NCBI RefSeq assembly: GCF_028641065.1
Contig: NC_073405.1
Location: 16,368,001 to 16,432,000, forward strand
Origin: Leucoraja erinacea
Taxonomy: Eukaryota
DNA: 64,000 nucleotides
Reading direction: 5' to 3'
Numbering within the stretch: position 1 is the first letter of the stretch; each line of letters begins with the position of its first letter. This document shows, piece after piece, positions 1 through 64,000 of the stretch. The notes under the pieces were generated by a model. It worked only from the letters and a program-made list of their open reading frames with translations. It ran no database searches and was not told the DNA's origin. The translations under genes were made by a program, and so were the position numbers.

Positions 1-459
1 CCCGAGGGTCCACGGTGGCGAAGTTGCTCTCCTTTCTTTCCATTTGCTCCATCTTACTGATTATGTTCTTATTGCAGCTGGGGACAGAGATGGGGCCAGT
101 CCGGCTACATCCTGATGTCCCGGGGAAGGAACAACCACTGTGGAATCGCAAGCTATCCCATATTTGCTCTGATCTAAGTGCCCATGTTTCCGGAGATTCA
201 AACGTAACAGCTGTGGCAACTTTTAATTCAGCTTTTATTATAGATTGTGATTGTGATTGATCTACTTTCATTGCACAAAATCGTAGTCGTTTAGTCACAA
301 GAATGTGCTTTTAATCAATAAAACTTCCGAAGGCTGTCAAACTATCTTGCCTGTGCAGTTATTTACATTGCAAACCAGCCGAACTGACAAAGAGAGTAAG
401 GTTTATTTTCAGCAGCAGAGTACATGGGGAAGGAATTAGTAAAACGAGGAAATATCTAT

Positions 460-562
460 GGTTACACAAAAAAGCTGGAGAAACTCAGCGGGTGCAGCAG
501 CATCTATGGAGCGAAGGAAATAGGCAACGTTTCGGGCCGCAACCCTTCTTCAGACCTTCTTC
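460..562 (-). mobile_element. Short Penelope-derived element with hammerhead-ribozyme core
   Basis: 13-bp TSD AGGAAATATCTAT (447-459 and 563-575). Minus strand reads AGGT-CTGAAGA-AGGGTTGCGGCCC-GAAAC-GTT-GCCT. Confidence 0.75.
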
Positions 563-1438
563 AGGAAATATCTATTGTGGGGCAGGACCAAATAACTTTA
601 AAATGGCTATTATGCTTCTTTGTATTAAATGTTGCTCACAGCAGGCTGCTGGGGTATGATTAGCACGCCAGAATGCATTAATAGAAAGGGAAAAAACGGA
701 ACCAAGAGTTGCATTCTATAATGGACCATGGGGGGTGGGGGGGGGGGGGGGGGGATGGTCTCTGTCGGTGCCAATTGTCTCCTATAACATAGATAGGTGA
801 CATTTTGGGTTAAGACTTCTTCAGACTCAGTCTGGGACTAGGCCCTGAATCCATGTGAGTTGATGGCAAGCCTGCTGGTGGCTGCAATAGTGGGAAGAAT
901 TGGTGAAGTCAATGGTCGTGACCCGCAGGCTGCCGGAGTGCATGTGAGATGGCACATGTGGCCTGGAAGTGGCCGAGGACACTGTGTGGGCTGGCAGTTG
1001 CAGTAGTGGGTCCAGCCTGAAGTGATCGGGGAGGCAATGTGGGTCGGGGGTGGTGTTGCCAGCCATCAGTAGGTCCGTCCACTGTAACTAAAATCAGTTT
1101 TAAAGAGGTCAGTTGAAACAAGGGTTTACTGTATCATGGATTGGAAGGACAGGGAGGAGAGTGCACCAATCTTCACAATGACGCCCCCTACCTGTGATTT
1201 TATGGAACAAACGAGGATTTAATTCACAAACATGGCACTGCTGCCCACAGCATTATACCTCAACATTTTAAGAAGCTTTTGATTCACAAAGAAGAGATGT
1301 TCTAAATTGCGGACACTGTGCCTCGATAGGAACTCTTTAGATAAACGCTCCAAGTCTACACATCTACTCCTTCAGACTGTAGATGCTAGTAAAACTAAGT
1401 TACCAGCAGGAAGATGCATAGATTCAGAGGGGCCAGTG

Positions 1439-1591
1439 TCACTCCTTGGACCACAGGCGTGCAGAGATGGTCGGGCTCCACTCACTGGGTTGGCCATTGT
1501 CAACAAAATCCTTTGCTGCCACTTGTACAAAGTACACTGCTCTGGATCGCAGACCACTCAGAGTGTAGTTGGTGAGATTGTTGATCTCAAT
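1439..1591 (-). CDS. EBI3: EBI3-like exon 6: second FN3 domain end, WSXWS-like PSEWS, stop
   Basis: 153 nt, phase 0. IEINNLTNYTLSGLRSRAVYFVQVAAKDFVDNGQPSEWSPTISARLWSKE*. No transmembrane segment or GPI tail, so secreted. The six exons total 924 nt (307 aa). Confidence 0.9.
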   Translation of the reverse strand: MEINNLTNYTLSGLRSRAVYFVQVAAKDFVDNGQPSEWSPTISARLWSKE

Positions 1592-1670
1592 CTGTGGGAC
1601 ATAAAAGGAAGAATTAATCCAAAGTCCAAAGGCAATGTGGACACCAAGAAATAGGATATTGCTCGACGGT

Positions 1671-2100
1671 TTTAGTGTGGTTTAGTTTATTGTCGCTTGT
1701 ACAGTGAAAAGATTTTGTTGCCAGCTAACCAGTCAGTAGAAAGTCAAAACATGATTACAATCGAGCCATTTACGGTGTATAGAAACATGATAAGGCAATA
1801 AGGTTTAGTGCAAGGTAAAGCCAGCAAAGTTGTATCAAAGTTGTATCAAGGATAGTCTGAGTGTCACTAATGAGGTAGATAGTAGTTCAGCACTGCTCTC
1901 TGATTGTTCTAGGATGATCGGTTGCCTGATAACAGATGGGAAGAAACGGTCCCTGAATCTGGAGGTGTGTGTTTTCACACTTCTATACTTTGCCTGATGG
2001 GAGAGGGGAGAAGAGGGAGTGGACAGGGAACATTCACTCTTGTTTATGCTGCTGGCCTCACTGAGGTAGCATGAGGTCAATGAGGCATTGAGTCAATAGA
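1671..2100 (-). mobile_element. Rex1/Babar-like LINE 3' fragment
   Basis: Minus strand encodes ...YRSVKTHTSRFRDRFFPSVIR, a Rex1-type C-terminus. Confidence 0.65.
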
Positions 2101-2107
2101 AGGAAGC

Positions 2108-2350
2108 AGGGTCTCAAACCCAAAACGTCACATATTCCTTTTCTCCAGAGATTGGACCTGTCCTGCTGAGTTATTCCAGCACTTTGTGTCTATCTTCAAG
2201 AGATGGGAGGTTGATTTGTGTCTGAAGTTTAAGTCTGAAGAAGGGCCCTGACCCGAAACGTCACCTATCCATGTTCTCCAGAGATGCTGCCTGGCCCACT
2301 AAGTTAATCCAGCACTTTGTGTCTTTTTATGTACACCAGTTCTACATCTG
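2108..2350 (+). mobile_element. Two Penelope-terminus-derived short repeats; the second has an intact hammerhead core
   Basis: CTGAAGA-AGGGCCCTGACCC-GAAAC-GTC-ACCT at 2235-2266, followed by the shared 'ctccagagatgctgcc...ccagcactttgtgtct' tail. Confidence 0.7.
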
Positions 2351-2773
2351 TAATTAACAGCTGATACAAAAGGGCATGGAGAAAGGTGATAGTTTGTACA
2401 ATCATACGAGGTAAAGGTAGAATGGATAGAGTATTATGCTAAGTGGAATGGATAGAGTATTATGCAAAGTAGAAATGTCAGGTACTAGAAAGCATTAGTT
2501 TAAGGTGCAAGGGGAAAGTTTAAAGAAGATGTGTAAAATAGGTTTGTTTTAATGCAGTGGTTGGTTGGTGCCTGCTGCTCGAGCAGGGTGGGAGAGGAAG
2601 TGGTGGAAGCAAACACGATTATATTACTTAAGGGGCATTTAGCAGGCCACAAGAACATGCGGGGAATGGAAGAATTTGGAACATATGCGGGCAGTTGAAA
2701 TAAGTTTAATTTGGCAATGTGATCGGGACAAGCATTGTGGGCCAAAGAGCCTGTTCCTGTGCAGTGCTCTAGG

Positions 2774-3003
2774 TGTAGGAAGGAACTGCAGATGCTGGTT
2801 TAAACCGAAGTTAGACACAAAAAGCTGGAGTAATTCCGTGGGAAATGTAGCATCTCTGGAGAGAAGGAATGGGTGATGTTTCAGGTCGAGACCCTTCTTC
2901 TTCAGGCTCTGAAGAAGGGTCTTGACCCGAAACGTCACCCATTCCTTCTCTCCAGAGATGCTGCCTGTGTCACTGACTTACTCCAGCTTTTTGTGTCTTT
3001 CTT
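2774..3003. mobile_element. Inverted-repeat pair of Penelope-derived short elements
   Basis: Arm 2808-2905 is the reverse complement of arm 2909-3003. Hammerhead core at 2909-2936. Confidence 0.75.
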
Positions 3004-3362
3004 CAGCACTGTTCTATGTTCTATATTTTATGAGACCATTCCCACACTATGTCGAGGGCCCACCGCAGATCGATGTGTGAAACCTAATCATTGTGGTATC
3101 CAAAAGTCAAAAGGAGTCAAGAACGGGTGGGGGTGATACTAATTAGACTGGCAGAGGGAGGTGGAAGCCTGGCGCAACAGTTAAAACTGATCCCTTGAGG
3201 TCGGGAACTGTGCAGGTCAAGTATCAGAGGGAAACCAAGTCAAGCAACTGTTGGTGAATGGGGTTGGGTCTATGCCTGTGGCTGGTGCAGTTGGATGAAA
3301 TAGTCACTGATAACCTGCATGGTGTCCTCCAACTGCGCTTTGCTCAATCCTCTTCTTGCTCT

Positions 3363-3575
3363 ATCCTACACACGATGGCCAATTTACTGAGGCCAATTAA
3401 CCTACAAATCCGCACGTTGAGATGTGGGAGGAAACGGGTGCACCCGGAATAAATCCACATGGTCACAAAGAGAATGTGCAAACTCCACATAGACAGTACC
3501 CGACGTCAGGATCAAACCTAGAACTCTGTCGCTGTCAGGCAGTAGCTCGACTACTGCACTACTGTGCCACCCTGA
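3363..3575 (-). mobile_element. tRNA-derived V-SINE (HE1-like)
   Basis: Reverse complement of a GTGGCAC...GGTTTGATCCTGAC head and V-domain TTCCGGGTGCACCCGTTTCCTCCCACA. Confidence 0.75.
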
Positions 3576-3611
3576 CATCCCTCTAAAGATGACAGAAAAC
3601 ATTGCTTTTAC

Positions 3612-3775
3612 CATTCTGGGTCTGTTGGATCCTGCTTGCCAGTATCTTATGATATATTTCAGTGTGAATAGCTGTGGATTGGGCCAGGTTGCAGGAGGCT
3701 TCCATTGGAGCAGCAGCTTCTTACGTTGGTTGGGTACTGGAGAAAGGCTGACATCAGCCGGCGGGTCCGGTTTAA
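3612..3775 (-). CDS. EBI3: EBI3-like exon 5: second FN3 domain, first half
   Basis: 164 nt, phase 1-0. IKPDPPADVSLSPVPNQRKKLLLQWKPPATWPNPQLFTLKYIIRYWQAGSNRPRM resembles EBI3 'IKPDPPEGVRLSP...QWEPPGSWPFPEIFSLKYWIRY'. Confidence 0.9.
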
Positions 3776-4248
3776 CTGGAGGAGAGAGACACATTTAGGA
3801 TTCTTGACAAAAGCCATGTCCTTCGATTTATACCCTGCTAAATGTAAATAAATCTTTTCTTCAGAGTGTCAACTGACTGGTTTATGTACATTGGCTTACG
3901 TAGCAATTTGTGGCTTTTTTACATACACACAAAACATGGATGTTACCGGCCATGCTGGAGGCCCTGACTGCTCTCCCTAATCAACATAAATGTCTCTAAT
4001 GCAAGCATGAAACTTTCCAACCAGCTGGGGAATCCTGATATCCCAGGAGTGAATTATGTCCCACCCATCATATCACATTTTCTCATATTGCCTTTCGACA
4101 CAAGAGCCATTCAACCCATCAGGTCTATGCTGGCTCTCAGAGGTGCCGCATCAGTCCTCTTCAAACAGTTGTTTCCCTGTAACTGATTTTCTCTCACATG
4201 TACACCAACTTTCCACTCATCTACCCACCAGAGGCAGTGTCTAAAATT

Positions 4249-4626
4249 AGACAATAGACAATAGATGCAAGTGTAGGCCATTCAGCCCTTCGAGCCAGCA
4301 CCGCCATTCAATGTGATCATGGCTGATCATCTCCAATCAGTTCCCCGGTCCTGCCTTCTCCCCATATCCCCTGACTCCGCTATTTTTAAGAGCCCTATCT
4401 AGCTCTCTCTTGAAAGCATCCAGAGAACCTGCCTCCACCGCCCTCTGAGGCAGAGAACTCCACAGACTCACCACTCTCTGTGAGAAAAAGTGTTTCCTCG
4501 TCTCCGTTCTAAATGGCTTACTTCTTATTCTTAAACTGTGGCCCCTGGTTCTGGACTCCCCCAATATCGGGAACATGTTTCCTGCCTCTAGCGTGTCCAA
4601 GCCCTTAACAATCTTATATGTTTCAA
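4249..4626 (-). mobile_element. CR1-type LINE 3' end
   Basis: Encodes ETYKIVKGLD...SRTRGHSLRIR...FFSQRVVSLW...FKRELD, with a short-repeat (TATTGTC) tail. Confidence 0.85.
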
Positions 4627-4762
4627 AATTAATCATGTGGTATCGTTTCCCAAAACTGGAACAATAGATTTTTAACACATATGTGTTTGCTTGCGAAACT
4701 TGTGCCACATGGGTCAATATCTATATGTTTTGACACTGGAATAGATTGACTCTGCCACGTAC

Positions 4763-4932
4763 TTATCTTCTCCACAATGAATTCTTTAATGGTGGATCGG
4801 GATCCCAGGGGGTTTGTTGCTGTCACTATCACCTTGTAGGGAATCTTCGAAAATAGTTTGATGTCCTTTATTGTACAGTTGCCCCGCAGCGGCCCGGCAC
4901 TCGAGCAGGTTTTAACAACTTCTGTTCCATAA
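4763..4932 (-). CDS. EBI3: EBI3-like exon 4: cytokine-binding FN3 domain, second half
   Basis: 170 nt, phase 2-1. SYGTEVVKTCSSAGPLRGNCTIKDIKLFSKIPYKVIVTATNPLGSRSTIKEFIVEKI resembles human EBI3 'CTITDVQLFSMAPYVLNVTAVHPWGS...FITEHI'. Confidence 0.9.
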
Positions 4933-5044
4933 CTTTCAGAAATATGGGAATGTTATTGTGCAAAATAGAACGAGAGAGAATGTTTAATTGTCATATGCGT
5001 CAGGAAACTTACAATTAAATTCTTACTTACTGTGGCGTTACAGG

Positions 5045-5260
5045 NNNNNNNNNNNNNNNNNNNNNNNNNNNNNNNNNNNNNNNNNNNNNNNNNNNNNNNN
5101 NNNNNNNNNNNNNNNNNNNNNNNNNNNNNNNNNNNNNNNNNNNNNNNNNNNNNNNNNNNNNNNNNNNNNNNNNNNNNNNNNNNNNNNNNNNNNNNNNNNN
5201 NNNNNNNNNNNNNNNNNNNNNNNNNNNNNNNNNNNNNNNNNNNNNNNNNNNNNNNNNNNN
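5045..5260. other. Assembly gap (216 N) in EBI3-like intron 3
   Basis: Run of N. Flanking exons join in phase, so no frame-shifting exon appears to be missing. Confidence 0.99.
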
Positions 5261-5502
5261 CTAACACACATAAACAACTAACACACACACACATGATCTT
5301 GAATAATGACCTACCATCAGAGTTCGGCCATTGGACACTGTGCTCTGATTGGACTCACGATCACTTCCCTGGAGGTATTCCCAGCATCCTTTACAGCATC
5401 CTGTTTTTCCCGTGTTCCAACAATTCCCTCCATAAATAAGTTTCCCTTTCACCTCCCTCCTGCCAAGGACAGTTCTAAATTGATCATCCAGAAATGACCA
5501 GG

Positions 5503-5775
5503 TGGAGTGGATGTGGAGATCATGCTTCCAGTAGTGGGAAAGACCAGAGGGCACAACCTCAGAATAAAAGGACAAACCTTTGGAATGGAGCTGAGGAGTG
5601 AAGGCCAAGTCATTGGGTATTTTTAAAGTGAAGATTGATACGTTCTTGGTTAGTAATTGGTTAGGTCACAGGAGGAGGCAGGGCAATGGGGTTGAGAAGA
5701 AAAAATAGATAAGCCATGTTTGAATGCAGAGTAGACTCGATGGGCCGAATGGCCTAATTTTGCCCCTATGTCTTA
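5503..5775 (+). mobile_element. CR1-type LINE 3' fragment (degraded)
   Basis: 'accagagggcacaacctcagaataa' and 3' 'gggccgaatggcctaatt' motifs. Confidence 0.7.
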
Positions 5776-5843
5776 ATGGGCTAATTCTACCCCCATCTCT
5801 CACACACAAACAGATGTTCCCTGATTTGTTGTAAATCTATCAC

Positions 5844-5961
5844 CTGTATGTGGTGTTAATCTCAGTGGGGAGGTTGGTCGGCTTCTCCAGATTCCAGGTG
5901 CAGACCACGTTCAATGGGTATCTGACTGACCAACAGCTGAGTTGGGGTTTTCCTGGGACAT
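5844..5961 (-). CDS. EBI3: EBI3-like exon 3: cytokine-binding FN3 domain, first half
   Basis: 118 nt, phase 1-2. YVPGKPQLSCWSVRYPLNVVCTWNLEKPTNLPTEINTTY has the class I receptor C..C-x-W motif and resembles EBI3 'CRASRYPIAVDCSW'. Confidence 0.9.
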
Positions 5962-6256
5962 CTGCAAATAAGAATGAGGAAAATTGAGACGAGGAATGGT
6001 AGTGACCCAAATCCATCTCTGTGATCAGTAATTCAGAATCAGTGGTAGTACTGTAAACAGATTCAGAATCAGTAACAGATTGTAGGACCTTCTCCATTCA
6101 CATAGGTTTAATTTACAACTTTTTATGGCAAACCGTCGACTCTTTAGGATATTGTCCTCAAAGTATGAAGGCACCATTCACTGTGACGTGCCTCTCTTTG
6201 CTTGCACTGTACAAAATAGCCATGGTGTATTTCACCCAGCTTGTTCCCTAGATCCA

Positions 6257-7140
6257 CCGCTGTGACTATCTGAGATCATCCTACTGAAGTCTGAGGTCAT
6301 CCGGCTCGGCCCCTCGGACTCCATAAAAACGATAGCAGGCAGCCTTGGAAGCCTTACCCCATTACTCAAACCTCACGTCAAAAACCTTGGTGTGATATTT
6401 GACTCCGCATTGAAATTTGACAAACAAGTCAATGCCGTGGTAAAAGCTAGCTTCTTCCAGCTTCGGATGATAGCTAAAATAAAATGGTTCCTCCAATTTG
6501 ACGACCTCGAAAAGATCATCCACTCATTTATCTCCTCCCGCCTTGATTACCCCAACTCCCTTTACACTGGCATCAGCCAATCATCCTTGTCTGGCCTGCA
6601 ATTGGTCCAAAACGAGACTCCTAACAGGCACCCGAAAAAGGGACCACATCACCCCGATTCTGGCCTCTCTCCGTTGGCTCCCAGTGCGGTTCAGAATCAA
6701 TTTCAAGCTCCTCCTTTATGTATACAAAGCCCTTAACGGGCTTGCCCCAACCTACATCCAAAATCTGCTAACCCACCATACTACCTCCAGGTCCCTCAGG
6801 TCGGCCAACTTGGGGCTACTAACCATCCCGCGGTCTAGGCATAAGCTCAGGGGCGACCGCGCTTTTGCGGTTGCAGGACCTAGACTATGGAACAGCATCC
6901 CTGTTCCCATCAGAACTGCCCCCTCCATCGACTCTTTTAAGTCTAGACTTAAAACTCATTTCTACTCACAAGCCTTTCTTGAGGTCCTGTGAGGGAGCAC
7001 TGTATGTATGTATTTATGTATGTATTGTTGATCTATGTACCACTGTATGGAGCACGTTAGTACCTGCACGGATGTAAAGCACTGGTCACCGAGAGTTGTT
7101 TTTAAATGTGCTATAGAAATAAAATTGACTTGACTTGACT
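6257..7140 (+). mobile_element. L2-clade LINE 3' portion
   Basis: Frameshifted ORFs encode VKNLGVIFD...SSRLDY.NSL...HITPILASLRWLPVRFRINFKLLL...FKSRLKTHF. Ends with AATAAA and (ACTTG)n. Confidence 0.85.
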
Positions 7141-7147
7141 ATCGACC

Positions 7148-8155
7148 CTATCTATGCCCCTGATGATTTTATAAACCTCTGTAAATTCAATCCTCGGTCT
7201 CCTTTGTTCCAGCGAAAGCACTCAGCCCAGCCAACTCAAACACCCCTGTCCCAGCAACATGCTTGTGCGTTTTTCTACATGCTCTCCAGTTTAGTCACGT
7301 TGTGTCTATTGTGGGGCGACCAGAACTGCAGACAATATTCTAGGTAAGGTCTCACCCCCATCCTATACAGCTGTAACACGACAGTCCAACTTTTGTCTAG
7401 AAGGAACTGCACATGCTGATTTAAACCAAAGATAGACACAAAATGCTGTAGTAACTCAGTGGAACAGTCAGCATATCTGGAGAGAAGGAATGGGTGAAGT
7501 TTCGGGTTGAGACCCTTCTTCAGACCCTACTTTTCAACTTTTGTATTCAATCCCCTGTCTCATGACGGCAAATAATCTGTGTACATTCTTCATTACATTG
7601 TCTACCTGTGTCATCCCTTTCAGAGATCTGCTCTGTTCTGCAACACTCACCAGGCCCCAGTCATTTCCTACATATGTTCTGGCCCAATTTAATCTCCCAA
7701 AACACATCACTTTGCATTCGCCAGAGTTAAATTCCATCTGTCATTCCTTTGCTTGTTTTCCTAGTTGATCTAGAAACTGTTGTAACCCTAGACACCCTTC
7801 TTCACTGCCCAGCAAACCACCAATATGGTGCCTTCTGCAAACGTACATATTATCCTACTACCAACCTCCTGACTCCTTCCACAAAGGCAATTTTGTATCC
7901 AACTAGCTAATTCATCCTGGATCCCTTGTGATCTCACCTTCCAGACCAGTCTACCATGCAGGACCCTATCACAAGCCTTGCTGAAGTCCATGTAGACACC
8001 ATCCACCACCCTGCCCTCATCAATCTGCTTTGTTACCTCCTCACAAAACTCAATCAAATTTATGAGACATGACTCCCACAAACGAAGTCCTGACTATACC
8101 TAATGAACCCTTTCGAAATGTCAATAAATCTTTTCCTCTTAATCTCCTCCAGCAA
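7148..8155 (-). mobile_element. Old CR1 LINE (RT region), interrupted by a Penelope-derived short element at 7397-7534
   Basis: Minus ORFs SCLINLIEF..VDGVYMDFSKA and MEFNSGECKV. The insert is flanked by TSD CAACTTTTGT (7387-7396 and 7535-7544). Confidence 0.75.
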
Positions 8156-8184
8156 TGTATTCACCAATGTTAGGTTCACCATCC

Positions 8185-9285
8185 TGTATTATTAAGGGTT
8201 TGGATATGAAAGAGGCAGGAAACATGTTCCCGATGTTGGGGGAGTCCAGAACCTGGGGCCACAATTTAAGAATAAGGTGTAAGCCATTTAGAACGGAGAT
8301 GAGAAAATACTTTTTCACACGGAGAGTTGTGAGTCTGCGTAATTCTCTGCCTCAGATGGCGGTTCTCTGGATGCTTTCAAGCGAGAGTTAGATAGAGCTC
8401 TTAAAGATAGCGGAGTCAAGGGATATGGGGGGAAGTGTAAGGGTGAGCTTTACCAATTGACATTGTTGAGGTTGTGTAAATCGGTGAGCTATAAATTGAG
8501 GTGTACATTAAGATATATATTTTGAGTGGGTGTAAGTTGACTGTCAATGTTGCATATCCTGATGTTGTTGAAAGCGGTTCTCTCCATGTATATGAAGATG
8601 TCATAGAGCTATAGTTATATAGCATGAAAACAAGCCCTTCAGCCCAATTTGCCCAAGCTGACAAACATGCCCCATCTACACTTGTCCCATCGGCCTGCGT
8701 TTGGCCCATAACCTTCGAAACCTATCCTATCCATGAAACTGTCCAAAGTTGTTTTAAACAACGTGATAAAACCCGACTCAATTATCTCCTCTGGCAGCTT
8801 GTTCTATACACCCATCACCCTTTGTATTAAAAAGTTGTCCCTCAAGTTCCTATTAAATATTGCCCCCCTCACCTTAAAAGATTCTGTGCATCTACTCTAT
8901 GTAATCCGCTTCTTACATCTCGATAAGATCATTCCTCATCCTCCAGTGCTCCTAGAAATAAAAATCCTAGCCTGTTTAACCTCCCCCTAGAACAGGCCCT
9001 CAAGTCCTGGAAACATCCTCATAAATCCTCTCTGTACCCTTTCCAGATGAACAATACCTTTCCTATAACAGAGTAACCAAAACTGAACACAATATGCCAA
9101 ATGTGGCCTGAACAGTGTCTTGAGTAATTGTAACTTATCCTCCGTCCTGTTATACTCAATACTCTGATGAAAGTCAATGTGCCAAAAGCCTTCTTCACCA
9201 CCCTATCTACCTGTGATGTCACTTTCTAAGAACTATGTATCTGCACTTCTAGATCCCTCTTCTCTACACACTCCCCAAAGTCCTA
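8185..9285. mobile_element. Cluster of CR1 fragments (+ 8185-8432; - 8610-9285)
   Basis: IIKGLD...SRTWGHNLRIR...FFTRRVV on plus; QVDRVVKKAFG on minus. Confidence 0.7.
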
Positions 9286-9346
9286 AGATATAGTGCATCT
9301 AAAAGAAGGACAGTTTGGCAAATGGTGTTCCACTGAATGTACTTAC

Positions 9347-9583
9347 ATCCCAGTAGCAAAAAGATTCTGCTGTAAGTGTTGCCTGTCTCCACGCTGTGGC
9401 AGCTGTACTCCCCTTCCTTGGATGGATGAGCACTGAAGATGGCGAGGTCGTTTCCAGTCAGATGAACCTCTGTGGTCTCATTGATCTGCGAGTTGTTCAG
9501 CCTCCACTCTGCCGCTTCACTGGCTGAGACGTTGCAACTCAGAGTGATGTTCCTCCCAATCTCCCCATAGTACGTGACAGCAC
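9347..9583 (-). CDS. EBI3: EBI3-like exon 2: Ig-like domain (D1)
   Basis: AG|GT...T|GTAAGT, 237 nt, phase 1-1. GAVTYYGEIGRNITLSCNVSASEAAEWRLNNSQ...KEGEYSCHSVETGNTYSRIFLLLG has the Ig C-W-(Y-x-C) pattern. Confidence 0.85.
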
Positions 9584-9881
9584 CTTTAAATTCAACCAGG
9601 AAACACCACCAGCTTCAATGACAATCAATAATTAATGCATGTAAATCAAAAGTAAATCTGCATATAATGGAAATCTGAAATAAAAACAAAATCTGCTGAA
9701 ACAAAAACAGGCCAGGCCACGTCTGTGGGAAGAGAGAAAGGATTAATGTTGTAGGTCGAAGATATGAAATTACATTCTTGCTATGTCGTCACAAAATGAG
9801 GAGGCTGATAGCGTTTGCATGGATGTAGGTAAAATGGGCATGGATCATTTTCTTTTCTTATTGAGTCTACATAAAGTATCA

Positions 9882-9936
9882 ATCATTCATTCATCCATTC
9901 ATTCATTCATTCATACATGCATTCATTCATTCATTC
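9882..9936. repeat. (TCAT)n microsatellite
   Basis: Seen directly; a similar tract is near 14001-14035. Confidence 0.9.
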
Positions 9937-10316
9937 GAAAGGAACATAGAACATAGAATAGTACAGGACAGGAACAGGCCCTTCAGACCACAACATCCAT
10001 GTTGAACCTAATGCCAAGTTATACTAACCTCCCCAGCCTGCATGAAATGCATATCTCTCCATTCCCTGCACATCTATGTGCCCATCTAAAAGCCTCTTAC
10101 TATAAGATATCCAATCATCTTGTGTACAGACTGTCCAGTCTTCCTTTCTGGGAACAAGAACGGAAAATAATCTGCGACTACATTACCTACACCCATGCCG
10201 ATGTTGAAAGTCCTCCTTGGTTCTCTACAGCATAGCAATAATGCACAAGCCATGAAGCATGCAACATTTCTGGTGTGCATGTTGGACGTATTAAACGGGT
10301 GCAGATAATTACTCAC

Positions 10317-10398
10317 CAGCCATGATGTGTTGACCCTCTTTTGCACCACTGGTATTTAGCAGCACCATCACAGCACAAACGATGATGGGTAGCTCCAT
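10317..10398 (-). CDS. EBI3: EBI3-like (IL-27 beta subunit-like), coding exon 1: signal peptide
   Basis: ATG at 10398 reads MELPIIVCAVMVLLNTSGAKEGQHIMA (hydrophobic signal peptide). Ends phase 1 at G|GTGAGT. An AG acceptor at 10415-10414 suggests an upstream non-coding exon, not located. Confidence 0.8.
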
Positions 10399-11345
10399 TT
10401 ACAGCTTGGAGACCTATATGTGGATCAGCAGCCGAAAGATCCAAGTCACCAAATTAGCACAAGTAATACATTGTGGCAATCACCTGCACACCACTATTAT
10501 GCTCTAGGGAGGTTGTAAGGTCGAGTATAGCCACTACTATAGTGAGGCGAATGGAACAAAGTTCCTCTGATCAGAGAGACCAGTGACAGAGTGTGGTACA
10601 AATGAATCGCATTGCCAGAGGCAGCTGAAAAACTGTTCTCAGTTCTAAAACCTAGTTGGCGTGGACGGATCTGGCCGAAGGTCCTGTATTTGTGCTGTAT
10701 GACTCCATGAGCTGATCTTGCTGACATACACTGCCTCCTACTCTACCAGCTCCTCAGTTATAAAATCCTTGCCTTTATTTTCTGGATACAGCATCGTCTC
10801 ACCCTCCCACCACAGTCTCTGTAGCCTGCTCCAGCCCCTCAAACCTTCAAGGTACATGCATCCTTGCCACTGTGGTTCTGTGCATTCCCAAGTGTAACCT
10901 CTCCACAACAGCAGACTTAACGCATTGACATTCCACAACTCAACCCCTCGATTTATTCACACACTCATATTAATGGTATTCCTTAAATTCTATCCCTTTA
11001 TCCAAACCTTTGTAAATTTCCTCTGATATCCTCTTTTGCAGCTCAGTGTCAAATAATGGCACTTTGTTTCGGTATTGCAACTTGTGTGTTGTAAGGATGC
11101 TCTTAGCAAAACTGAATGGTATTAGTTAAGTTCTTAGTGAAAATGAGCAAACAGCATAAGCTGTCCTGACTTTCATATTGATGTCTGATGGCAGGGATGT
11201 TGGGGAGGAAATGTTACAATCACTTTTGTGGTATCCCGCTCTGATACATCTCTGAAGAGTAGTCAGGCTTCATTCGCCACCTAATTATTATTGGCAATGT
11301 TGGCAATGAAAGGCCAAATCAAACATTTCCTAGCAAGCACATTAA

Positions 11346-11661
11346 AGGGCCTGTCCCATTGTACGAGGTAATTCAAGAGTTCTCCCCTGATTCGAGCTTG
11401 TGTAATGTACGTAGCGGGTACGTAGGGGCTCGTACAAGTAAAAAGCAACAATTTTTTTCATCACGAGTATTTTTTTACTCGTGGACATTTTTCGCAGTGT
11501 TGATAAAACGTCACGAGTTTACCGGATTTCCCGAGTACCTACCGTTACTTGTACGAGCCGCTACGTGACATCCACGAGCTCCTGCGTACCCGCTACGTAC
11601 ATTGCACGAGCTCGAATCAGGGGAGAACTCTTGAATTACCTCGTACAGTGGGACAGTCCCT
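11346..11661. mobile_element. Non-autonomous DNA transposon (MITE), PIF/Harbinger-like
   Basis: About 90-bp terminal inverted repeats AGGGCCTGTCCCA...TGGGACAGTCCCT, with TAA TSD at 11343-11345 and 11662-11664. A solitary related end is near 45503-45518. Confidence 0.8.
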
Positions 11662-12399
11662 TAACTGCCAAGAAATTGTTAGTAATCTGGGAGGCTGTTT
11701 CTTCCTAAAAAAGATTTGTTGAATTGATTGTCTACCATTTTAGGTGCAGATAATTTACTACATTTACGTAGCCACATTGCACTGCCACAAGAGCTCACAA
11801 TATTATTATTTATTGTCATGAGTGCAGAAATACTAGTATACAGCTGAGCACATTGTTAAACATATAGAAATACACTGAACATACCATATCCATTTGTACT
11901 GACTGGCTTAAGTAGTCTGAAGAATAAGCGCAGAGAAAACAATGTGCACCACTTGCTATAATCTGGAACAAGAAAAAATCCTTTCCAACTCACATCACTG
12001 CATCGTATCCCTGCACTAACTTCAATTCAACAAAACTCTCCAACATTTTCAGGGGAAGTAACACCTTCAATATTGCAGCTGCAAAGCTCAATTGTATTGA
12101 AATGTTTTAAACCATAAACTAGTCGGATCGCATTGTTTTACTTGTTCTTTAGAGTATACTTCATCTCCTCAATGCTTCAACTTCTTTTCAATGCTTAACT
12201 AATTGGAAAATTCAATTGCAAAAGCAAATACTTACTCTTTCAGGGAAAGGATTGGAAAAAGGAAAGTTTGCTGCAATTCTGCCCTTTATCCACTGTAAAA
12301 GGTTGAGTTCAAAATGCAGAATCAACCTAATTTTACTTGACAATTATTGACAAATTCCTAAGTAATTACAATGATTTTGTTTCCTTATTTAGTTTGTGA

Positions 12400-12930
12400 T
12401 TAACCGGAACTCGAAAGAGGGAGCACATTACGCCAATTTTGGCCTCCCTTCACTGGCTCCCAGTGCACTTTCGAGTTCATTTTAAAATTCTTTTATTTGT
12501 TTTTAAATCATTGAATGGCCTCGCCCCGCCTTACCTCTCTGAGCTGCTCCACCTATATGCTCCTACCCGGTGCCTCAGGTCAGCGGATCAGCTGCTCCTT
12601 GAGGTACCAAGGTCTAAGCGGAAGCTCAGAGGGGATAGAGCCTTTTCTGTTGCTGCCCCGGCACTCTGGAACACCTTGCCGCTGCAGATCAGACAGGCCC
12701 CTTCACTGTCCATCTTTAAATCCTCCCTAAAAACTCACTTTTATTCACTGGCTTTCGACACTGGCTGAGACATTGTTCCTGTTTTAGTGCTTTTAATGTC
12801 TTTTAATTTTTACTGTTTTTATAGTCCTGTCGTCTTAATGGTTTTAGTAGTTTGTAATAACTTTTTGTTGACTTCCCATGTACAGCACTTTGTGGTAACT
12901 GATGTTGTCTAAAAGCGCTTTATAAATAAA

Positions 12931-12960
<30 letters not shown>
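12400..12960 (+). mobile_element. L2-clade LINE 3' end, young
   Basis: Uninterrupted ORF REHITPILASLHWLPVHFRVHFKILL...FKSSLKTHFYSLAF, then AATAAA and a (TTA)n tail. ATTAACC at both junctions. Confidence 0.85.
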
Positions 12961-12963
<3 letters not shown>

Positions 12964-13144
12964 CATTGGAGTTTGCCTGGAAATTTACTGTGGCTTAATC
13001 TCTACTTTTACATAAACAGCTGTAAATTACTTCCTTAAGAAATAAACTCCACCTGAATAAATCGGCCCATCAAGTTCACCATTCAATCATGGCTGATCTA
13101 TCTTTCCCTCCCAACCCCATTCTCCTGCTTTCCCCCTATAACCC

Positions 13145-13466
13145 GTGGCACAGTGGCGCAGCGGTAGAGTTGTGGCCTCACAGCATTTACAGTTCCAGAG
13201 ACCCGGGTTCGATCCCGTCTATGGGTGCTTGTCTGTACGGAGTATGTACGTTCTCCACGTGACTGCATGGGTTTTCTCCGAGATCTTCGGTTTCCTCACA
13301 CACTCCAAAGATGTACAGGTTTGTAGGGTTAATAGGCTTGGTGTCAATGTAAATTATCCGTAGTCTGTGTTGGGATCATGTCAATGTGTGGGGATTGCTG
13401 GTCAGCGTGGACTCGGTGGGCCGAAAGACCTGTTTCCGCGCTGTATCTCTAAATAAACTAAACTAA
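13145..13466 (+). mobile_element. tRNA-derived V-SINE (HE1-like) inserted in a CR1 fragment
   Basis: A-box GTGGCGCAGCGG, B-box GGTTCGATCCC, V-domain, CR1-type tail, TSD ATAACCC (13138-13144 and 13467-13473). Confidence 0.85.
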
Positions 13467-13559
13467 ATAACCCTTGACACCCTTACTAATCAAGAATCTG
13501 TCAATCTCCACCTTGGAAAATATCCATTGACTTAGTCTCCACAAACGCCTGGGCTGAAT

Positions 13560-16030
13560 TTAAATCTTCTGGGCCAGTCTATCATAATGGGCTTTGTCAA
13601 ATATTTTACTAAAGTCCATGTAGGCAACATCCACCCCTCCTACCCTCATCAATCATCATTGTCACTTTCTCAAAAATCTCAATCAGATTTGTGGGAGTGG
13701 ACCTCGTCGGCACAAAGTCATGCTGACTATCCCTAATAAATCCATGCCTTTCATGTGCGAATCAAGCCAGTTCGTAAGAATCTTCTCCAATAATTTCCCC
13801 GCTATTAATGCAATATTTTCCTCCCATCTCACCATCACCCACCTCCTCTTCTTTGGTGAATATCTATGCGTAGAACATTTTGTGTCTCACCTACTTTCTC
13901 TGGCTCCCGGCATAAATTCTCTCTTTCGTCCTTTTTATCCCTCCTAATCTCTCATTTGACTTTTAAATTTCGTTGTACCATGTGCAATGACAATAAAGAG
14001 ATTCATTCATCCATTCATTAATTCATTCATTCATTTAAATCCTTTCCTAATTCCTTTGATATCACACAAGAGCCCTGGGTGATTTCACCTCCCTAATCCT
14101 TGCATATGCTTTCTTTTTCTTTTTGACTAATGATATCTTTGTCAGCAAAGGTTTCCAAACTTTGCCATCCTTGCCTTCCATCCTCACCGGAACATGCTTG
14201 CCTTGAACTCTAACCAAACTCCCACACGTCAATTGTAGATTTACCTCTAACAGTCACTCCCAAATTACTTTCTCCAGTTCCAGCCTAACACTGTAATTGG
14301 CTATACTCAATTTAACAATTTCACCTAAGGTCCAGTCTTATCCTTATCCATAACTATCTTAAAATGTATGGAATTATGGTCACTGTTCCCAAAATGCTCA
14401 CTTCTGAAACTGATCACTGGCCTAGCTCATTCTCCAATGTAAGCTCAAATTTAGCCCCATCCCTAGTTAGATTGTCTATATGTTGTTTCAAGAAATCCTC
14501 TTATCTACACCTAACAAATTCTAGCCCATCTAATCCCCTGCACTAAAATCAGTAGTCAGGTTGGCTTTACGTCTTTCCATGAAATGTCTGCATATCTGAT
14601 CTTCTAGCTCCTGCTGGCTATCGGGTTGGTCAATAGTATAATCTACTATTGCATCTACTGTATGCCCATATGGCCTTACTGGACGAGGCCTCAAAGATGT
14701 TCTCTCTTAGTGTAGCCACAACATGATCTTGGAACTAATGCTCCTAATCTGAGGAAAGACATTCTTGCCATAGAGGCAGTACAGAGAAGGTTCACCAGAC
14801 TGATTCCTGGGATGTCAGGACTTTCATATGAAGAAAGACTGGATAGACTTGGTTTGTACTCTCTAGAATTTAGAAGATTGAGGGGGGATCTTATAGAAAC
14901 TTACAAAATTCTTAAGAGGTTGGACAGGCTAGATGCAGGAAGATTGTTCCCAATGTTGGGGAAGTCCAGAACAAGGGGTCACAGTTTAAGGATAAGGGGG
15001 GAATCATTTAGGACCGAGATGGGGAAAACATTTTACACACAGAGAGTGGTGAATCTCTGGAATTCTCTGCCACAGAAGGCAGTTGAGGCCAGTTCATTGG
15101 CTATATTTAAGAGGGAGTTAGATGTGGCCCTTGTGGCTAAAGGGATCAGGGGGTATGGAGAGAAGACAGGTACAGGATACTGAATTGGATGATCAGCCAT
15201 GATCATATTGAATGGCAGTGCAGGCTCGAAGGGCCGAATGGCCTACTCCTGCACCTATTTTCTATGTTTCTATGTTTCTAACTCCTACAATTCTACAGCC
15301 CTCTCTATCATTTCTGAAACAAATGTGCTCTAGAATGTTGACTGCCAGTCCTGTCCTTCTTTCAACCAAATTTCTGTCATGGTGACAATATCTAAGTTCC
15401 ATGTACTAATCCATGCTCTAAGCTCCTCTGTTTTACATGTTAGACTCCTTATTTTAAAATAAAAACATAAAATAAATTCAGACTATCAGTCCTACTGTAT
15501 TCATTATGTTGGTCCTGCCTGTTCTTTCTATTTGATTTAATTGATTTAACCTCTAACTTCCCCTCAATCTGTCCGTCTGCTGACTGACTGTTCAGGTGCA
15601 ATCCCCCCCTCTCCTATACTTATTTAAACCCTCCTGAGTAGCACTAGCAAACTTCCCTGCAAGGATATTGGTACACCTCCAGTTAAGGTGCAACCCATCC
15701 ATGTGCAGGTCTCACCTGCCCTGGAACTTAGAGATCACAATATCTGAAGCCGTTTCTTCCACACCAGAAGGTTAGCTAAACACTGTACATCTGAACAATG
15801 TTCATACTTCTTGCCCCTAGCAGGGTGTAATCCTGAGATTACAAACAGTCTTGTTTGTAACTTTCTATCCAACTCCCTAAATTTCTTTTGCAGGACCTCA
15901 TCTCTCTTCCTGCTAATATTATTAGTGCCAATATGGATGCTGATCTCTGCTTGCTCACCTACCTACACCTCTTATAATATCCAGTGCCTGCTTTGAGGCA
16001 TCCTTAACCATGGCATCAGGGATGCAACAC
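13560..16030 (-). mobile_element. Old, degraded CR1 LINE fragments interrupted by a younger CR1
   Basis: Minus-strand RT/endonuclease-like remnants (e.g. 'aaagtccatgtaggcaacatccac', 'ggtcactgttcccaaaatgctc'). Confidence 0.55.
14740..15280 (+). mobile_element. Young CR1 LINE 3' end
   Basis: ORF 14812..15183 is nearly identical to the 3' part of the 32746 copy; (TTTCTATG)n tail. Confidence 0.9.
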
Positions 16031-16124
16031 ACCACCCTGGATTCTGGCTCATAACCACAGAAACACCACTGTGCCTCTGATTACAGAGTCACTATCACTA
16101 TCGATCATCTAGACCTTGACTTTC

Positions 16125-16503
16125 TCAGTCGCTGCCTCAAAAAGGCTGGCATCAAAGACCGACACCATCCTGGCCACACACTCATCTCCCTGCTACCTTC
16201 AGGTAGAAGGTACGGGAGCCTGAAGACTGCAACAACCAGGTTCAGGAATAGCTACTTCCCCACAGCCATCAAGCTATTAAACCTGGCTCGGACAAAACTC
16301 TGATTATTAATAACCACTTTCTGTTATTTGCACTTTACCAGTTTATTTATTCATGTGTGTATATATTTATATCATGGTATATGGACACATTTATCTGTTT
16401 TGTAGTAAATGCCTACTATTTTCTGTGTGCTTAAGCAAAGCAAGAATTTCATTGTCCTATACAGGGACACATGACAATAAACTCACTTGAACTTGAACTT
16501 GAA
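16125..16503 (+). mobile_element. Rex1/Babar-like LINE 3' end
   Basis: HHPGHTLISLLPSGRRYGSLKTATTRFRNSYFPTAIKLLN, with a (CTTGAA)n tail. Confidence 0.8.
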
Positions 16504-18859
16504 CCAGTTGCAGTGCCACTGATGTGGCTGCTGCCATTGCTTTCCTCTGAGAGGCCACCCCCCAACAGTACCCTAAATGGTACACTTTATAGAGAGTGGA
16601 TTGAGACAGAACACTCCTGCACTACCTGCTTGCCCCTCCTGATAGTCACTCATCTATCCTATCAGGCACAGATATCGTGAAAGGTTGATGGATGCAAAAT
16701 CACACAGTTTCCAAAACTACATATGCCAATCCCACGATTCTCAATATTCTTCATGGTCAGCCATATTTTGCATTTGTCATTCGCTTTCAATCTAGATTTC
16801 AACTTGAAGATCTGATTCCTGTTGGCAGTTTATTTGGCGCACAATGGCTTATGCCTTCTTCGTTCTTTTATTGAGTTGCTTGTCTACATTCCAAGGTGCC
16901 GTACAAGTCTGATCATCCTTTCAACACCAACTTCTATGCCTGAGCCCTCTGTAACATGAGATCTGTGCTGGCTGTGTTATTTCACCACATGTGACATCTT
17001 GCTCTGCCCAGAGCTGTGAAGGTTGTTGGTGAGATCACACTTGCGAGCCCAAATTTCACCAGATCACAGCACAGTGGCACAGTGGGCCAGTTGCTGCCTT
17101 ACAATGCCAGAATCCAGGGTTCGATCCTGACTATGGGTGTTGTCTAGATTTTAGATCTAGATTTTTCACGAGTGATTTTAAGTCTGTACAATGGTAGGGG
17201 AAAGGGGGCAAGAAATGGGAGGCGGAGAACAGAAGTGGTCAAATGACAAAGGTGACCATGGTGCAAAACAATGTGTGGTGATAATGGGGCAAGCAGATAA
17301 ACAAAAAGGTGAACAGAGAACAAGTGGAAAATCATTTTATTGCTTTGCAATTGAAAGGCCTTTGATGTGAATCCCACCAGAAACAGAGGCACAACCATTC
17401 AGAACTGTAATTGTTTATTCAGAGAAAATGGGTGCAGTTAGTCAAAGGGATGTTGATAACATCTTCAAATGAAAGCAACAACAAATTGCCTTGTTGATAC
17501 AGACATTTCCTGTTTTCCATGAGGTATCTGGGGAACAGAATTTTCATGCTCCTTAACAGTTTCAGGATCAATGACAGTATTTACAACATGACAAAGGAGC
17601 ATCTTTGGTTTTTAACGTTGTGAATTGTGTAGTGGACTAATCTGAAATTTTAGTACAGGTCACTCTCATCGAAGTCCTTGCATATCATTTATGTACTGTG
17701 GAAAAATGTGCAATGATTCATGAATGTATTTATTAGGTGTATTTCAAATTTGAGCAGCATTAGGAAGTCATTATATAACTTCATTCTCTACTTCCCAACA
17801 GAGCTGCTGACATAGTGAAGAATTAGTTTGTACTATAATTTTAACCTGTATTTAGCAAAAGATGCCGCCTTGTCTAAAGATTTGAATCTTGGACCGAGAA
17901 CTATTGCACTCAGGCTCCATAGAAGTCGCTAACTATAGCGTATTAAAGTGGCAACAGAGCATTTTGATGGCTAGCATTTGCCCTAACACCCTCTTCTAAG
18001 GGTAGCATCCCTCACATGGAGATGCGTGGATGCTAAGCTGGAAAAGGGGACAGGTTCCTATCCTTTAAAGATATTAGTGAACCATTTGGGTTCTTGTGAC
18101 AATCTAATCCTTATCTGGTGTTTATTATGCAGTTAGATTCTAAATGACCCAAAAACATTACATTCAATTTACATTACATTCAGGTTGCCAATGTGGGATT
18201 TGAACGAAGGGATTTGTTTTCCCACGATATAGGTCATAAAAATAATCGAATTGGAGGATGTGGATGATCAATCGATCCTGACACTAGATAAGGCCAGGAA
18301 TTATCTGAACTTCATTAAATATCATTGACTGGCAGCAAATTTGTTGTTTTGCGGGAGTGGTGGGAAGTCCCAGGTTGGGGTGAGAGACCTTGGGTTATGG
18401 AGATCAAAATGAAGGTGATGGATCATAGTTGGGACAAGAGATCATAGGAAAGGGAGCAGGTCACAGGATGGTTGGAGATGCAAAACTAGGGAGGACATTG
18501 AAATAGTTCACATGAGTGCATATATACTGGATCAAAACATAAGAAATAAGATCAGGAGTGGCCCTTAAGGCCTTTGTACCTGCACTGCCGATTTGATCTA
18601 TGGCCTCAGCTCTACTTTTCTCGTAACTTTATACCGCTGTAGTCAATAAAACATTGATTGTATATCGTACAATCCGTGATCTCAGTCTCCAAGGCCAACA
18701 TAGAAGATCCTTCTTGAGGGTGAACACTTGGAAAATGTCCAGCCCTGATAGTGCACCTAACCACATTCTTAAAACCTGGATGTATATTTTCAACCTTTCA
18801 CTACTACTAAAGGACATCCATAACACAATCCATTCCAACATAGCCGAAGAAGAGCAATG

Positions 18860-19525
18860 TGACAATTACCAACTACTGATATTCACATCCATTGTGTAAC
18901 AATGCTTCAAGAGGTTGGTTACAATGTAAATCAATTCCCAGCTGATGACGTGGAACTACATCAATATACTGTACCTACTGCCACTACAGCTCAATATTGG
19001 GTGCGATCTCGCCGGCTCTCCATTCTGCGCTGGATTACTTAGACAGTTGGAACATATATAATAGGCTGTTGTCACAAGTACCGAGTTTCCCACCATCGAA
19101 GGGATCTACAGGAAGCGCGACATCAAGAAGGCAGTTATTATCATCAAAGACACACACCACCTTGGCCACGCTCTCTTATCACTTGTACGGGAGCCTGAGA
19201 ATCATTACCTCCAAATTCAAGAGCAGCTTAATCTCATCAGCCATCAAGTTCTTGAACTATCCTGCTCAACCAAAACCATAGCCCTACCTTAGCAACCAAC
19301 CACCAAAGACATTGCGCTATTATGATTGCTACATTTTCTTTGGTTTTTGTACTAATATGGTCTAGTTTACGTAGAATAACTGATCATTTATTGCATATTT
19401 ATTTATTTATTTTTTGCTGTTGTATTTAATGTACCTGTAAAGCTGCAGCAAATAAAGAATGTAATTGTTCTGGTTCATAGCTGCTGCTTATAACAAATAA
19501 GCACTTTTGTCTCTTTACTCTTGAC
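18860..19525 (+). mobile_element. Degraded Rex1/Babar-like LINE
   Basis: Remnants of KCFKRLV, ALHSALDYLD and the 3' C-terminal motif. Confidence 0.6.
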
Positions 19526-20734
19526 ACATCCAAGCAACATTTGCGCTCCTGGCATTATGCATGAGCACAACTGGAAGATAAAATGGCATGTTCATGGCTA
19601 TTATATGTTTGGCTTGGAAAGTGTTTTCTAAACATATTTACTTTTATACACAAGACTCGTAACATCCCTCAGAACGCTGTTCATAAAGTCAATCACTCGA
19701 AAAGCCATCATTAAAGTTGTAGAAAAGACAACAACCATGTGACGCATCACAAAATTTCACAAGGAGCAATAAACTGAGTTTGCAGTTGCTATTTTGATGT
19801 TTTACATATTTCACCTGAAAGCTAAAGCAGGCAGGGCCTAAAAGGTGTCAGATGTGAGTTAGCAATGCACTTGGGTCAGGATGAGAGAGCAAGGGATGAG
19901 CCTGGATACTGAGAACAACAATCTGTGATAACCTGAGGGTCTGGAAGACACAAAGATAATCATCATCAAGGATTTTCCAGTTCCTGGAGCTCACAGGAGC
20001 CTCACTTTCACAATGTTTATGTATGGAATAGGAGGCGAGGCAGGAGTAATAGAAGGAGCAGGAATTGAGACCTGGCCTTCTGTTTGATGGCATTCAAAAG
20101 GTGCTTCCACTTGTAAGGATTACCAGTCCTGAGGACGATAAATAAAAGAACCAGCAATAATTCTGTAAGACATTCAGCAGAAACTTCTTCACCCAGAAAA
20201 CGAATGATCCATGGAACTCACTACTCTTGGGGGCTAATGCAAATGGCATTTTAATGGAAGATACAAGAATGGAATAAAAAATAGATGGGTCAGGAGGAAG
20301 TGGAGGAGAATTGTGCAGAGTGTAGACAATGTTTGTAGCAGTTGGAGCAAATCTGTTAATTTGGATCTGGAATGAACTATGCAATTCAACGCTTGCCTTT
20401 TCCACCTTCATTTAATTCAGTTTAGTCTGGAGATACAGCACGGAAGCAGGCCCTTCGGCCCACAGAGTCCTTACCGACCAGCGATCCCCGCACATTAACA
20501 CTGTACTACACACACTGGGGACAATTCTTTTTTTTAAATGAAACCCAGTTTCATTCTCCCATTGAAATTCTCCAATGTCTATTGTGTGTCTTGACTAAAT
20601 ATACCTTAACCGGCCTAATATTATTGTCCAATGGACACCAGCTTGCTACCTCAAGGATATTTTCGCCTTTAGTGTTTGGATGTGGAAGGGAAAAAAAAGA
20701 GTACCATTAATTGATTAGCATGAAGTATTTCCAC

Positions 20735-20740
20735 TTTATT
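20735..20740 (-). other. Candidate polyadenylation signal of the ANKRD24-like gene
   Basis: AATAAA on the minus strand about 290 nt after the stop codon. Confidence 0.3.
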
Positions 20741-21025
20741 GTTTTGGGCTCCATATTATTATACTCTCAGTATGGGCCTACATCACCCATATTATTATAC
20801 ATCAGCATGGGCCAACTCACCCAACACACTGGTTTCAATTTCCCATGTTGGCCATTCAAGAAGATAGGCTCCATGCCACAGATCCTCTTTCCCTATTTCC
20901 CTTTAAATTGCTGTGTCCTTAACTTGAAAAATTAGAAGATAAAATGTACTAAATAGTTTTAACTGTGTCATTGTGAGCAATAAACAGCTCATTATCAATA
21001 AAATACTGAGACGTCTTAAAAAGCA

Positions 21026-21103
21026 TCACAGGACTTGCTCATGATATTTGTGCATTTTTAAAATCTGAAGTAATACGTTTTGAACATCTTCATCCATTCG
21101 GCC
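21026..21103 (-). CDS. ANKRD24: ANKRD24-like last coding exon
   Basis: 78 nt. GRMDEDVQNVLLQILKMHKYHEQVL* (family motif GxMDEDVQ). The 20 exons total 3192 nt (1063 aa). Confidence 0.9.
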   Translation of the reverse strand, partial: GRMDEDVQNVLLQILKMHKYHEQVL

Positions 21104-22040
21104 CTGGAAAAAAAGGAAGCACAACAAATCAGCTCACTAAATCTCAACTTGCAGGTAGAAGTTCAAAGTAAAATCTCTCACACACAACCACAAACAAAGT
21201 TTTGGCAACAAACAGATGCTGGCTTACAAATAAGACATAAAGTTGCGGAGCAACTCAGTAAGTCAGGTGGCTTCACGGGAGAACATGGATAACTAACATT
21301 TCAGGTCAGGAGACTTTGTCAGACAAAAAAAGATTTGTCAGATATTCCCCGCAATTTTGAACATTATCAAGGGCTAGCAACTCATCGTGGCTCCGGAGTG
21401 TTTTTTCTTTCATCCAAGCTAGCTATGCATATCATTTGGACGTATGAAGTTATGAAGCTTTTGGAATTGCCATGTTACAAACAAAGCATTATTTACAGTC
21501 TGCTATCACAGGGGGAAGAAAATCCCTCGGCATAACTCAGTAGGAAAAATGCATTTTTCCCTGTGCCGTGGCCGATAAATATCCTTCAGCAATGGGGAAA
21601 AACTAAATAAAATCATTTTTCTTTGTAATTTGCAACAATTTTCTATGTTAAATTTCTACAATAGGAGTATTTGCAGTTATTTTTCTTTCTGAACCAGCAC
21701 AGTCAGGATATTTATTCAACAATAAGACATCAGTTAGCCCTTGGAACAATTTTTCCAACTTCTTAAACTGCAGTTAGAAGCAATAGAAAATGATATTGGG
21801 AATTCATCATGGTCATCATTATTCACCTTCCAGGGGCCCACCCCATCTGACCAGTCAGAGTCAAAGCCTGTCAGGATGGAATAAACCATAAATCAGTAAT
21901 AATTAGCATTGGAGGCTATCTGCTTCCAGTGGAGACTAAATCCCTGAAAGAGTTATGTTACAAAAGAACCATTCTAACAAATGTAATTCTGATTCTCAAT
22001 CAATGTATCATGTAACTCCAGGTCAAACTGAGCTCCTTAC

Positions 22041-22106
22041 CTGAACAGCATAAAGGAGATGTGATCTGTAAATGGTTACAATAGCTCTATGGTCACCCTC
22101 CACCTG
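22041..22106 (-). CDS. ANKRD24: ANKRD24-like exon 19
   Basis: 66 nt. QVEGDHRAIVTIYRSHLLYAVQ (family motif YRxHLLxAxQ). NAGNAG acceptor. Confidence 0.9.
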
Positions 22107-22705
22107 CTGTCAAGAGAAAGAGTTTTATTGGCCCAGACAATTATATTTTACAACTAATTGGTTGAGAAGATCCGTATGTGACTAAAATTTATTGCTCGTC
22201 CTTAAAAGCTGGCTGGGAGACAAAAGAGTTCCGCACGTCTTGAAAAGGTGATCATTCTACCCCCAGGAGGCAGTGGAAGCAGCTGTTATTGATTAGTTCA
22301 AATACAATTAATTCATATTCATGCCAGAAAATAATCTTTTACAATAGAGTTCAGGGATAATTTGAGATATGAAGAGTGTAAGAAATTTAGGAGTATTAGG
22401 TCGCCTAAAGCCTCCCATTACTGAAATTTTTCCTCAGTTCCATAGAACAATAAGCCAGTTCAGTATTCCGATAAATGCAAGGAATCATGGGGTTTGTCAA
22501 AGGTCATTTGGGGGAAATAAAGCAAGGGGGGTGCCAGGTAGCGGGAGAGCGGGATGTAACAGCGAGAGAGGGGGCAGATGCGAGTGGGAGTCAGGAGGAG
22601 AGGCTGGACCAGCGGAGAGACGGTGAGAGAAGGTGAACGACGTGCATGGAGACAAGAGAGGGTTTTCAGTTAGACAGACAGAGTCAGATCCTCACAGATA
22701 TGAAG

Positions 22706-22938
22706 GCACAAGCGACTGCAGGTCTCGATGGTGGAATCTTGAGCAAAACACAAAGTGCTGGAGAAACTCAACAGGTCAGGCAACATCTGCGGAAGGAACG
22801 GATAATGTTCGGGTATGCGCCTGTCTTCAGATGGGATCTTGCTCAGTCTGAAGAAGGGCCCCAACCCAAAACACCACCTGTGCATTCCCTCCACAGATGC
22901 TGCCTAACCCGCTGAGACCCTCCAGCTCTTAGTGTTTT
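22706..22938. mobile_element. Degenerate inverted pair of Penelope-derived short elements
   Basis: Same arms as 2774-3003; the hammerhead core at 22848-22878 is degenerate. Confidence 0.6.
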
Positions 22939-23051
22939 TCTCACAGATGAGTTTAGTTTAACATTCCCCAGGGAGTGCCGGGGTTTGCATGTTGGTTGCG
23001 GAGGAGGGCAATGTCCCCCAGTCCCTCCCTCCAGTCCGGGGCTGGGCGATG

Positions 23052-23082
<31 letters not shown>

Positions 23083-23097
23083 TGCGGGTGGAGGGAT

Positions 23098-23710
23098 TGT
23101 CCTAGCGCTTCATGCTAGAGTTCTTGCGGAGACGGGTGAAGCCGCGATAGCGAGTTCCTCTCTCCCCATCTCTCGCCCCACCACCTCGCCTTTACAGGCG
23201 GCACTATTTTATGAACATTAATTCGATCTTATTTCTATCTCACTTCACAAACCCACCCTCTGGAATTCCGCAGAGCCTCCCCGGCAGCGTTGGAGGACTC
23301 TCTCTCTCTATCTGTCTCTCTCTCTTACTCTCTCGAGTTTAATCAATATTTGATAGGGTAATCGTAGGGTACCCCGTTTATTACCGTGTAGGAAGGAACT
23401 GCAGATGCTGGTTTACACCAAAGGTGGACACAACGTGCTGGAGTAACTCAGCAGGATCGGCAGCATCTTTGGAAAAAAGGAATCGGTGACGTTTCGGGTC
23501 AAGACCCTTCTCCAGAGATGTTACCTGACCCGCTGAGTTACTGCAGCATTTTGTGTGTATCCCCGTTGATGACTGATCCCTTTCTGTATACTTTGACAGC
23601 CTTCCACTGCAATCTCTGTGTTGTGTGCAAACTTACTAACCAACCCGCCAATGATCCTACTTGGCACCCTGAGGGAGTTCCGCGACCGCTGGGCACCGAG
23701 GGGGGTTGAA
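23098..23710. repeat. Diverged duplicate of 60941-61313 (ANKRD24 upstream exon/promoter segment)
   Basis: Shared unique blocks TGTCCTAGCG, GTGAAGCCGCGATAG.GAGTTCCTCTCTCCCCATC, CCTCGCCTTTAC, GTTGATGACTGAT and GCACCGAGGGGG, plus the same embedded palindromic element. Confidence 0.75.
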
Positions 23711-24248
23711 TGTATCCTGGACAAGGATTGTAACATAGTTGTTTAGCAGTTGCTTAGCATATTTGTTCGTCTTGTATTATGGTTGTATTTTGTTTTATTG
23801 TATTGTAAATACTATTTTAATATTTGAATAAATATTTTTGATTAAAATAAAAATAAAAAATTTAAATGTTCCTACTTGGATGTTGGAGATACATTAGCAA
23901 AGATTGGTTGTTATGAATAACCAGGGGCCTGCCCTTTACCAGTGAAATTAGGAAGCAACTCCTTTCAGAGCAGGTGGGGAAAATTCTGAATTATTTCTCC
24001 GAATAGGCAAAAGTACTTGGTCAAATGTAACTACCAATTCTGAGAATGTTTGACTTTGTTAGTCGAGGGAATCAAGGGACCTGGAACACGAGTGAACAAA
24101 CTTCACATGCAGATTAGCCATCGTGGAATTGAATGGTCACTTCCATTTCTCTTTAATTCTATGCATGACCACCAATGTTAGACCTCCTATGTCCCTGCAC
24201 CATTGTTACTTTCTTCCATCCCCCAGAGTGGCGGAATGAATCACTTAC

Positions 24249-24413
24249 TGCCAGCTGCTGCTGCAGCAGTTTGATCTGCCTCTGCAAGGATTCAGCATGC
24301 TGTTGGTTGTATGTGGAGACTGGTTTGGGAGGTAGCACAGCAGCGCTGGCCCGTTCCGACAGGCTGTTCAAAGCCTCCTTCAATTTGGACACCTCTTTCG
24401 AAAGTTCTATTAT
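24249..24413 (-). CDS. ANKRD24: ANKRD24-like exon 18
   Basis: 165 nt. IIELSKEVSKLKEALNSLSE...QIKLLQQQLA (conserved LSKEV..LKEALN). Confidence 0.9.
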
Positions 24414-25047
24414 CTACAAAAACAAATATAACAGACAACCATAACATGATTCTAGCCTGGAAGACTGCATTCCTACTGGGATCATTCTGATTAATTCATC
24501 TCTCTCTCTCTCTCTCTCACCCAATTTTAGATTCACACCGGCCTAATGGGAATGGGGTTAAAAAAATGAGGCAAATGATTTTGGTAATGGCTGTTCCTAT
24601 TAATAGCGATAGCACACTATTCATTATAGCAAAAACATAGATGTATATATTGAAGACAAAGAGAATAATATTATGGAAAAAAAATCATAAACTGACTTTG
24701 CTTATATCAAAGAACATTCATAAATTAAGTAATGGAAAATTTACTGAGGATTAAAAATTACATAAATATAGGAAATGACCTGGACTAAATCAGGGGATGA
24801 TCACATAACAATCCCATGTGCCTGCCTGCAAAATGTAGCACATCATCAGATTAACAAATGCAATTTTAAAACCACAGTAGTTGGTTGCCAGTGGTAACAC
24901 GGAACATTAATGATTCAATGATTAATGTGCAGGAATTTAAATACTACCACTGCGGAATTTAAATATGAATTATTAATTAAGTTTGGACTAGATAACCAAC
25001 CCAATAATGATGGTAACTACCAGATTGTTGTAAAAGCACATCTTAGT

Positions 25048-25133
25048 GAAGGTAGGCAAAAATGCTGGAGAAACTCAGCGTCTATGGAAAGAAAGAATAG
25101 GTGACGTTTCGGGTCGAGACCCTTCTTCAGACT
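25048..25133 (-). mobile_element. Penelope-derived short element with intact hammerhead core, inserted in an old SINE-like repeat
   Basis: Minus strand AGT-CTGAAGA-AGGGTCTCGACCC-GAAAC-GTC-ACCT at 25133-25099. Confidence 0.7.
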
Positions 25134-25407
25134 AGTTCACCAATGTCCTTCAGCGATGGAAATTAACCACGCTTACCCAGTGTTGCTTTTATGTGACTCC
25201 AGGTCAGGTAGTGTACTAGAATCTGTAAACCTGAATAGCTGGTCAGGCAGTAAGAGTTCAAATCTGACTTTGACATGTTAATAAATTGAAATCTTTGAAC
25301 CAGACAATGTGCAGAATTGATTCACCAGGATGTTCCCAACACTGGGAAGGTTTAGCTATTGAGAGATGTTGGCTAAGCTGGGAGTTGCTTTCTTTGTTGG
25401 AAGAAGA

Positions 25408-26399
25408 GAGATTTAACGATCAGAGCCCCCCTCCGCCGCATGTGTGCCGAGGATTTTTCCCGTCGATGAAAATTGACAGAGATATTAATGTTTTTACGAA
25501 ATTCCCCATTCTCTCTGCTGCCCCTGCTGGAGGGAGGGGGAGGGACTATAAAACCAGGAAGTGGTGTGCCTCAATCAGTCTCTGCAAGTGGTGTGCCTCA
25601 GTCAGAGCTCTGAATGACACTGGCAAATGTCTACAGCACTGTGAGTACCCTTAATTTGGTTTGAAAATGAAAATATGGTTAAAGGTAAAAAAAACACTGC
25701 CTGCAAATGGTTGTTTGGGTTTGGGTTGAAGTAAAAAGACACTCTCCCCCCCCCCCCCCCCTCTCCCCCCCCCCCCCCCCCCCCCCCCCCCCACCCACCC
25801 CCCCCCTCTCCCCCCCCCACCGCCCCCCCTCTCCTCCTCTACCCCCCCCTCTCCTCTACCCCCCTCACCTCTCTCCCTCCTCTCCTCTCCCCCCCCCCTC
25901 TCCCCCCTCTTCTCCCCTCTCCTCCTCTCTCCTCCCCCCTCCCCCCCTCCCCTCCCCCCCCCTCCTCCCCCCCCCCCCCTCTCCTCCTCCCCCCCCTCCT
26001 CTCTCCCCCCCCTCCCCCCCCTCCTCTCTCTCTCCCCCCCCCTTTCTACCCCTCCTCCCCCTCCATCCCCTCCCCCACTGTCCCTCCCCTAACCCCCCCC
26101 CCCCTCCTCCACACACCCCTACCCCCTTCCCTCCACCCTCCCTCCCCCCTGCTCCCCACCTCTCCCCACCCCTCATCTCTCCCCACCCCTCATCTCCCAC
26201 CCCCATCTCAGCCCCCCTCTCTCCCCCCCCCCCCCCCCCCCCCTCTCTCTCTCTCTCCCCCTCCTCCCCTCCATTAGCGTGAGTGCGGGGGGGGGGGGGG
26301 GGTAGTTAGTGTGTGACGCTGCATGCCGCCTCCCCCCCCCCCCCCCCCCCCCCCCCCCACACCGCATGTTGGGGGAACAGAGGTCTGCACTTGGTCTAG
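25408..26399 (+). mobile_element. Probable Helitron-like non-autonomous element containing a C-rich tract
   Basis: Ends ...GGTCTGCACTTGGTCTAG|T (CTRR 3' end before T). No TIR or TSD seen; 5' boundary approximate. Confidence 0.4.
25741..26360. repeat. Polypyrimidine C/CT-rich low-complexity tract (G-rich on minus strand)
   Basis: Seen directly; potential G-quadruplex or H-DNA. Confidence 0.95.
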
Positions 26400-26785
26400 T
26401 AATTTATATAATTCACCCAACAGTGGGGTTGCTGGAACTCACTATGTAAATAGAGGTGTAGATGCAAATCTCTCATAATACTACAAGGCAATTTGATGAA
26501 CATTGAAAGTGCTACAACCTTACAAGGAAAAGACTGTTAGCTGAGACTTGGACACGGTTAAAGAACTCTTAGATGAATGGGCACAAGCGGCTCCTCCTGT
26601 GCAGTAAAGTTCTACTGTCCTATGTGTGGAAGAAGCTATTCCACAATATTGTTTAAAATGTGATAACCATTTCAAACTTCTTACTTTTAAATGATGGCAT
26701 TACAGAAACATGGCAATGCAGACTGAGACATGAAAACAAAATCCACAACAGCTAAAACCGAGAGACCTGCAAAATTTTTCAATAC

Positions 26786-28297
26786 CTTCTTATCCTTTTC
26801 TTTAACAATGGCAGCAGAGTCCTCGATGAGTTTATGCAATTTGATGATCTTCGTTGACTCAGATTTTAAGTCATGGAGTTGTTTATTCACTGCAGCTACC
26901 TGCTCCTCCGCCGCGTGTTTCTCACTCTTCATGAAGAGTGCTTGTCTCTGCACCTGGAACACCTCCGTGCAGGTCTTCTCATGCTTCTTGGTCAGATCAT
27001 TTAATTTAATTACCAAAGAATTTACCTCGGCCTTCAGGGAGCACATGACCTTCTCATGCTCTTCTTTTTGAATGGTTTGTCCTTTAATTAGCTGCAGTTC
27101 CTCCTGCTGTTGGGACATCTCTTTATCCTTTAATGCCAGTTGCTCTTTCAGCTTATTTGCACTATGGAGGGATTTCTCAAGTGATTCCTTTGTCTTCTCG
27201 TGTTCACTCTTTGACACTGAATTCTTCCTTTGGTGATCTAGCTCATTTTGCAACCTTGCGATTTCTTGCTGGACATCACTGCGTTTCGCTTCTAAATCGG
27301 AGAACCGTTTCTGGGCTTCTCCGAGTGATCTACTTAACGTCTCCTTCACTTCATCGTACTCTTCTTTTGGAACATGTGTGGAGTGAACTAACCCGAGTTC
27401 TTCAACTTTATTTTTGTATTCTGCTTGAAGGTCTCTGCACTTTTCTTGCAATTCTACCTGGGCTTTCTTCAGGCCTTCGAGCTGCTCTTCAACGTCTCTG
27501 GATGATTTTGTGTCATCTTCAGTGGTCTTCCCAAAATGGCTTCTCCGCAGCTCCTCGAGTTCATCTTCTGCTTTGTTATATTTTTCTGTCAGCGAGGAAT
27601 TCTCTTTAGAAATTTCTTCAAGTGAGATACTGAGTGAAATCTTCATTTCATCATATTCTTTCAAAGGAACACTGTCAGACAGAGTCGTCCCCATTTCGCA
27701 CAATTTTTCCTCCAATACTTTTACTTTCTTTTCCTCCTGTCCTTTTGCTTCAAGTGCTTGTAGAAGCTTTATTTTAACATTCTCTAGTTCATGCCCATGG
27801 ATAGATTTTGCACCGTCTGTGTTCATTGCACCTTCATTTCGTACCATTGAAAGGATTCCTAGTTGCATCCGCTCTTCGAGCTGATGAATCTCTGTCATTG
27901 CTATCTCGTATTTATCTTGAGTTTCTTTCAATTTTCTTTTGAGATCTTGAATATCGTGGCTTCCAATTTCTGCCATGTCTTTCAATTCTGAGGTCAGAGA
28001 TTTGGATGAACCCTCTGCCTTTGCATCTATTTTGGCCTTGAACTCTTCAAGAATGTCTTGCAGTCTCTGAACTTCTTCCTCATGTTCCATTTTTAATTGC
28101 TCATATGCTTCCACTGGGACTAACCTTCCAGAGGTTGCTGAATTAACTCTCTCTAAAATTTTAACCTGCGGCCCTTCGTACCGTTCCTTCAACTTCTCAA
28201 AGTCTGCTCGTAATGAATCATAGAGAAGTACTGGAATAAAATCAAGGCTTTCTGAAGAATCCCTCTCATTTGCTCCTTTCTCCAAATGTTCCAACTC
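26786..28297 (-). CDS. ANKRD24: ANKRD24-like exon 17: large coiled-coil exon
   Basis: 1512 nt (504 codons) within ORF 26687..28315, ELEHLEKG...KEKDKK. Contains the family motif KHEKTCTEVFQVQRQALFMKSEKHAAEEQ. tttcAG acceptor and GTATT donor. Confidence 0.92.
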
Positions 28298-28549
28298 CTG
28301 AAAGAAAAGTTGCAAAATCGAATGTGCTGAATACTGGCTGGAACAAGTTAGGTAGATGAATGATTTTATTTAATCCCTTTTACACATTGGAAACATTACC
28401 ACTGATGTGCCTATCCAAAGCAGTTCAAGAGACAAATCAAGAGTATTTAACTTGTCATATACTGACAATGGGACAATGAAATTCTTACTTAACAGGTCTG
28501 TAATACAGTACACATGGATAATACATAATAAAGAAAATTGAATAAATTA

Positions 28550-28750
28550 AGACAATAGACAATAGGTGCAGGAGTAGGCCATTTGAGCCATTCAATGTGA
28601 TCATGGCTGATCATCCCCAATCAGTACCCCATTCCTGCCTTCTCCCCATATCCCCTGACTCTGCTATCTTTAAGCGTCCCATCTAGCTCTCCCTTGAAAG
28701 TGTCCAGAGAACCGGTCTCAGGCAGAGAATTCCACAGATTCACAACTCTT
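28550..28750 (-). mobile_element. CR1 3' end inside a Rex1-like fragment
   Basis: Same tail and sequence as 4249-4626. Confidence 0.75.
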
Positions 28751-30299
28751 TGTTAATAACTCCAATGCTGGTGTAAAAAAAAATCCCACATCCTTAGTGC
28801 AACCAAAGACAATGCATAGTTCATAGGTTAGTATAGTGTCACGTCAGATGGTTGTGGGGAAGAAGATATCCTTGAACTTGGTGATCCCAGGGTTTAGAAT
28901 TCTATGACCTTTTTCCTGATGGTAGATACAACTGCAACGGGATACAATTATCAATGGGAACTTCATAAAGGAATTGTGTTGATGCAGAATGGGGATCACA
29001 TTCTCACCCAGACAGCTAGTTTGGTTCTTAGGAGTAGATTAGATTAACATTCTTCATTAATGGGCGTGCAAGTCTCTGGCAAAACCAGCCATTCAATTCT
29101 ACAGCCTTCAGAAAGTACTCACTGTTTCACTGCCTATTATCACAGCAACACACTTTGAATTTAATTTAAATCCCCACACTGTCATAATGTTCCTTGTTCT
29201 CCCTTAGTTCCAGTTCTCTTGAATCTGGCTCACTAACATACCACCCAATATCTAGCTCACTAACATACCACGTCCCATCACCCCAAGTTAAACATAGTGC
29301 CTTCCCTCAACATCCCACATCCCTAACAGCCATAATCTCTTCTATCTCATCAACCATTAAGCTATCGAGAAGATAGACATGAAATGCTGGAGTAACTCAG
29401 TGAGTCATGAGCAGCATCTCTGCACAAAATGGATAGGTGAAGCTTCAGAATTTTTCAAGCTATTGAACTACACTGCACAATCCTAACCACAACCCTAACT
29501 CGACCTAGAATGGACTCTGTTTAGATTGCATGACGTACTTCAGTTTGCATTATTATGGTCTATTTACTTGGTATTTGCTGATCATTTATAGTATTATTGA
29601 TTATTGTATATTTATTTGTTGAATTGTGGTGTTAATATGTCTGTGAAGGTGTACCAAGTAAGAATTTCATTATTCTGTTCCCTGTACATAGGCAAATTAA
29701 ACACTGTTGACCCGGACAAATATGATGAGCAGACCCCACACTGCATTCTTTACAATCTACCCCCAACCTACAGGCAAATATTAGAATTATAAACCTGATA
29801 ATAAGTATAATTTCCTCAATCATTTACTTACTAATGATCCAAACCTGTAAGCCACCAGCCATTGTACAAAGTACAGTGTGAATGGCGTGTAAATGTAGTG
29901 AGCTGAGGAAATAAGTACAGGCAGGAAAGGGACATCTCCCTCTGTTTCGTATTCACTTCAAGCAGAAAGTACTTGATTAAACCGGTGTAAATTAGGAAAA
30001 GGTAATAAAATATTGAAATGCAGACAAACTAAGAGTACTTGACCTTCATAAATAAACTAGTTTAAATGTTATCAAATACATTTGAGTGCATAAATCAAGG
30101 TCAATTGGAATGTCTGGGAAAGTGATTTGTTGGATACAATATGTGGAATTTGCTGGAGGTCAGGAAGAACTTCATCAAAACTCGATGTACTCTCCTGAGG
30201 TCTGGACAGCAGATTTTACAAGTGTTATTTGGATTAGTGGATCCAGAGGCAATCACAACTTTAGGTGATAATAATAACCTGGGTTTGAGTATTGGGCAG

Positions 30300-31200
30300 G
30301 AAAAAGTATGCAACTATGAATCAGGTGAGTTTGAAATCCAGGATGTGGTGACATATGAGCCTCAGTCTTTGACCAAGTCCAATAGGTACAAAGTATTTGT
30401 TGCCAGTATAGATATAAAAAAAGATGGGATGTTGGTATGCAAGACCATTCGGGATAGGGAAGTGAAAAGGAACATGGCAGTGGTATGTGAGTGCAGTGAA
30501 GGAGAGGGACATGATTCTCTGTGCTGACAGTGTGAGACCTGAGGGCTGTGCTGTCCACCCAATGCTGGGGTTAAGGACATTTCCTCAGGGCTGGGGGAAC
30601 AAGAATTGGGAAGGCGAGTTGGCAGGGTCCGCTGAGAGCAGCAACATTGGAGCATTAATAAGAAGGTAATGCAGAGAAACTATGAAGGACCTAGTCAAGC
30701 AGAACCATAAAAGTAATAAGCAAGGATTGTTTACTGAGCAACATGCAAACGGCCATGAGGGCAGACAACACAACACAACACTAAAAGGGTGATATGATAA
30801 AAGGAGGTTTAGATTCATGGGACACTGGCATCAGTACCGGGGAAGTGAGTTGTTCTGATGAGGTTGGGACAATTTGCTGGCAAATTGAATAACTTGGGCT
30901 ATTGATAGGTTCTAACTGGTTTCAAGAAAGGGATGTGGGAAAGGAGAGAGGTTCAGATGAGGGAAAAAATAGTTCTGATGTGTTGTGGATCCAAGCAGTG
31001 ATCCAAGAAAATTAGCATGAAGGAACAGCATATTTAGGAAGGCAAATGGGATATTGGCAAGGGGCTTGGGAGAATATGGAATTCTTGATGCAGTTGTGCT
31101 GGTCTTTGAAGGAAGCACCCCTGGAGAATTGTACACATTTTTTGGTCTCATTTAAGGAAGAATTCACTTGCCTTAGAAGCATAGGGTCACTTGGTTTATT
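30300..31200 (+). mobile_element. Degraded CR1 fragments (ORF1 esterase-like region and RT remnants)
   Basis: SNRY.V motif and 'gattctctgtg...tgtccacccaatgctggggttaaggac' resemble CR1 ORF1; later KKANG/YCxxFWSH remnants. Confidence 0.45.
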
Positions 31201-31818
31201 GACCCCCCATGGCAGAAGCATCCATGTCGCGGGGCTGGAAACTGGAAGTATCCTGAGCTAATTCTGCTACCATCATCATCTAATGCGACAAGTGATGGCT
31301 TCCACTGATTGTTGCCGGAAGCCTGTGTCCTTTTTAGGACAGACGATGACAGCGAGGTCAACATTTGTAACAAGATGGACTCGAAAAGAAGAAGAGTGGA
31401 TTTATTTCTGATTTGTAGGACATGTGATTTTGGGAATGTAGGAGTTGTCTCATTCTTATAAACTCTCCAAAACATAAAAATAAAAGGTAATTTCATTAAT
31501 AACCTTAAGGTTCTGATGGGGTTTGACAACATTAATACTAGGAGGATAGGTCCCTTGGTGGGGGAAGCCAGTAACAGAAGATGTTCTCAGGATAAATACA
31601 TAGCATTTATGAATGAAGATTTGTTTTTGAATTTGCCATCCAAAAGAACTATGGATGGTGAGTCATTAAAAAATTATTCCAAGATTCTGCTAATCATCAA
31701 TATTTTTGAAATGTAGTTGCTACCATAATTATAACAAGGCATTCCTTAACTCTTCCTCTGATCCTCTCACCCCCATTATGAGGTCAATAGCAAGAATCAC
31801 CATCTAAATGCTCGTTAC

Positions 31819-31940
31819 CTGGAGTTTTATTTGCAGCTCCTGATTTTCTGTTGTGAGACTCTCTACTTGGCTCTGCAGAGTTGCAACCCATTCCTCACTG
31901 GGATGGTCAAGACTACTTTCTGAAAATAGATTCTCAGTTC
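31819..31940 (-). CDS. ANKRD24: ANKRD24-like exon 16
   Basis: 122 nt, phase 1-0. GTENLFSESSLDHPSEEWVATLQSQVESLTTENQELQIKLQ. Confidence 0.85.
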
Positions 31941-32393
31941 CTAAAAGAATGGAATAACAGTAAGCAATTGAATGGAAATGTTTAAAGGGTTGTATTACAG
32001 CAAAATTGCAACAAAATGAATGCTAAGAATGGTCATTCATCGGAAAGCAGCTGAATACTGATGGCAATCTATCCCGACAGCACCCGAGATCAGGATTGAA
32101 CCCATGTCTTTGGCACTGTGCAGCACGGTTCTACCCGCTGTGTCGCTGTGCTGCTCAGGGATTAGTTCATAGGAAAATGATGGGAATTAGATTGTTCAAG
32201 AGTGAGAATATGGTGGATAAATAAATACATTTAAAATATTCATTTATATAGTTAAATAAAATTGACCGCTCGGAACAAATGGATAATATGGTAACTCTGT
32301 CAACAATTTTGTGTATTTTCAAAACTCCTAGAGGTGTTTTATTGGAGTAAAAATAAATCCAAAAAACTAATTGCATTCAAAAAGATGGTTTAC

Positions 32394-32451
32394 CTGTAAA
32401 ACTGGAGAGCATTTCATCCTCATCCGTTAAGTCATTCTCATGATGTTTGCC
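32394..32451 (-). CDS. ANKRD24: ANKRD24-like exon 15
   Basis: 58 nt, phase 0-1. GKHHENDLTDEDEMLSSFT. Confidence 0.8.
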
Positions 32452-32561
32452 CTGCAAAAATTAGGAAACTGCTTAAATATACAAGGGACGTCTACTTTAA
32501 TCTCAGCGTCTCAACTAATTCTCTCCTCGCCCAAATTAACTGATCAGACTAACTGGTTATT

Positions 32562-32657
32562 CCTTCTCTCCAGAGATGCTGCCTGTCCCGTTGAGTTACT
32601 CTAGCTTTTTGTGTCTATCTTTGGTTTTAAACCAGCATCTGCAGTTCCTTCCTACAC
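32562..32657 (+). mobile_element. Short Penelope-derived element (truncated)
   Basis: 11-bp TSD AACTGGTTATT (32551-32561 and 32658-32668). Confidence 0.75.
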
Positions 32658-32745
32658 AACTGGTTATTTATCTCACTTCTGTTTCTGGAAATCTTCTGGG
32701 CTGTAATATACTGTATTAGTATATTACTAATATGACTAATACTAA

Positions 32746-33915
32746 TTGAGATTAGTATACAAACTTAAAGCAAATGGCATTGGGGGTTCAGTATTGATGT
32801 GGATAGAGAACTGGCTGGCAAACAGGAAGCAAAGAGTAGGAGTAAACGGGTCCTTTTCACAATGGCAGGCAGTGACTAGTGGGGTACCGCAAGGCTCAGT
32901 ACTGGGACCCCAGCTATTTACAATATATATTAATGATCTGGATGAGGGAATTGAAGGCAATATCTCCAAGTTTGCGGATGACACTAAGCTGGGGGGCAGT
33001 GTTAGGTGTGAGGAGGATGCTAGGAGACTGCAAGGTGACTTGGATAGGCTGGGTGAGTGGGCAAATGTTTGGCAGATGCAGTATAATGTGGATAAATGTA
33101 AGGTTATCCATTTTGGTGGCAAAAACGGGAAAGCAGATTATTATCTAAATGGTGGCCGATTGGGAAAGGGGGAGATGCAGCGAGACCTGGGTGTCATGGT
33201 ACACCAGTCATTGAAGGTAGGCATGCAGGTGCAGCAGGCAGTAAAGAAAGCGAATGGTATGTTGGCTTTCATAGCAAGAGGATTTGAGTATAGGAGCAGG
33301 GAGGTTCTACTGCAGTTGTACAGGGTCTTGGTGAGACCACACCTGGAGTATTGCGTGCAGTTTTGGTCTCCAAATCTGAGGAAGGACATTATTGCCATAG
33401 AGGGAGTGCAGAGAAGGTTCACCAGACTGATTCCTGGGATGTCAGGACTGTCTTATGAAGAAAGACTGGATAGACTTGGTTTATACTCTCTAGAATTTAG
33501 GAGATTGAGAGGGGATCTTATAGAAACTTACAAAATTCTTAAGGGGTTGGACAGGTTAGATGCAGGAAGATTGTTCCCGATGTTGGGGAAGTCCAGGACA
33601 AGGGGTCACAGCTTAAGGATAAGGGGGAAATCCTTTAGAACCGAGATGAGGAGAACCTTTTTCACACAGAGAGTGGTGAATCTCTGGAACTCTCTGCCAC
33701 AGAGGGTAGTTGAGGCCAGTTCATTGGCTATATTTAAGAGGGAGTTAGATGTGGCCCTTGTGGTCAAGGGGATCAGAGGGTATGGAGAGAAGGCAGGTAC
33801 GGGATACTGAGTTGGATGATCAGCCATGATCATTTTGAATGGCGGTGCAGGCTCGAAGGGCCGAATGGCCTACTCCTGCACCTAATTTCTGTTCCTATGT
33901 TTCTATGTTTCTATA
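32746..33915 (+). mobile_element. Young 5'-truncated CR1 LINE with an intact RT C-terminal ORF (354 aa)
   Basis: SGVPQGSVLGPQLF, KFADDTKL, LVRPHLEYCVQFW with no stops; (TTTCTATG)n tail. Antisense in an ANKRD24 intron. Confidence 0.95.
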
Positions 33916-34416
33916 TGTTCTTAACAACAGTGGCTGCTCTTCAAAAGTATTCCATAGATTTTAGAGTTCCAAGGAGACATTGTGGAAAATAATGTGAATA
34001 AAGGTATTAGGAAAAAGCAAGATTACTTGGATAGCTCTTTCAAAAGCCTATTTCAAAGTCCAAGAGGTAGTCACAAAAGTTCCAGGAGCATGTGAACAGT
34101 AGAGGACACAGCTCTCAGATAGGAAGCTGGAGGTATTTCTGGGACAAATGCCCATTTAAACAATAGTCTGATTTTCTATTCTTCCTATCATGTTTCCTGA
34201 CATTATATTCTATCAAACTTAATTTTTGTCCACTCAAGCTGAGAGATCATAATTTTGACTTTAAATACAAGGTTGCCAAAACACAGGTCCATTTTGTGAC
34301 TCATTGAGTGCGAATGTGGGGATCCCTTTGTAAACTCATTGTATCCTCCTTACTGTGCCATGACTCCAAGACACTCCAATGTTAATGTAAAATATCTTTC
34401 TAAATGGACCGTTTAC

Positions 34417-34515
34417 CTCATGCAAAGAAAGTTTGCCGTGCAGAATTTCAACCTGCTTGGTAACGTCTTGACGTTGTTGCTCTTTCTCAGATAGCTTGTT
34501 TGTGAGCTCCTGTAC
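34417..34515 (-). CDS. ANKRD24: ANKRD24-like exon 14 (coiled coil)
   Basis: 99 nt. VQELTNKLSEKEQQRQDVTKQVEILHGKLSLHE. Confidence 0.82.
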
Positions 34516-35200
34516 CTATTAACATTAGCATTGATTATGGAGAGACAAATACATTAGATTGTGCCTAACATAGAAAACATCATATAAGCTTGCTTCTTCA
34601 GAGTTGTAATATCACCACAGAATGTCAACTAACTTCAATGACTCAAATATTGAACCTGAATTTCCATCAGATCCTCCAAATCTCTTGCAATAATAAGGGA
34701 CCCACTGATATTTGGAGATCAAGTCCTTGCATTCGATTAACGAAGGCTATCCAACAAATCAAGATATCGATTAAGAATATTGATTAAGAATATTGATCAA
34801 TTTAGGATTTAATGGGATCACTAATAAGACAAAGCCCTTTTCAGTAGATAGTTTAGTAATTGAAGGATTGATGTGTTTTATCAAATACATAAATACATGA
34901 TTCCGATGGTGTGCAGGTTCGCTGCTGTTTGTTTTGTCACAAATTCAATGTAGACTGCAATCACAATCTTAAAAGGTACACACACATTCCTGATATAATT
35001 TGGAAATATAGTATTCTCTGTTCATTTGGACTCAGTAATCGGCATACAACACCATTGGTAAATGTATTTGTGCAAGCAAATTTGAATTACCAATTGATCG
35101 GAATTAAAACATTTTGTATCAACAAAATGACTATGGCAAGTAATACTGTTGATTCGTTATATCCAACAGCTAAAAATCATTAAAACATAGATGATCATAC

Positions 35201-35248
35201 CTGATTCTCAAGTTGATGAACTCCACTGTCTTTCGCAATCAGCACCTT
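35201..35248 (-). CDS. ANKRD24: ANKRD24-like exon 13
   Basis: 48 nt, phase 0-0. KVLIAKDSGVHQLENQ, ttccAG acceptor and GTATG donor. Confidence 0.72.
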
Positions 35249-36859
35249 CTGGAAATAGAAAAGATTCATGATTATTTTCTCTTTTGTGTAGAATCAGTCA
35301 TGCATCAAAGCACAAAGAATGCCAGCACTCAGTTCAATTGTTAAACCACACAATTACCAGTGAACTTTATTGCCTGCCATCACAGTGAGAAATGTGGAAT
35401 CCACTGTGGTGGATGTTTATGTTGCCTTTTATGGGGTTGTGTATCTTGTTGCTTTTCACTTAGTAAGGCTGTATGGTAACTCAAATTTCATGTGACAATA
35501 AACTGACCTTGAAAAATGGAAATGTACGGCTGTCAGAACTGCTAACTCTAAAAAATGAAGTTTTGAAGTCAAACAGAAGCATTATAGAGCACATTCAGTA
35601 ATTCAAATGCATATGAGTAACTCCAGCCTCCATTTTTGTTTTTGTTTTTTTTTGCACTTTATCAGTTTATTTATCAGAGTAACTCCGGCCTCCATTTAAA
35701 CGTGAATTCGCACATATGTGAGAAATGGCTCAGCTGTAGATCTTGAACTTGCACTTCTGAACTGCAGTTTCAGGATTCTTGGCTGGAGACAGCAAAAGTG
35801 AATAATGAAGGTAAAGTGGTTTGGACTGAGAGATGACAATGATCTGAGTAGCTCAGTAGAGTTTTGATGAAACAAAGACGCTCAGGTATTGTTGCATCTT
35901 CCCTTTACCAATCTATCACTGTTTAATAACGTCTTGCTATTTCTTGCAACCAAAGTGACTAACTTCACATTTATCCATGGTAAACTGCATCTGTCACACA
36001 TTTGCTCATCACTTGATTTGTCTGAATCACAAGAACCATTTTGAATTTCTTCACGTCACATTCCCATCTAGTTTTGTACCTTTGGAACTTCAGAGATGTT
36101 ATATTTAGTTCCCTTATCCAAATCATTGATCTATTTTGATCTATTAGATCTCTCCACTCCTTTAGGGCATACCTTGAAACCCACCTCTCTGACCCAATAC
36201 TTGATCACATCACCTTATGTGGCTCAGTATCATTTCCTTTGTCTTACTGCAAACCCATGAAATAATGTGAGACATTTTCAGTTCATTGCTCCTCAATGTT
36301 GTTTTAAATTGCAAGTAGTTAGAATCTCCAAAGCAGAGCCGAAAGATTAGTAAAATGGGAACAAATTGTAATTGTCAAAAATGAACGCAATATATATGTG
36401 AAAACAAATAAAATGGTAGGTGGAAGAGTCTAACTGGATACATTTTTGAAAGGCTGGAATGATGTTCCAAATGCCTTCTTCTATACTACAAATTACAATG
36501 ATTCTCCAGTCCAGATTTAAAATTTTCTGGCAATACATAATTTGGATTCCAAGTTGGACTCACTAATAGTTCAGTAGGATAATGTTAAAATGAAGTAGGA
36601 ATCAATCAGTTGTCAATGTAACAGATGTTTGCATCTCTAGCAATATTGAGGGGCAGGTTGGCAATTAGACCACAAGGTATTATGTAGATTATCTTTATTA
36701 TGCAAACTGAACAAGAAACTCTTAGAGAGTTAAGTAAGCTTTTGTCGGATTTTGTTGATACTTTCCAAAAGAGGACAGCATTTCTTTACTATAGACCAGA
36801 GGTAGCTGAACTAATGCAAGTTGTACACAGTCCACACAGTAAGAGACAAAAGGAATTAC

Positions 36860-36967
36860 CTCCCGCTGGCACTTGTCCACCAGCTGCTCCAGGTTGCTAA
36901 TTGTTTGTAGCAGGTCCTGCCGCTCTTCTTGAAGCTGGAATACCTCCTCACTTAACTTCTGGTCATT
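36860..36967 (-). CDS. ANKRD24: ANKRD24-like exon 12 (coiled coil)
   Basis: 108 nt. NDQKLSEEVFQLQEERQDLLQTISNLEQLVDKCQRE. Confidence 0.85.
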
Positions 36968-37529
36968 CTGTGAAACCAACAGAACAAGTTAAAGGTGGTT
37001 AATGTGCAATGGACTTTGTTGCTCTGCAATTGCTTCCCTTGTTATAGAGACTTACAGCATGCAAACAGGCCCCTTGGCCCAACTTGCTCACACCGTGTAC
37101 ATCCCATCTAAATTAGTCCCATTTGCCTGCGTTTGGCCCATTTGTGCTATTGAGTATGGCCACACTAAACAGGTTTGTTGGGCTCTCATACACAACAGGC
37201 CAATGTGCATTGTCCTGGTGCAGGATATTGTGAATGTACGGTAGTCCTGTGAGATGCCACCTCTACAAGATGCATTAATGACCATGTGTACCCACAGAAT
37301 CTGAAGAGTCGGTCAGAGTCAGTTTGTAGACCTATTTTAAGGGGGAAAAATTACAAACACTTTGTTGTCTCTGCATCTTCCCGATTCTTTGTTTATTCTC
37401 ATTTACTTTTATTCTGTGTTTCCTTTTTAACAAAGTTTATATTAAAATATTTAAAGAATTTGTGTTGATGTAGCACCAGAGTTTGTAATTGACAGATTTT
37501 GTAGCACCAAAGAAATTGTAGTTTCTGTT

Positions 37530-37770
37530 AACTGTTGCAATGTAGGAAAGCAAGGCAGCCAGTTGCACACAGGAATTTTCCACCAACAACAAATATACAA
37601 ATGACGAGATGTTGGCCACGATATGTTCTCTGCTTTACCTCCTCTTCACTTCAGCATTTTAAACAATCTTGAAGTAAACATCCGATAGGAAAGAAAACAC
37701 TGCCAGATGCAACACTCACTCAGTCCTGCACTGAGCAACAGTTTACTTAACTCTTAGAGTGTGGGTTCAC
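37530..37770 (-). mobile_element. Ancient Deu-domain SINE-like remnant
   Basis: 'gcagccagttgcacacagg...catccgatagg...gcaacactcactcagtcctgcactg' resembles the reverse complement of the recalled SacSINE1/AmnSINE1 Deu core. Confidence 0.4.
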
Positions 37771-37880
37771 TTGGTTGATCTGGGATGGAAGTGAATAATT
37801 AATGACTGGAGTTTTGACTGACTTTGTTGGACAAACGACTATAATTTTTCGTCACTCTAAAATAAAAATGATGAGCTCAC

Positions 37881-37964
37881 CTTTGGTGTGAGTGTTTCCG
37901 TGGAAGAATAGGATGGGCTCGTTGATTCACCAGTGGAGAGAAATTCACAGGATTCCGTAGGGCT
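37881..37964 (-). CDS. ANKRD24: ANKRD24-like exon 11 (Ser/Thr-rich)
   Basis: 84 nt, phase 0-0. SPTESCEFLSTGESTSPSYSSTETLTPK, tttacAG acceptor and GTGAG donor. Confidence 0.75.
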
Positions 37965-39170
37965 CTGTAAACAGCAGAATAAGAAATATTTCAGTTTGAA
38001 ACTTAAACTAAAATGTTCAATCCTGAAGACCTTGCAGGAAAAGGAGCAGGTGAATCGTGTTGGATGGTTTTTCTTTCAATATTATTTCACAGAATTACTT
38101 CTTCATTGGAACTTATGAAGAAGCACCAAGGCCTTGGCTTGGCAGATGGTAAGAAAGGCCTTCCCTATCAAACCCTTCATATACAGTTGAAGTCTCAATC
38201 CCACCATATGCTGCCCTCCGGGGCACCTATCTCCTTCTAGATTGTGTGCTGGAAGCCCGAGGCCTGGAAAGAGATTAAATTACCTTTGTTCACATTCAAG
38301 CAGGGCAGAATTGACTATTATAATAGACATGTATGGTACCAGTAATCAACACAGTTTTGAGAACTAGTAGAAATTGAGAAATCACCATTGTTCCTCCCAC
38401 CCCCACTTCTTGTTTGATGGCATTCACAAATATTGCAGAATGATCAATTCCTTGGTCATTTCTATACATTATTATGACAGCAAGTACTTCCAGTAGACTC
38501 TTTACTATGGGCATAATCACAGTGAAACCTGGTATTGTTCTCAGTTAATGTATACAAGGGTGTGGTTCACATATGCATGCTGATGAAGAATGAACCAGAA
38601 CCTTGTCTATGTTTTTCACTGCTAGACTAAGGTAATATAAGTTCACTCAGTGTTAGCTCAATGCTACGGAATATTACACTTGTCCAGGTCTCCACCAGCC
38701 CATTCACCACACACAAGGATTGAGTCTGAGATCTGGGTCTTATTGTTCTGCACAGATTCTTGATCCAATAGCCAAGAACAACAACTGCATGAGATTCATT
38801 CTCAAGAATCATTAAGCACACATGTCTAAAATTTCCATCAGAGATATCACTGGGAGATTAGAATAACCCCCCTGGAGAAACAATTTGGTCACTTATGGCT
38901 TATGCAGAGGGCTTTCCACCCATCTAATGCTAAACGTTATTGGCTAAGATCGAGCCCTTGAGAATTTATCGTGTTAACTTACTCTCCTTCCATACAATCT
39001 AACTGATAATGAATTTTGGATGTACTGAAGGTACATTTTTCTATTGAACATAAAGTCACCCTTTAGGTTGGTACATACCATAATTACCAATCCCTCTGCT
39101 TCCTGCAACAGACCAAGTGCTGCTTTGCTACAGTTGATGTTGATTACTTACTAGAGTGGATTCCAGTTAC

Positions 39171-39245
39171 CTGAGTAGACGGGGTGCTTGGTGGCAAGGG
39201 GGCTTGCCTCTTTCGGGGACTTGTAGTTTTCTCTTTTGCTAAAAC
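39171..39245 (-). CDS. ANKRD24: ANKRD24-like exon 10 (proline-rich motif)
   Basis: 75 nt. VLAKEKTTSPRKRQAPLPPSTPSTQ; RKRQAPLPP resembles the RAI14 KKRKAPPPP SH3-binding motif. Confidence 0.85.
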
Positions 39246-39840
39246 CTGTAGAATTTGAGAATTAATCAGATGAAAGAAACCACCAGATAAGTAATATAAC
39301 CAAATCTTAGGGTTGGAGGAAGATAGTAAGCATAAAGAGTGAAGATAAAGGACATTTATGTGCAGACAGACAGTAATGGTTGAAGCTCAGAGACATACAG
39401 CTGATACGAGGGTGGAATGGAATCTGGAGAAAAAGGGGACTCTTTACAAGCATGAGGTGCTGGGAAAAATCCTAGACACTTTCAGTATGGAAATAGTTAT
39501 GGAGGAGAGGAAAGATTACCCTCCAGCCAATGCTTAGCCCATGTCTGGTCACTTCCACCTTCCCCACCTTGCCACAAGAAAATATTGCAGGAGATGAATG
39601 GCACTCTATGACCACGTTGAACAATAAATTCCAACCCTACATTTGAATCTTAGTTGTACATAGAGGCAGCAATCATTCAGTAACTCGGGTTTTTGAGATT
39701 AAAGCTGCTTTCTATGGTACTGAAACCTGCACTTCCTTGATTTCATTTTGGGCAGAGGTGGGCAATGTAAAGAGAGCACACCCAGTGTGGTTCTGATCAT
39801 GCCATGGGATTCATGAAAATCAGAAGCCGAGTTCCTTTAC

Positions 39841-39872
39841 CTGATGTTGCCTCCTCCTCAATTCCGGTTCGG
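39841..39872 (-). CDS. ANKRD24: ANKRD24-like exon 9 (micro-exon)
   Basis: 32 nt, phase 1-0, needed to restore frame. AEPELRRRQHQ, ttttAG acceptor and GTAAAG donor. Confidence 0.7.
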
Positions 39873-41133
39873 CTAAAACACAAATTAAAAACAGAAATAA
39901 GATCCATGCAAGGTGGAAAATTATGCAATATCTCATAATGAATATTACACAGGAACCGTATGGTGGCAATCATTTTCTGCGGCTGGTGCCTTGGATAGTA
40001 GGATCCACATACGCCCCACTTATATTTGTATTTCCAAATTATTTATGCCATCACGGCAGGGTAACATATGGACAGAACTTCTTTCCAACATAGCAGCAAA
40101 AATATATAATGAAGATGTTTTGATGTTCCCATGGTACATTTTATACTCTACAATTGACTTACCTCTCTATAATCTCTGGTCAGACCTAGACTAATGTTCT
40201 CTCTCTCTCCTGGTGCCTAAAGATCTCCATTATCACACATCACTAATCATTCCTGGCATGGATGATGTCTTTATTTGAGCAACACAATAAGTATTTTCAT
40301 TTCTATCACAATGGGACCATCAGATTTGTTATTCAAGCTCAATGTGATTTACAGTATATCTTTGTGATTGTGAATTAGGTCTTTACACAAATTCTGACCA
40401 GTTTCAAATTTAGCTTCAAAGCAGGAAATTTAGCTTTAGCTATAAGGAACCAAAGGAAAACATTTGTAGTGACCATCTCTCCCTTTGAAAGGACAAATTT
40501 AATCTGAATAATTTCTCTTGACATCATGCCTCACCATCTCTCCCCACTGTTTCCTCCTCACCTCCACCACCACCCCTCACCTCTCCACAAGACTACCCTG
40601 ATTGATCACTATGCAACTGCTGGATCACTATGCAAGACTCAGTTGCCACCTTGGTGACTGCATGAAGAAGATGGTGGGAATAAAATAGTCCATGGAATTG
40701 CATCCAACACTGAAAAGGGGATGGAAATTGGTGGGAATGGGAGTGGGGTTTGGGTGGCATTGTGGTTGAGCCTAGAAGAAAATGGATGGTTAGACAAAAA
40801 ACTTTAGCATGTTAAAAGGAAGCCAATATCTCAGCAACGGAATGCAGTTTTTCTAATGCAAATGTAGTCAATAATGAATTGTGTACACAACACAAAAAAA
40901 ATGCTATTTATGCTTAAAATAGCTTTTAAAAGTTACTGCAGATGTGGAATTGCCCATCCTATCTCCATACCCCATAAGACTCGTGTATTGGATCAACTCA
41001 TTGACTGTTAAATATATCCATTTGGAATGAGGAATGGAGGTGGAAGAAACTTATTCTGTAGCAATTGGAGGAGAAAATGAAGGGAACCTTTTTGAAGAGG
41101 AAAGGGTACTGTGCCTGAGAGAACACGGCCTAC

Positions 41134-41321
41134 CATTATTCCAGTAGTTCCTGTGAAGTGCAGCATGAAGGAGTTGCAGGATTTCTGGATTTCCAGTCAC
41201 CATACTGTAGTGTACAGCATCATGACCCAACGCATCCACTAGGCTGACATTAGCTCCACTCCTGACAAGAACATTGACCGTCTCCACACTGTTGTTTTCG
41301 CAGGCTAGCATCAAAGCTGTT
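41134..41321 (-). CDS. ANKRD24: ANKRD24-like exon 8 (last ankyrin repeats)
   Basis: 188 nt, phase 2-1. TALMLACENNSVETVNVLVRSGANVSLVDALGHDAVHYSMVTGNPEILQLLHAALHRNYWNN. Confidence 0.9.
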
Positions 41322-42491
41322 CTGCGTTTAGAAAAGACAAGAGAAAATGAGCCTCATTGTTGGCAGTGAGAAAACCCTAAATATCATCCTGCATGGTATT
41401 TGAAGGAATATTCTCCTCAAGGTTCAAGATGTTAATGGTCATACATTTTCATGCTTGCATTTCTGTTGCTTCACCAAATCATGTGATGGTTTAGTCCTGC
41501 CATCATAAAGAATGAAGAAAGGATTTTCTGAAACATAATGCAGTTCATATGAGTTTATAACGAGTTATTCTAGGACAAACCCGTCTTATTCTATTGAACA
41601 ATAATATGAAAGACAAGCACTGCAATAGATGGGGCAACTTCAGAAGTTCACTGCAGGAACAATGCCTCAGTTACAGAGCTGTCGATATTTGGACAGACTC
41701 ATGAGTCAGATAGCAATGCGAACTGGGCAGATTTCCTTCAAGAAATAATAGAGTTTGATTCAATTGAGACTGTCGATAGTCACCAACATTTGCTATCTTG
41801 ATTCTGAATTTAGGCAGGTTCAGAGCCTGCCAGTACTAGTGACATAGCTCTCCATGAGACACTAAAGAGAGGGAAGAATGTGGAATGAGAAAAAACATAC
41901 TTGTTTGAAATGCACATTTTCTTGTCCTGTTTCAAGAGAAGCCCCACTCGTCACTGTCACTGCCTGCTTCAATCCAATTTATCCATAAAAGTACCAGAAT
42001 GGCTCTTTTAGTAACTAAACAAAAATTAGGTGAGATTTATCTCACAAGACCTTGATTTTTAAATGTTCATACTTGTATTTAAAACTTCATTGCTCCCTCA
42101 GACTGTTTCCTATGACAAAATCATCACTCCTGCAGGACTAATTTGGATGGATCCACCATTTTCTTCAATCCGCTATCAGTAGCAATGCCTTCAGCTGCCT
42201 TGGTTCTTCACTACACTTCTCCTCAAAGCTCATTTTTTGCACCCTTGTGATTTGAAAAATAATTAAGCTACACTGCCATGAAGCCCCTTGAGTCCATTTT
42301 ATAATGTGAAAAAAACAAGATTTTAAAAGTTGGTTTTGGTGACTGCAATAATAGTACCAGTTGCAGAGAGTTACCGCATGTCCTGAGAACATAACGCGTT
42401 ATTGATGCAATGTTTTACTTCCTTTCTACTTACCACACTCTGCTCCCCTGCCTGTTGGCATACAGTTTCTGAGGTGACACACACAACTCAC

Positions 42492-42598
42492 CTTCCCTGC
42501 TTGTCCCTGCTGTTGACATCTCCACCTCTCATTATCAGACATCTGCACATCTCGTAGTTGCTCATCTGTGCAGCCAGCACCAATGGAGTGCAGCCATC
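42492..42598 (-). CDS. ANKRD24: ANKRD24-like exon 7 (ankyrin repeat)
   Basis: 107 nt, phase 0-2. DGCTPLVLAAQMSNYEMCRCLIMRGGDVNSRDKQGR. Confidence 0.9.
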
Positions 42599-42772
42599 CT
42601 GCAGTGATGGAAAAGGGGTGAGAAAGTATACAACACCTATCATCAAATACTCTCCCCATGTTCCCGATAGGCTCCCATTCAGAGGCGATAGATCTGAATG
42701 CCAGTAATACCCTTGAGCTGGTAGACGCCAGCGACTGAGATCTTGCTCACGCAACTTTAACTCCAAAGACAC

Positions 42773-42965
42773 AGCTGGTAGAGCTGTTGCTTCACAATTC
42801 CAACCACCTAGATTTCATCCTGACCCCCAGTGCTGTCTATGTGGTGTTTGCACATTCTCCCTGAGAATGCGTGGGTCTTTCTGGCTGCTCCAATTTCCTC
42901 CACATCCTAAAGATATGTGGAATGGTAATTTAGTTGGTACTGTAAATTGCCCTTAGTGTGTCTGT
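42773..42965 (+). mobile_element. Degenerate V-SINE
   Basis: tRNA-like head and V-domain remnants. Confidence 0.65.
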
Positions 42966-43051
42966 GATTGAAAATAGAACATAGAACAGTACAGAAAAGG
43001 GCCTTTCAGCACACAATGTCTCTACCAAACACAATGCCAAATTAAACTAAT

Positions 43052-44352
43052 TAGTTAGTGGCACTAACGTCTGTGGTGATGAAGTGCTTTGAGAGGTTGG
43101 TTATGGTGCACATCAACTCCTACCTCGACAAGAACCTTGACCAACTACAGTTCGCATACCGCCACAACAGGTCAATGGTAGATGCAATTTTACTGGCTCT
43201 CCACTCCGCACTGGACCACTTGGACAATAAAAACACCTACATCAGGCTGTTGTTTATAGACTACAGCTCGGCATTTAATACCATCATCCCTTCCAAGCTG
43301 GTTACCAAGCTCACGGAACTGGGCCTCTGCGCATCCCTCTGCAATTGGACTCTCGACTTCCTCATCCACAGACCACAGTCTGTTCGAATTGGAGGAACCA
43401 CTTCATCCTCAGTAACAATTAGTACGGGAGCACCTCAAGGCTGTGTGCTCAGCCCCCTGCTCACTCTATACCCATGACTGCGTAGCCAGTCATAGTGCGA
43501 ACTCCATCATCAAGTTCGCTGATGACACCACTATGGCTGGATGAATCACAGGTGGGGATGAGTCAGTGTATAGAAGTGAGATTGACCGACTGACCAAATG
43601 GTGCCAGCACAACAACCTGGCTCTCGACATCAGTAAGACCAAGGAACTGGTTGTGGACTTTAGTAGGGGAAGGATGAGGACCCACAATCCTGTTTATATC
43701 AATGGGACGATGGTGGAGAAGGTCAATAACTTCAAATTCCTTCAATATATCAGAAGATCTTTCCTGGACCCAGCACACCGATGCAATTGAAAAGAAGGCA
43801 CATCAGCGACTCTACTTCCTGAGAAAATTACAGAGATTCAGCATGTCGAAAATAATTCTCCTAAACTTCTACAGGTGCATGGTAGAGAGCATTCTGCCTG
43901 GTTCGGCAACTTGAACGTCCACAAGCGAAAAAGACTACAAAAAGTTGTGACCACTGCCCAGTCCATCCTGGCTTTGACCTCCCCACCGGCAAAGGGATCT
44001 ATCTTAGTCGCTGCCTCAAAAAGGCAGCCAAAATCATCAAGGTCCCGCACCATCCTGGCCACATACTTATATCACCACTGCCATCAGGAAGAAGGTACAG
44101 GAGCCTGAAGACTGTAACGTCCAGGTTCAGGAACAGCTTCTTCCCCACAGCCATCAGGCTATTAAACACAACAAATAAGCTTTGAGCTCTGAACTGCAAA
44201 AGACTATTATTATTTGTTATTTGCACTACATTTGTTATTTATTTAGCTTTTTTCTTTTTTCCCCCATTATATACAATGTTTACATATTCTGTTGTGCTGC
44301 AGCAAGTAAGAAAGACATATGACAATAAAACACTCTTGACTCTTTTGACTCT
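43052..44352 (+). mobile_element. Rex1/Babar-like LINE (RT and 3' end), frameshifted
   Basis: [48 protein letters not shown] motifs; (CTCTTGA)n tail. Confidence 0.9.
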
Positions 44353-45214
44353 TGCTTGAAATCCATATCCCTCCATTCCCTGCATATCCACAGCTCCCTG
44401 AAAGTGGCAACACAAGTGAGTAGGGTGACAGGACTCTTAGGAGAATTAACGTACAGAGGAAACTTGGGATGCAAGTCCATAGCTCCCTGAAAAATGGCAA
44501 CACAAGTAAGTAGGATGGTAAGGAAGGCATACAGCATGATTGCCTTCGTTGGTCAGGGCATTGAATATAAAAGTTAAAAGCTATGTTGCTGCTTTATAAA
44601 CTTTTGGTTAGGCCATGTTTAGAGCACGATGTGCAATCTCGGTTGTCCCATTACAATGCTTAATGGGCAATAATGGACATTTAGACGTGCACCCAGATGG
44701 GATCAGTTTAAATTGGCAACATAGTCAGCACAGACATCATGGGTCGAAGGATTATTCTTGTGCTATATTGTTCTATGTTCTATATTTTTACCTTCCTGTT
44801 ATGTCGGGAAGTACAATTTTTTGAAAGCCCCACAATCTCCCAAAGGATGTGATTGGAAAAGGAGTTGTCAAAGTGGAGCAATTAGTCGCAATTCTTGGAA
44901 GAATCTAAATGAAAGCCTGCCAGGTCCTCTGCGTTTGGGCGCCCTTGTAATGCATTCAGCGGACTATCTGGGAAGTGGGCTTCATTTTTTGATCAGGACC
45001 CCTCATTGCCAAGACCTGGTCAGCTCTTCTATTTACTGTGGAAGCCTCTATATTGTTCATATTACATTCCTCTCTACACTATTTCTTGCACACAGATTCA
45101 AGTATTTAATTCCTCCCGGAACCATTTAAAAATGCGCAACAAACCAAACTAAGTTCAGCTTCACATTGTGTCTTTCAATAAACCTGCAAAGAGTAGGATA
45201 GAAATATTACTTAC

Positions 45215-45285
45215 ATCATCATAAACATTTATAGGGCCCTTGAAATCACACAGGGTCTGAACACAGGAAAAATTTCCACTTAGAG
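45215..45285 (-). CDS. ANKRD24: ANKRD24-like exon 6 (ankyrin repeat)
   Basis: 71 nt, phase 1-0. ALSGNFSCVQTLCDFKGPINVYDD. Confidence 0.88.
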
Positions 45286-45344
45286 CTGCAAAAAAAGAGA
45301 AAAATTATGCAATATGCAAATGCACAAGTTAAACTTAACATTAA

Positions 45345-45398
45345 AGGTACACAACATTTTGTGTGTACCTTCGATTTTCCAGCATCTGCAGTTCCTTC
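45345..45398 (+). mobile_element. Very short Penelope-derived insertion with hairpin
   Basis: 16-bp TSD TTAAACTTAACATTAA (45329-45344 and 45399-45414). Confidence 0.7.
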
Positions 45399-45652
45399 TT
45401 AAACTTAACATTAACATGAACTATGTATAGGAAGGAGTTGCAGATGCCGAGAGTATGAGTCGAGGGCAAACTCGCCAGAACACGCGGATTAGGTCGGCCA
45501 AATGGGACAGGCCCTTTAGTTAGGTTGAGTGTTTTCTGAAGAGTCCCCAAACCTGTCGCATGGTCACTGCACCATGCTGTCATTCCATAGGTTCATTGTC
45601 AACACCACACGTCAGGCAGAAGGAAGAGATGGCAACTTTGAGAAACACTGAC

Positions 45653-45710
45653 CTGCATAATGTAGTGCAATCCTGCCCATACAGTCAACTGCATTTACTG
45701 GGCATTTTTC
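45653..45710 (-). CDS. ANKRD24: ANKRD24-like exon 5 (ankyrin repeat)
   Basis: 58 nt, phase 0-1. EKCPVNAVDCMGRIALHYA. Confidence 0.88.
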
Positions 45711-46133
45711 CTAAAGAAAGAAAGAAAGATTTAGATTTATGGTTTTCCAGCCAATTAAGCATTTCTGACATTTTGCCATTGCTGTGCTGCAGAGAAAATC
45801 CCTTTATTCTCCGCGTTTCTTCCTCCTCTTTGTCCTTAAAACAAGCCACTATACTAAATATTCTCAACTCACACAAAAAAATGATCAACCTGAAATGTTA
45901 AGTTTGTTTCTCTCTCCATTGATACTCCTCGACCCGATGAATATTACCTACATTGTCTTTCTTATTAATTTAAGTGTTAACAATGGGCTCAGCCTAATGC
46001 CCCCTGCTGATTTCCAATCCTTCTTGATCCACCTGAAACATGTGAAGTATTGCCAGCAGGGATTTGCAAGCTGGTTGTGGTGTTTACCTGGGAGCTCCTG
46101 AACAGCATAAAGATTATCACAGGATAACCATAC

Positions 46134-46198
46134 CTGTAGAAGTCTCTTCACACACTGATGGTGCCCGTGTTTTGTTGCCAAATGTAAAGCATTCATTC
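46134..46198 (-). CDS. ANKRD24: ANKRD24-like exon 4 (ankyrin repeat)
   Basis: 65 nt, phase 1-0. GMNALHLATKHGHHQCVKRLLQ. Confidence 0.9.
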
Positions 46199-46995
46199 CT
46201 AGGTTGCAATCAGACACACACGTCAGATAATTCTTGTTCCCAAAAAACAATAACAACGGAAATATATGGGATTCCATTCATCCAGTATGATATTTTCATA
46301 CACTACTAAACATGCAATAAATTCCTGAGTGCCATTTCAACACAGTCATTAATCTGTTTATTCAACACAATTCTTTAAGACCATAACAACCTGCTGAGGC
46401 GAAATAATTTCCTTTGATGCCTTTGTATTTATCTTAAATCTGGGTTCTTTTGCTACTGACCTTCCTGTCAGTACAAGTACTCTCTCATTAAAAAAAAACT
46501 TCCCATAATTAAAAAAAAAAATTCAATAAATTGTCATTGACTCATCGATGCTCTATGGATCATGAATATGGTTTGGTTGTATTACTATATCCTTAGCTCA
46601 GAATGCCGACACCAAAAGTGCTCCTGACTCATAAAACCAAGCTCTGAGGCTGGGTGCAAGCTTGGATCTCCTCAGACTTTCGTCCTCAGCAAATCGTCAG
46701 TTTTTGCAATTGAAAACACGGACTCCTTATTGTTTAGCCAAACTGCTGCTTAGGATTTCAGTGGGTACCTGATGTTCACATATACTGTAAAGTGCAAAAG
46801 CACCAAGCAATAGTCAGAACTAAGGAAGAATTAATAATGGCTCTTTCTATGTTAACACAAAGACTTAGTGAACTGAATTTCCACCAGGAATCTCCTGATC
46901 ATCCACTAAAACTAGTGCAATGCCCTCCGAGACCTATAGCCCCATTCTGCTGGAAAACGGTCTTCCCTTAGAATGCAAGGCTATGACAGGTATAC

Positions 46996-47084
46996 CTGAG
47001 CCATCCAGTGCAGTGACATCCACTCCATGGGCCAAGAAAACTTCCAGACAATCCACATGACCCTTTATTGCAGCCAGGTGATAT
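46996..47084 (-). CDS. ANKRD24: ANKRD24-like exon 3 (ankyrin repeat)
   Basis: 89 nt, phase 2-1. YHLAAIKGHVDCLEVFLAHGVDVTALDGS. Confidence 0.9.
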
Positions 47085-48473
47085 CTGAGGGGCAAATGGA
47101 CACAGCTCTTGAATTAATGGTGGAGGAACAGAGTACAGCAGCATGCTAATCATTTATTAAAAACAACTGGTTGGGCCACAACTATGTTCAGTTCTGATTA
47201 ACATACTTCAAATAATCCATGGGGAAATTTCAGAGGAAATTGGCCAACTTGGTACCATGATGACATCTTTAGCCATGTGATGAGACTGGGGAGCTGGGAT
47301 TAGGCTCTTTAGGGATAAGGAAGCCTCTAATAGTCTTCAGGATTATGAGGGATATTGATTGGGCAAATATTGTAATTAAGATGTAAATTAAACTAAATTT
47401 TGGATGCGATGTACGACACAGCCGTCATTATATTGCAAGTATAATGCAAATGTTTGTTGTGAACTTCTTCTCCACTGTTTCCACTGGCAGGAGCCTGGAG
47501 ATTAGAGGTTAAATGGTAAAAAGTATGAGTGGCAATTGACGAGAAGTATTTTACTGTGGTGAATTCCTGTAATTTAGAATACATCATCTCAGAGGTTGGT
47601 ACAAATAGATTTAATGGTAACTTACAAAAGAATAATGAGATTGGGAAAGAGTAGGAAAGTGGGACTAATTAGAGCCGGCATTATTGATGAATGGGCATCT
47701 CGTATGCTGCTTGATTCAAAAAAGTGCTTGGGATTGCTTGGATCAAAGGGTTACAGTTGGCAACGGCTTGACTTTGAGTAACTTACAAAACAAACCAAGT
47801 GGAGATCACCACTTGGAATCTTACACAGCAGTATTGCAATGCGTAATGCTGGTCTTCAGCTTGTACGAAAATCTAAAATATCTTAGAAACATATGTTTTA
47901 TTTTAACTATGCAAACTTATTTTATTAACTTATTTGAATATTTGTCAAGCATGCTCCTATCTTTCCCTGCTTTCCTGTGAATTGCACGAGCAATTGCAAT
48001 TCTATGTAGACTGCTTCCTTATGTAAATGTGACAGTGATTGAATATTGATGATTATCAAAGTCGAACAAGAAATAAATGGGCTAATTACATTTAGGGAAA
48101 TGACAAACTATTAAACATTTATCTCAGAATCATTTTCTTGCACATGCTATGGATTTTCAGACCATTGCTAGAGTTTCCAAATACATCTTTGACAGGTGTT
48201 CGGTGTTGGCGTCAAAAGAGTGTTCATTTTTAATAATAAAGGCTTCATGACCTGTAATGTTAACTCTGTTTCTCCCCCCATCCTTGGTATCTGCAACATT
48301 ATATGTTCTTGATGAGAATGAAATTGGTAAGTTCAGTTTCTTTTCCTAATAGTGATAGCAAAAAGCTTGCTACCCACCCAACACCTGTTGCCCTATTTTG
48401 TTCAACTGAATGCATAATAATTATCCTACAGTTTTAAAATATGTCTCTCCAAATGCAGGAAGTTTCAAACTCA

Positions 48474-48650
<177 letters not shown>

Positions 48651-49021
48651 TTACCTTGTACAACATCAAACATTCCAGAGCACTTTAGAAACTTATTTGC
48701 TCCTGTAATTCAGGAATTGCAGCAGCACATTTGTGTATAATAATTTTCCACACAGAAGATCCTGATCCTGAAACAGATCCTGACACCCCAAGAGAAGAAT
48801 GCAGCTAATTAACCCAGGACTAACATAGAACTTATTCCATAGTTCTATCCAGCATGTTTCTGCATTGGTTAGTTCTCATAACTCAGAATGTAGAACTTGC
48901 AACCACAGCAGGGTGTAACAAATGGCAATGCTAATTTAGCCCCCACATCTAATATATTATTATTTCTGGGTACCTGACTATTGTATGGATGACTTAGACA
49001 GGATACCGAAAAATCCTCAGA

Positions 49022-49305
49022 GGGCAGTGGCACTGCGGTAGAGTTGCTACCTTACAGTGCCAGAGACCCGGGTTCGATCCTGATTACGGGTGCTGTCTGT
49101 GCGGAGTTTGTACGTTCTCCCTGTGACTGCATGGGTTGTCTCCGAGTGCTCTGGTTTCTTTCCCATGCAGGTTTGTAGGTTAATTGGCTTCCGTAAATTG
49201 AAAATTGTCCCCAGTGTTTAGGACTAGTATTAGTATACGGTGTGATCGCTAGTCGGTACAGACTCGCTGGTCCAAAGGGCCTGTTTCTGCACTGTATCTC
49301 TAAAG
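49022..49305 (+). mobile_element. tRNA-derived V-SINE (HE1-like)
   Basis: B-box GGTTCGATCC, V-domain, CR1-type tail 'gggcctgtttctgcactgtatctctaaa'. Confidence 0.85.
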
Positions 49306-49979
49306 TACAGTCAAGAGTAAAGAAAATGTAAATATTATACCTGAAAGGGGGACCTCAGTTATATAGAGATCCTGGAAAAGATGGGATAGTTCTTAAAGCA
49401 GAGAAGATGAAGGGGAGTAAAAATAAAAAATGCTGGAAACATTCTGTAGGTTGGGCAGCATCTGTGTAAAGAATTCTGATGACGGATCTTCAGCCTGAAA
49501 CATTTTTCTCTTACCAAAGATGCTGTCCCATCTGCTGAAAGTTTTTTCTTTCATTCCTATTTTTTTTTCGGTCAGACTCTCATCATCTGCAATTTTCATT
49601 TCAAGACGAAGTCGAGATTGGAAAGAGGTGTTCACTGCAATCAGGGGTAGGTCATTCCATATTTTTAATTTATCTTTTAACAGTGCCAATTTCCTGCACT
49701 ACTACCATATCCCTTGATTCTTTTAAGATTCAATAAAAATCTATGAACTTCTTTTCTGATTATAATCTGCCCTGCTCTGGGTTATGGAATTCAAAAGATT
49801 CACTACCTGTGTAATGAAATGTCTTCTTCTCTCTGTGCTGAATAGTCATCTGTAACTAGGAGATACTCCAACTCAGAATCTACAATGTTTACTCCCCTAA
49901 AGAATACTCCATGTGTCCATGCTTTTGGTGTCCATGACTTCATGTAAGAGATCACTGAACGTCTTGCAGCAATGGATCC

Positions 49980-52262
49980 AGATATTCAGTGCTGGCAAGA
50001 GGGCTTTCAAAAGTGAGATGGCAAGAGTACATGGGGAGCATGTTCCTGTTAGGATGAAGGACAAGGCTGGCAAGTTTAGGCAACCTTCGTTGACGAGAAA
50101 TATTGAGGCTCTGGTCAAGAAAGAAGAGGTATACGTCAGATGTAGGCAGTGAGGATCAAGCGAATTTCTCTGCGAGTATAATAAGTGTCGGAGTAAGCTT
50201 AAGATAGTAGTCAGGATGGCAACAAGAGGACAGTAAATGGAGCAGGTAGGCAAGGTAAAGGGAAATCCAAATAAATGATACAGGTATGTTAAGAGTAAAA
50301 GTGTGGCTTTGGAGAAAATACGTCCTTAGAAATCAGCATGGCCATTTTTATGGAACTGCAAGCGATGGAAGAGATATTAAATTAATACTTATTGCTCGTT
50401 TTTACTGACGAGAAGATCCCAAGGAATCGAGGCATAGGAGCGTGATGTCTCAGATCATATTCAAATTACCAAAGTGGAAGTTTAGGTAGTTTTAAAGCAA
50501 ATTAAGATGGATAAATCCTGAAGGGCAGACCAAAATCATCTTCATATATTGTGGGAAGTTAGGGATGAAATTACAAAGGCCCTTGAAGAGATATTTGCAT
50601 CATTGCTAGCCACAGGTGAAATTGCATAAGACTGAGGATGATTAACATTGTATCATTTATTAAGAAGGACAGCAAGGACAAGCCAGGAACCCATTGGTCG
50701 GTGAGCCCGACATCAGTGGTGGGTAAATTGTTGGAGGAGATTCTGAGGGACAGGATTTACCAGCAATTGGAAAGCCATATAGTAATTAGTGATAGTCTTT
50801 GTGGCTTTGAGCATGGGAAATAGTGTCTTACAAATCATTTTTGAAGGGGTCACAAAGAAGATTGATGAGGGCAATGCAGTGGATGTTGCCAAAGTGGACT
50901 TTAACAAGGCTTTTGGCAAGGTCCCACATTGTGGGGTTGTTTTTAAGATTAGATCGCGTGGAATCCAAGGCAATTTAGCCAATTAGATTCAAAACTGACT
51001 TGGAGGAAGGAATCAAAGAGTAATTGTGGAGGAGGAACTGCAGATGCTGGTTTATACCAAAGATAGACATAAATTGCTGGAGTAGCTCAGCGGATCAGGC
51101 AGCATCTCTGAAGAAAAGGAATAGGTGACGTTTCAGGTCGGAACCGTTCTTCAGACTGTGATGTTTCGGGTCGGAAACCTTCTTCTGTCCAACCCAAAAT
51201 GTCACCTATTCCTTTTCTCCAGAGATGCAGCCGGACCCACTGAGTTACTCCAGCATGTTGTGTCTATCTTCGGAAATTGTGAAGAGTTGTTTTTTTGATT
51301 GGAAGTAAGATTATCTAAGTTTGCAACCAGATCTAGATCACTTGGGAAGAAGGTAAACCAAGGAATGGCAAATGGAATTTAATGCTGATGAATGTGAGGT
51401 TCTGCACTGTCAAAGCAAGGCTGGATTAACACAGTAAATGGTTCAATACAGGACATTGTTAGAGTGACCTGGGGGTACACGTGCATGGTTCTCTAAAAGT
51501 AAGGCAGACAATGTGGTGAAGAAGGTGTTTAGCACGCTTGCCTTCATGGAAAGCGAATTGAGTATAAAAGTTGGGACATCATCATGCAGTTGCACAAGTC
51601 ATTGGTGAGATCACACTTGGAGAACTGTATGCAGTTCTGGTCGCCCCACTGCATGGGGTTAGGAGGGAGAGATAGATCAGCCATGATTTAATGGCGGAGT
51701 AGACTTGATGGGCCAAATGGCCTAATTCTACTCCTATATCTTATGACTTTATGACCTCATGCAGGAACCCAGTCACTAAATTGGAAAGATTGCAGAAGAG
51801 ATTCACCAGGAGGTTATCTGGGCTTGCAAGCTTGAATTATAGGGAGCGGTTGGATGGACAGGGGATTTTCTTCTTTAGAGCGCAGCAATGACCTTATTGA
51901 AGTGCCTAAAAACATGAGTAACATGAATAAAGTGAACACACACAATCCTTTTCCAGGGTAGAAGATTCTGAATTGCAAGGGCATAGCTTTAAATGAGAGG
52001 AGAGCGATTTGAGGGGGACCTTTGGGGAGACCTATCTACTTTGAGGATATTCTGCATCTGAAGTGACTGGTCAGAATAAGCTGTAGAACCAGACAGAGTT
52101 ATGAGTTAAAAAAAACACTTGGACAGAAATATGGATGGGAAGAGTTTAGAGGCTTATGGACTAAGTACAAGCAAATGGTTCCACCCAAATATGCCAACTT
52201 GGTTGGCACGGATGATTTGGGCTGTCAGGCCTGTATCTGTGCTGTACAGCTCTGCGACTCTA
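49980..52262 (+). mobile_element. Old CR1 LINE (endonuclease-RT linker, RT, 3' end) with nested insertions
   Basis: KKDSKDKPGTHWSVSPTSVVGKLLE and IDEGNAVDV..DFNKAFGKVPH motifs; many frameshifts. Confidence 0.8.
51032..51274. mobile_element. Palindromic Penelope-derived element with tandem hammerhead-like cores, nested in CR1
   Basis: Near-TSD AATTGTGGAG / AATTGTGAAG (51022-51031 and 51275-51284). Minus-strand cores at 51157-51121 and, degenerate, 51187-51158. Confidence 0.75.
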
Positions 52263-52670
52263 TTCTGCATCACCTAGTGCAATCTGACCAAAATCCTCGG
52301 TTATCTCAGGGAAGAATTTGGCAGTTAATACTTGTACATTAAAGGATTTACTCCTCAAAAGGCTAGTATTATACTTTACTTGTTTTACATATAAAAAATA
52401 ATTCCACCACGGAATAAAAGCTCATTATTAATAGCATTTGTACTCTACATATCATATACTGGAGATTATTTGTTCTCTGGCTATCCCCACTCTCAGCATC
52501 CACTCATCCCCTAGAACCCCAGGTAAAAGTCACACCTTGTACAAAATTGAATACACATTCAGCAGAACAAAGCTGAGCTTTAAAGGCAATGGCTTGGATT
52601 AATGCAGTGCAGCATCCGTGCTCTGTACACAGGTATGGCTGCATGCAGCAAGGGGAATGTGGAGGATGAA

Positions 52671-52752
52671 TATATATACATATATATACACATATTACAT
52701 ATGTATATATATATATAAAAGAGAGAGAGAGAGAGAATGAGAGAGAGAGTGA
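52671..52752. repeat. (TA)n and (GA)n microsatellites next to exon 1b
   Basis: Seen directly. Confidence 0.9.
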
Positions 52753-52766
52753 GAAAGCAAACATAC

Positions 52767-52802
52767 TGACAGAGAGGCAGCACAGAGACAGATGCGTTTC
52801 AT
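52767..52802 (-). CDS. ANKRD24: ANKRD24-like alternative first coding exon 1b
   Basis: MKRICLCAASLS then GTATGT donor, phase 0, in frame with the SQDW exon. Resembles the recalled alternative ANKRD24 start MKQLCLCAAASFA. Confidence 0.7.
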
Positions 52803-53099
52803 AACCAATCGCAGACACTTGACTGCCATGCAGCTTCAGTGGATGTTGCCCCCACAGCCTTCCTCAGATAGCGTTCGGCTGCTGCTCCTCTTCCCCAGCT
52901 AGAGTCAGTCCTGCAGCACAGCCGAGGCTCTCCTTCACGAATGTCCATGCCTCCATTTCCCCAGCACTGCAAGCACACTGCAGTTTACTGCAGAATCTGG
53001 TCTCTAATCTATTCCGTCCGCAAGCTGGGAGATCACAGCTAGCTTGCAGGATAGCATACAACGTCGCAGGACGAGCTATCCTGTGTCTGGCTCCTAACA

Positions 53100-53200
53100 G
53101 CAGCTTGCGATTCTCAGGGTCATCAATCAACCACTCTGCATTTAAATACAGCGCCAGAAATTTATGCAGAGCTGCAATCAGCAGTCAATAAACGGCCGTC
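53100..53200 (-). promoter_or_regulatory. Putative internal promoter for alternative exon 1b
   Basis: TATA-like TATTTAAA on the minus strand at 53148-53141, about 340 nt upstream of the ATG at 52802, with unique moderately CpG-containing sequence in between. Confidence 0.4.
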
Positions 53201-53514
53201 AGCTTGCCTGCCTGCTTGCTCACAGGACAGTTGGTAGTTGCAGGGCGTCACTCTGACTTTACACCTCTCACACGTAAACCTTGTGTGATTTATGTAATCA
53301 GTTTGTCACCTAGATACAGAGAACAGTGTAGCATAGGAACTGGCCCTTCAGACCATCGTGTCCATGCCAAACATAACGAGAAATTAAACTAATCTCTGCT
53401 GAATGTTTGAATGCACAGCCAGACTCCAGGCATGTCAGGTCTTCCTGCAGCCACAGGATGAATCCAATTCCATCAGCTAACACCTTGGATGAGAGACCTA
53501 TAAATCTCTCCCGC

Positions 53515-54425
53515 CCTTGTGCTCCCCAAACCTACATCCGAGACACCTCACAAGCTCTTCACCACTTCAAAAACTTCCAATTCTTTGGCCCCCCCATCAC
53601 TTCATCTTTACCATGGATGTCCAGTCCCTTGTACACAAAAACTCAGCGGGTGCAGCAGCATCTATGGATTGAAGGAAATAGGCAACGTTTCGGACCGAAA
53701 CCTTTCTTCAGACTTCACCCTTAATACATCCATTCCCCATCCGGAATGCCTCCAGGTCCACCATTTCTTCCTAGAACAGAGACCCAAACAGTTCCCCTCA
53801 ACTAACATTCTCCTTCACCTGGCTGCACTTTTTCAAATTTCTTTTGATTCCTCTCACTTTCTTCCCGTCAAATGTATAGTCATGGGTACTCGCACGGGCC
53901 CCAGCAATGCCTGCCTTTTCGATTGCTACATTGAATACACCGAGTTACAAATGTACCCCAGCACCATTCTCCAACTCGTTCTCTGCTACATCAATGACTG
54001 CTTTGAGGATGTCTCCTGCACCATGCGCAACTCTATCTCTATGCTCCCCTCTACTCCATCTTTGAGGAAGGTCCCCCTAGTCCTCACCTTTCAGCTAATC
54101 CTCCGTCAAACACCCCCCATATTGTCCCCCGGGCACTTTCCCTTTGCAACCGCAAGAGATGCAACACTTGTCCCTTTACCTCCCCCATCTCTTTTACTCC
54201 CCTCGTCCGCTGCTCTAGATGTCAGCAGATCTATATAGGTGAGACCAAGCGGAGGTTGGGCGATACTCCATTCAACTCCCCCTCCCACTCCCGCCTCCGA
54301 CCTCTCTGTCTGAAGAGCAGGGTCCCAAGCTAAAAATTCATGTCCTTCTATTTCCTCTCATAGATGCTGCTTGGCCTGCTGAGTCCTTCGGCATTTTGGC
54401 TTTTGCTCAAGTTTCCATCATCTAC
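53515..54425 (+). mobile_element. Degraded Penelope-like retroelement (RT and GIY-YIG remnants with 3' terminus)
   Basis: TYIRDTSQALH, FTMDVQSLYT, SIPH, MGTRTGPSNACLF, YINDCF and IYIGETKRRLGD motifs. The 3' part (54309-54425) resembles the short repeat family. Nested short element at about 53631-53714. Confidence 0.8.
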
Positions 54426-55929
54426 GGTCATTTATGTCTCCATCAGTCAGGAAAATCTAGTAGGATTCCCAACACGCCCTTCCAGCAGCCCAAGTCAGCA
54501 AGGCACTCAGTCTGACACGGGAGGTGCAGAGAGAGGGCTAATGGGATTGCTTGCTTGGGAGTTTATCAAATACATATTTTGAAAACATTCCCTTTCAATA
54601 CAGAGGTAATAAATGACACCATGTTTCAAACAAGGCATCGCCAGAGCTATCATGCCCAGAATTATTCAGAGAAACACAGTGTAACATTTTTCATTCCAAA
54701 TTCATTGAAACAATAGACAGCAACAGCCCAACTAACAATATGCACAAAGTCCTTTTTTTAATTTCACCAGGCTGCTGATTCATTACTTCCCAATCTACAC
54801 TGGCAGCCAAGGTTTATTTACCCTCACCCATTACTCACTGCCATCATGTTATGGTCAGGTGCCTACCATTATCAGACAGGCTCTTTTGAGGGCTCCCTCT
54901 CGTTCATGATGGCAGCATCTCGACAATAAGAAAAGCACAGAAAACAAATGCGAGCGAGTCACAAAACATTGGTGACGGCTAAACTGGTTTCCAAACCTCT
55001 CCCTGGAATCTTTGTTCTATTATTGCACGATCCAATCCAACTACCACCTCCCCCAACCCACACCTTCAGCTCTCTGGCGAAGAATACTGCTCTAATTTTA
55101 GGATAGCTTATTTTCAGTTCCTCCTCCATCTCTCACTCTATAGTTGGAAGATTTCAAAATGTCAGCAAATGTGGGGGAAAAAAAGTAAATTACCTGCATA
55201 AGATCAATTGCAAATTATAAACTCATCATTTATTCAATATTTCTGAAATGCGTGTCAAAACCAAGGATAAAATGCCACCATCTCTTTTAACTGACCCATC
55301 TCCCTCTATCTGCCCACTTTGAGGAGATTTTTCCCTGGTTAAAAGTAATCTGCCTCAGTGGAGCACGTCATTTCAGTGTGAGTGGGCTTAAGGAACTTAA
55401 GAAGTTACTTACCATGGCAGTCAGAACTATGTTCCTTTCATGTCCAGCAAAGCAAGGGTGAGCACACAGTTTACAGTAAGAGATTGAAAATAGATGTCCC
55501 CCACTATCACACAGTTCTACACTAGTCAGCTGCCGGTTGGGCTGGATTCAGTCTGTTCAATTTTTTAACATTATACTGAACATCCTGAAAAAGAGAAGTA
55601 GATTCTTGCTCCGCTCCAGCTAGTTTGTTCTCACAGGTAATTGAACATCACTATTCAAAGAGGCAGACTTTTCACAAGGAGTTTTCTTTCAAAGTTCCCC
55701 TATTGTTTGGAGAGGGGGAACCAAGGTGTCACCTGTGTAATGATGTAATACCGGATTAGGAGCTGCCTATTCCGCCCCTCAAATGCAATGCATTATTCAT
55801 TTAGATCCACAGTTCTCAACCTCTTTGAATGAGATCTCCACTTGTTTACACATCAGTGATCCCCTCCCTAGCAAAAATATAACCACCAGATAACGTCACA
55901 GCCTGCACCTTTTAAGAAGCTGGGCCAAT

Positions 55930-56345
55930 CCCAACAAACTGCTGGAGTAATTTAGCAGGACAGGCAGCATCTCTGGAGAGAAGGAATGAGTGAACTATCG
56001 AGTCCAGACCTTTCTTCAGAGTGAAAGTCAGGGGAAAGGGAAATGAAAGACATAGACAGTGATGTAGAGAGATATAGAACAAGTGAATGAAAGATATGCA
56101 AAGTTGATAGCCCTATTACTGGGGCCTAGATAGACACAAAGTGCTGGAGTAACTCAACGGGTCAGGCAGCATCTCAGGGGAAAATGTATAGGTGACGCTT
56201 TGAGTCCGGTCCCTTCTTTAGACTGAAGAAGGGTCCCAACCGGAAACGTCACCTTGCCATTTTCTCCAGAAAAGCTGCCTGACCTGCTAAGATACTTCAG
56301 CACTATGTGTCTATGTTTCGTGTAAACCAGCATCTGCAGTTCCTG
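55930..56345. mobile_element. Penelope-derived short elements (single arm 55935-56025; palindrome 56129-56343)
   Basis: Inverted arms. Plus-strand core CTGAAGA-AGGGTCCCAACCG-GAAAC-GTC at 56223-56250. Confidence 0.7.
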
Positions 56346-56394
56346 GTTATTTCTATTGCTGGGGCATGCCATGCAAATGTTTATCTATTTTCGC

Positions 56395-56672
56395 ATTTTA
56401 GTTTAGTTTAAATTAGAGATACAGCATGGACACAGGCCCTTCAGTCCGCAACTATCAGCAATCCCTGAACACCAGCACTATCCTGCACAAACTAGGGACA
56501 ATTTACAATTTTTACTGAGCCAATTAACCTACAAACCTGTGCGTCTTCGAAGTGTCGGAGGAAACTGGAGCACCCGGAGAAAACCCACACGGTCACGGGG
56601 AAAATGTACAAACTCCGTACAGACAGCACCTGTAGTCAGGTTTAAACCTGGGTCTCTGCCGCTGTGCCACCG
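56395..56672 (-). mobile_element. tRNA-derived V-SINE (HE1-like)
   Basis: Reverse complement of V-domain GTGGGTTTTCTCCGGGTGCTCCAGTTTCCTCC and a (CTAAA)n tail. Confidence 0.85.
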
Positions 56673-58989
56673 ACTTTCTTAGATAGCTTTGATATTATTA
56701 AATCCTCACAAATCCATTGACAGAAAAGTGAAAACAAGCGATACTACAAATGCTGGAATCTGGAGCAAATAAAATGTGCTGCTGCTGGAACTCAGTGGGT
56801 TGAGAAGCACACGTGCATGTAAAGGGATGGTCAATGATTCGGGTTGAGACCATGTATCAGGGTCTTACTATCAACCATGTGAACAAACTGGCACTGAAAG
56901 ATTGTCTGTGGAGATGGAGGACTTTTTTGAAATATACAATGTGTGTTGTGTATGAACACCAATTGTGAGAGGGAACAGGGAGTTCAGATTTAATGTGCAC
57001 CATTGTTCCTGTGTAGTAAACATGTTACACAGCGCATACATCAAATGCCATATATTTTTCTCCATTATTTATCCTTTCCTCTCCAACTCCACCCCATTGC
57101 CAAACACATTTCCATAGAGAAAGGACAGGAATTATAGCCATTGCACTCCCTTCCACTCAACCTCACCTCCAAAGACCAAGCAACCATCATGTATCCATGC
57201 TTGAACTACACCCACAGCAGACAACAGATTACATTCAACCAACCTCAAATTTCCACTTCTAATGGAGATTAATAATTAGGAAACTTGCATATTTGACTTC
57301 TTAAATATAGGTAAGGTACCCCAGATCTCAGGAAACCTGCCAACAACAGGAAGGTGAGAAAAGCAGTGTAGCAACACTGACCTTCCTTCCTTGATACTTT
57401 GCTTCTCTTCCCATGATTTGTTCTTAACCCAAAGGTTACTGATTCTGCAACAGCCCCACCATCAGCTGGTTGCGATTTCTCTTTGGCTGCTTCTTCTCCA
57501 ATCCCACAATAATTTTGCCCTTCTGCGTTCTCTGCTCTGCAGCAGAGGTTTTCCATCACACACCTTCATTCCCAACTGCTAGCCAAACCAAAAGGGGGAA
57601 AAGGATAGGCAACCAAGCCCTCATTCTGATGGGCAGCTTTGCATGTAGCAGCATCAAGCTGTGTGTAAAGCCAGGGTATAAAACTGTACGTGTCTCCACA
57701 TATCGGTTCAACCCATGCCTGGTGTTGCGAAAGATGCCCCTGGCCTTGTTGCTGCACAACGTTCTCTGGTGTCCTGTACCTTCTTGTACGATTCATTCAA
57801 AGCTCTGCTCACTCTTCCCAATTCCAGCCGACATTGGGCTCAAAAGCCACATAAAACCAACAACAAACAGATAATGGTGATCGCTGGGATCAGTAAATCC
57901 ATCTCACTCCTTCTGGTAACCCCACATAGCCAGCAGCTTTCAGACAACAGCCGAAAAATGTAAGAGCATCTATGGGCTGTTCCTATCATTAACACTATTA
58001 ATCTAGTGCTTTTCCTGTAAGGGTGAGGAACCGTTTTCAGTTACAATTAGAAAGTAAACAGAGTTTGGAAGAAACTAAGCTGCTGAATAACCTAGTGGTG
58101 AGTTGAAGTGGAAGCATAATTGAAACTGAAAAGCAATGGAAGGCAATGAATTATTAATTATGAGCATTGAGTCATTCACAAAATTCTTCCAGTCATCACA
58201 TTACCATTGAGACTGAGAAACCAAATTACATTCCTACCTGAGCCCTGCCGAGGGATGATTTGTATTGTGTGCTCTGAGTAGAGTATAAGTGATGCTACCT
58301 GATATGAAGAGATAGCAAACTTCCTCCTTTGATGGCCATTAATGCTCTATATATGCCAATGAGACTCTTAAGGTTGAAGTTAAACCCTCCATATTTGTGT
58401 AAGATTAATAACACTAGGGCAGGAGGCCATTTTGGTACCAAATACAAACAAATTATAGAATGGGAACAGGGCACGGTAGATACTGGTTTACAAAAAAGGA
58501 TGCAAAATGCTGGAGTAACTCTGCAGGTCACACAGCATCCCTAGAGAACACGGATAGGTGACATTTCAGGTTGGGACCCTTCAGGTGACATTTCAGGTTG
58601 GGAACCTTCAATCTAAAACAGCTACTCCAATTGTTATTTGCCCCACCTACTTTCATTATTATAGTAAAACCGTTCTTGTCCAATTTTATAAGACCCCTCC
58701 AATCCTGACTTTACATCCTAATCCTACCATCAGAACCATCTAACCCCAATCCCACACCTGATGCCTCCTTGCCCTGATCCTACAGTCAGAAACCTCCCTT
58801 CCTAGAATCACTGAAATAATAAAGAAACCAATGCCAAGGTCCTCTCCTTGGGCAATTTCCCACGCATTGAGGTCCTAATTACACTCAGATAGCTCTGTTG
58901 GGCAGGTTGCACCATTCACAAGCCCAAGACCAGAATCCCAAGACAGACACTCCAAAAGAAGCTTGATCGTGATAAGTGATTACCTGATG

Positions 58990-59160
58990 GACAGAGGAAA
59001 ACATTTAAGGATGACTCAAGTCTCTTTGAAAAAGTGCAATGTCCCCACAGAGCCTTGGAAGTGCCTGGACAATAATCTCTCAAAGTGGAGAAGGAGCACT
59101 TGGGATGGCATTCAGAACTTGAAGTTCATGCATCAGGAATACATAGGAGTCCCATTTATA
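58990..59160 (+). mobile_element. RTE-clade LINE C-terminal remnant
   Basis: SLKKCNVPTEPWKCL...KWRRSTWDG resembles RTE C-terminal 'LKxxxI...WE.LA.DR..WR' motifs. Confidence 0.45.
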
Positions 59161-59789
59161 TGACATAAAACACCAACTCCCAAGTTATCTGCACACCTGC
59201 TTCACCATGCATTTGTCACAGCCCGAGAATCTACTTCCCATAGGTGTGCACTTAGCGAATCTCATCTGAAGCTTTAGATGGACTAATGATGTGGAAGTCA
59301 CAGATTAGTAAGGCGGGATGGGGATATTGCACAGGAAATCAGCAAGTTTCCCATTTCTGATTTTCATGGACCCAAGTAATCTATGCTTGGGTATCTGGTA
59401 AGGACTGGATAAACCCCTAAAGATGTCATTCACAGTTAACGAGCCCACCAACAGGGCATATAGGGTACAAAGTGAAAGGTTAGCTGGTATCAGTGTCTTT
59501 AGTGTATAACTAGTGAATATTGGAAAGGGATGAAAATACTATTAATCGGAAAACAATTTACTCTATCAACATTAGATTTCCAGCTAACCTCTGGTGAAGG
59601 TGAGAAAGTAAAAATTAAAATACATTCATTTATTCATAAAAAGGCAGCAGACAGTAAGCTGGTGTCATCAGGGCAGCTTATGTTCCCTCTGCAGTTTCTA
59701 TGGAAGCGGTTTAAAGTGTCACATTTAACCCTCTTTCAATTTGCATCTTCTGTATCAACAGATGGTGAGCTGAGGAAATAAACACTCAC

Positions 59790-59825
59790 CTCACTTTTCT
59801 TGAATTTCGCTTTTAAACTTTTCAT
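59790..59825 (-). CDS. ANKRD24: ANKRD24-like coding exon 1a: N-terminal amphipathic helix
   Basis: MKSLKAKFKKSE then GTGAGT donor; matches N-Ank N-termini (RAI14 MKSLKAKFRKSD, ANKRD24 MKTLRARFKKTE). Acceptor AG at 59884-59883. Confidence 0.85.
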
Positions 59826-60965
59826 TTTTTTGAGTGTTTTAGTCCAACTCCTGCCTCTCTTTGGGATATTACGAGCTGGAAACTGTGGAAAATAAAACAT
59901 ACATCAGTAACCCAGCTGGTCAGAGATCAGAAGCTGTACAGATTGCATTTCAATAACAGTTGAACGCAAATTCCATGTCCTTGTTTAAATGGACAGTGAT
60001 TACTTTAATGTACATGGTAGGAGTGGTCAATCACCCCATTAATATATGTGAGGGATTAGTTATTTTATAATCACATTAATGTGCAGGAGGCACAAATAAC
60101 TCTAATATACATACAGAATCAATTTGTCTGCAATATACACATGGAATTTATTGGTCATTTTCTATTCTTTATTTTCAATACTGCATAAATATGTTCTAAT
60201 ATACATTAAGATATAAGCTACTTAGCATTGCTTGTAACATTAATAAGGGTATGTGCTCATCCCAAGAAGACACATGAGCCAGAGTGATTGCTATTAATTG
60301 ATGCAGTGGTTCTTATTAATGCAATGAGTGTAGATGTTCGGATTAACTGCAATGTCATCCACATTCACTCTCTCCACAGTTGAATGGCTTGCTGACACTC
60401 ACTGCATGCCACAGTTGTGTAACCTCCCAAAATGTACTGCCCTCTGAGTTTGGATACGATGCCTAAAAATAATTGCTTAATCTCAACTAATAGCCACTCA
60501 GGAAAATTGATTGGCATGATGCCCACTACTCATACTTAATCTCACGTGGGCTGTTTCTGCTGCTACACTTACTTCCATTGGCTTTGAATTGGCACTCAAA
60601 GCAAGGCCCTACTGCTACATCTGCCAACCTCAACTAGGCCACAAGCATTGCCCTAGAAACACAATAGGCATTCTTATTCAAGACCTTGCAGCATTTTAAT
60701 AGTTTAATATAGGCTAGTTGGATATTGTATTAAATCTACTAGTTTTCTGTAGTAACAAAATCAGAAAATGCTGGAAGCACCCAGCTGGTCCGGAAGCATC
60801 TGTGAAAGGAGAAACAGAGTTAATTTTTCCATGTCAAATACCCTTTGTCAGGTCAGAGCTGAATTTCTTCAAGGTTGGTTTTCAAGGTTTCTAAGATGAT
60901 TGGAATTCATTGGGAGTCATTGCAACCTGTGAAACAGTAATGTCCTAGCGCCGGGGAATTCTTAC

Positions 60966-61700
60966 GGAGACGCGGTGTCCGGGACTTGCAGTGAAGCCGC
61001 GATAGAGAGTTCCTCTCTCCCCATCCCTCTCCCCATCTCTCCCCATCCCTCTTCCCGCCGCCTCGCCTTTACCCACAGCCAGGTGTCGCTCGGTAGAAAG
61101 GAACTGCAAATGCTGGTTTACACCGAAGGTAGACACAATGTGCTGGAGTAACTCAGCAGGATAGGTAGCATCTTTGGGGAAAAGGAAAAGGTGACATTTC
61201 GGGTCGAGACCCTTCTCCGGAGATGTTGCCTGACCCGCTGAGTTATTGCAGCATTTTGTGTGTACCCGCGTTGATGACTGATGCTCAGCTTTCGCCAGCA
61301 CCGAGGGGGTTAACCGACAGCCACTGGATAAAGCGAGAGGTGCAGCTGACGTTCCCCGGCCCGTCGGGGAACTGGTTCCTCGGCAGTTGGAGCAGAATTG
61401 AGCTGGAGTTAGCCCTTTTTCCCTGCACTGTCTGTAAGCCTGGGGTCGCCACTGCTCCGGGCCGGTGTCCCATCAGTCCACAGTCACCCCAGACATCTCC
61501 GGCCGCCCTCAGACAGGGATGGGACACTCGGGAGGGGACGGCGACGATAGTGAGACTCAGCTCACAAATCTGCCTCCTGAGGTTATGTAAGCGAGGGGTG
61601 CATGGTTCGCCCCTGTATAATAACCCTGTATAACCCGGGAGGGCAGCCCGAGTGAGAATGGAACCCAAACACCCAGGCCGAGAGGGACTGGACCGTGATT
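60966..61700 (-). promoter_or_regulatory. CpG-rich putative promoter and upstream exon of the ANKRD24-like gene
   Basis: Local CpG/GC enrichment. Donor TCC|GTAAGA at 60966/60965 lies about 1.1 kb upstream of the acceptor at 59883. TSS cannot be determined from sequence. Confidence 0.55.
61093..61263. mobile_element. Palindromic Penelope-derived element inside the ANKRD24 CpG-rich region
   Basis: Same family as 2774-3003; its counterpart is at 23388-23558. Confidence 0.75.
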
Positions 61701-61974
61701 CATTTGATTGTCACTGCTGAGATTTCTGCATGAACCAGTGGAGAAGGGAGAACTAGTGTCGCCAACTCCAGTAGCAATTCAACAGCGCTTGCAGCGCCGG
61801 ATACCTGGTTCAATCCAGACTACGGATGAAACGCAGATCTGTATACACGCAGCAATTCAGCTGCCGAGAATATTTATTTCCAGTGACCCATGACCTGCGC
61901 ATGCACAGTCAGAATACTGAACTCGCTTATTAGATTCCAGTTCGCATCACCATGTCAAAATAAGGAAAAACAGA

Positions 61975-62335
61975 CTTTGAAAGCATTGTATTTACATAGC
62001 ATCAGTCAATAATTCACTTCACTTTTTGAAATTTGGAAACATAACAATTTGTGCACAGACAGCTCCCATAAAACAGCAATGTGTTAATTAGCCAGTAATC
62101 TGTTTAGATAATGCTATTTGTTCGTCAGATCTCCAATGTTAATATCTCTGCTGATCTTCAAAATAGTCCACTGGGATCTTTTTTGTCTATACGAGAGAAT
62201 AGACGTGGCCTCACTTCATCTGAAAATGACCCTTGACAAATTCTGCATTAAAGTGTCAGCCTTGTTTTTTGTACTCAGTTCCCTGGAATGTGATAATCTT
62301 CTGACAGTGCTATTCCTGAGCCACAGTTTAGTTTA
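61975..62335 (-). mobile_element. Ancient Deu-domain SINE-like remnant
   Basis: 'tgggatctttt...gacgtggcctcacttcatctgaaa...gtgtcagccttg...gtactcagttccctgga' resembles the reverse complement of the recalled SacSINE1/AmnSINE1 core. Confidence 0.45.
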
Positions 62336-63442
62336 GATTCCAGCATCAACTCATAACAATAATTTTTAATTACACACATCATCTCTGAAATTTGAGATGC
62401 AAGACATTGGATTAAAAAAAATCCCAATTCAAATAATATCACCAAAGCAAATTTAATTGCTTCAGGCTATGGAAGCGTGCCAATATCTTTTTCACAAATT
62501 TCCTAAACAGCCAATTATTCTTATTGGCACTGAATAGCTACTGGCAATATTGCAGGTAACTCCTACCTGTAGTCCAATACGCAATGCCTCCTTTATGAAA
62601 CTTGATAACAGCTGGCATTTGTATGACTTCCTCAACAAGGGTGCATCTTTTAACTGTTGTATTTTGTCTGTATGCTGTGGAACTGCAACTGTGAGCATGT
62701 TGCTTCATGTCGCTTCATGTAGCCTGATACCCCCCCGATTGAATGACAAATAAAGGACCAATGAAGAGCAACTGTTTGCACTCTAAATATGGCTGTGTGA
62801 ACCAATGAACTGAAGCTGTGGGTGAGCTCAACAACAAGGAGCCTAGAGTTACATTGCTTTGCTCCAGCCCTGGGAAACAATGGAAATCAATTTATACATT
62901 CACAAGCAACAGGTTCTGGATTCCAAAACAGCCATAGCAAAGTTCAACTACCACTTTCTGGATTAATTTGATAACAATTTTCAGCAACTTCCATGACATT
63001 AAATCACCTCATCTCTACAACCTCTTTCAGTGCTAAACCATAAAACATTTCTTCCTTCCATTTCAGGCATAACCCCCTTTCACTCATTCCACCCTCACCC
63101 GCCTATCCTTTCCGTTAAAATATTTAATAAAACTTTTTATCCAAGGTTCAAGTCGCCTAATACATAATCACCTAAGTTATTAATCTCAGATATAAAATAA
63201 GAACACCTCTACAACCCACCTTGCACCCATGGCATAATTTCACTTTGCTGGTGGACTTGCAGATTAATTATATAATAATTTGGACGGGGCATCTTGGCTG
63301 CCATGGACAAGTTGGGCTGAAGGGCCAAGTTTCATTGCTGTAGGACAGCAAGACTCAATTTTATTAAAGATGCCTGCTTGTGAATCCTGGGCAAGTTTTC
63401 CACATACACCAATTTGTATTGTTGTTATGTTCTCTAAATCCC

Positions 63443-63509
63443 ATAATTCAGAGAACTTTTACCAGTGCTCTTCATTATGAAGAGCACTGGTAAAAGTTCT
63501 CTGAATTAT
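63443..63509. repeat. Perfect inverted repeat (33-bp arms, 1-nt spacer)
   Basis: ATAATTCAGAGAACTTTTACCAGTGCTCTTCAT-T-ATGAAGAGCACTGGTAAAAGTTCTCTGAATTAT. Confidence 0.95.
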
Positions 63510-63519
63510 ACAATTAGAC

Positions 63520-63935
63520 GCATAGAAAACTCTTCAGCCTAACTTGCCCATGCCGACCAACATGCCGCATCTTCACTAGTCCCACCTGCCCATGTTTAAC
63601 CCATATTCCAATCATTTTTTCCTATCCATGTACTGTACCTGTTCAAAAGTGTGTCAAATGTTGTTATTGTCCTGCCTCAACTACTTCCTCCGGCAGCTCA
63701 TTCCATATACGGCATTTACCAGCCTGTGTGAAAAAGCTGACCCTCGGGTTCCTATTAAATCTTTCCTCTCTCACCTTAAATCTATATCATCTGCTTCTGG
63801 GTAAAATACTGTGTGCACTCACCATACCTATTTCCCCTCATGATGTTATACACCTTCTATAAGATCACCTAGCCTGCCTAACCTCTCCCTAAAGCTCAGG
63901 CCCTCTAAAACTGGCAATATTCTTGTAAATCTTGT
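63520..63935 (-). mobile_element. CR1-type LINE 3' fragment
   Basis: Same family as 8610-9285. Confidence 0.7.
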
Positions 63936-64000
63936 TCAAGAAGGAACTGCTTGTTCAAGAAGGAACTGCAGATCTGGAAAATCAAAGGTACACAAAAATG

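Follow-up and report, generated by a model that had tools for sequence, protein, structure and literature searches.

The window analysed here is a stretch of 64,000 nt from Leucoraja erinacea, in which a 92-nt profile model gave 33 matches to one short repeat. A longer model, based on 40 long copies in which the repeat lies directly 3' of the end of a GIY-YIG ORF, gave 31 window matches merging into 22 loci. The initial annotation had claimed at least a dozen copies, many with a minimal hammerhead ribozyme core, and the number in the window is higher. The seven motifs it cited were correct in coordinates and strand (7/7), and all of them kept the 11 fixed core bases and H17. A strict descriptor (core, extra base and four contiguous stem II pairs) was passed by three of these seven (553-, 2908+ and 25130-) and by a fourth site at 7523-, giving four window sites vs 0-1 in 20 shuffles. 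The core was intact in 8/23 window fragments spanning the motif region. No tRNA genes were found in the window. The features are as follows, with signed positions referring to the model:

447..578, minus: pLTR stub of young subfamily A (-1..+103), intact hammerhead core, 16-nt TSD
793..830, minus: decayed piece of the hammerhead region (E=0.004)
2102..2330, plus: two stubs on the same strand, +3..+100 with broken core and -1..+98 with core intact at 2235
2774..3006, unstranded: head-to-head pair; the minus arm is tailed (+3..+130), the plus arm is tailless (+1..+100) and holds an intact core at 2909
7387..7546, minus: tailed stub (0..+126), core intact, helix III palindrome lost, 12-nt TSD
21212..21324, minus: old decayed stub (profile match)
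22449..23577, plus: left part of a terminal inverted repeat (TIR) element, left TIR 22449-22469, cargo a fold-back pLTR composite
22714..22942, unstranded: head-to-head pLTR pair within the TIR element, 9-11-nt TSD
23386..23565, unstranded: fixed fold-back composite of +1..+131 with +39..+99, G in place of A at core position A6
25046..25134, minus: stub (-2..+100), intact minimal hammerhead
29367..29448, minus: stub from +20, first half of core absent
32551..32668, plus: stub +34..+131 with tail, no hammerhead, 11-nt TSD
45329..45414, plus: tail-only stub and short inverted 5' piece, no hammerhead, 16-nt TSD
49426..49538, unstranded: old head-to-head pair (profile match)
51031..51275, unstranded: head-to-head pair and extra short motif repeat, inversion junction lying at stem II, intact core at 51154
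53530..54429, plus: decayed Penelope-like element body; RT fragments 53530-54022, linker and GIY-YIG fragments 54127-54310, pLTR 54308-54429
53638..53714, minus: stub of subfamily A (-1..+75) with intact core, inserted within the decayed ORF
55934..56056, minus: copy with ~36 nt of upstream pyrimidine-rich 3' UTR (profile match)
56126..56348, unstranded: head-to-head pair joined at the motif front, one arm tailed, 13-nt TSD, core intact at 56223
56742..56854, minus: old stub (profile match)
58467..58609, minus: tailed stub with 27-nt duplication of the motif region (profile match)
60762..60851, minus: old stub (profile match)
60941..61931, plus: second TIR element copy, right TIR 61911-61931, composite at 61095-61271
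63951..63998, minus: tail fragment at the window edge (sequence match)

The repeats inserted as separate units with their own TSDs, as had been proposed. Four of the five TSDs claimed earlier were recovered, namely 447/563 (16 nt, 1 mismatch), 7387/7535 (12 nt, 1 mismatch), 32551/32658 (11 nt) and 45329/45399 (16 nt). Neither of two TSD scans detected the fifth, 51022/51275, where visual inspection gives at best a repeat of 10 nt with 1 mismatch. Additional TSDs flank 56126-56348 (13 nt) and 22714-22942 (9-11 nt). The TSD-flanked inserts at 32551 and 45329 contain no hammerhead in either case.

The repeat carries a minimal type I hammerhead motif of the Penelope type. Its majority sequence matches the core CUGANGA / GAAA / UH, with an extra base after A9, at every position, and an intact core was kept in 85/226 sampled fragments, most copies being decayed. 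The 15.2-16.2 palindrome, which would form helix III of a dimer, was CG in 41/66 long copies, and the remainder was mostly CpG decay. Stem I has about 2 bp and stem II 4-5 bp. A canonical hammerhead with a 6-bp helix I and loop contacts was absent, and the Rfam search suggested earlier was run: no hammerhead model matched the window (E<=5) or two element loci, L068 and L244 (E<=10), a result that is uninformative for minimal motifs. In subfamily A, pairing was kept by one-sided changes to G-U at 13/18, 14/17 and 1/30, and two-sided changes beyond CpG decay were not observed in the stems. In 66 long copies, conservation was 0.964 at non-CpG positions of the core and 0.943 at unsplit positions of the flanks (p=0.013). 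We do not count this excess as selection on the copies because the core is A/G/T-rich and anchors the alignment, and because the free position N7 is equally conserved (0.94). Monomer folds did not exceed shuffles in stability (z 0.56 to -1.21), and the hammerhead was not formed in the prediction; the hammerhead dimer was predicted at -6 to -7 kcal/mol vs -25 for other dimer folds, in a calculation that ignores core tertiary contacts. The hammerhead is a property of the parent element, and its cleavage would require a dimer or the help of a protein.

As a ribozyme the motif is nothing unusual. Such minimal hammerheads have been on record for Penelope terminal repeats since 2014, and the extra A and weak stem I noted earlier as caveats both fall within that description (Cervera and De la Pena, 2014; PMC4209133). 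In the portions of that paper covered, the Penelope motifs share with ours a type I core, an extra base between 9 and 10.1, a G10.1-C11.1 pair, a palindromic 15.2-16.2, a helix III without a loop and location in the pLTR. They are likewise mostly single dispersed motifs from truncated copies, with some opposite-strand pairs. The stems differ, being 4-5 and 7-8 bp in S. mansoni vs about 2 and 4-5 bp here, though a D. virilis variant has a helix I of 2 bp. Cartilaginous fish are not named in the main-text portions and supplements covered.

The repeat is the 3' terminal module (pLTR: a minimal hammerhead, then a tail of 30-40 nt) of an autonomous Penelope-like element. Elsewhere in the genome the same module lies ~110-125 nt after RT and GIY-YIG ORFs. 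The earlier suggestion of mobilisation by Penelope RT is supported. The ORFs are single and 710-1193 aa long. Three of them, when scanned, gave RVT_1 at E 1e-6 to 3e-6 and GIY-YIG at E 0.006-0.012, all under the Pfam cut-offs, while a shorter copy meets the Pfam GIY-YIG cut-off; the element protein has 1897 relatives at E<=1e-50. The decayed body at 53530..54429 in the window was recognised by tblastn (E=4e-25 and 1e-12), and the stub at 447..578 shares 96% identity with the terminus of a long copy that contains the ORF. The module also precedes the ORF start in partial tandems. Young full-length partial tandems occur, some 99-100% alike, with the ORF beginning 33 nt past the tail, and pLTR sequence lies directly upstream in 18/30 loci containing the ORF 5' region. 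With an RT and C-terminal GIY-YIG ORF, partial tandems, an optional tail and an inverted truncated copy, this is an EN+ Penelope-like element. A C-X4-C-X2-C linker between RT and EN and C/C/H/H residues in EN were read from the ORFs, and the CX2-5CxxC linker and CCHH trait is common to Neptune and Nematis in the parts covered of Craig et al. (2021; PMC8557442). By its linker and EN residues, the element may be of Neptune/Nematis type. The same parts describe a single ORF, a DKG motif, RT, C-terminal GIY-YIG, partial tandems, an inverted 5' copy, a 30-40 nt tail on one end and heavy 5' truncation, as here; tail, 5' truncation and inverted copy are known features of such elements. In contrast, no microsatellite targeting was evident at our TSD-resolved sites, and a sharp stop at the hammerhead front is not among the features that those parts describe. 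Our literature search, which took in neither Repbase or Dfam nor most subscription journals, found no paper on the element for sharks or rays, and it may well be catalogued in those sources.

The very high copy number proposed earlier was borne out by an 800-kb sample with 315 insertions, or 5.8% of its bases. At about 6% of sampled bases, the module is a major repeat of the L. erinacea genome. The strict descriptor had 55 matches in the sample, which extrapolates to ~150,000 genome-wide, compared with figures of ~4,000 for coelacanth and ~9,000 for Xenopus from a different descriptor (PMC4209133). TSDs were found in 35/301 insertions vs 0, 0 and 0 with swapped flanks, mostly 13-17 nt long and 63% A+T. 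The 3' ends formed two groups, at ~+95-103 and ~+125-131, and the 5' ends were concentrated at -3..+5. Among single copies reaching the hammerhead front edge, 79/149 stopped at -5..+4, a rate per base of 7.3% vs 0.5-0.6% at +11..+60. This edge is ragged across ~9 nt, and since the subfamilies diverge upstream of it, the pile-up can be inflated. Of only 10 single copies with a TSD long enough to fix the junction, 7 begin between -8 and +4. The 5' edge of the sampled copies had no G excess at -2 as a cap signature, and the RNA reads showed no position where many molecules start or end, in libraries not designed to reveal one.

Head-to-head pairs made up 58/315 insertions. The tail was on one arm only in 48/65 head-to-head cases, and arms within a pair were closer than across pairs (0.194 vs 0.256). 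At loci with template jumps, two successive copies stopped <=8 nt apart in 7/22 (1.8 expected, p=0.00025), and such concordant double stops suggest physical RNA ends. At locus L244 the -2 stop is present three times inside one TSD-bounded insertion. One locus contains head-to-tail units of -2..+268. A third, putatively jump-only landing zone lies at ~+265-340. Were every transcript to begin at the hammerhead front, copies with the ORF would be expected to stop there as well. Among ORF-bearing copies, however, 0/15 stopped at the front edge, compared with 5/12 among copies ending at +265-368 (Fisher p=0.01), indicating that longer templates or seamless strand transfer are also needed.

We consider it probable, at roughly 0.8, that the repeats are separately inserted 95-130-base end modules of this abundant protein-coding element, likely produced by RT starts near the tail and run-off. 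RT would start near the tail, at either of two fixed sites, before running off a template likely beginning at the hammerhead front, the shared start likely being the 5' end of the copied RNA. The element's own protein would carry out target-primed reverse transcription, and physical RNA 5' ends would cause the stop. The inverted arm may arise by fold-back priming at local near-palindromes, and template jumps may lead to ~+265-340. Given the same origin, the 5' pile-up could also reflect processing or pausing, i.e. RT stalling or endonuclease resolution at a 9-base near-palindrome at -3..+5, or a splice acceptor (a pyrimidine tract, then CAG). The 5' ends do cover the span of this conserved near-palindrome, many head-to-head junctions lie at it, subfamily B copies are predicted to pair via it, and in D. 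virilis the 5' end of helix I is where an intron ends (PMC4209133). However, with a fixed chance of stalling on every passage, ORF-bearing copies should show stops in their upstream pLTR; such stops were seen in 0/15, this pLTR extending far past -5 in all 15. Concordant double stops also occur off the palindrome, at -46, +46, +49 and -80, and the short copies among 110 anchored singles share no upstream exon from the element, as a spliced origin would require. We hold this version to be possible but rather unlikely.

More doubtful still is the idea that the stubs form a non-autonomous family propagating itself (SINE-like or as retrozyme monomers), in which short copies would be transcribed, the RNA copied in trans and the processing left to the hammerhead. 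Fixed ends, own TSDs, the head-to-tail units at one locus and the mobilisation of pLTR sequences in trans (PMC3846280) would fit such a family. In the RNA data (three raw runs with the same species label and one contig set), 11986 of 12.9 million reads of a poly(A) library (~0.09%) fell on a 701-nt element end, but the reads were about equal on both strands, as expected from read-through or an unstranded library. The reads likewise showed no circular RNA monomer, although such a form could escape them. Furthermore, the 5' ends of sampled copies showed no pile-up at the cleavage site, +30. Short and long copies were both present in all five sequence types, and the nearest neighbour had the same label in 78/142 cases vs 74.6 expected (p=0.34); this nearest-neighbour test, whose power on ~95 nt is limited, found no short-only lineages with private diagnostic changes. 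Same-strand tandems were 3/315 insertions, and the 55 strict matches included two same-strand intact-motif pairs within 1 kb (557 and 692 nt apart), so that no tandem retrozyme family was found in the sample. A dispersed retrozyme with the -2/+268 junction was also rejected because the junction is confined to one locus (3 matches genome-wide), and the core is mutated in the single form that was clearly amplified as a fixed unit. The distinct retrozyme-like family of the initial annotation is thus not upheld: the module is the end of autonomous elements, short and long copies are intermixed, and intact-motif head-to-tail arrays are no feature of the sample. Least credible of all is that the stubs are solo pLTRs, left where two terminal repeats recombined and the body of the element was lost. 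Partial tandems are present and recombination was proposed for TSD-less solo pLTRs in rotifers (PMC3846280), but the upstream pLTRs that pass far beyond -5 would leave longer solos, and head-to-head arms with a one-arm tail would be left unexplained.

The end modules resemble those of Anolis Poseidon PAc, which also has a pLTR hammerhead and two 3' ends bounding the tail, and for which RT was shown to start internally at the ends of the tail and the hammerhead to be assisted by protein (Frangieh et al., 2024; PMC11167929). Unlike here, the PAc ORF starts inside the hammerhead; our element in turn has the third, putatively jump-only landing zone. Animal non-LTR retrozymes are likewise non-coding, hammerhead-bearing and kin of the pLTRs of Penelope elements (Cervera and De la Pena, 2020, PMC7229834; Li et al., 2026, bioRxiv 10.64898/2026.07.22.740005), and were reported in the sole chondrichthyan sampled by Li et al. 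However, retrozymes come as 150-450 nt repeats arranged head to tail, typically contain canonical hammerheads and are expressed as circles, whereas ours lie dispersed, singly or in head-to-head pairs, and have a minimal motif.

Penelope insertion and terminal-repeat regeneration are still an open mechanism (PMC2377424, PMC11167929), for which exact coordinates are now provided by the junctions of the jumps, the near-identical full-length copies and the sharp stop at the 5' side. As a speculation, which we offer only tentatively, elasmobranch Penelope elements might make a discrete short RNA from the hammerhead front to ~+270 inside the ORF start. RT would start at its tail and run off its 5' end like a retroviral strong-stop, and the product would then integrate (stub), fold back (inverted pair) or jump to the RNA 3' end and recopy (tandem units, the seed of retrozymes). 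If this run-off from short RNA were true, genomic junctions numbering near a million would amount to an in vivo archive of the Penelope insertion pathway and of retrozyme birth.

The only pLTR form clearly amplified as a fixed unit was the fold-back composite, with two identical window copies (23386 and 61095) and at least 40 genomic matches at 89-94%. We rejected it as a true non-autonomous derivative, as it is cargo of the TIR element, which is non-coding, 1.1-1.5 kb long, bounded by 21-bp terminal inverted repeats and present in two copies in the window.

The repeat is real and abundant. All seven hammerhead motifs cited in the initial annotation were found in the window with intact cores, and a profile built from the window copies recovered 33 fragments of the module, the 3' terminal unit (pLTR) of a Penelope-like element (PLE). 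With a longer model, 31 window fragments resolved into 22 loci (13 single, 7 head-to-head and 2 same-strand). The core was intact in 8 of the 23 window fragments that cover the motif region, the seven cited ones included, and a strict hammerhead descriptor matched 4 window sites versus 0-1 in 20 shuffles. When the 2.19-Gb genome was sampled by eighty evenly placed 10-kb stretches of large contigs, 429 matches (394 of them on the module) covered 5.8% of bases; the same profile search gave 0 matches in the reversed sample sequence. After merging, 315 insertions were obtained (240 single, 58 head-to-head, 13 complex, 3 same-strand and 1 tail-to-tail), which extrapolates to about 860,000 genome-wide. 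That sample also contained 29 ORF matches 100 nt or longer. Target site duplications (TSDs), mostly 13-17 nt, flanked 35 of 301 sampled insertions under strict rules versus 0, 0 and 0 with swapped flanks, and 42 versus 4 under relaxed rules. In the window, four of the five TSDs proposed initially passed and that at 51022/51275 failed.

In our numbering, the T that directly precedes the hammerhead core is +1 and C3 is +2; the predicted cleavage site comes after +29, and positions 0, -1, -2 and -3 are the G, A, C and T preceding +1. The module majority sequence has a complete core, G10.1-C11.1, a palindromic 15.2-16.2, a stem II of 4-5 bp and a stem I of 2 bp. It also has an extra A after A9, which the initial annotation regarded as a caveat; in the accessible text of Cervera and De la Pena (PMC4209133), an extra base, the G10.1-C11.1 pair and the palindrome are hallmarks of PLE minimal hammerheads. 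The same text describes mostly dispersed single motifs, with no cleavage of monomers and low cleavage of dimers. Among 226 sampled motif-spanning fragments, predicted hammerheads numbered 85 by core, 75 with stem II added, 49 with the palindrome and 38 with stem I. Between the module subfamilies A (young) and B, we found one-sided changes that maintain pairing as G-U and 0 two-sided changes.

The end of a GIY-YIG ORF lay close by at 3 loci among 30 listed genomic matches to the module, and in further genomic copies traced from these loci the module was located ~110-125 nt downstream of the stop codon. A protein search scored 150 of 127,222 candidates. Pfam found RVT_1 and GIY-YIG, both below cut-off, in three ORFs, and GIY-YIG at cut-off in a shorter copy. 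The closest named proteins were those of Chiloscyllium and Rhincodon (68% each) and of Mobula (73%), which places the host among the elasmobranchs. The window itself holds one decayed copy:

53530-54310: RT and EN fragments, then the module

At 54271-54310 of this copy, the endonuclease region is joined straight to the hammerhead front via a short shared word, which marks either a deletion within the element or one more stop-and-jump event. In loci holding the ORF 5' region, the ORF starts 33 nt past the tail, and 18 of 30 such loci show the classical partial tandem. These tandems, together with certain copies that are 99-100% identical to one another, suggest from sequence that the family is young and may still be active. 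At locus L066 (3476-7054), the ORF of the young subfamily reaches ~1,250 aa because a long segment rich in proline and repeated internally separates its N-terminal region from the RT. The word 'Penelope' is absent from the main text of the skate genome paper (PMC10115646).

The module had been proposed to be a distinct, retrozyme-like family, and this was not supported. Classifiable single copies (n = 142) comprised 88 short and 54 long ones; both occurred in each of five sequence types, and nearest neighbours shared a label in 78 cases versus 74.6 by shuffling (p = 0.34). Moreover, retrozymes are defined in the available parts of PMC7229834 and Li et al. (2026, bioRxiv) by head-to-tail units, whereas 2 same-strand pairs less than 1 kb apart occurred among 55 descriptor sites in the sample. 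The module is not a retrozyme family.

Module 3' ends fell into two groups, at ~+95-103 and ~+125-131, matching the tail and two RT start sites of an anole element (PMC11167929). At the 5' side, 79 of 149 single copies reaching +4 ended by -5. The stop rate per base was 7.3% in this pile-up versus 0.5-0.6% at +11 to +60 and 0.3-0.5% beyond -46; the 2.4% at -6 to -45 is inflated by divergent 3' UTRs. Of 76 short singles, ~90% extended to +5, half to -1 and a quarter to -3. The edge motif is compatible simultaneously with an initiator, a splice acceptor and a near-palindrome of 9 bases. In head-to-head pairs, arm distance was 0.194 within insertions (n = 58) versus 0.256 between insertions, and a tail confined to a single arm was seen in 48 of 65 cases. 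Both features are consistent with fold-back priming, by which the inverted arm would arise as proposed for rotifer elements in the consulted portion of PMC3846280. Short internal tandem duplications of module pieces (33-70 nt units) without a complete core were seen at loci L057, L060 and L157.

It is the mechanistic clues in the junctions that give the repeat its interest. A search with the tail-to-ORF junction took in 30 loci and 10 more; its ranking favours segments reaching +268, and therefore shorter landing sites would go undetected. Twenty-four distinct segments ended within the ORF start, mostly at +265-340, and for 22 the following sequence could be placed in the element. In 7 of these 22 loci, versus 1.8 expected (p = 0.00025), successive copies began at most 8 nt apart; in three of the 7 they did so at -3 to +5. 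In the simplest reading, the RT would copy one RNA molecule repeatedly, each time up to its physical 5' end. One locus outside the window looks like a nascent retrozyme-type array made by such jumps:

L244:1010-2120 (G000:C21 near 21.288 Mb), both strands: single insertion with a 17-nt TSD and repeated -2 to +268 units

The -2/+268 junction occurred three times in L244 and nowhere else in the genome search. None of 15 copies covering 680 nt or more of the ORF region stopped at the edge, versus 5 of 12 ending at +265-368 (p = 0.01), which counts against all RNAs starting at one common site. According to the accessible section of PMC2377424, transcription in D. virilis begins within the upstream pLTR, 46 nt ahead of an intron.

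A poly(A) library of 12.9 million reads contained 11,986 that fell on the last 701 nt of the element. They were split about equally between the strands, and 94% continued into unlike sequence, which fits passive transcription of many copies. No site with many molecule starts or ends was seen in these 701 nt, and the library is uninformative on cleavage.

Near-identical fold-back pLTR pairs at 23386 and 61095 form an amplified unit with at least 40 genomic matches at 89-94%, across which the differences between the two arms are fixed. They lie within a TIR element of at least 40 copies:

22449-23577 and 60941-61931, also loci L158-L192: 1.1-1.5 kb, non-coding, GC-rich, with 21-bp terminal inverted repeats

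Because flanks on each side are common to both copies and the pairs sit inside this element, they did not move independently, and the composite, whose core also carries A6 to G, was rejected as a self-moving unit. No TSD of the TIR element was evident among 12 end pairs inspected, some of which face outward. One piece inside it looks to us like a tRNA-derived SINE head. At 61283-61305, it has a minus-strand hairpin with a GAAA tetraloop, conserved across copies; on the plus strand, where TTGATGA precedes it, the hairpin bears a loose hammerhead likeness without the GAAA core.

Elsewhere in the window, a 560-codon open frame (26690-28369, minus strand) had 0 Pfam matches at cut-off and Atlas matches to generic coiled-coil clusters with low recognition; it is likely a large coiled-coil exon of a host gene. 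LINE reverse transcriptase 3' fragments, which we take to be CR1-like, lie on both strands at 32746-33807 (RVT_1, E = 3e-14), 14716-15180, 4303-4624 and 8188-8364. The CPEB3 ribozyme model scored weakly at 31191-31268 on the plus strand (22.1 bits versus gathering 35, E = 0.24), probably by chance. Finally, several microRNA models matched a 68-base near-perfect palindrome at 63443-63510, each with a weak score below gathering.
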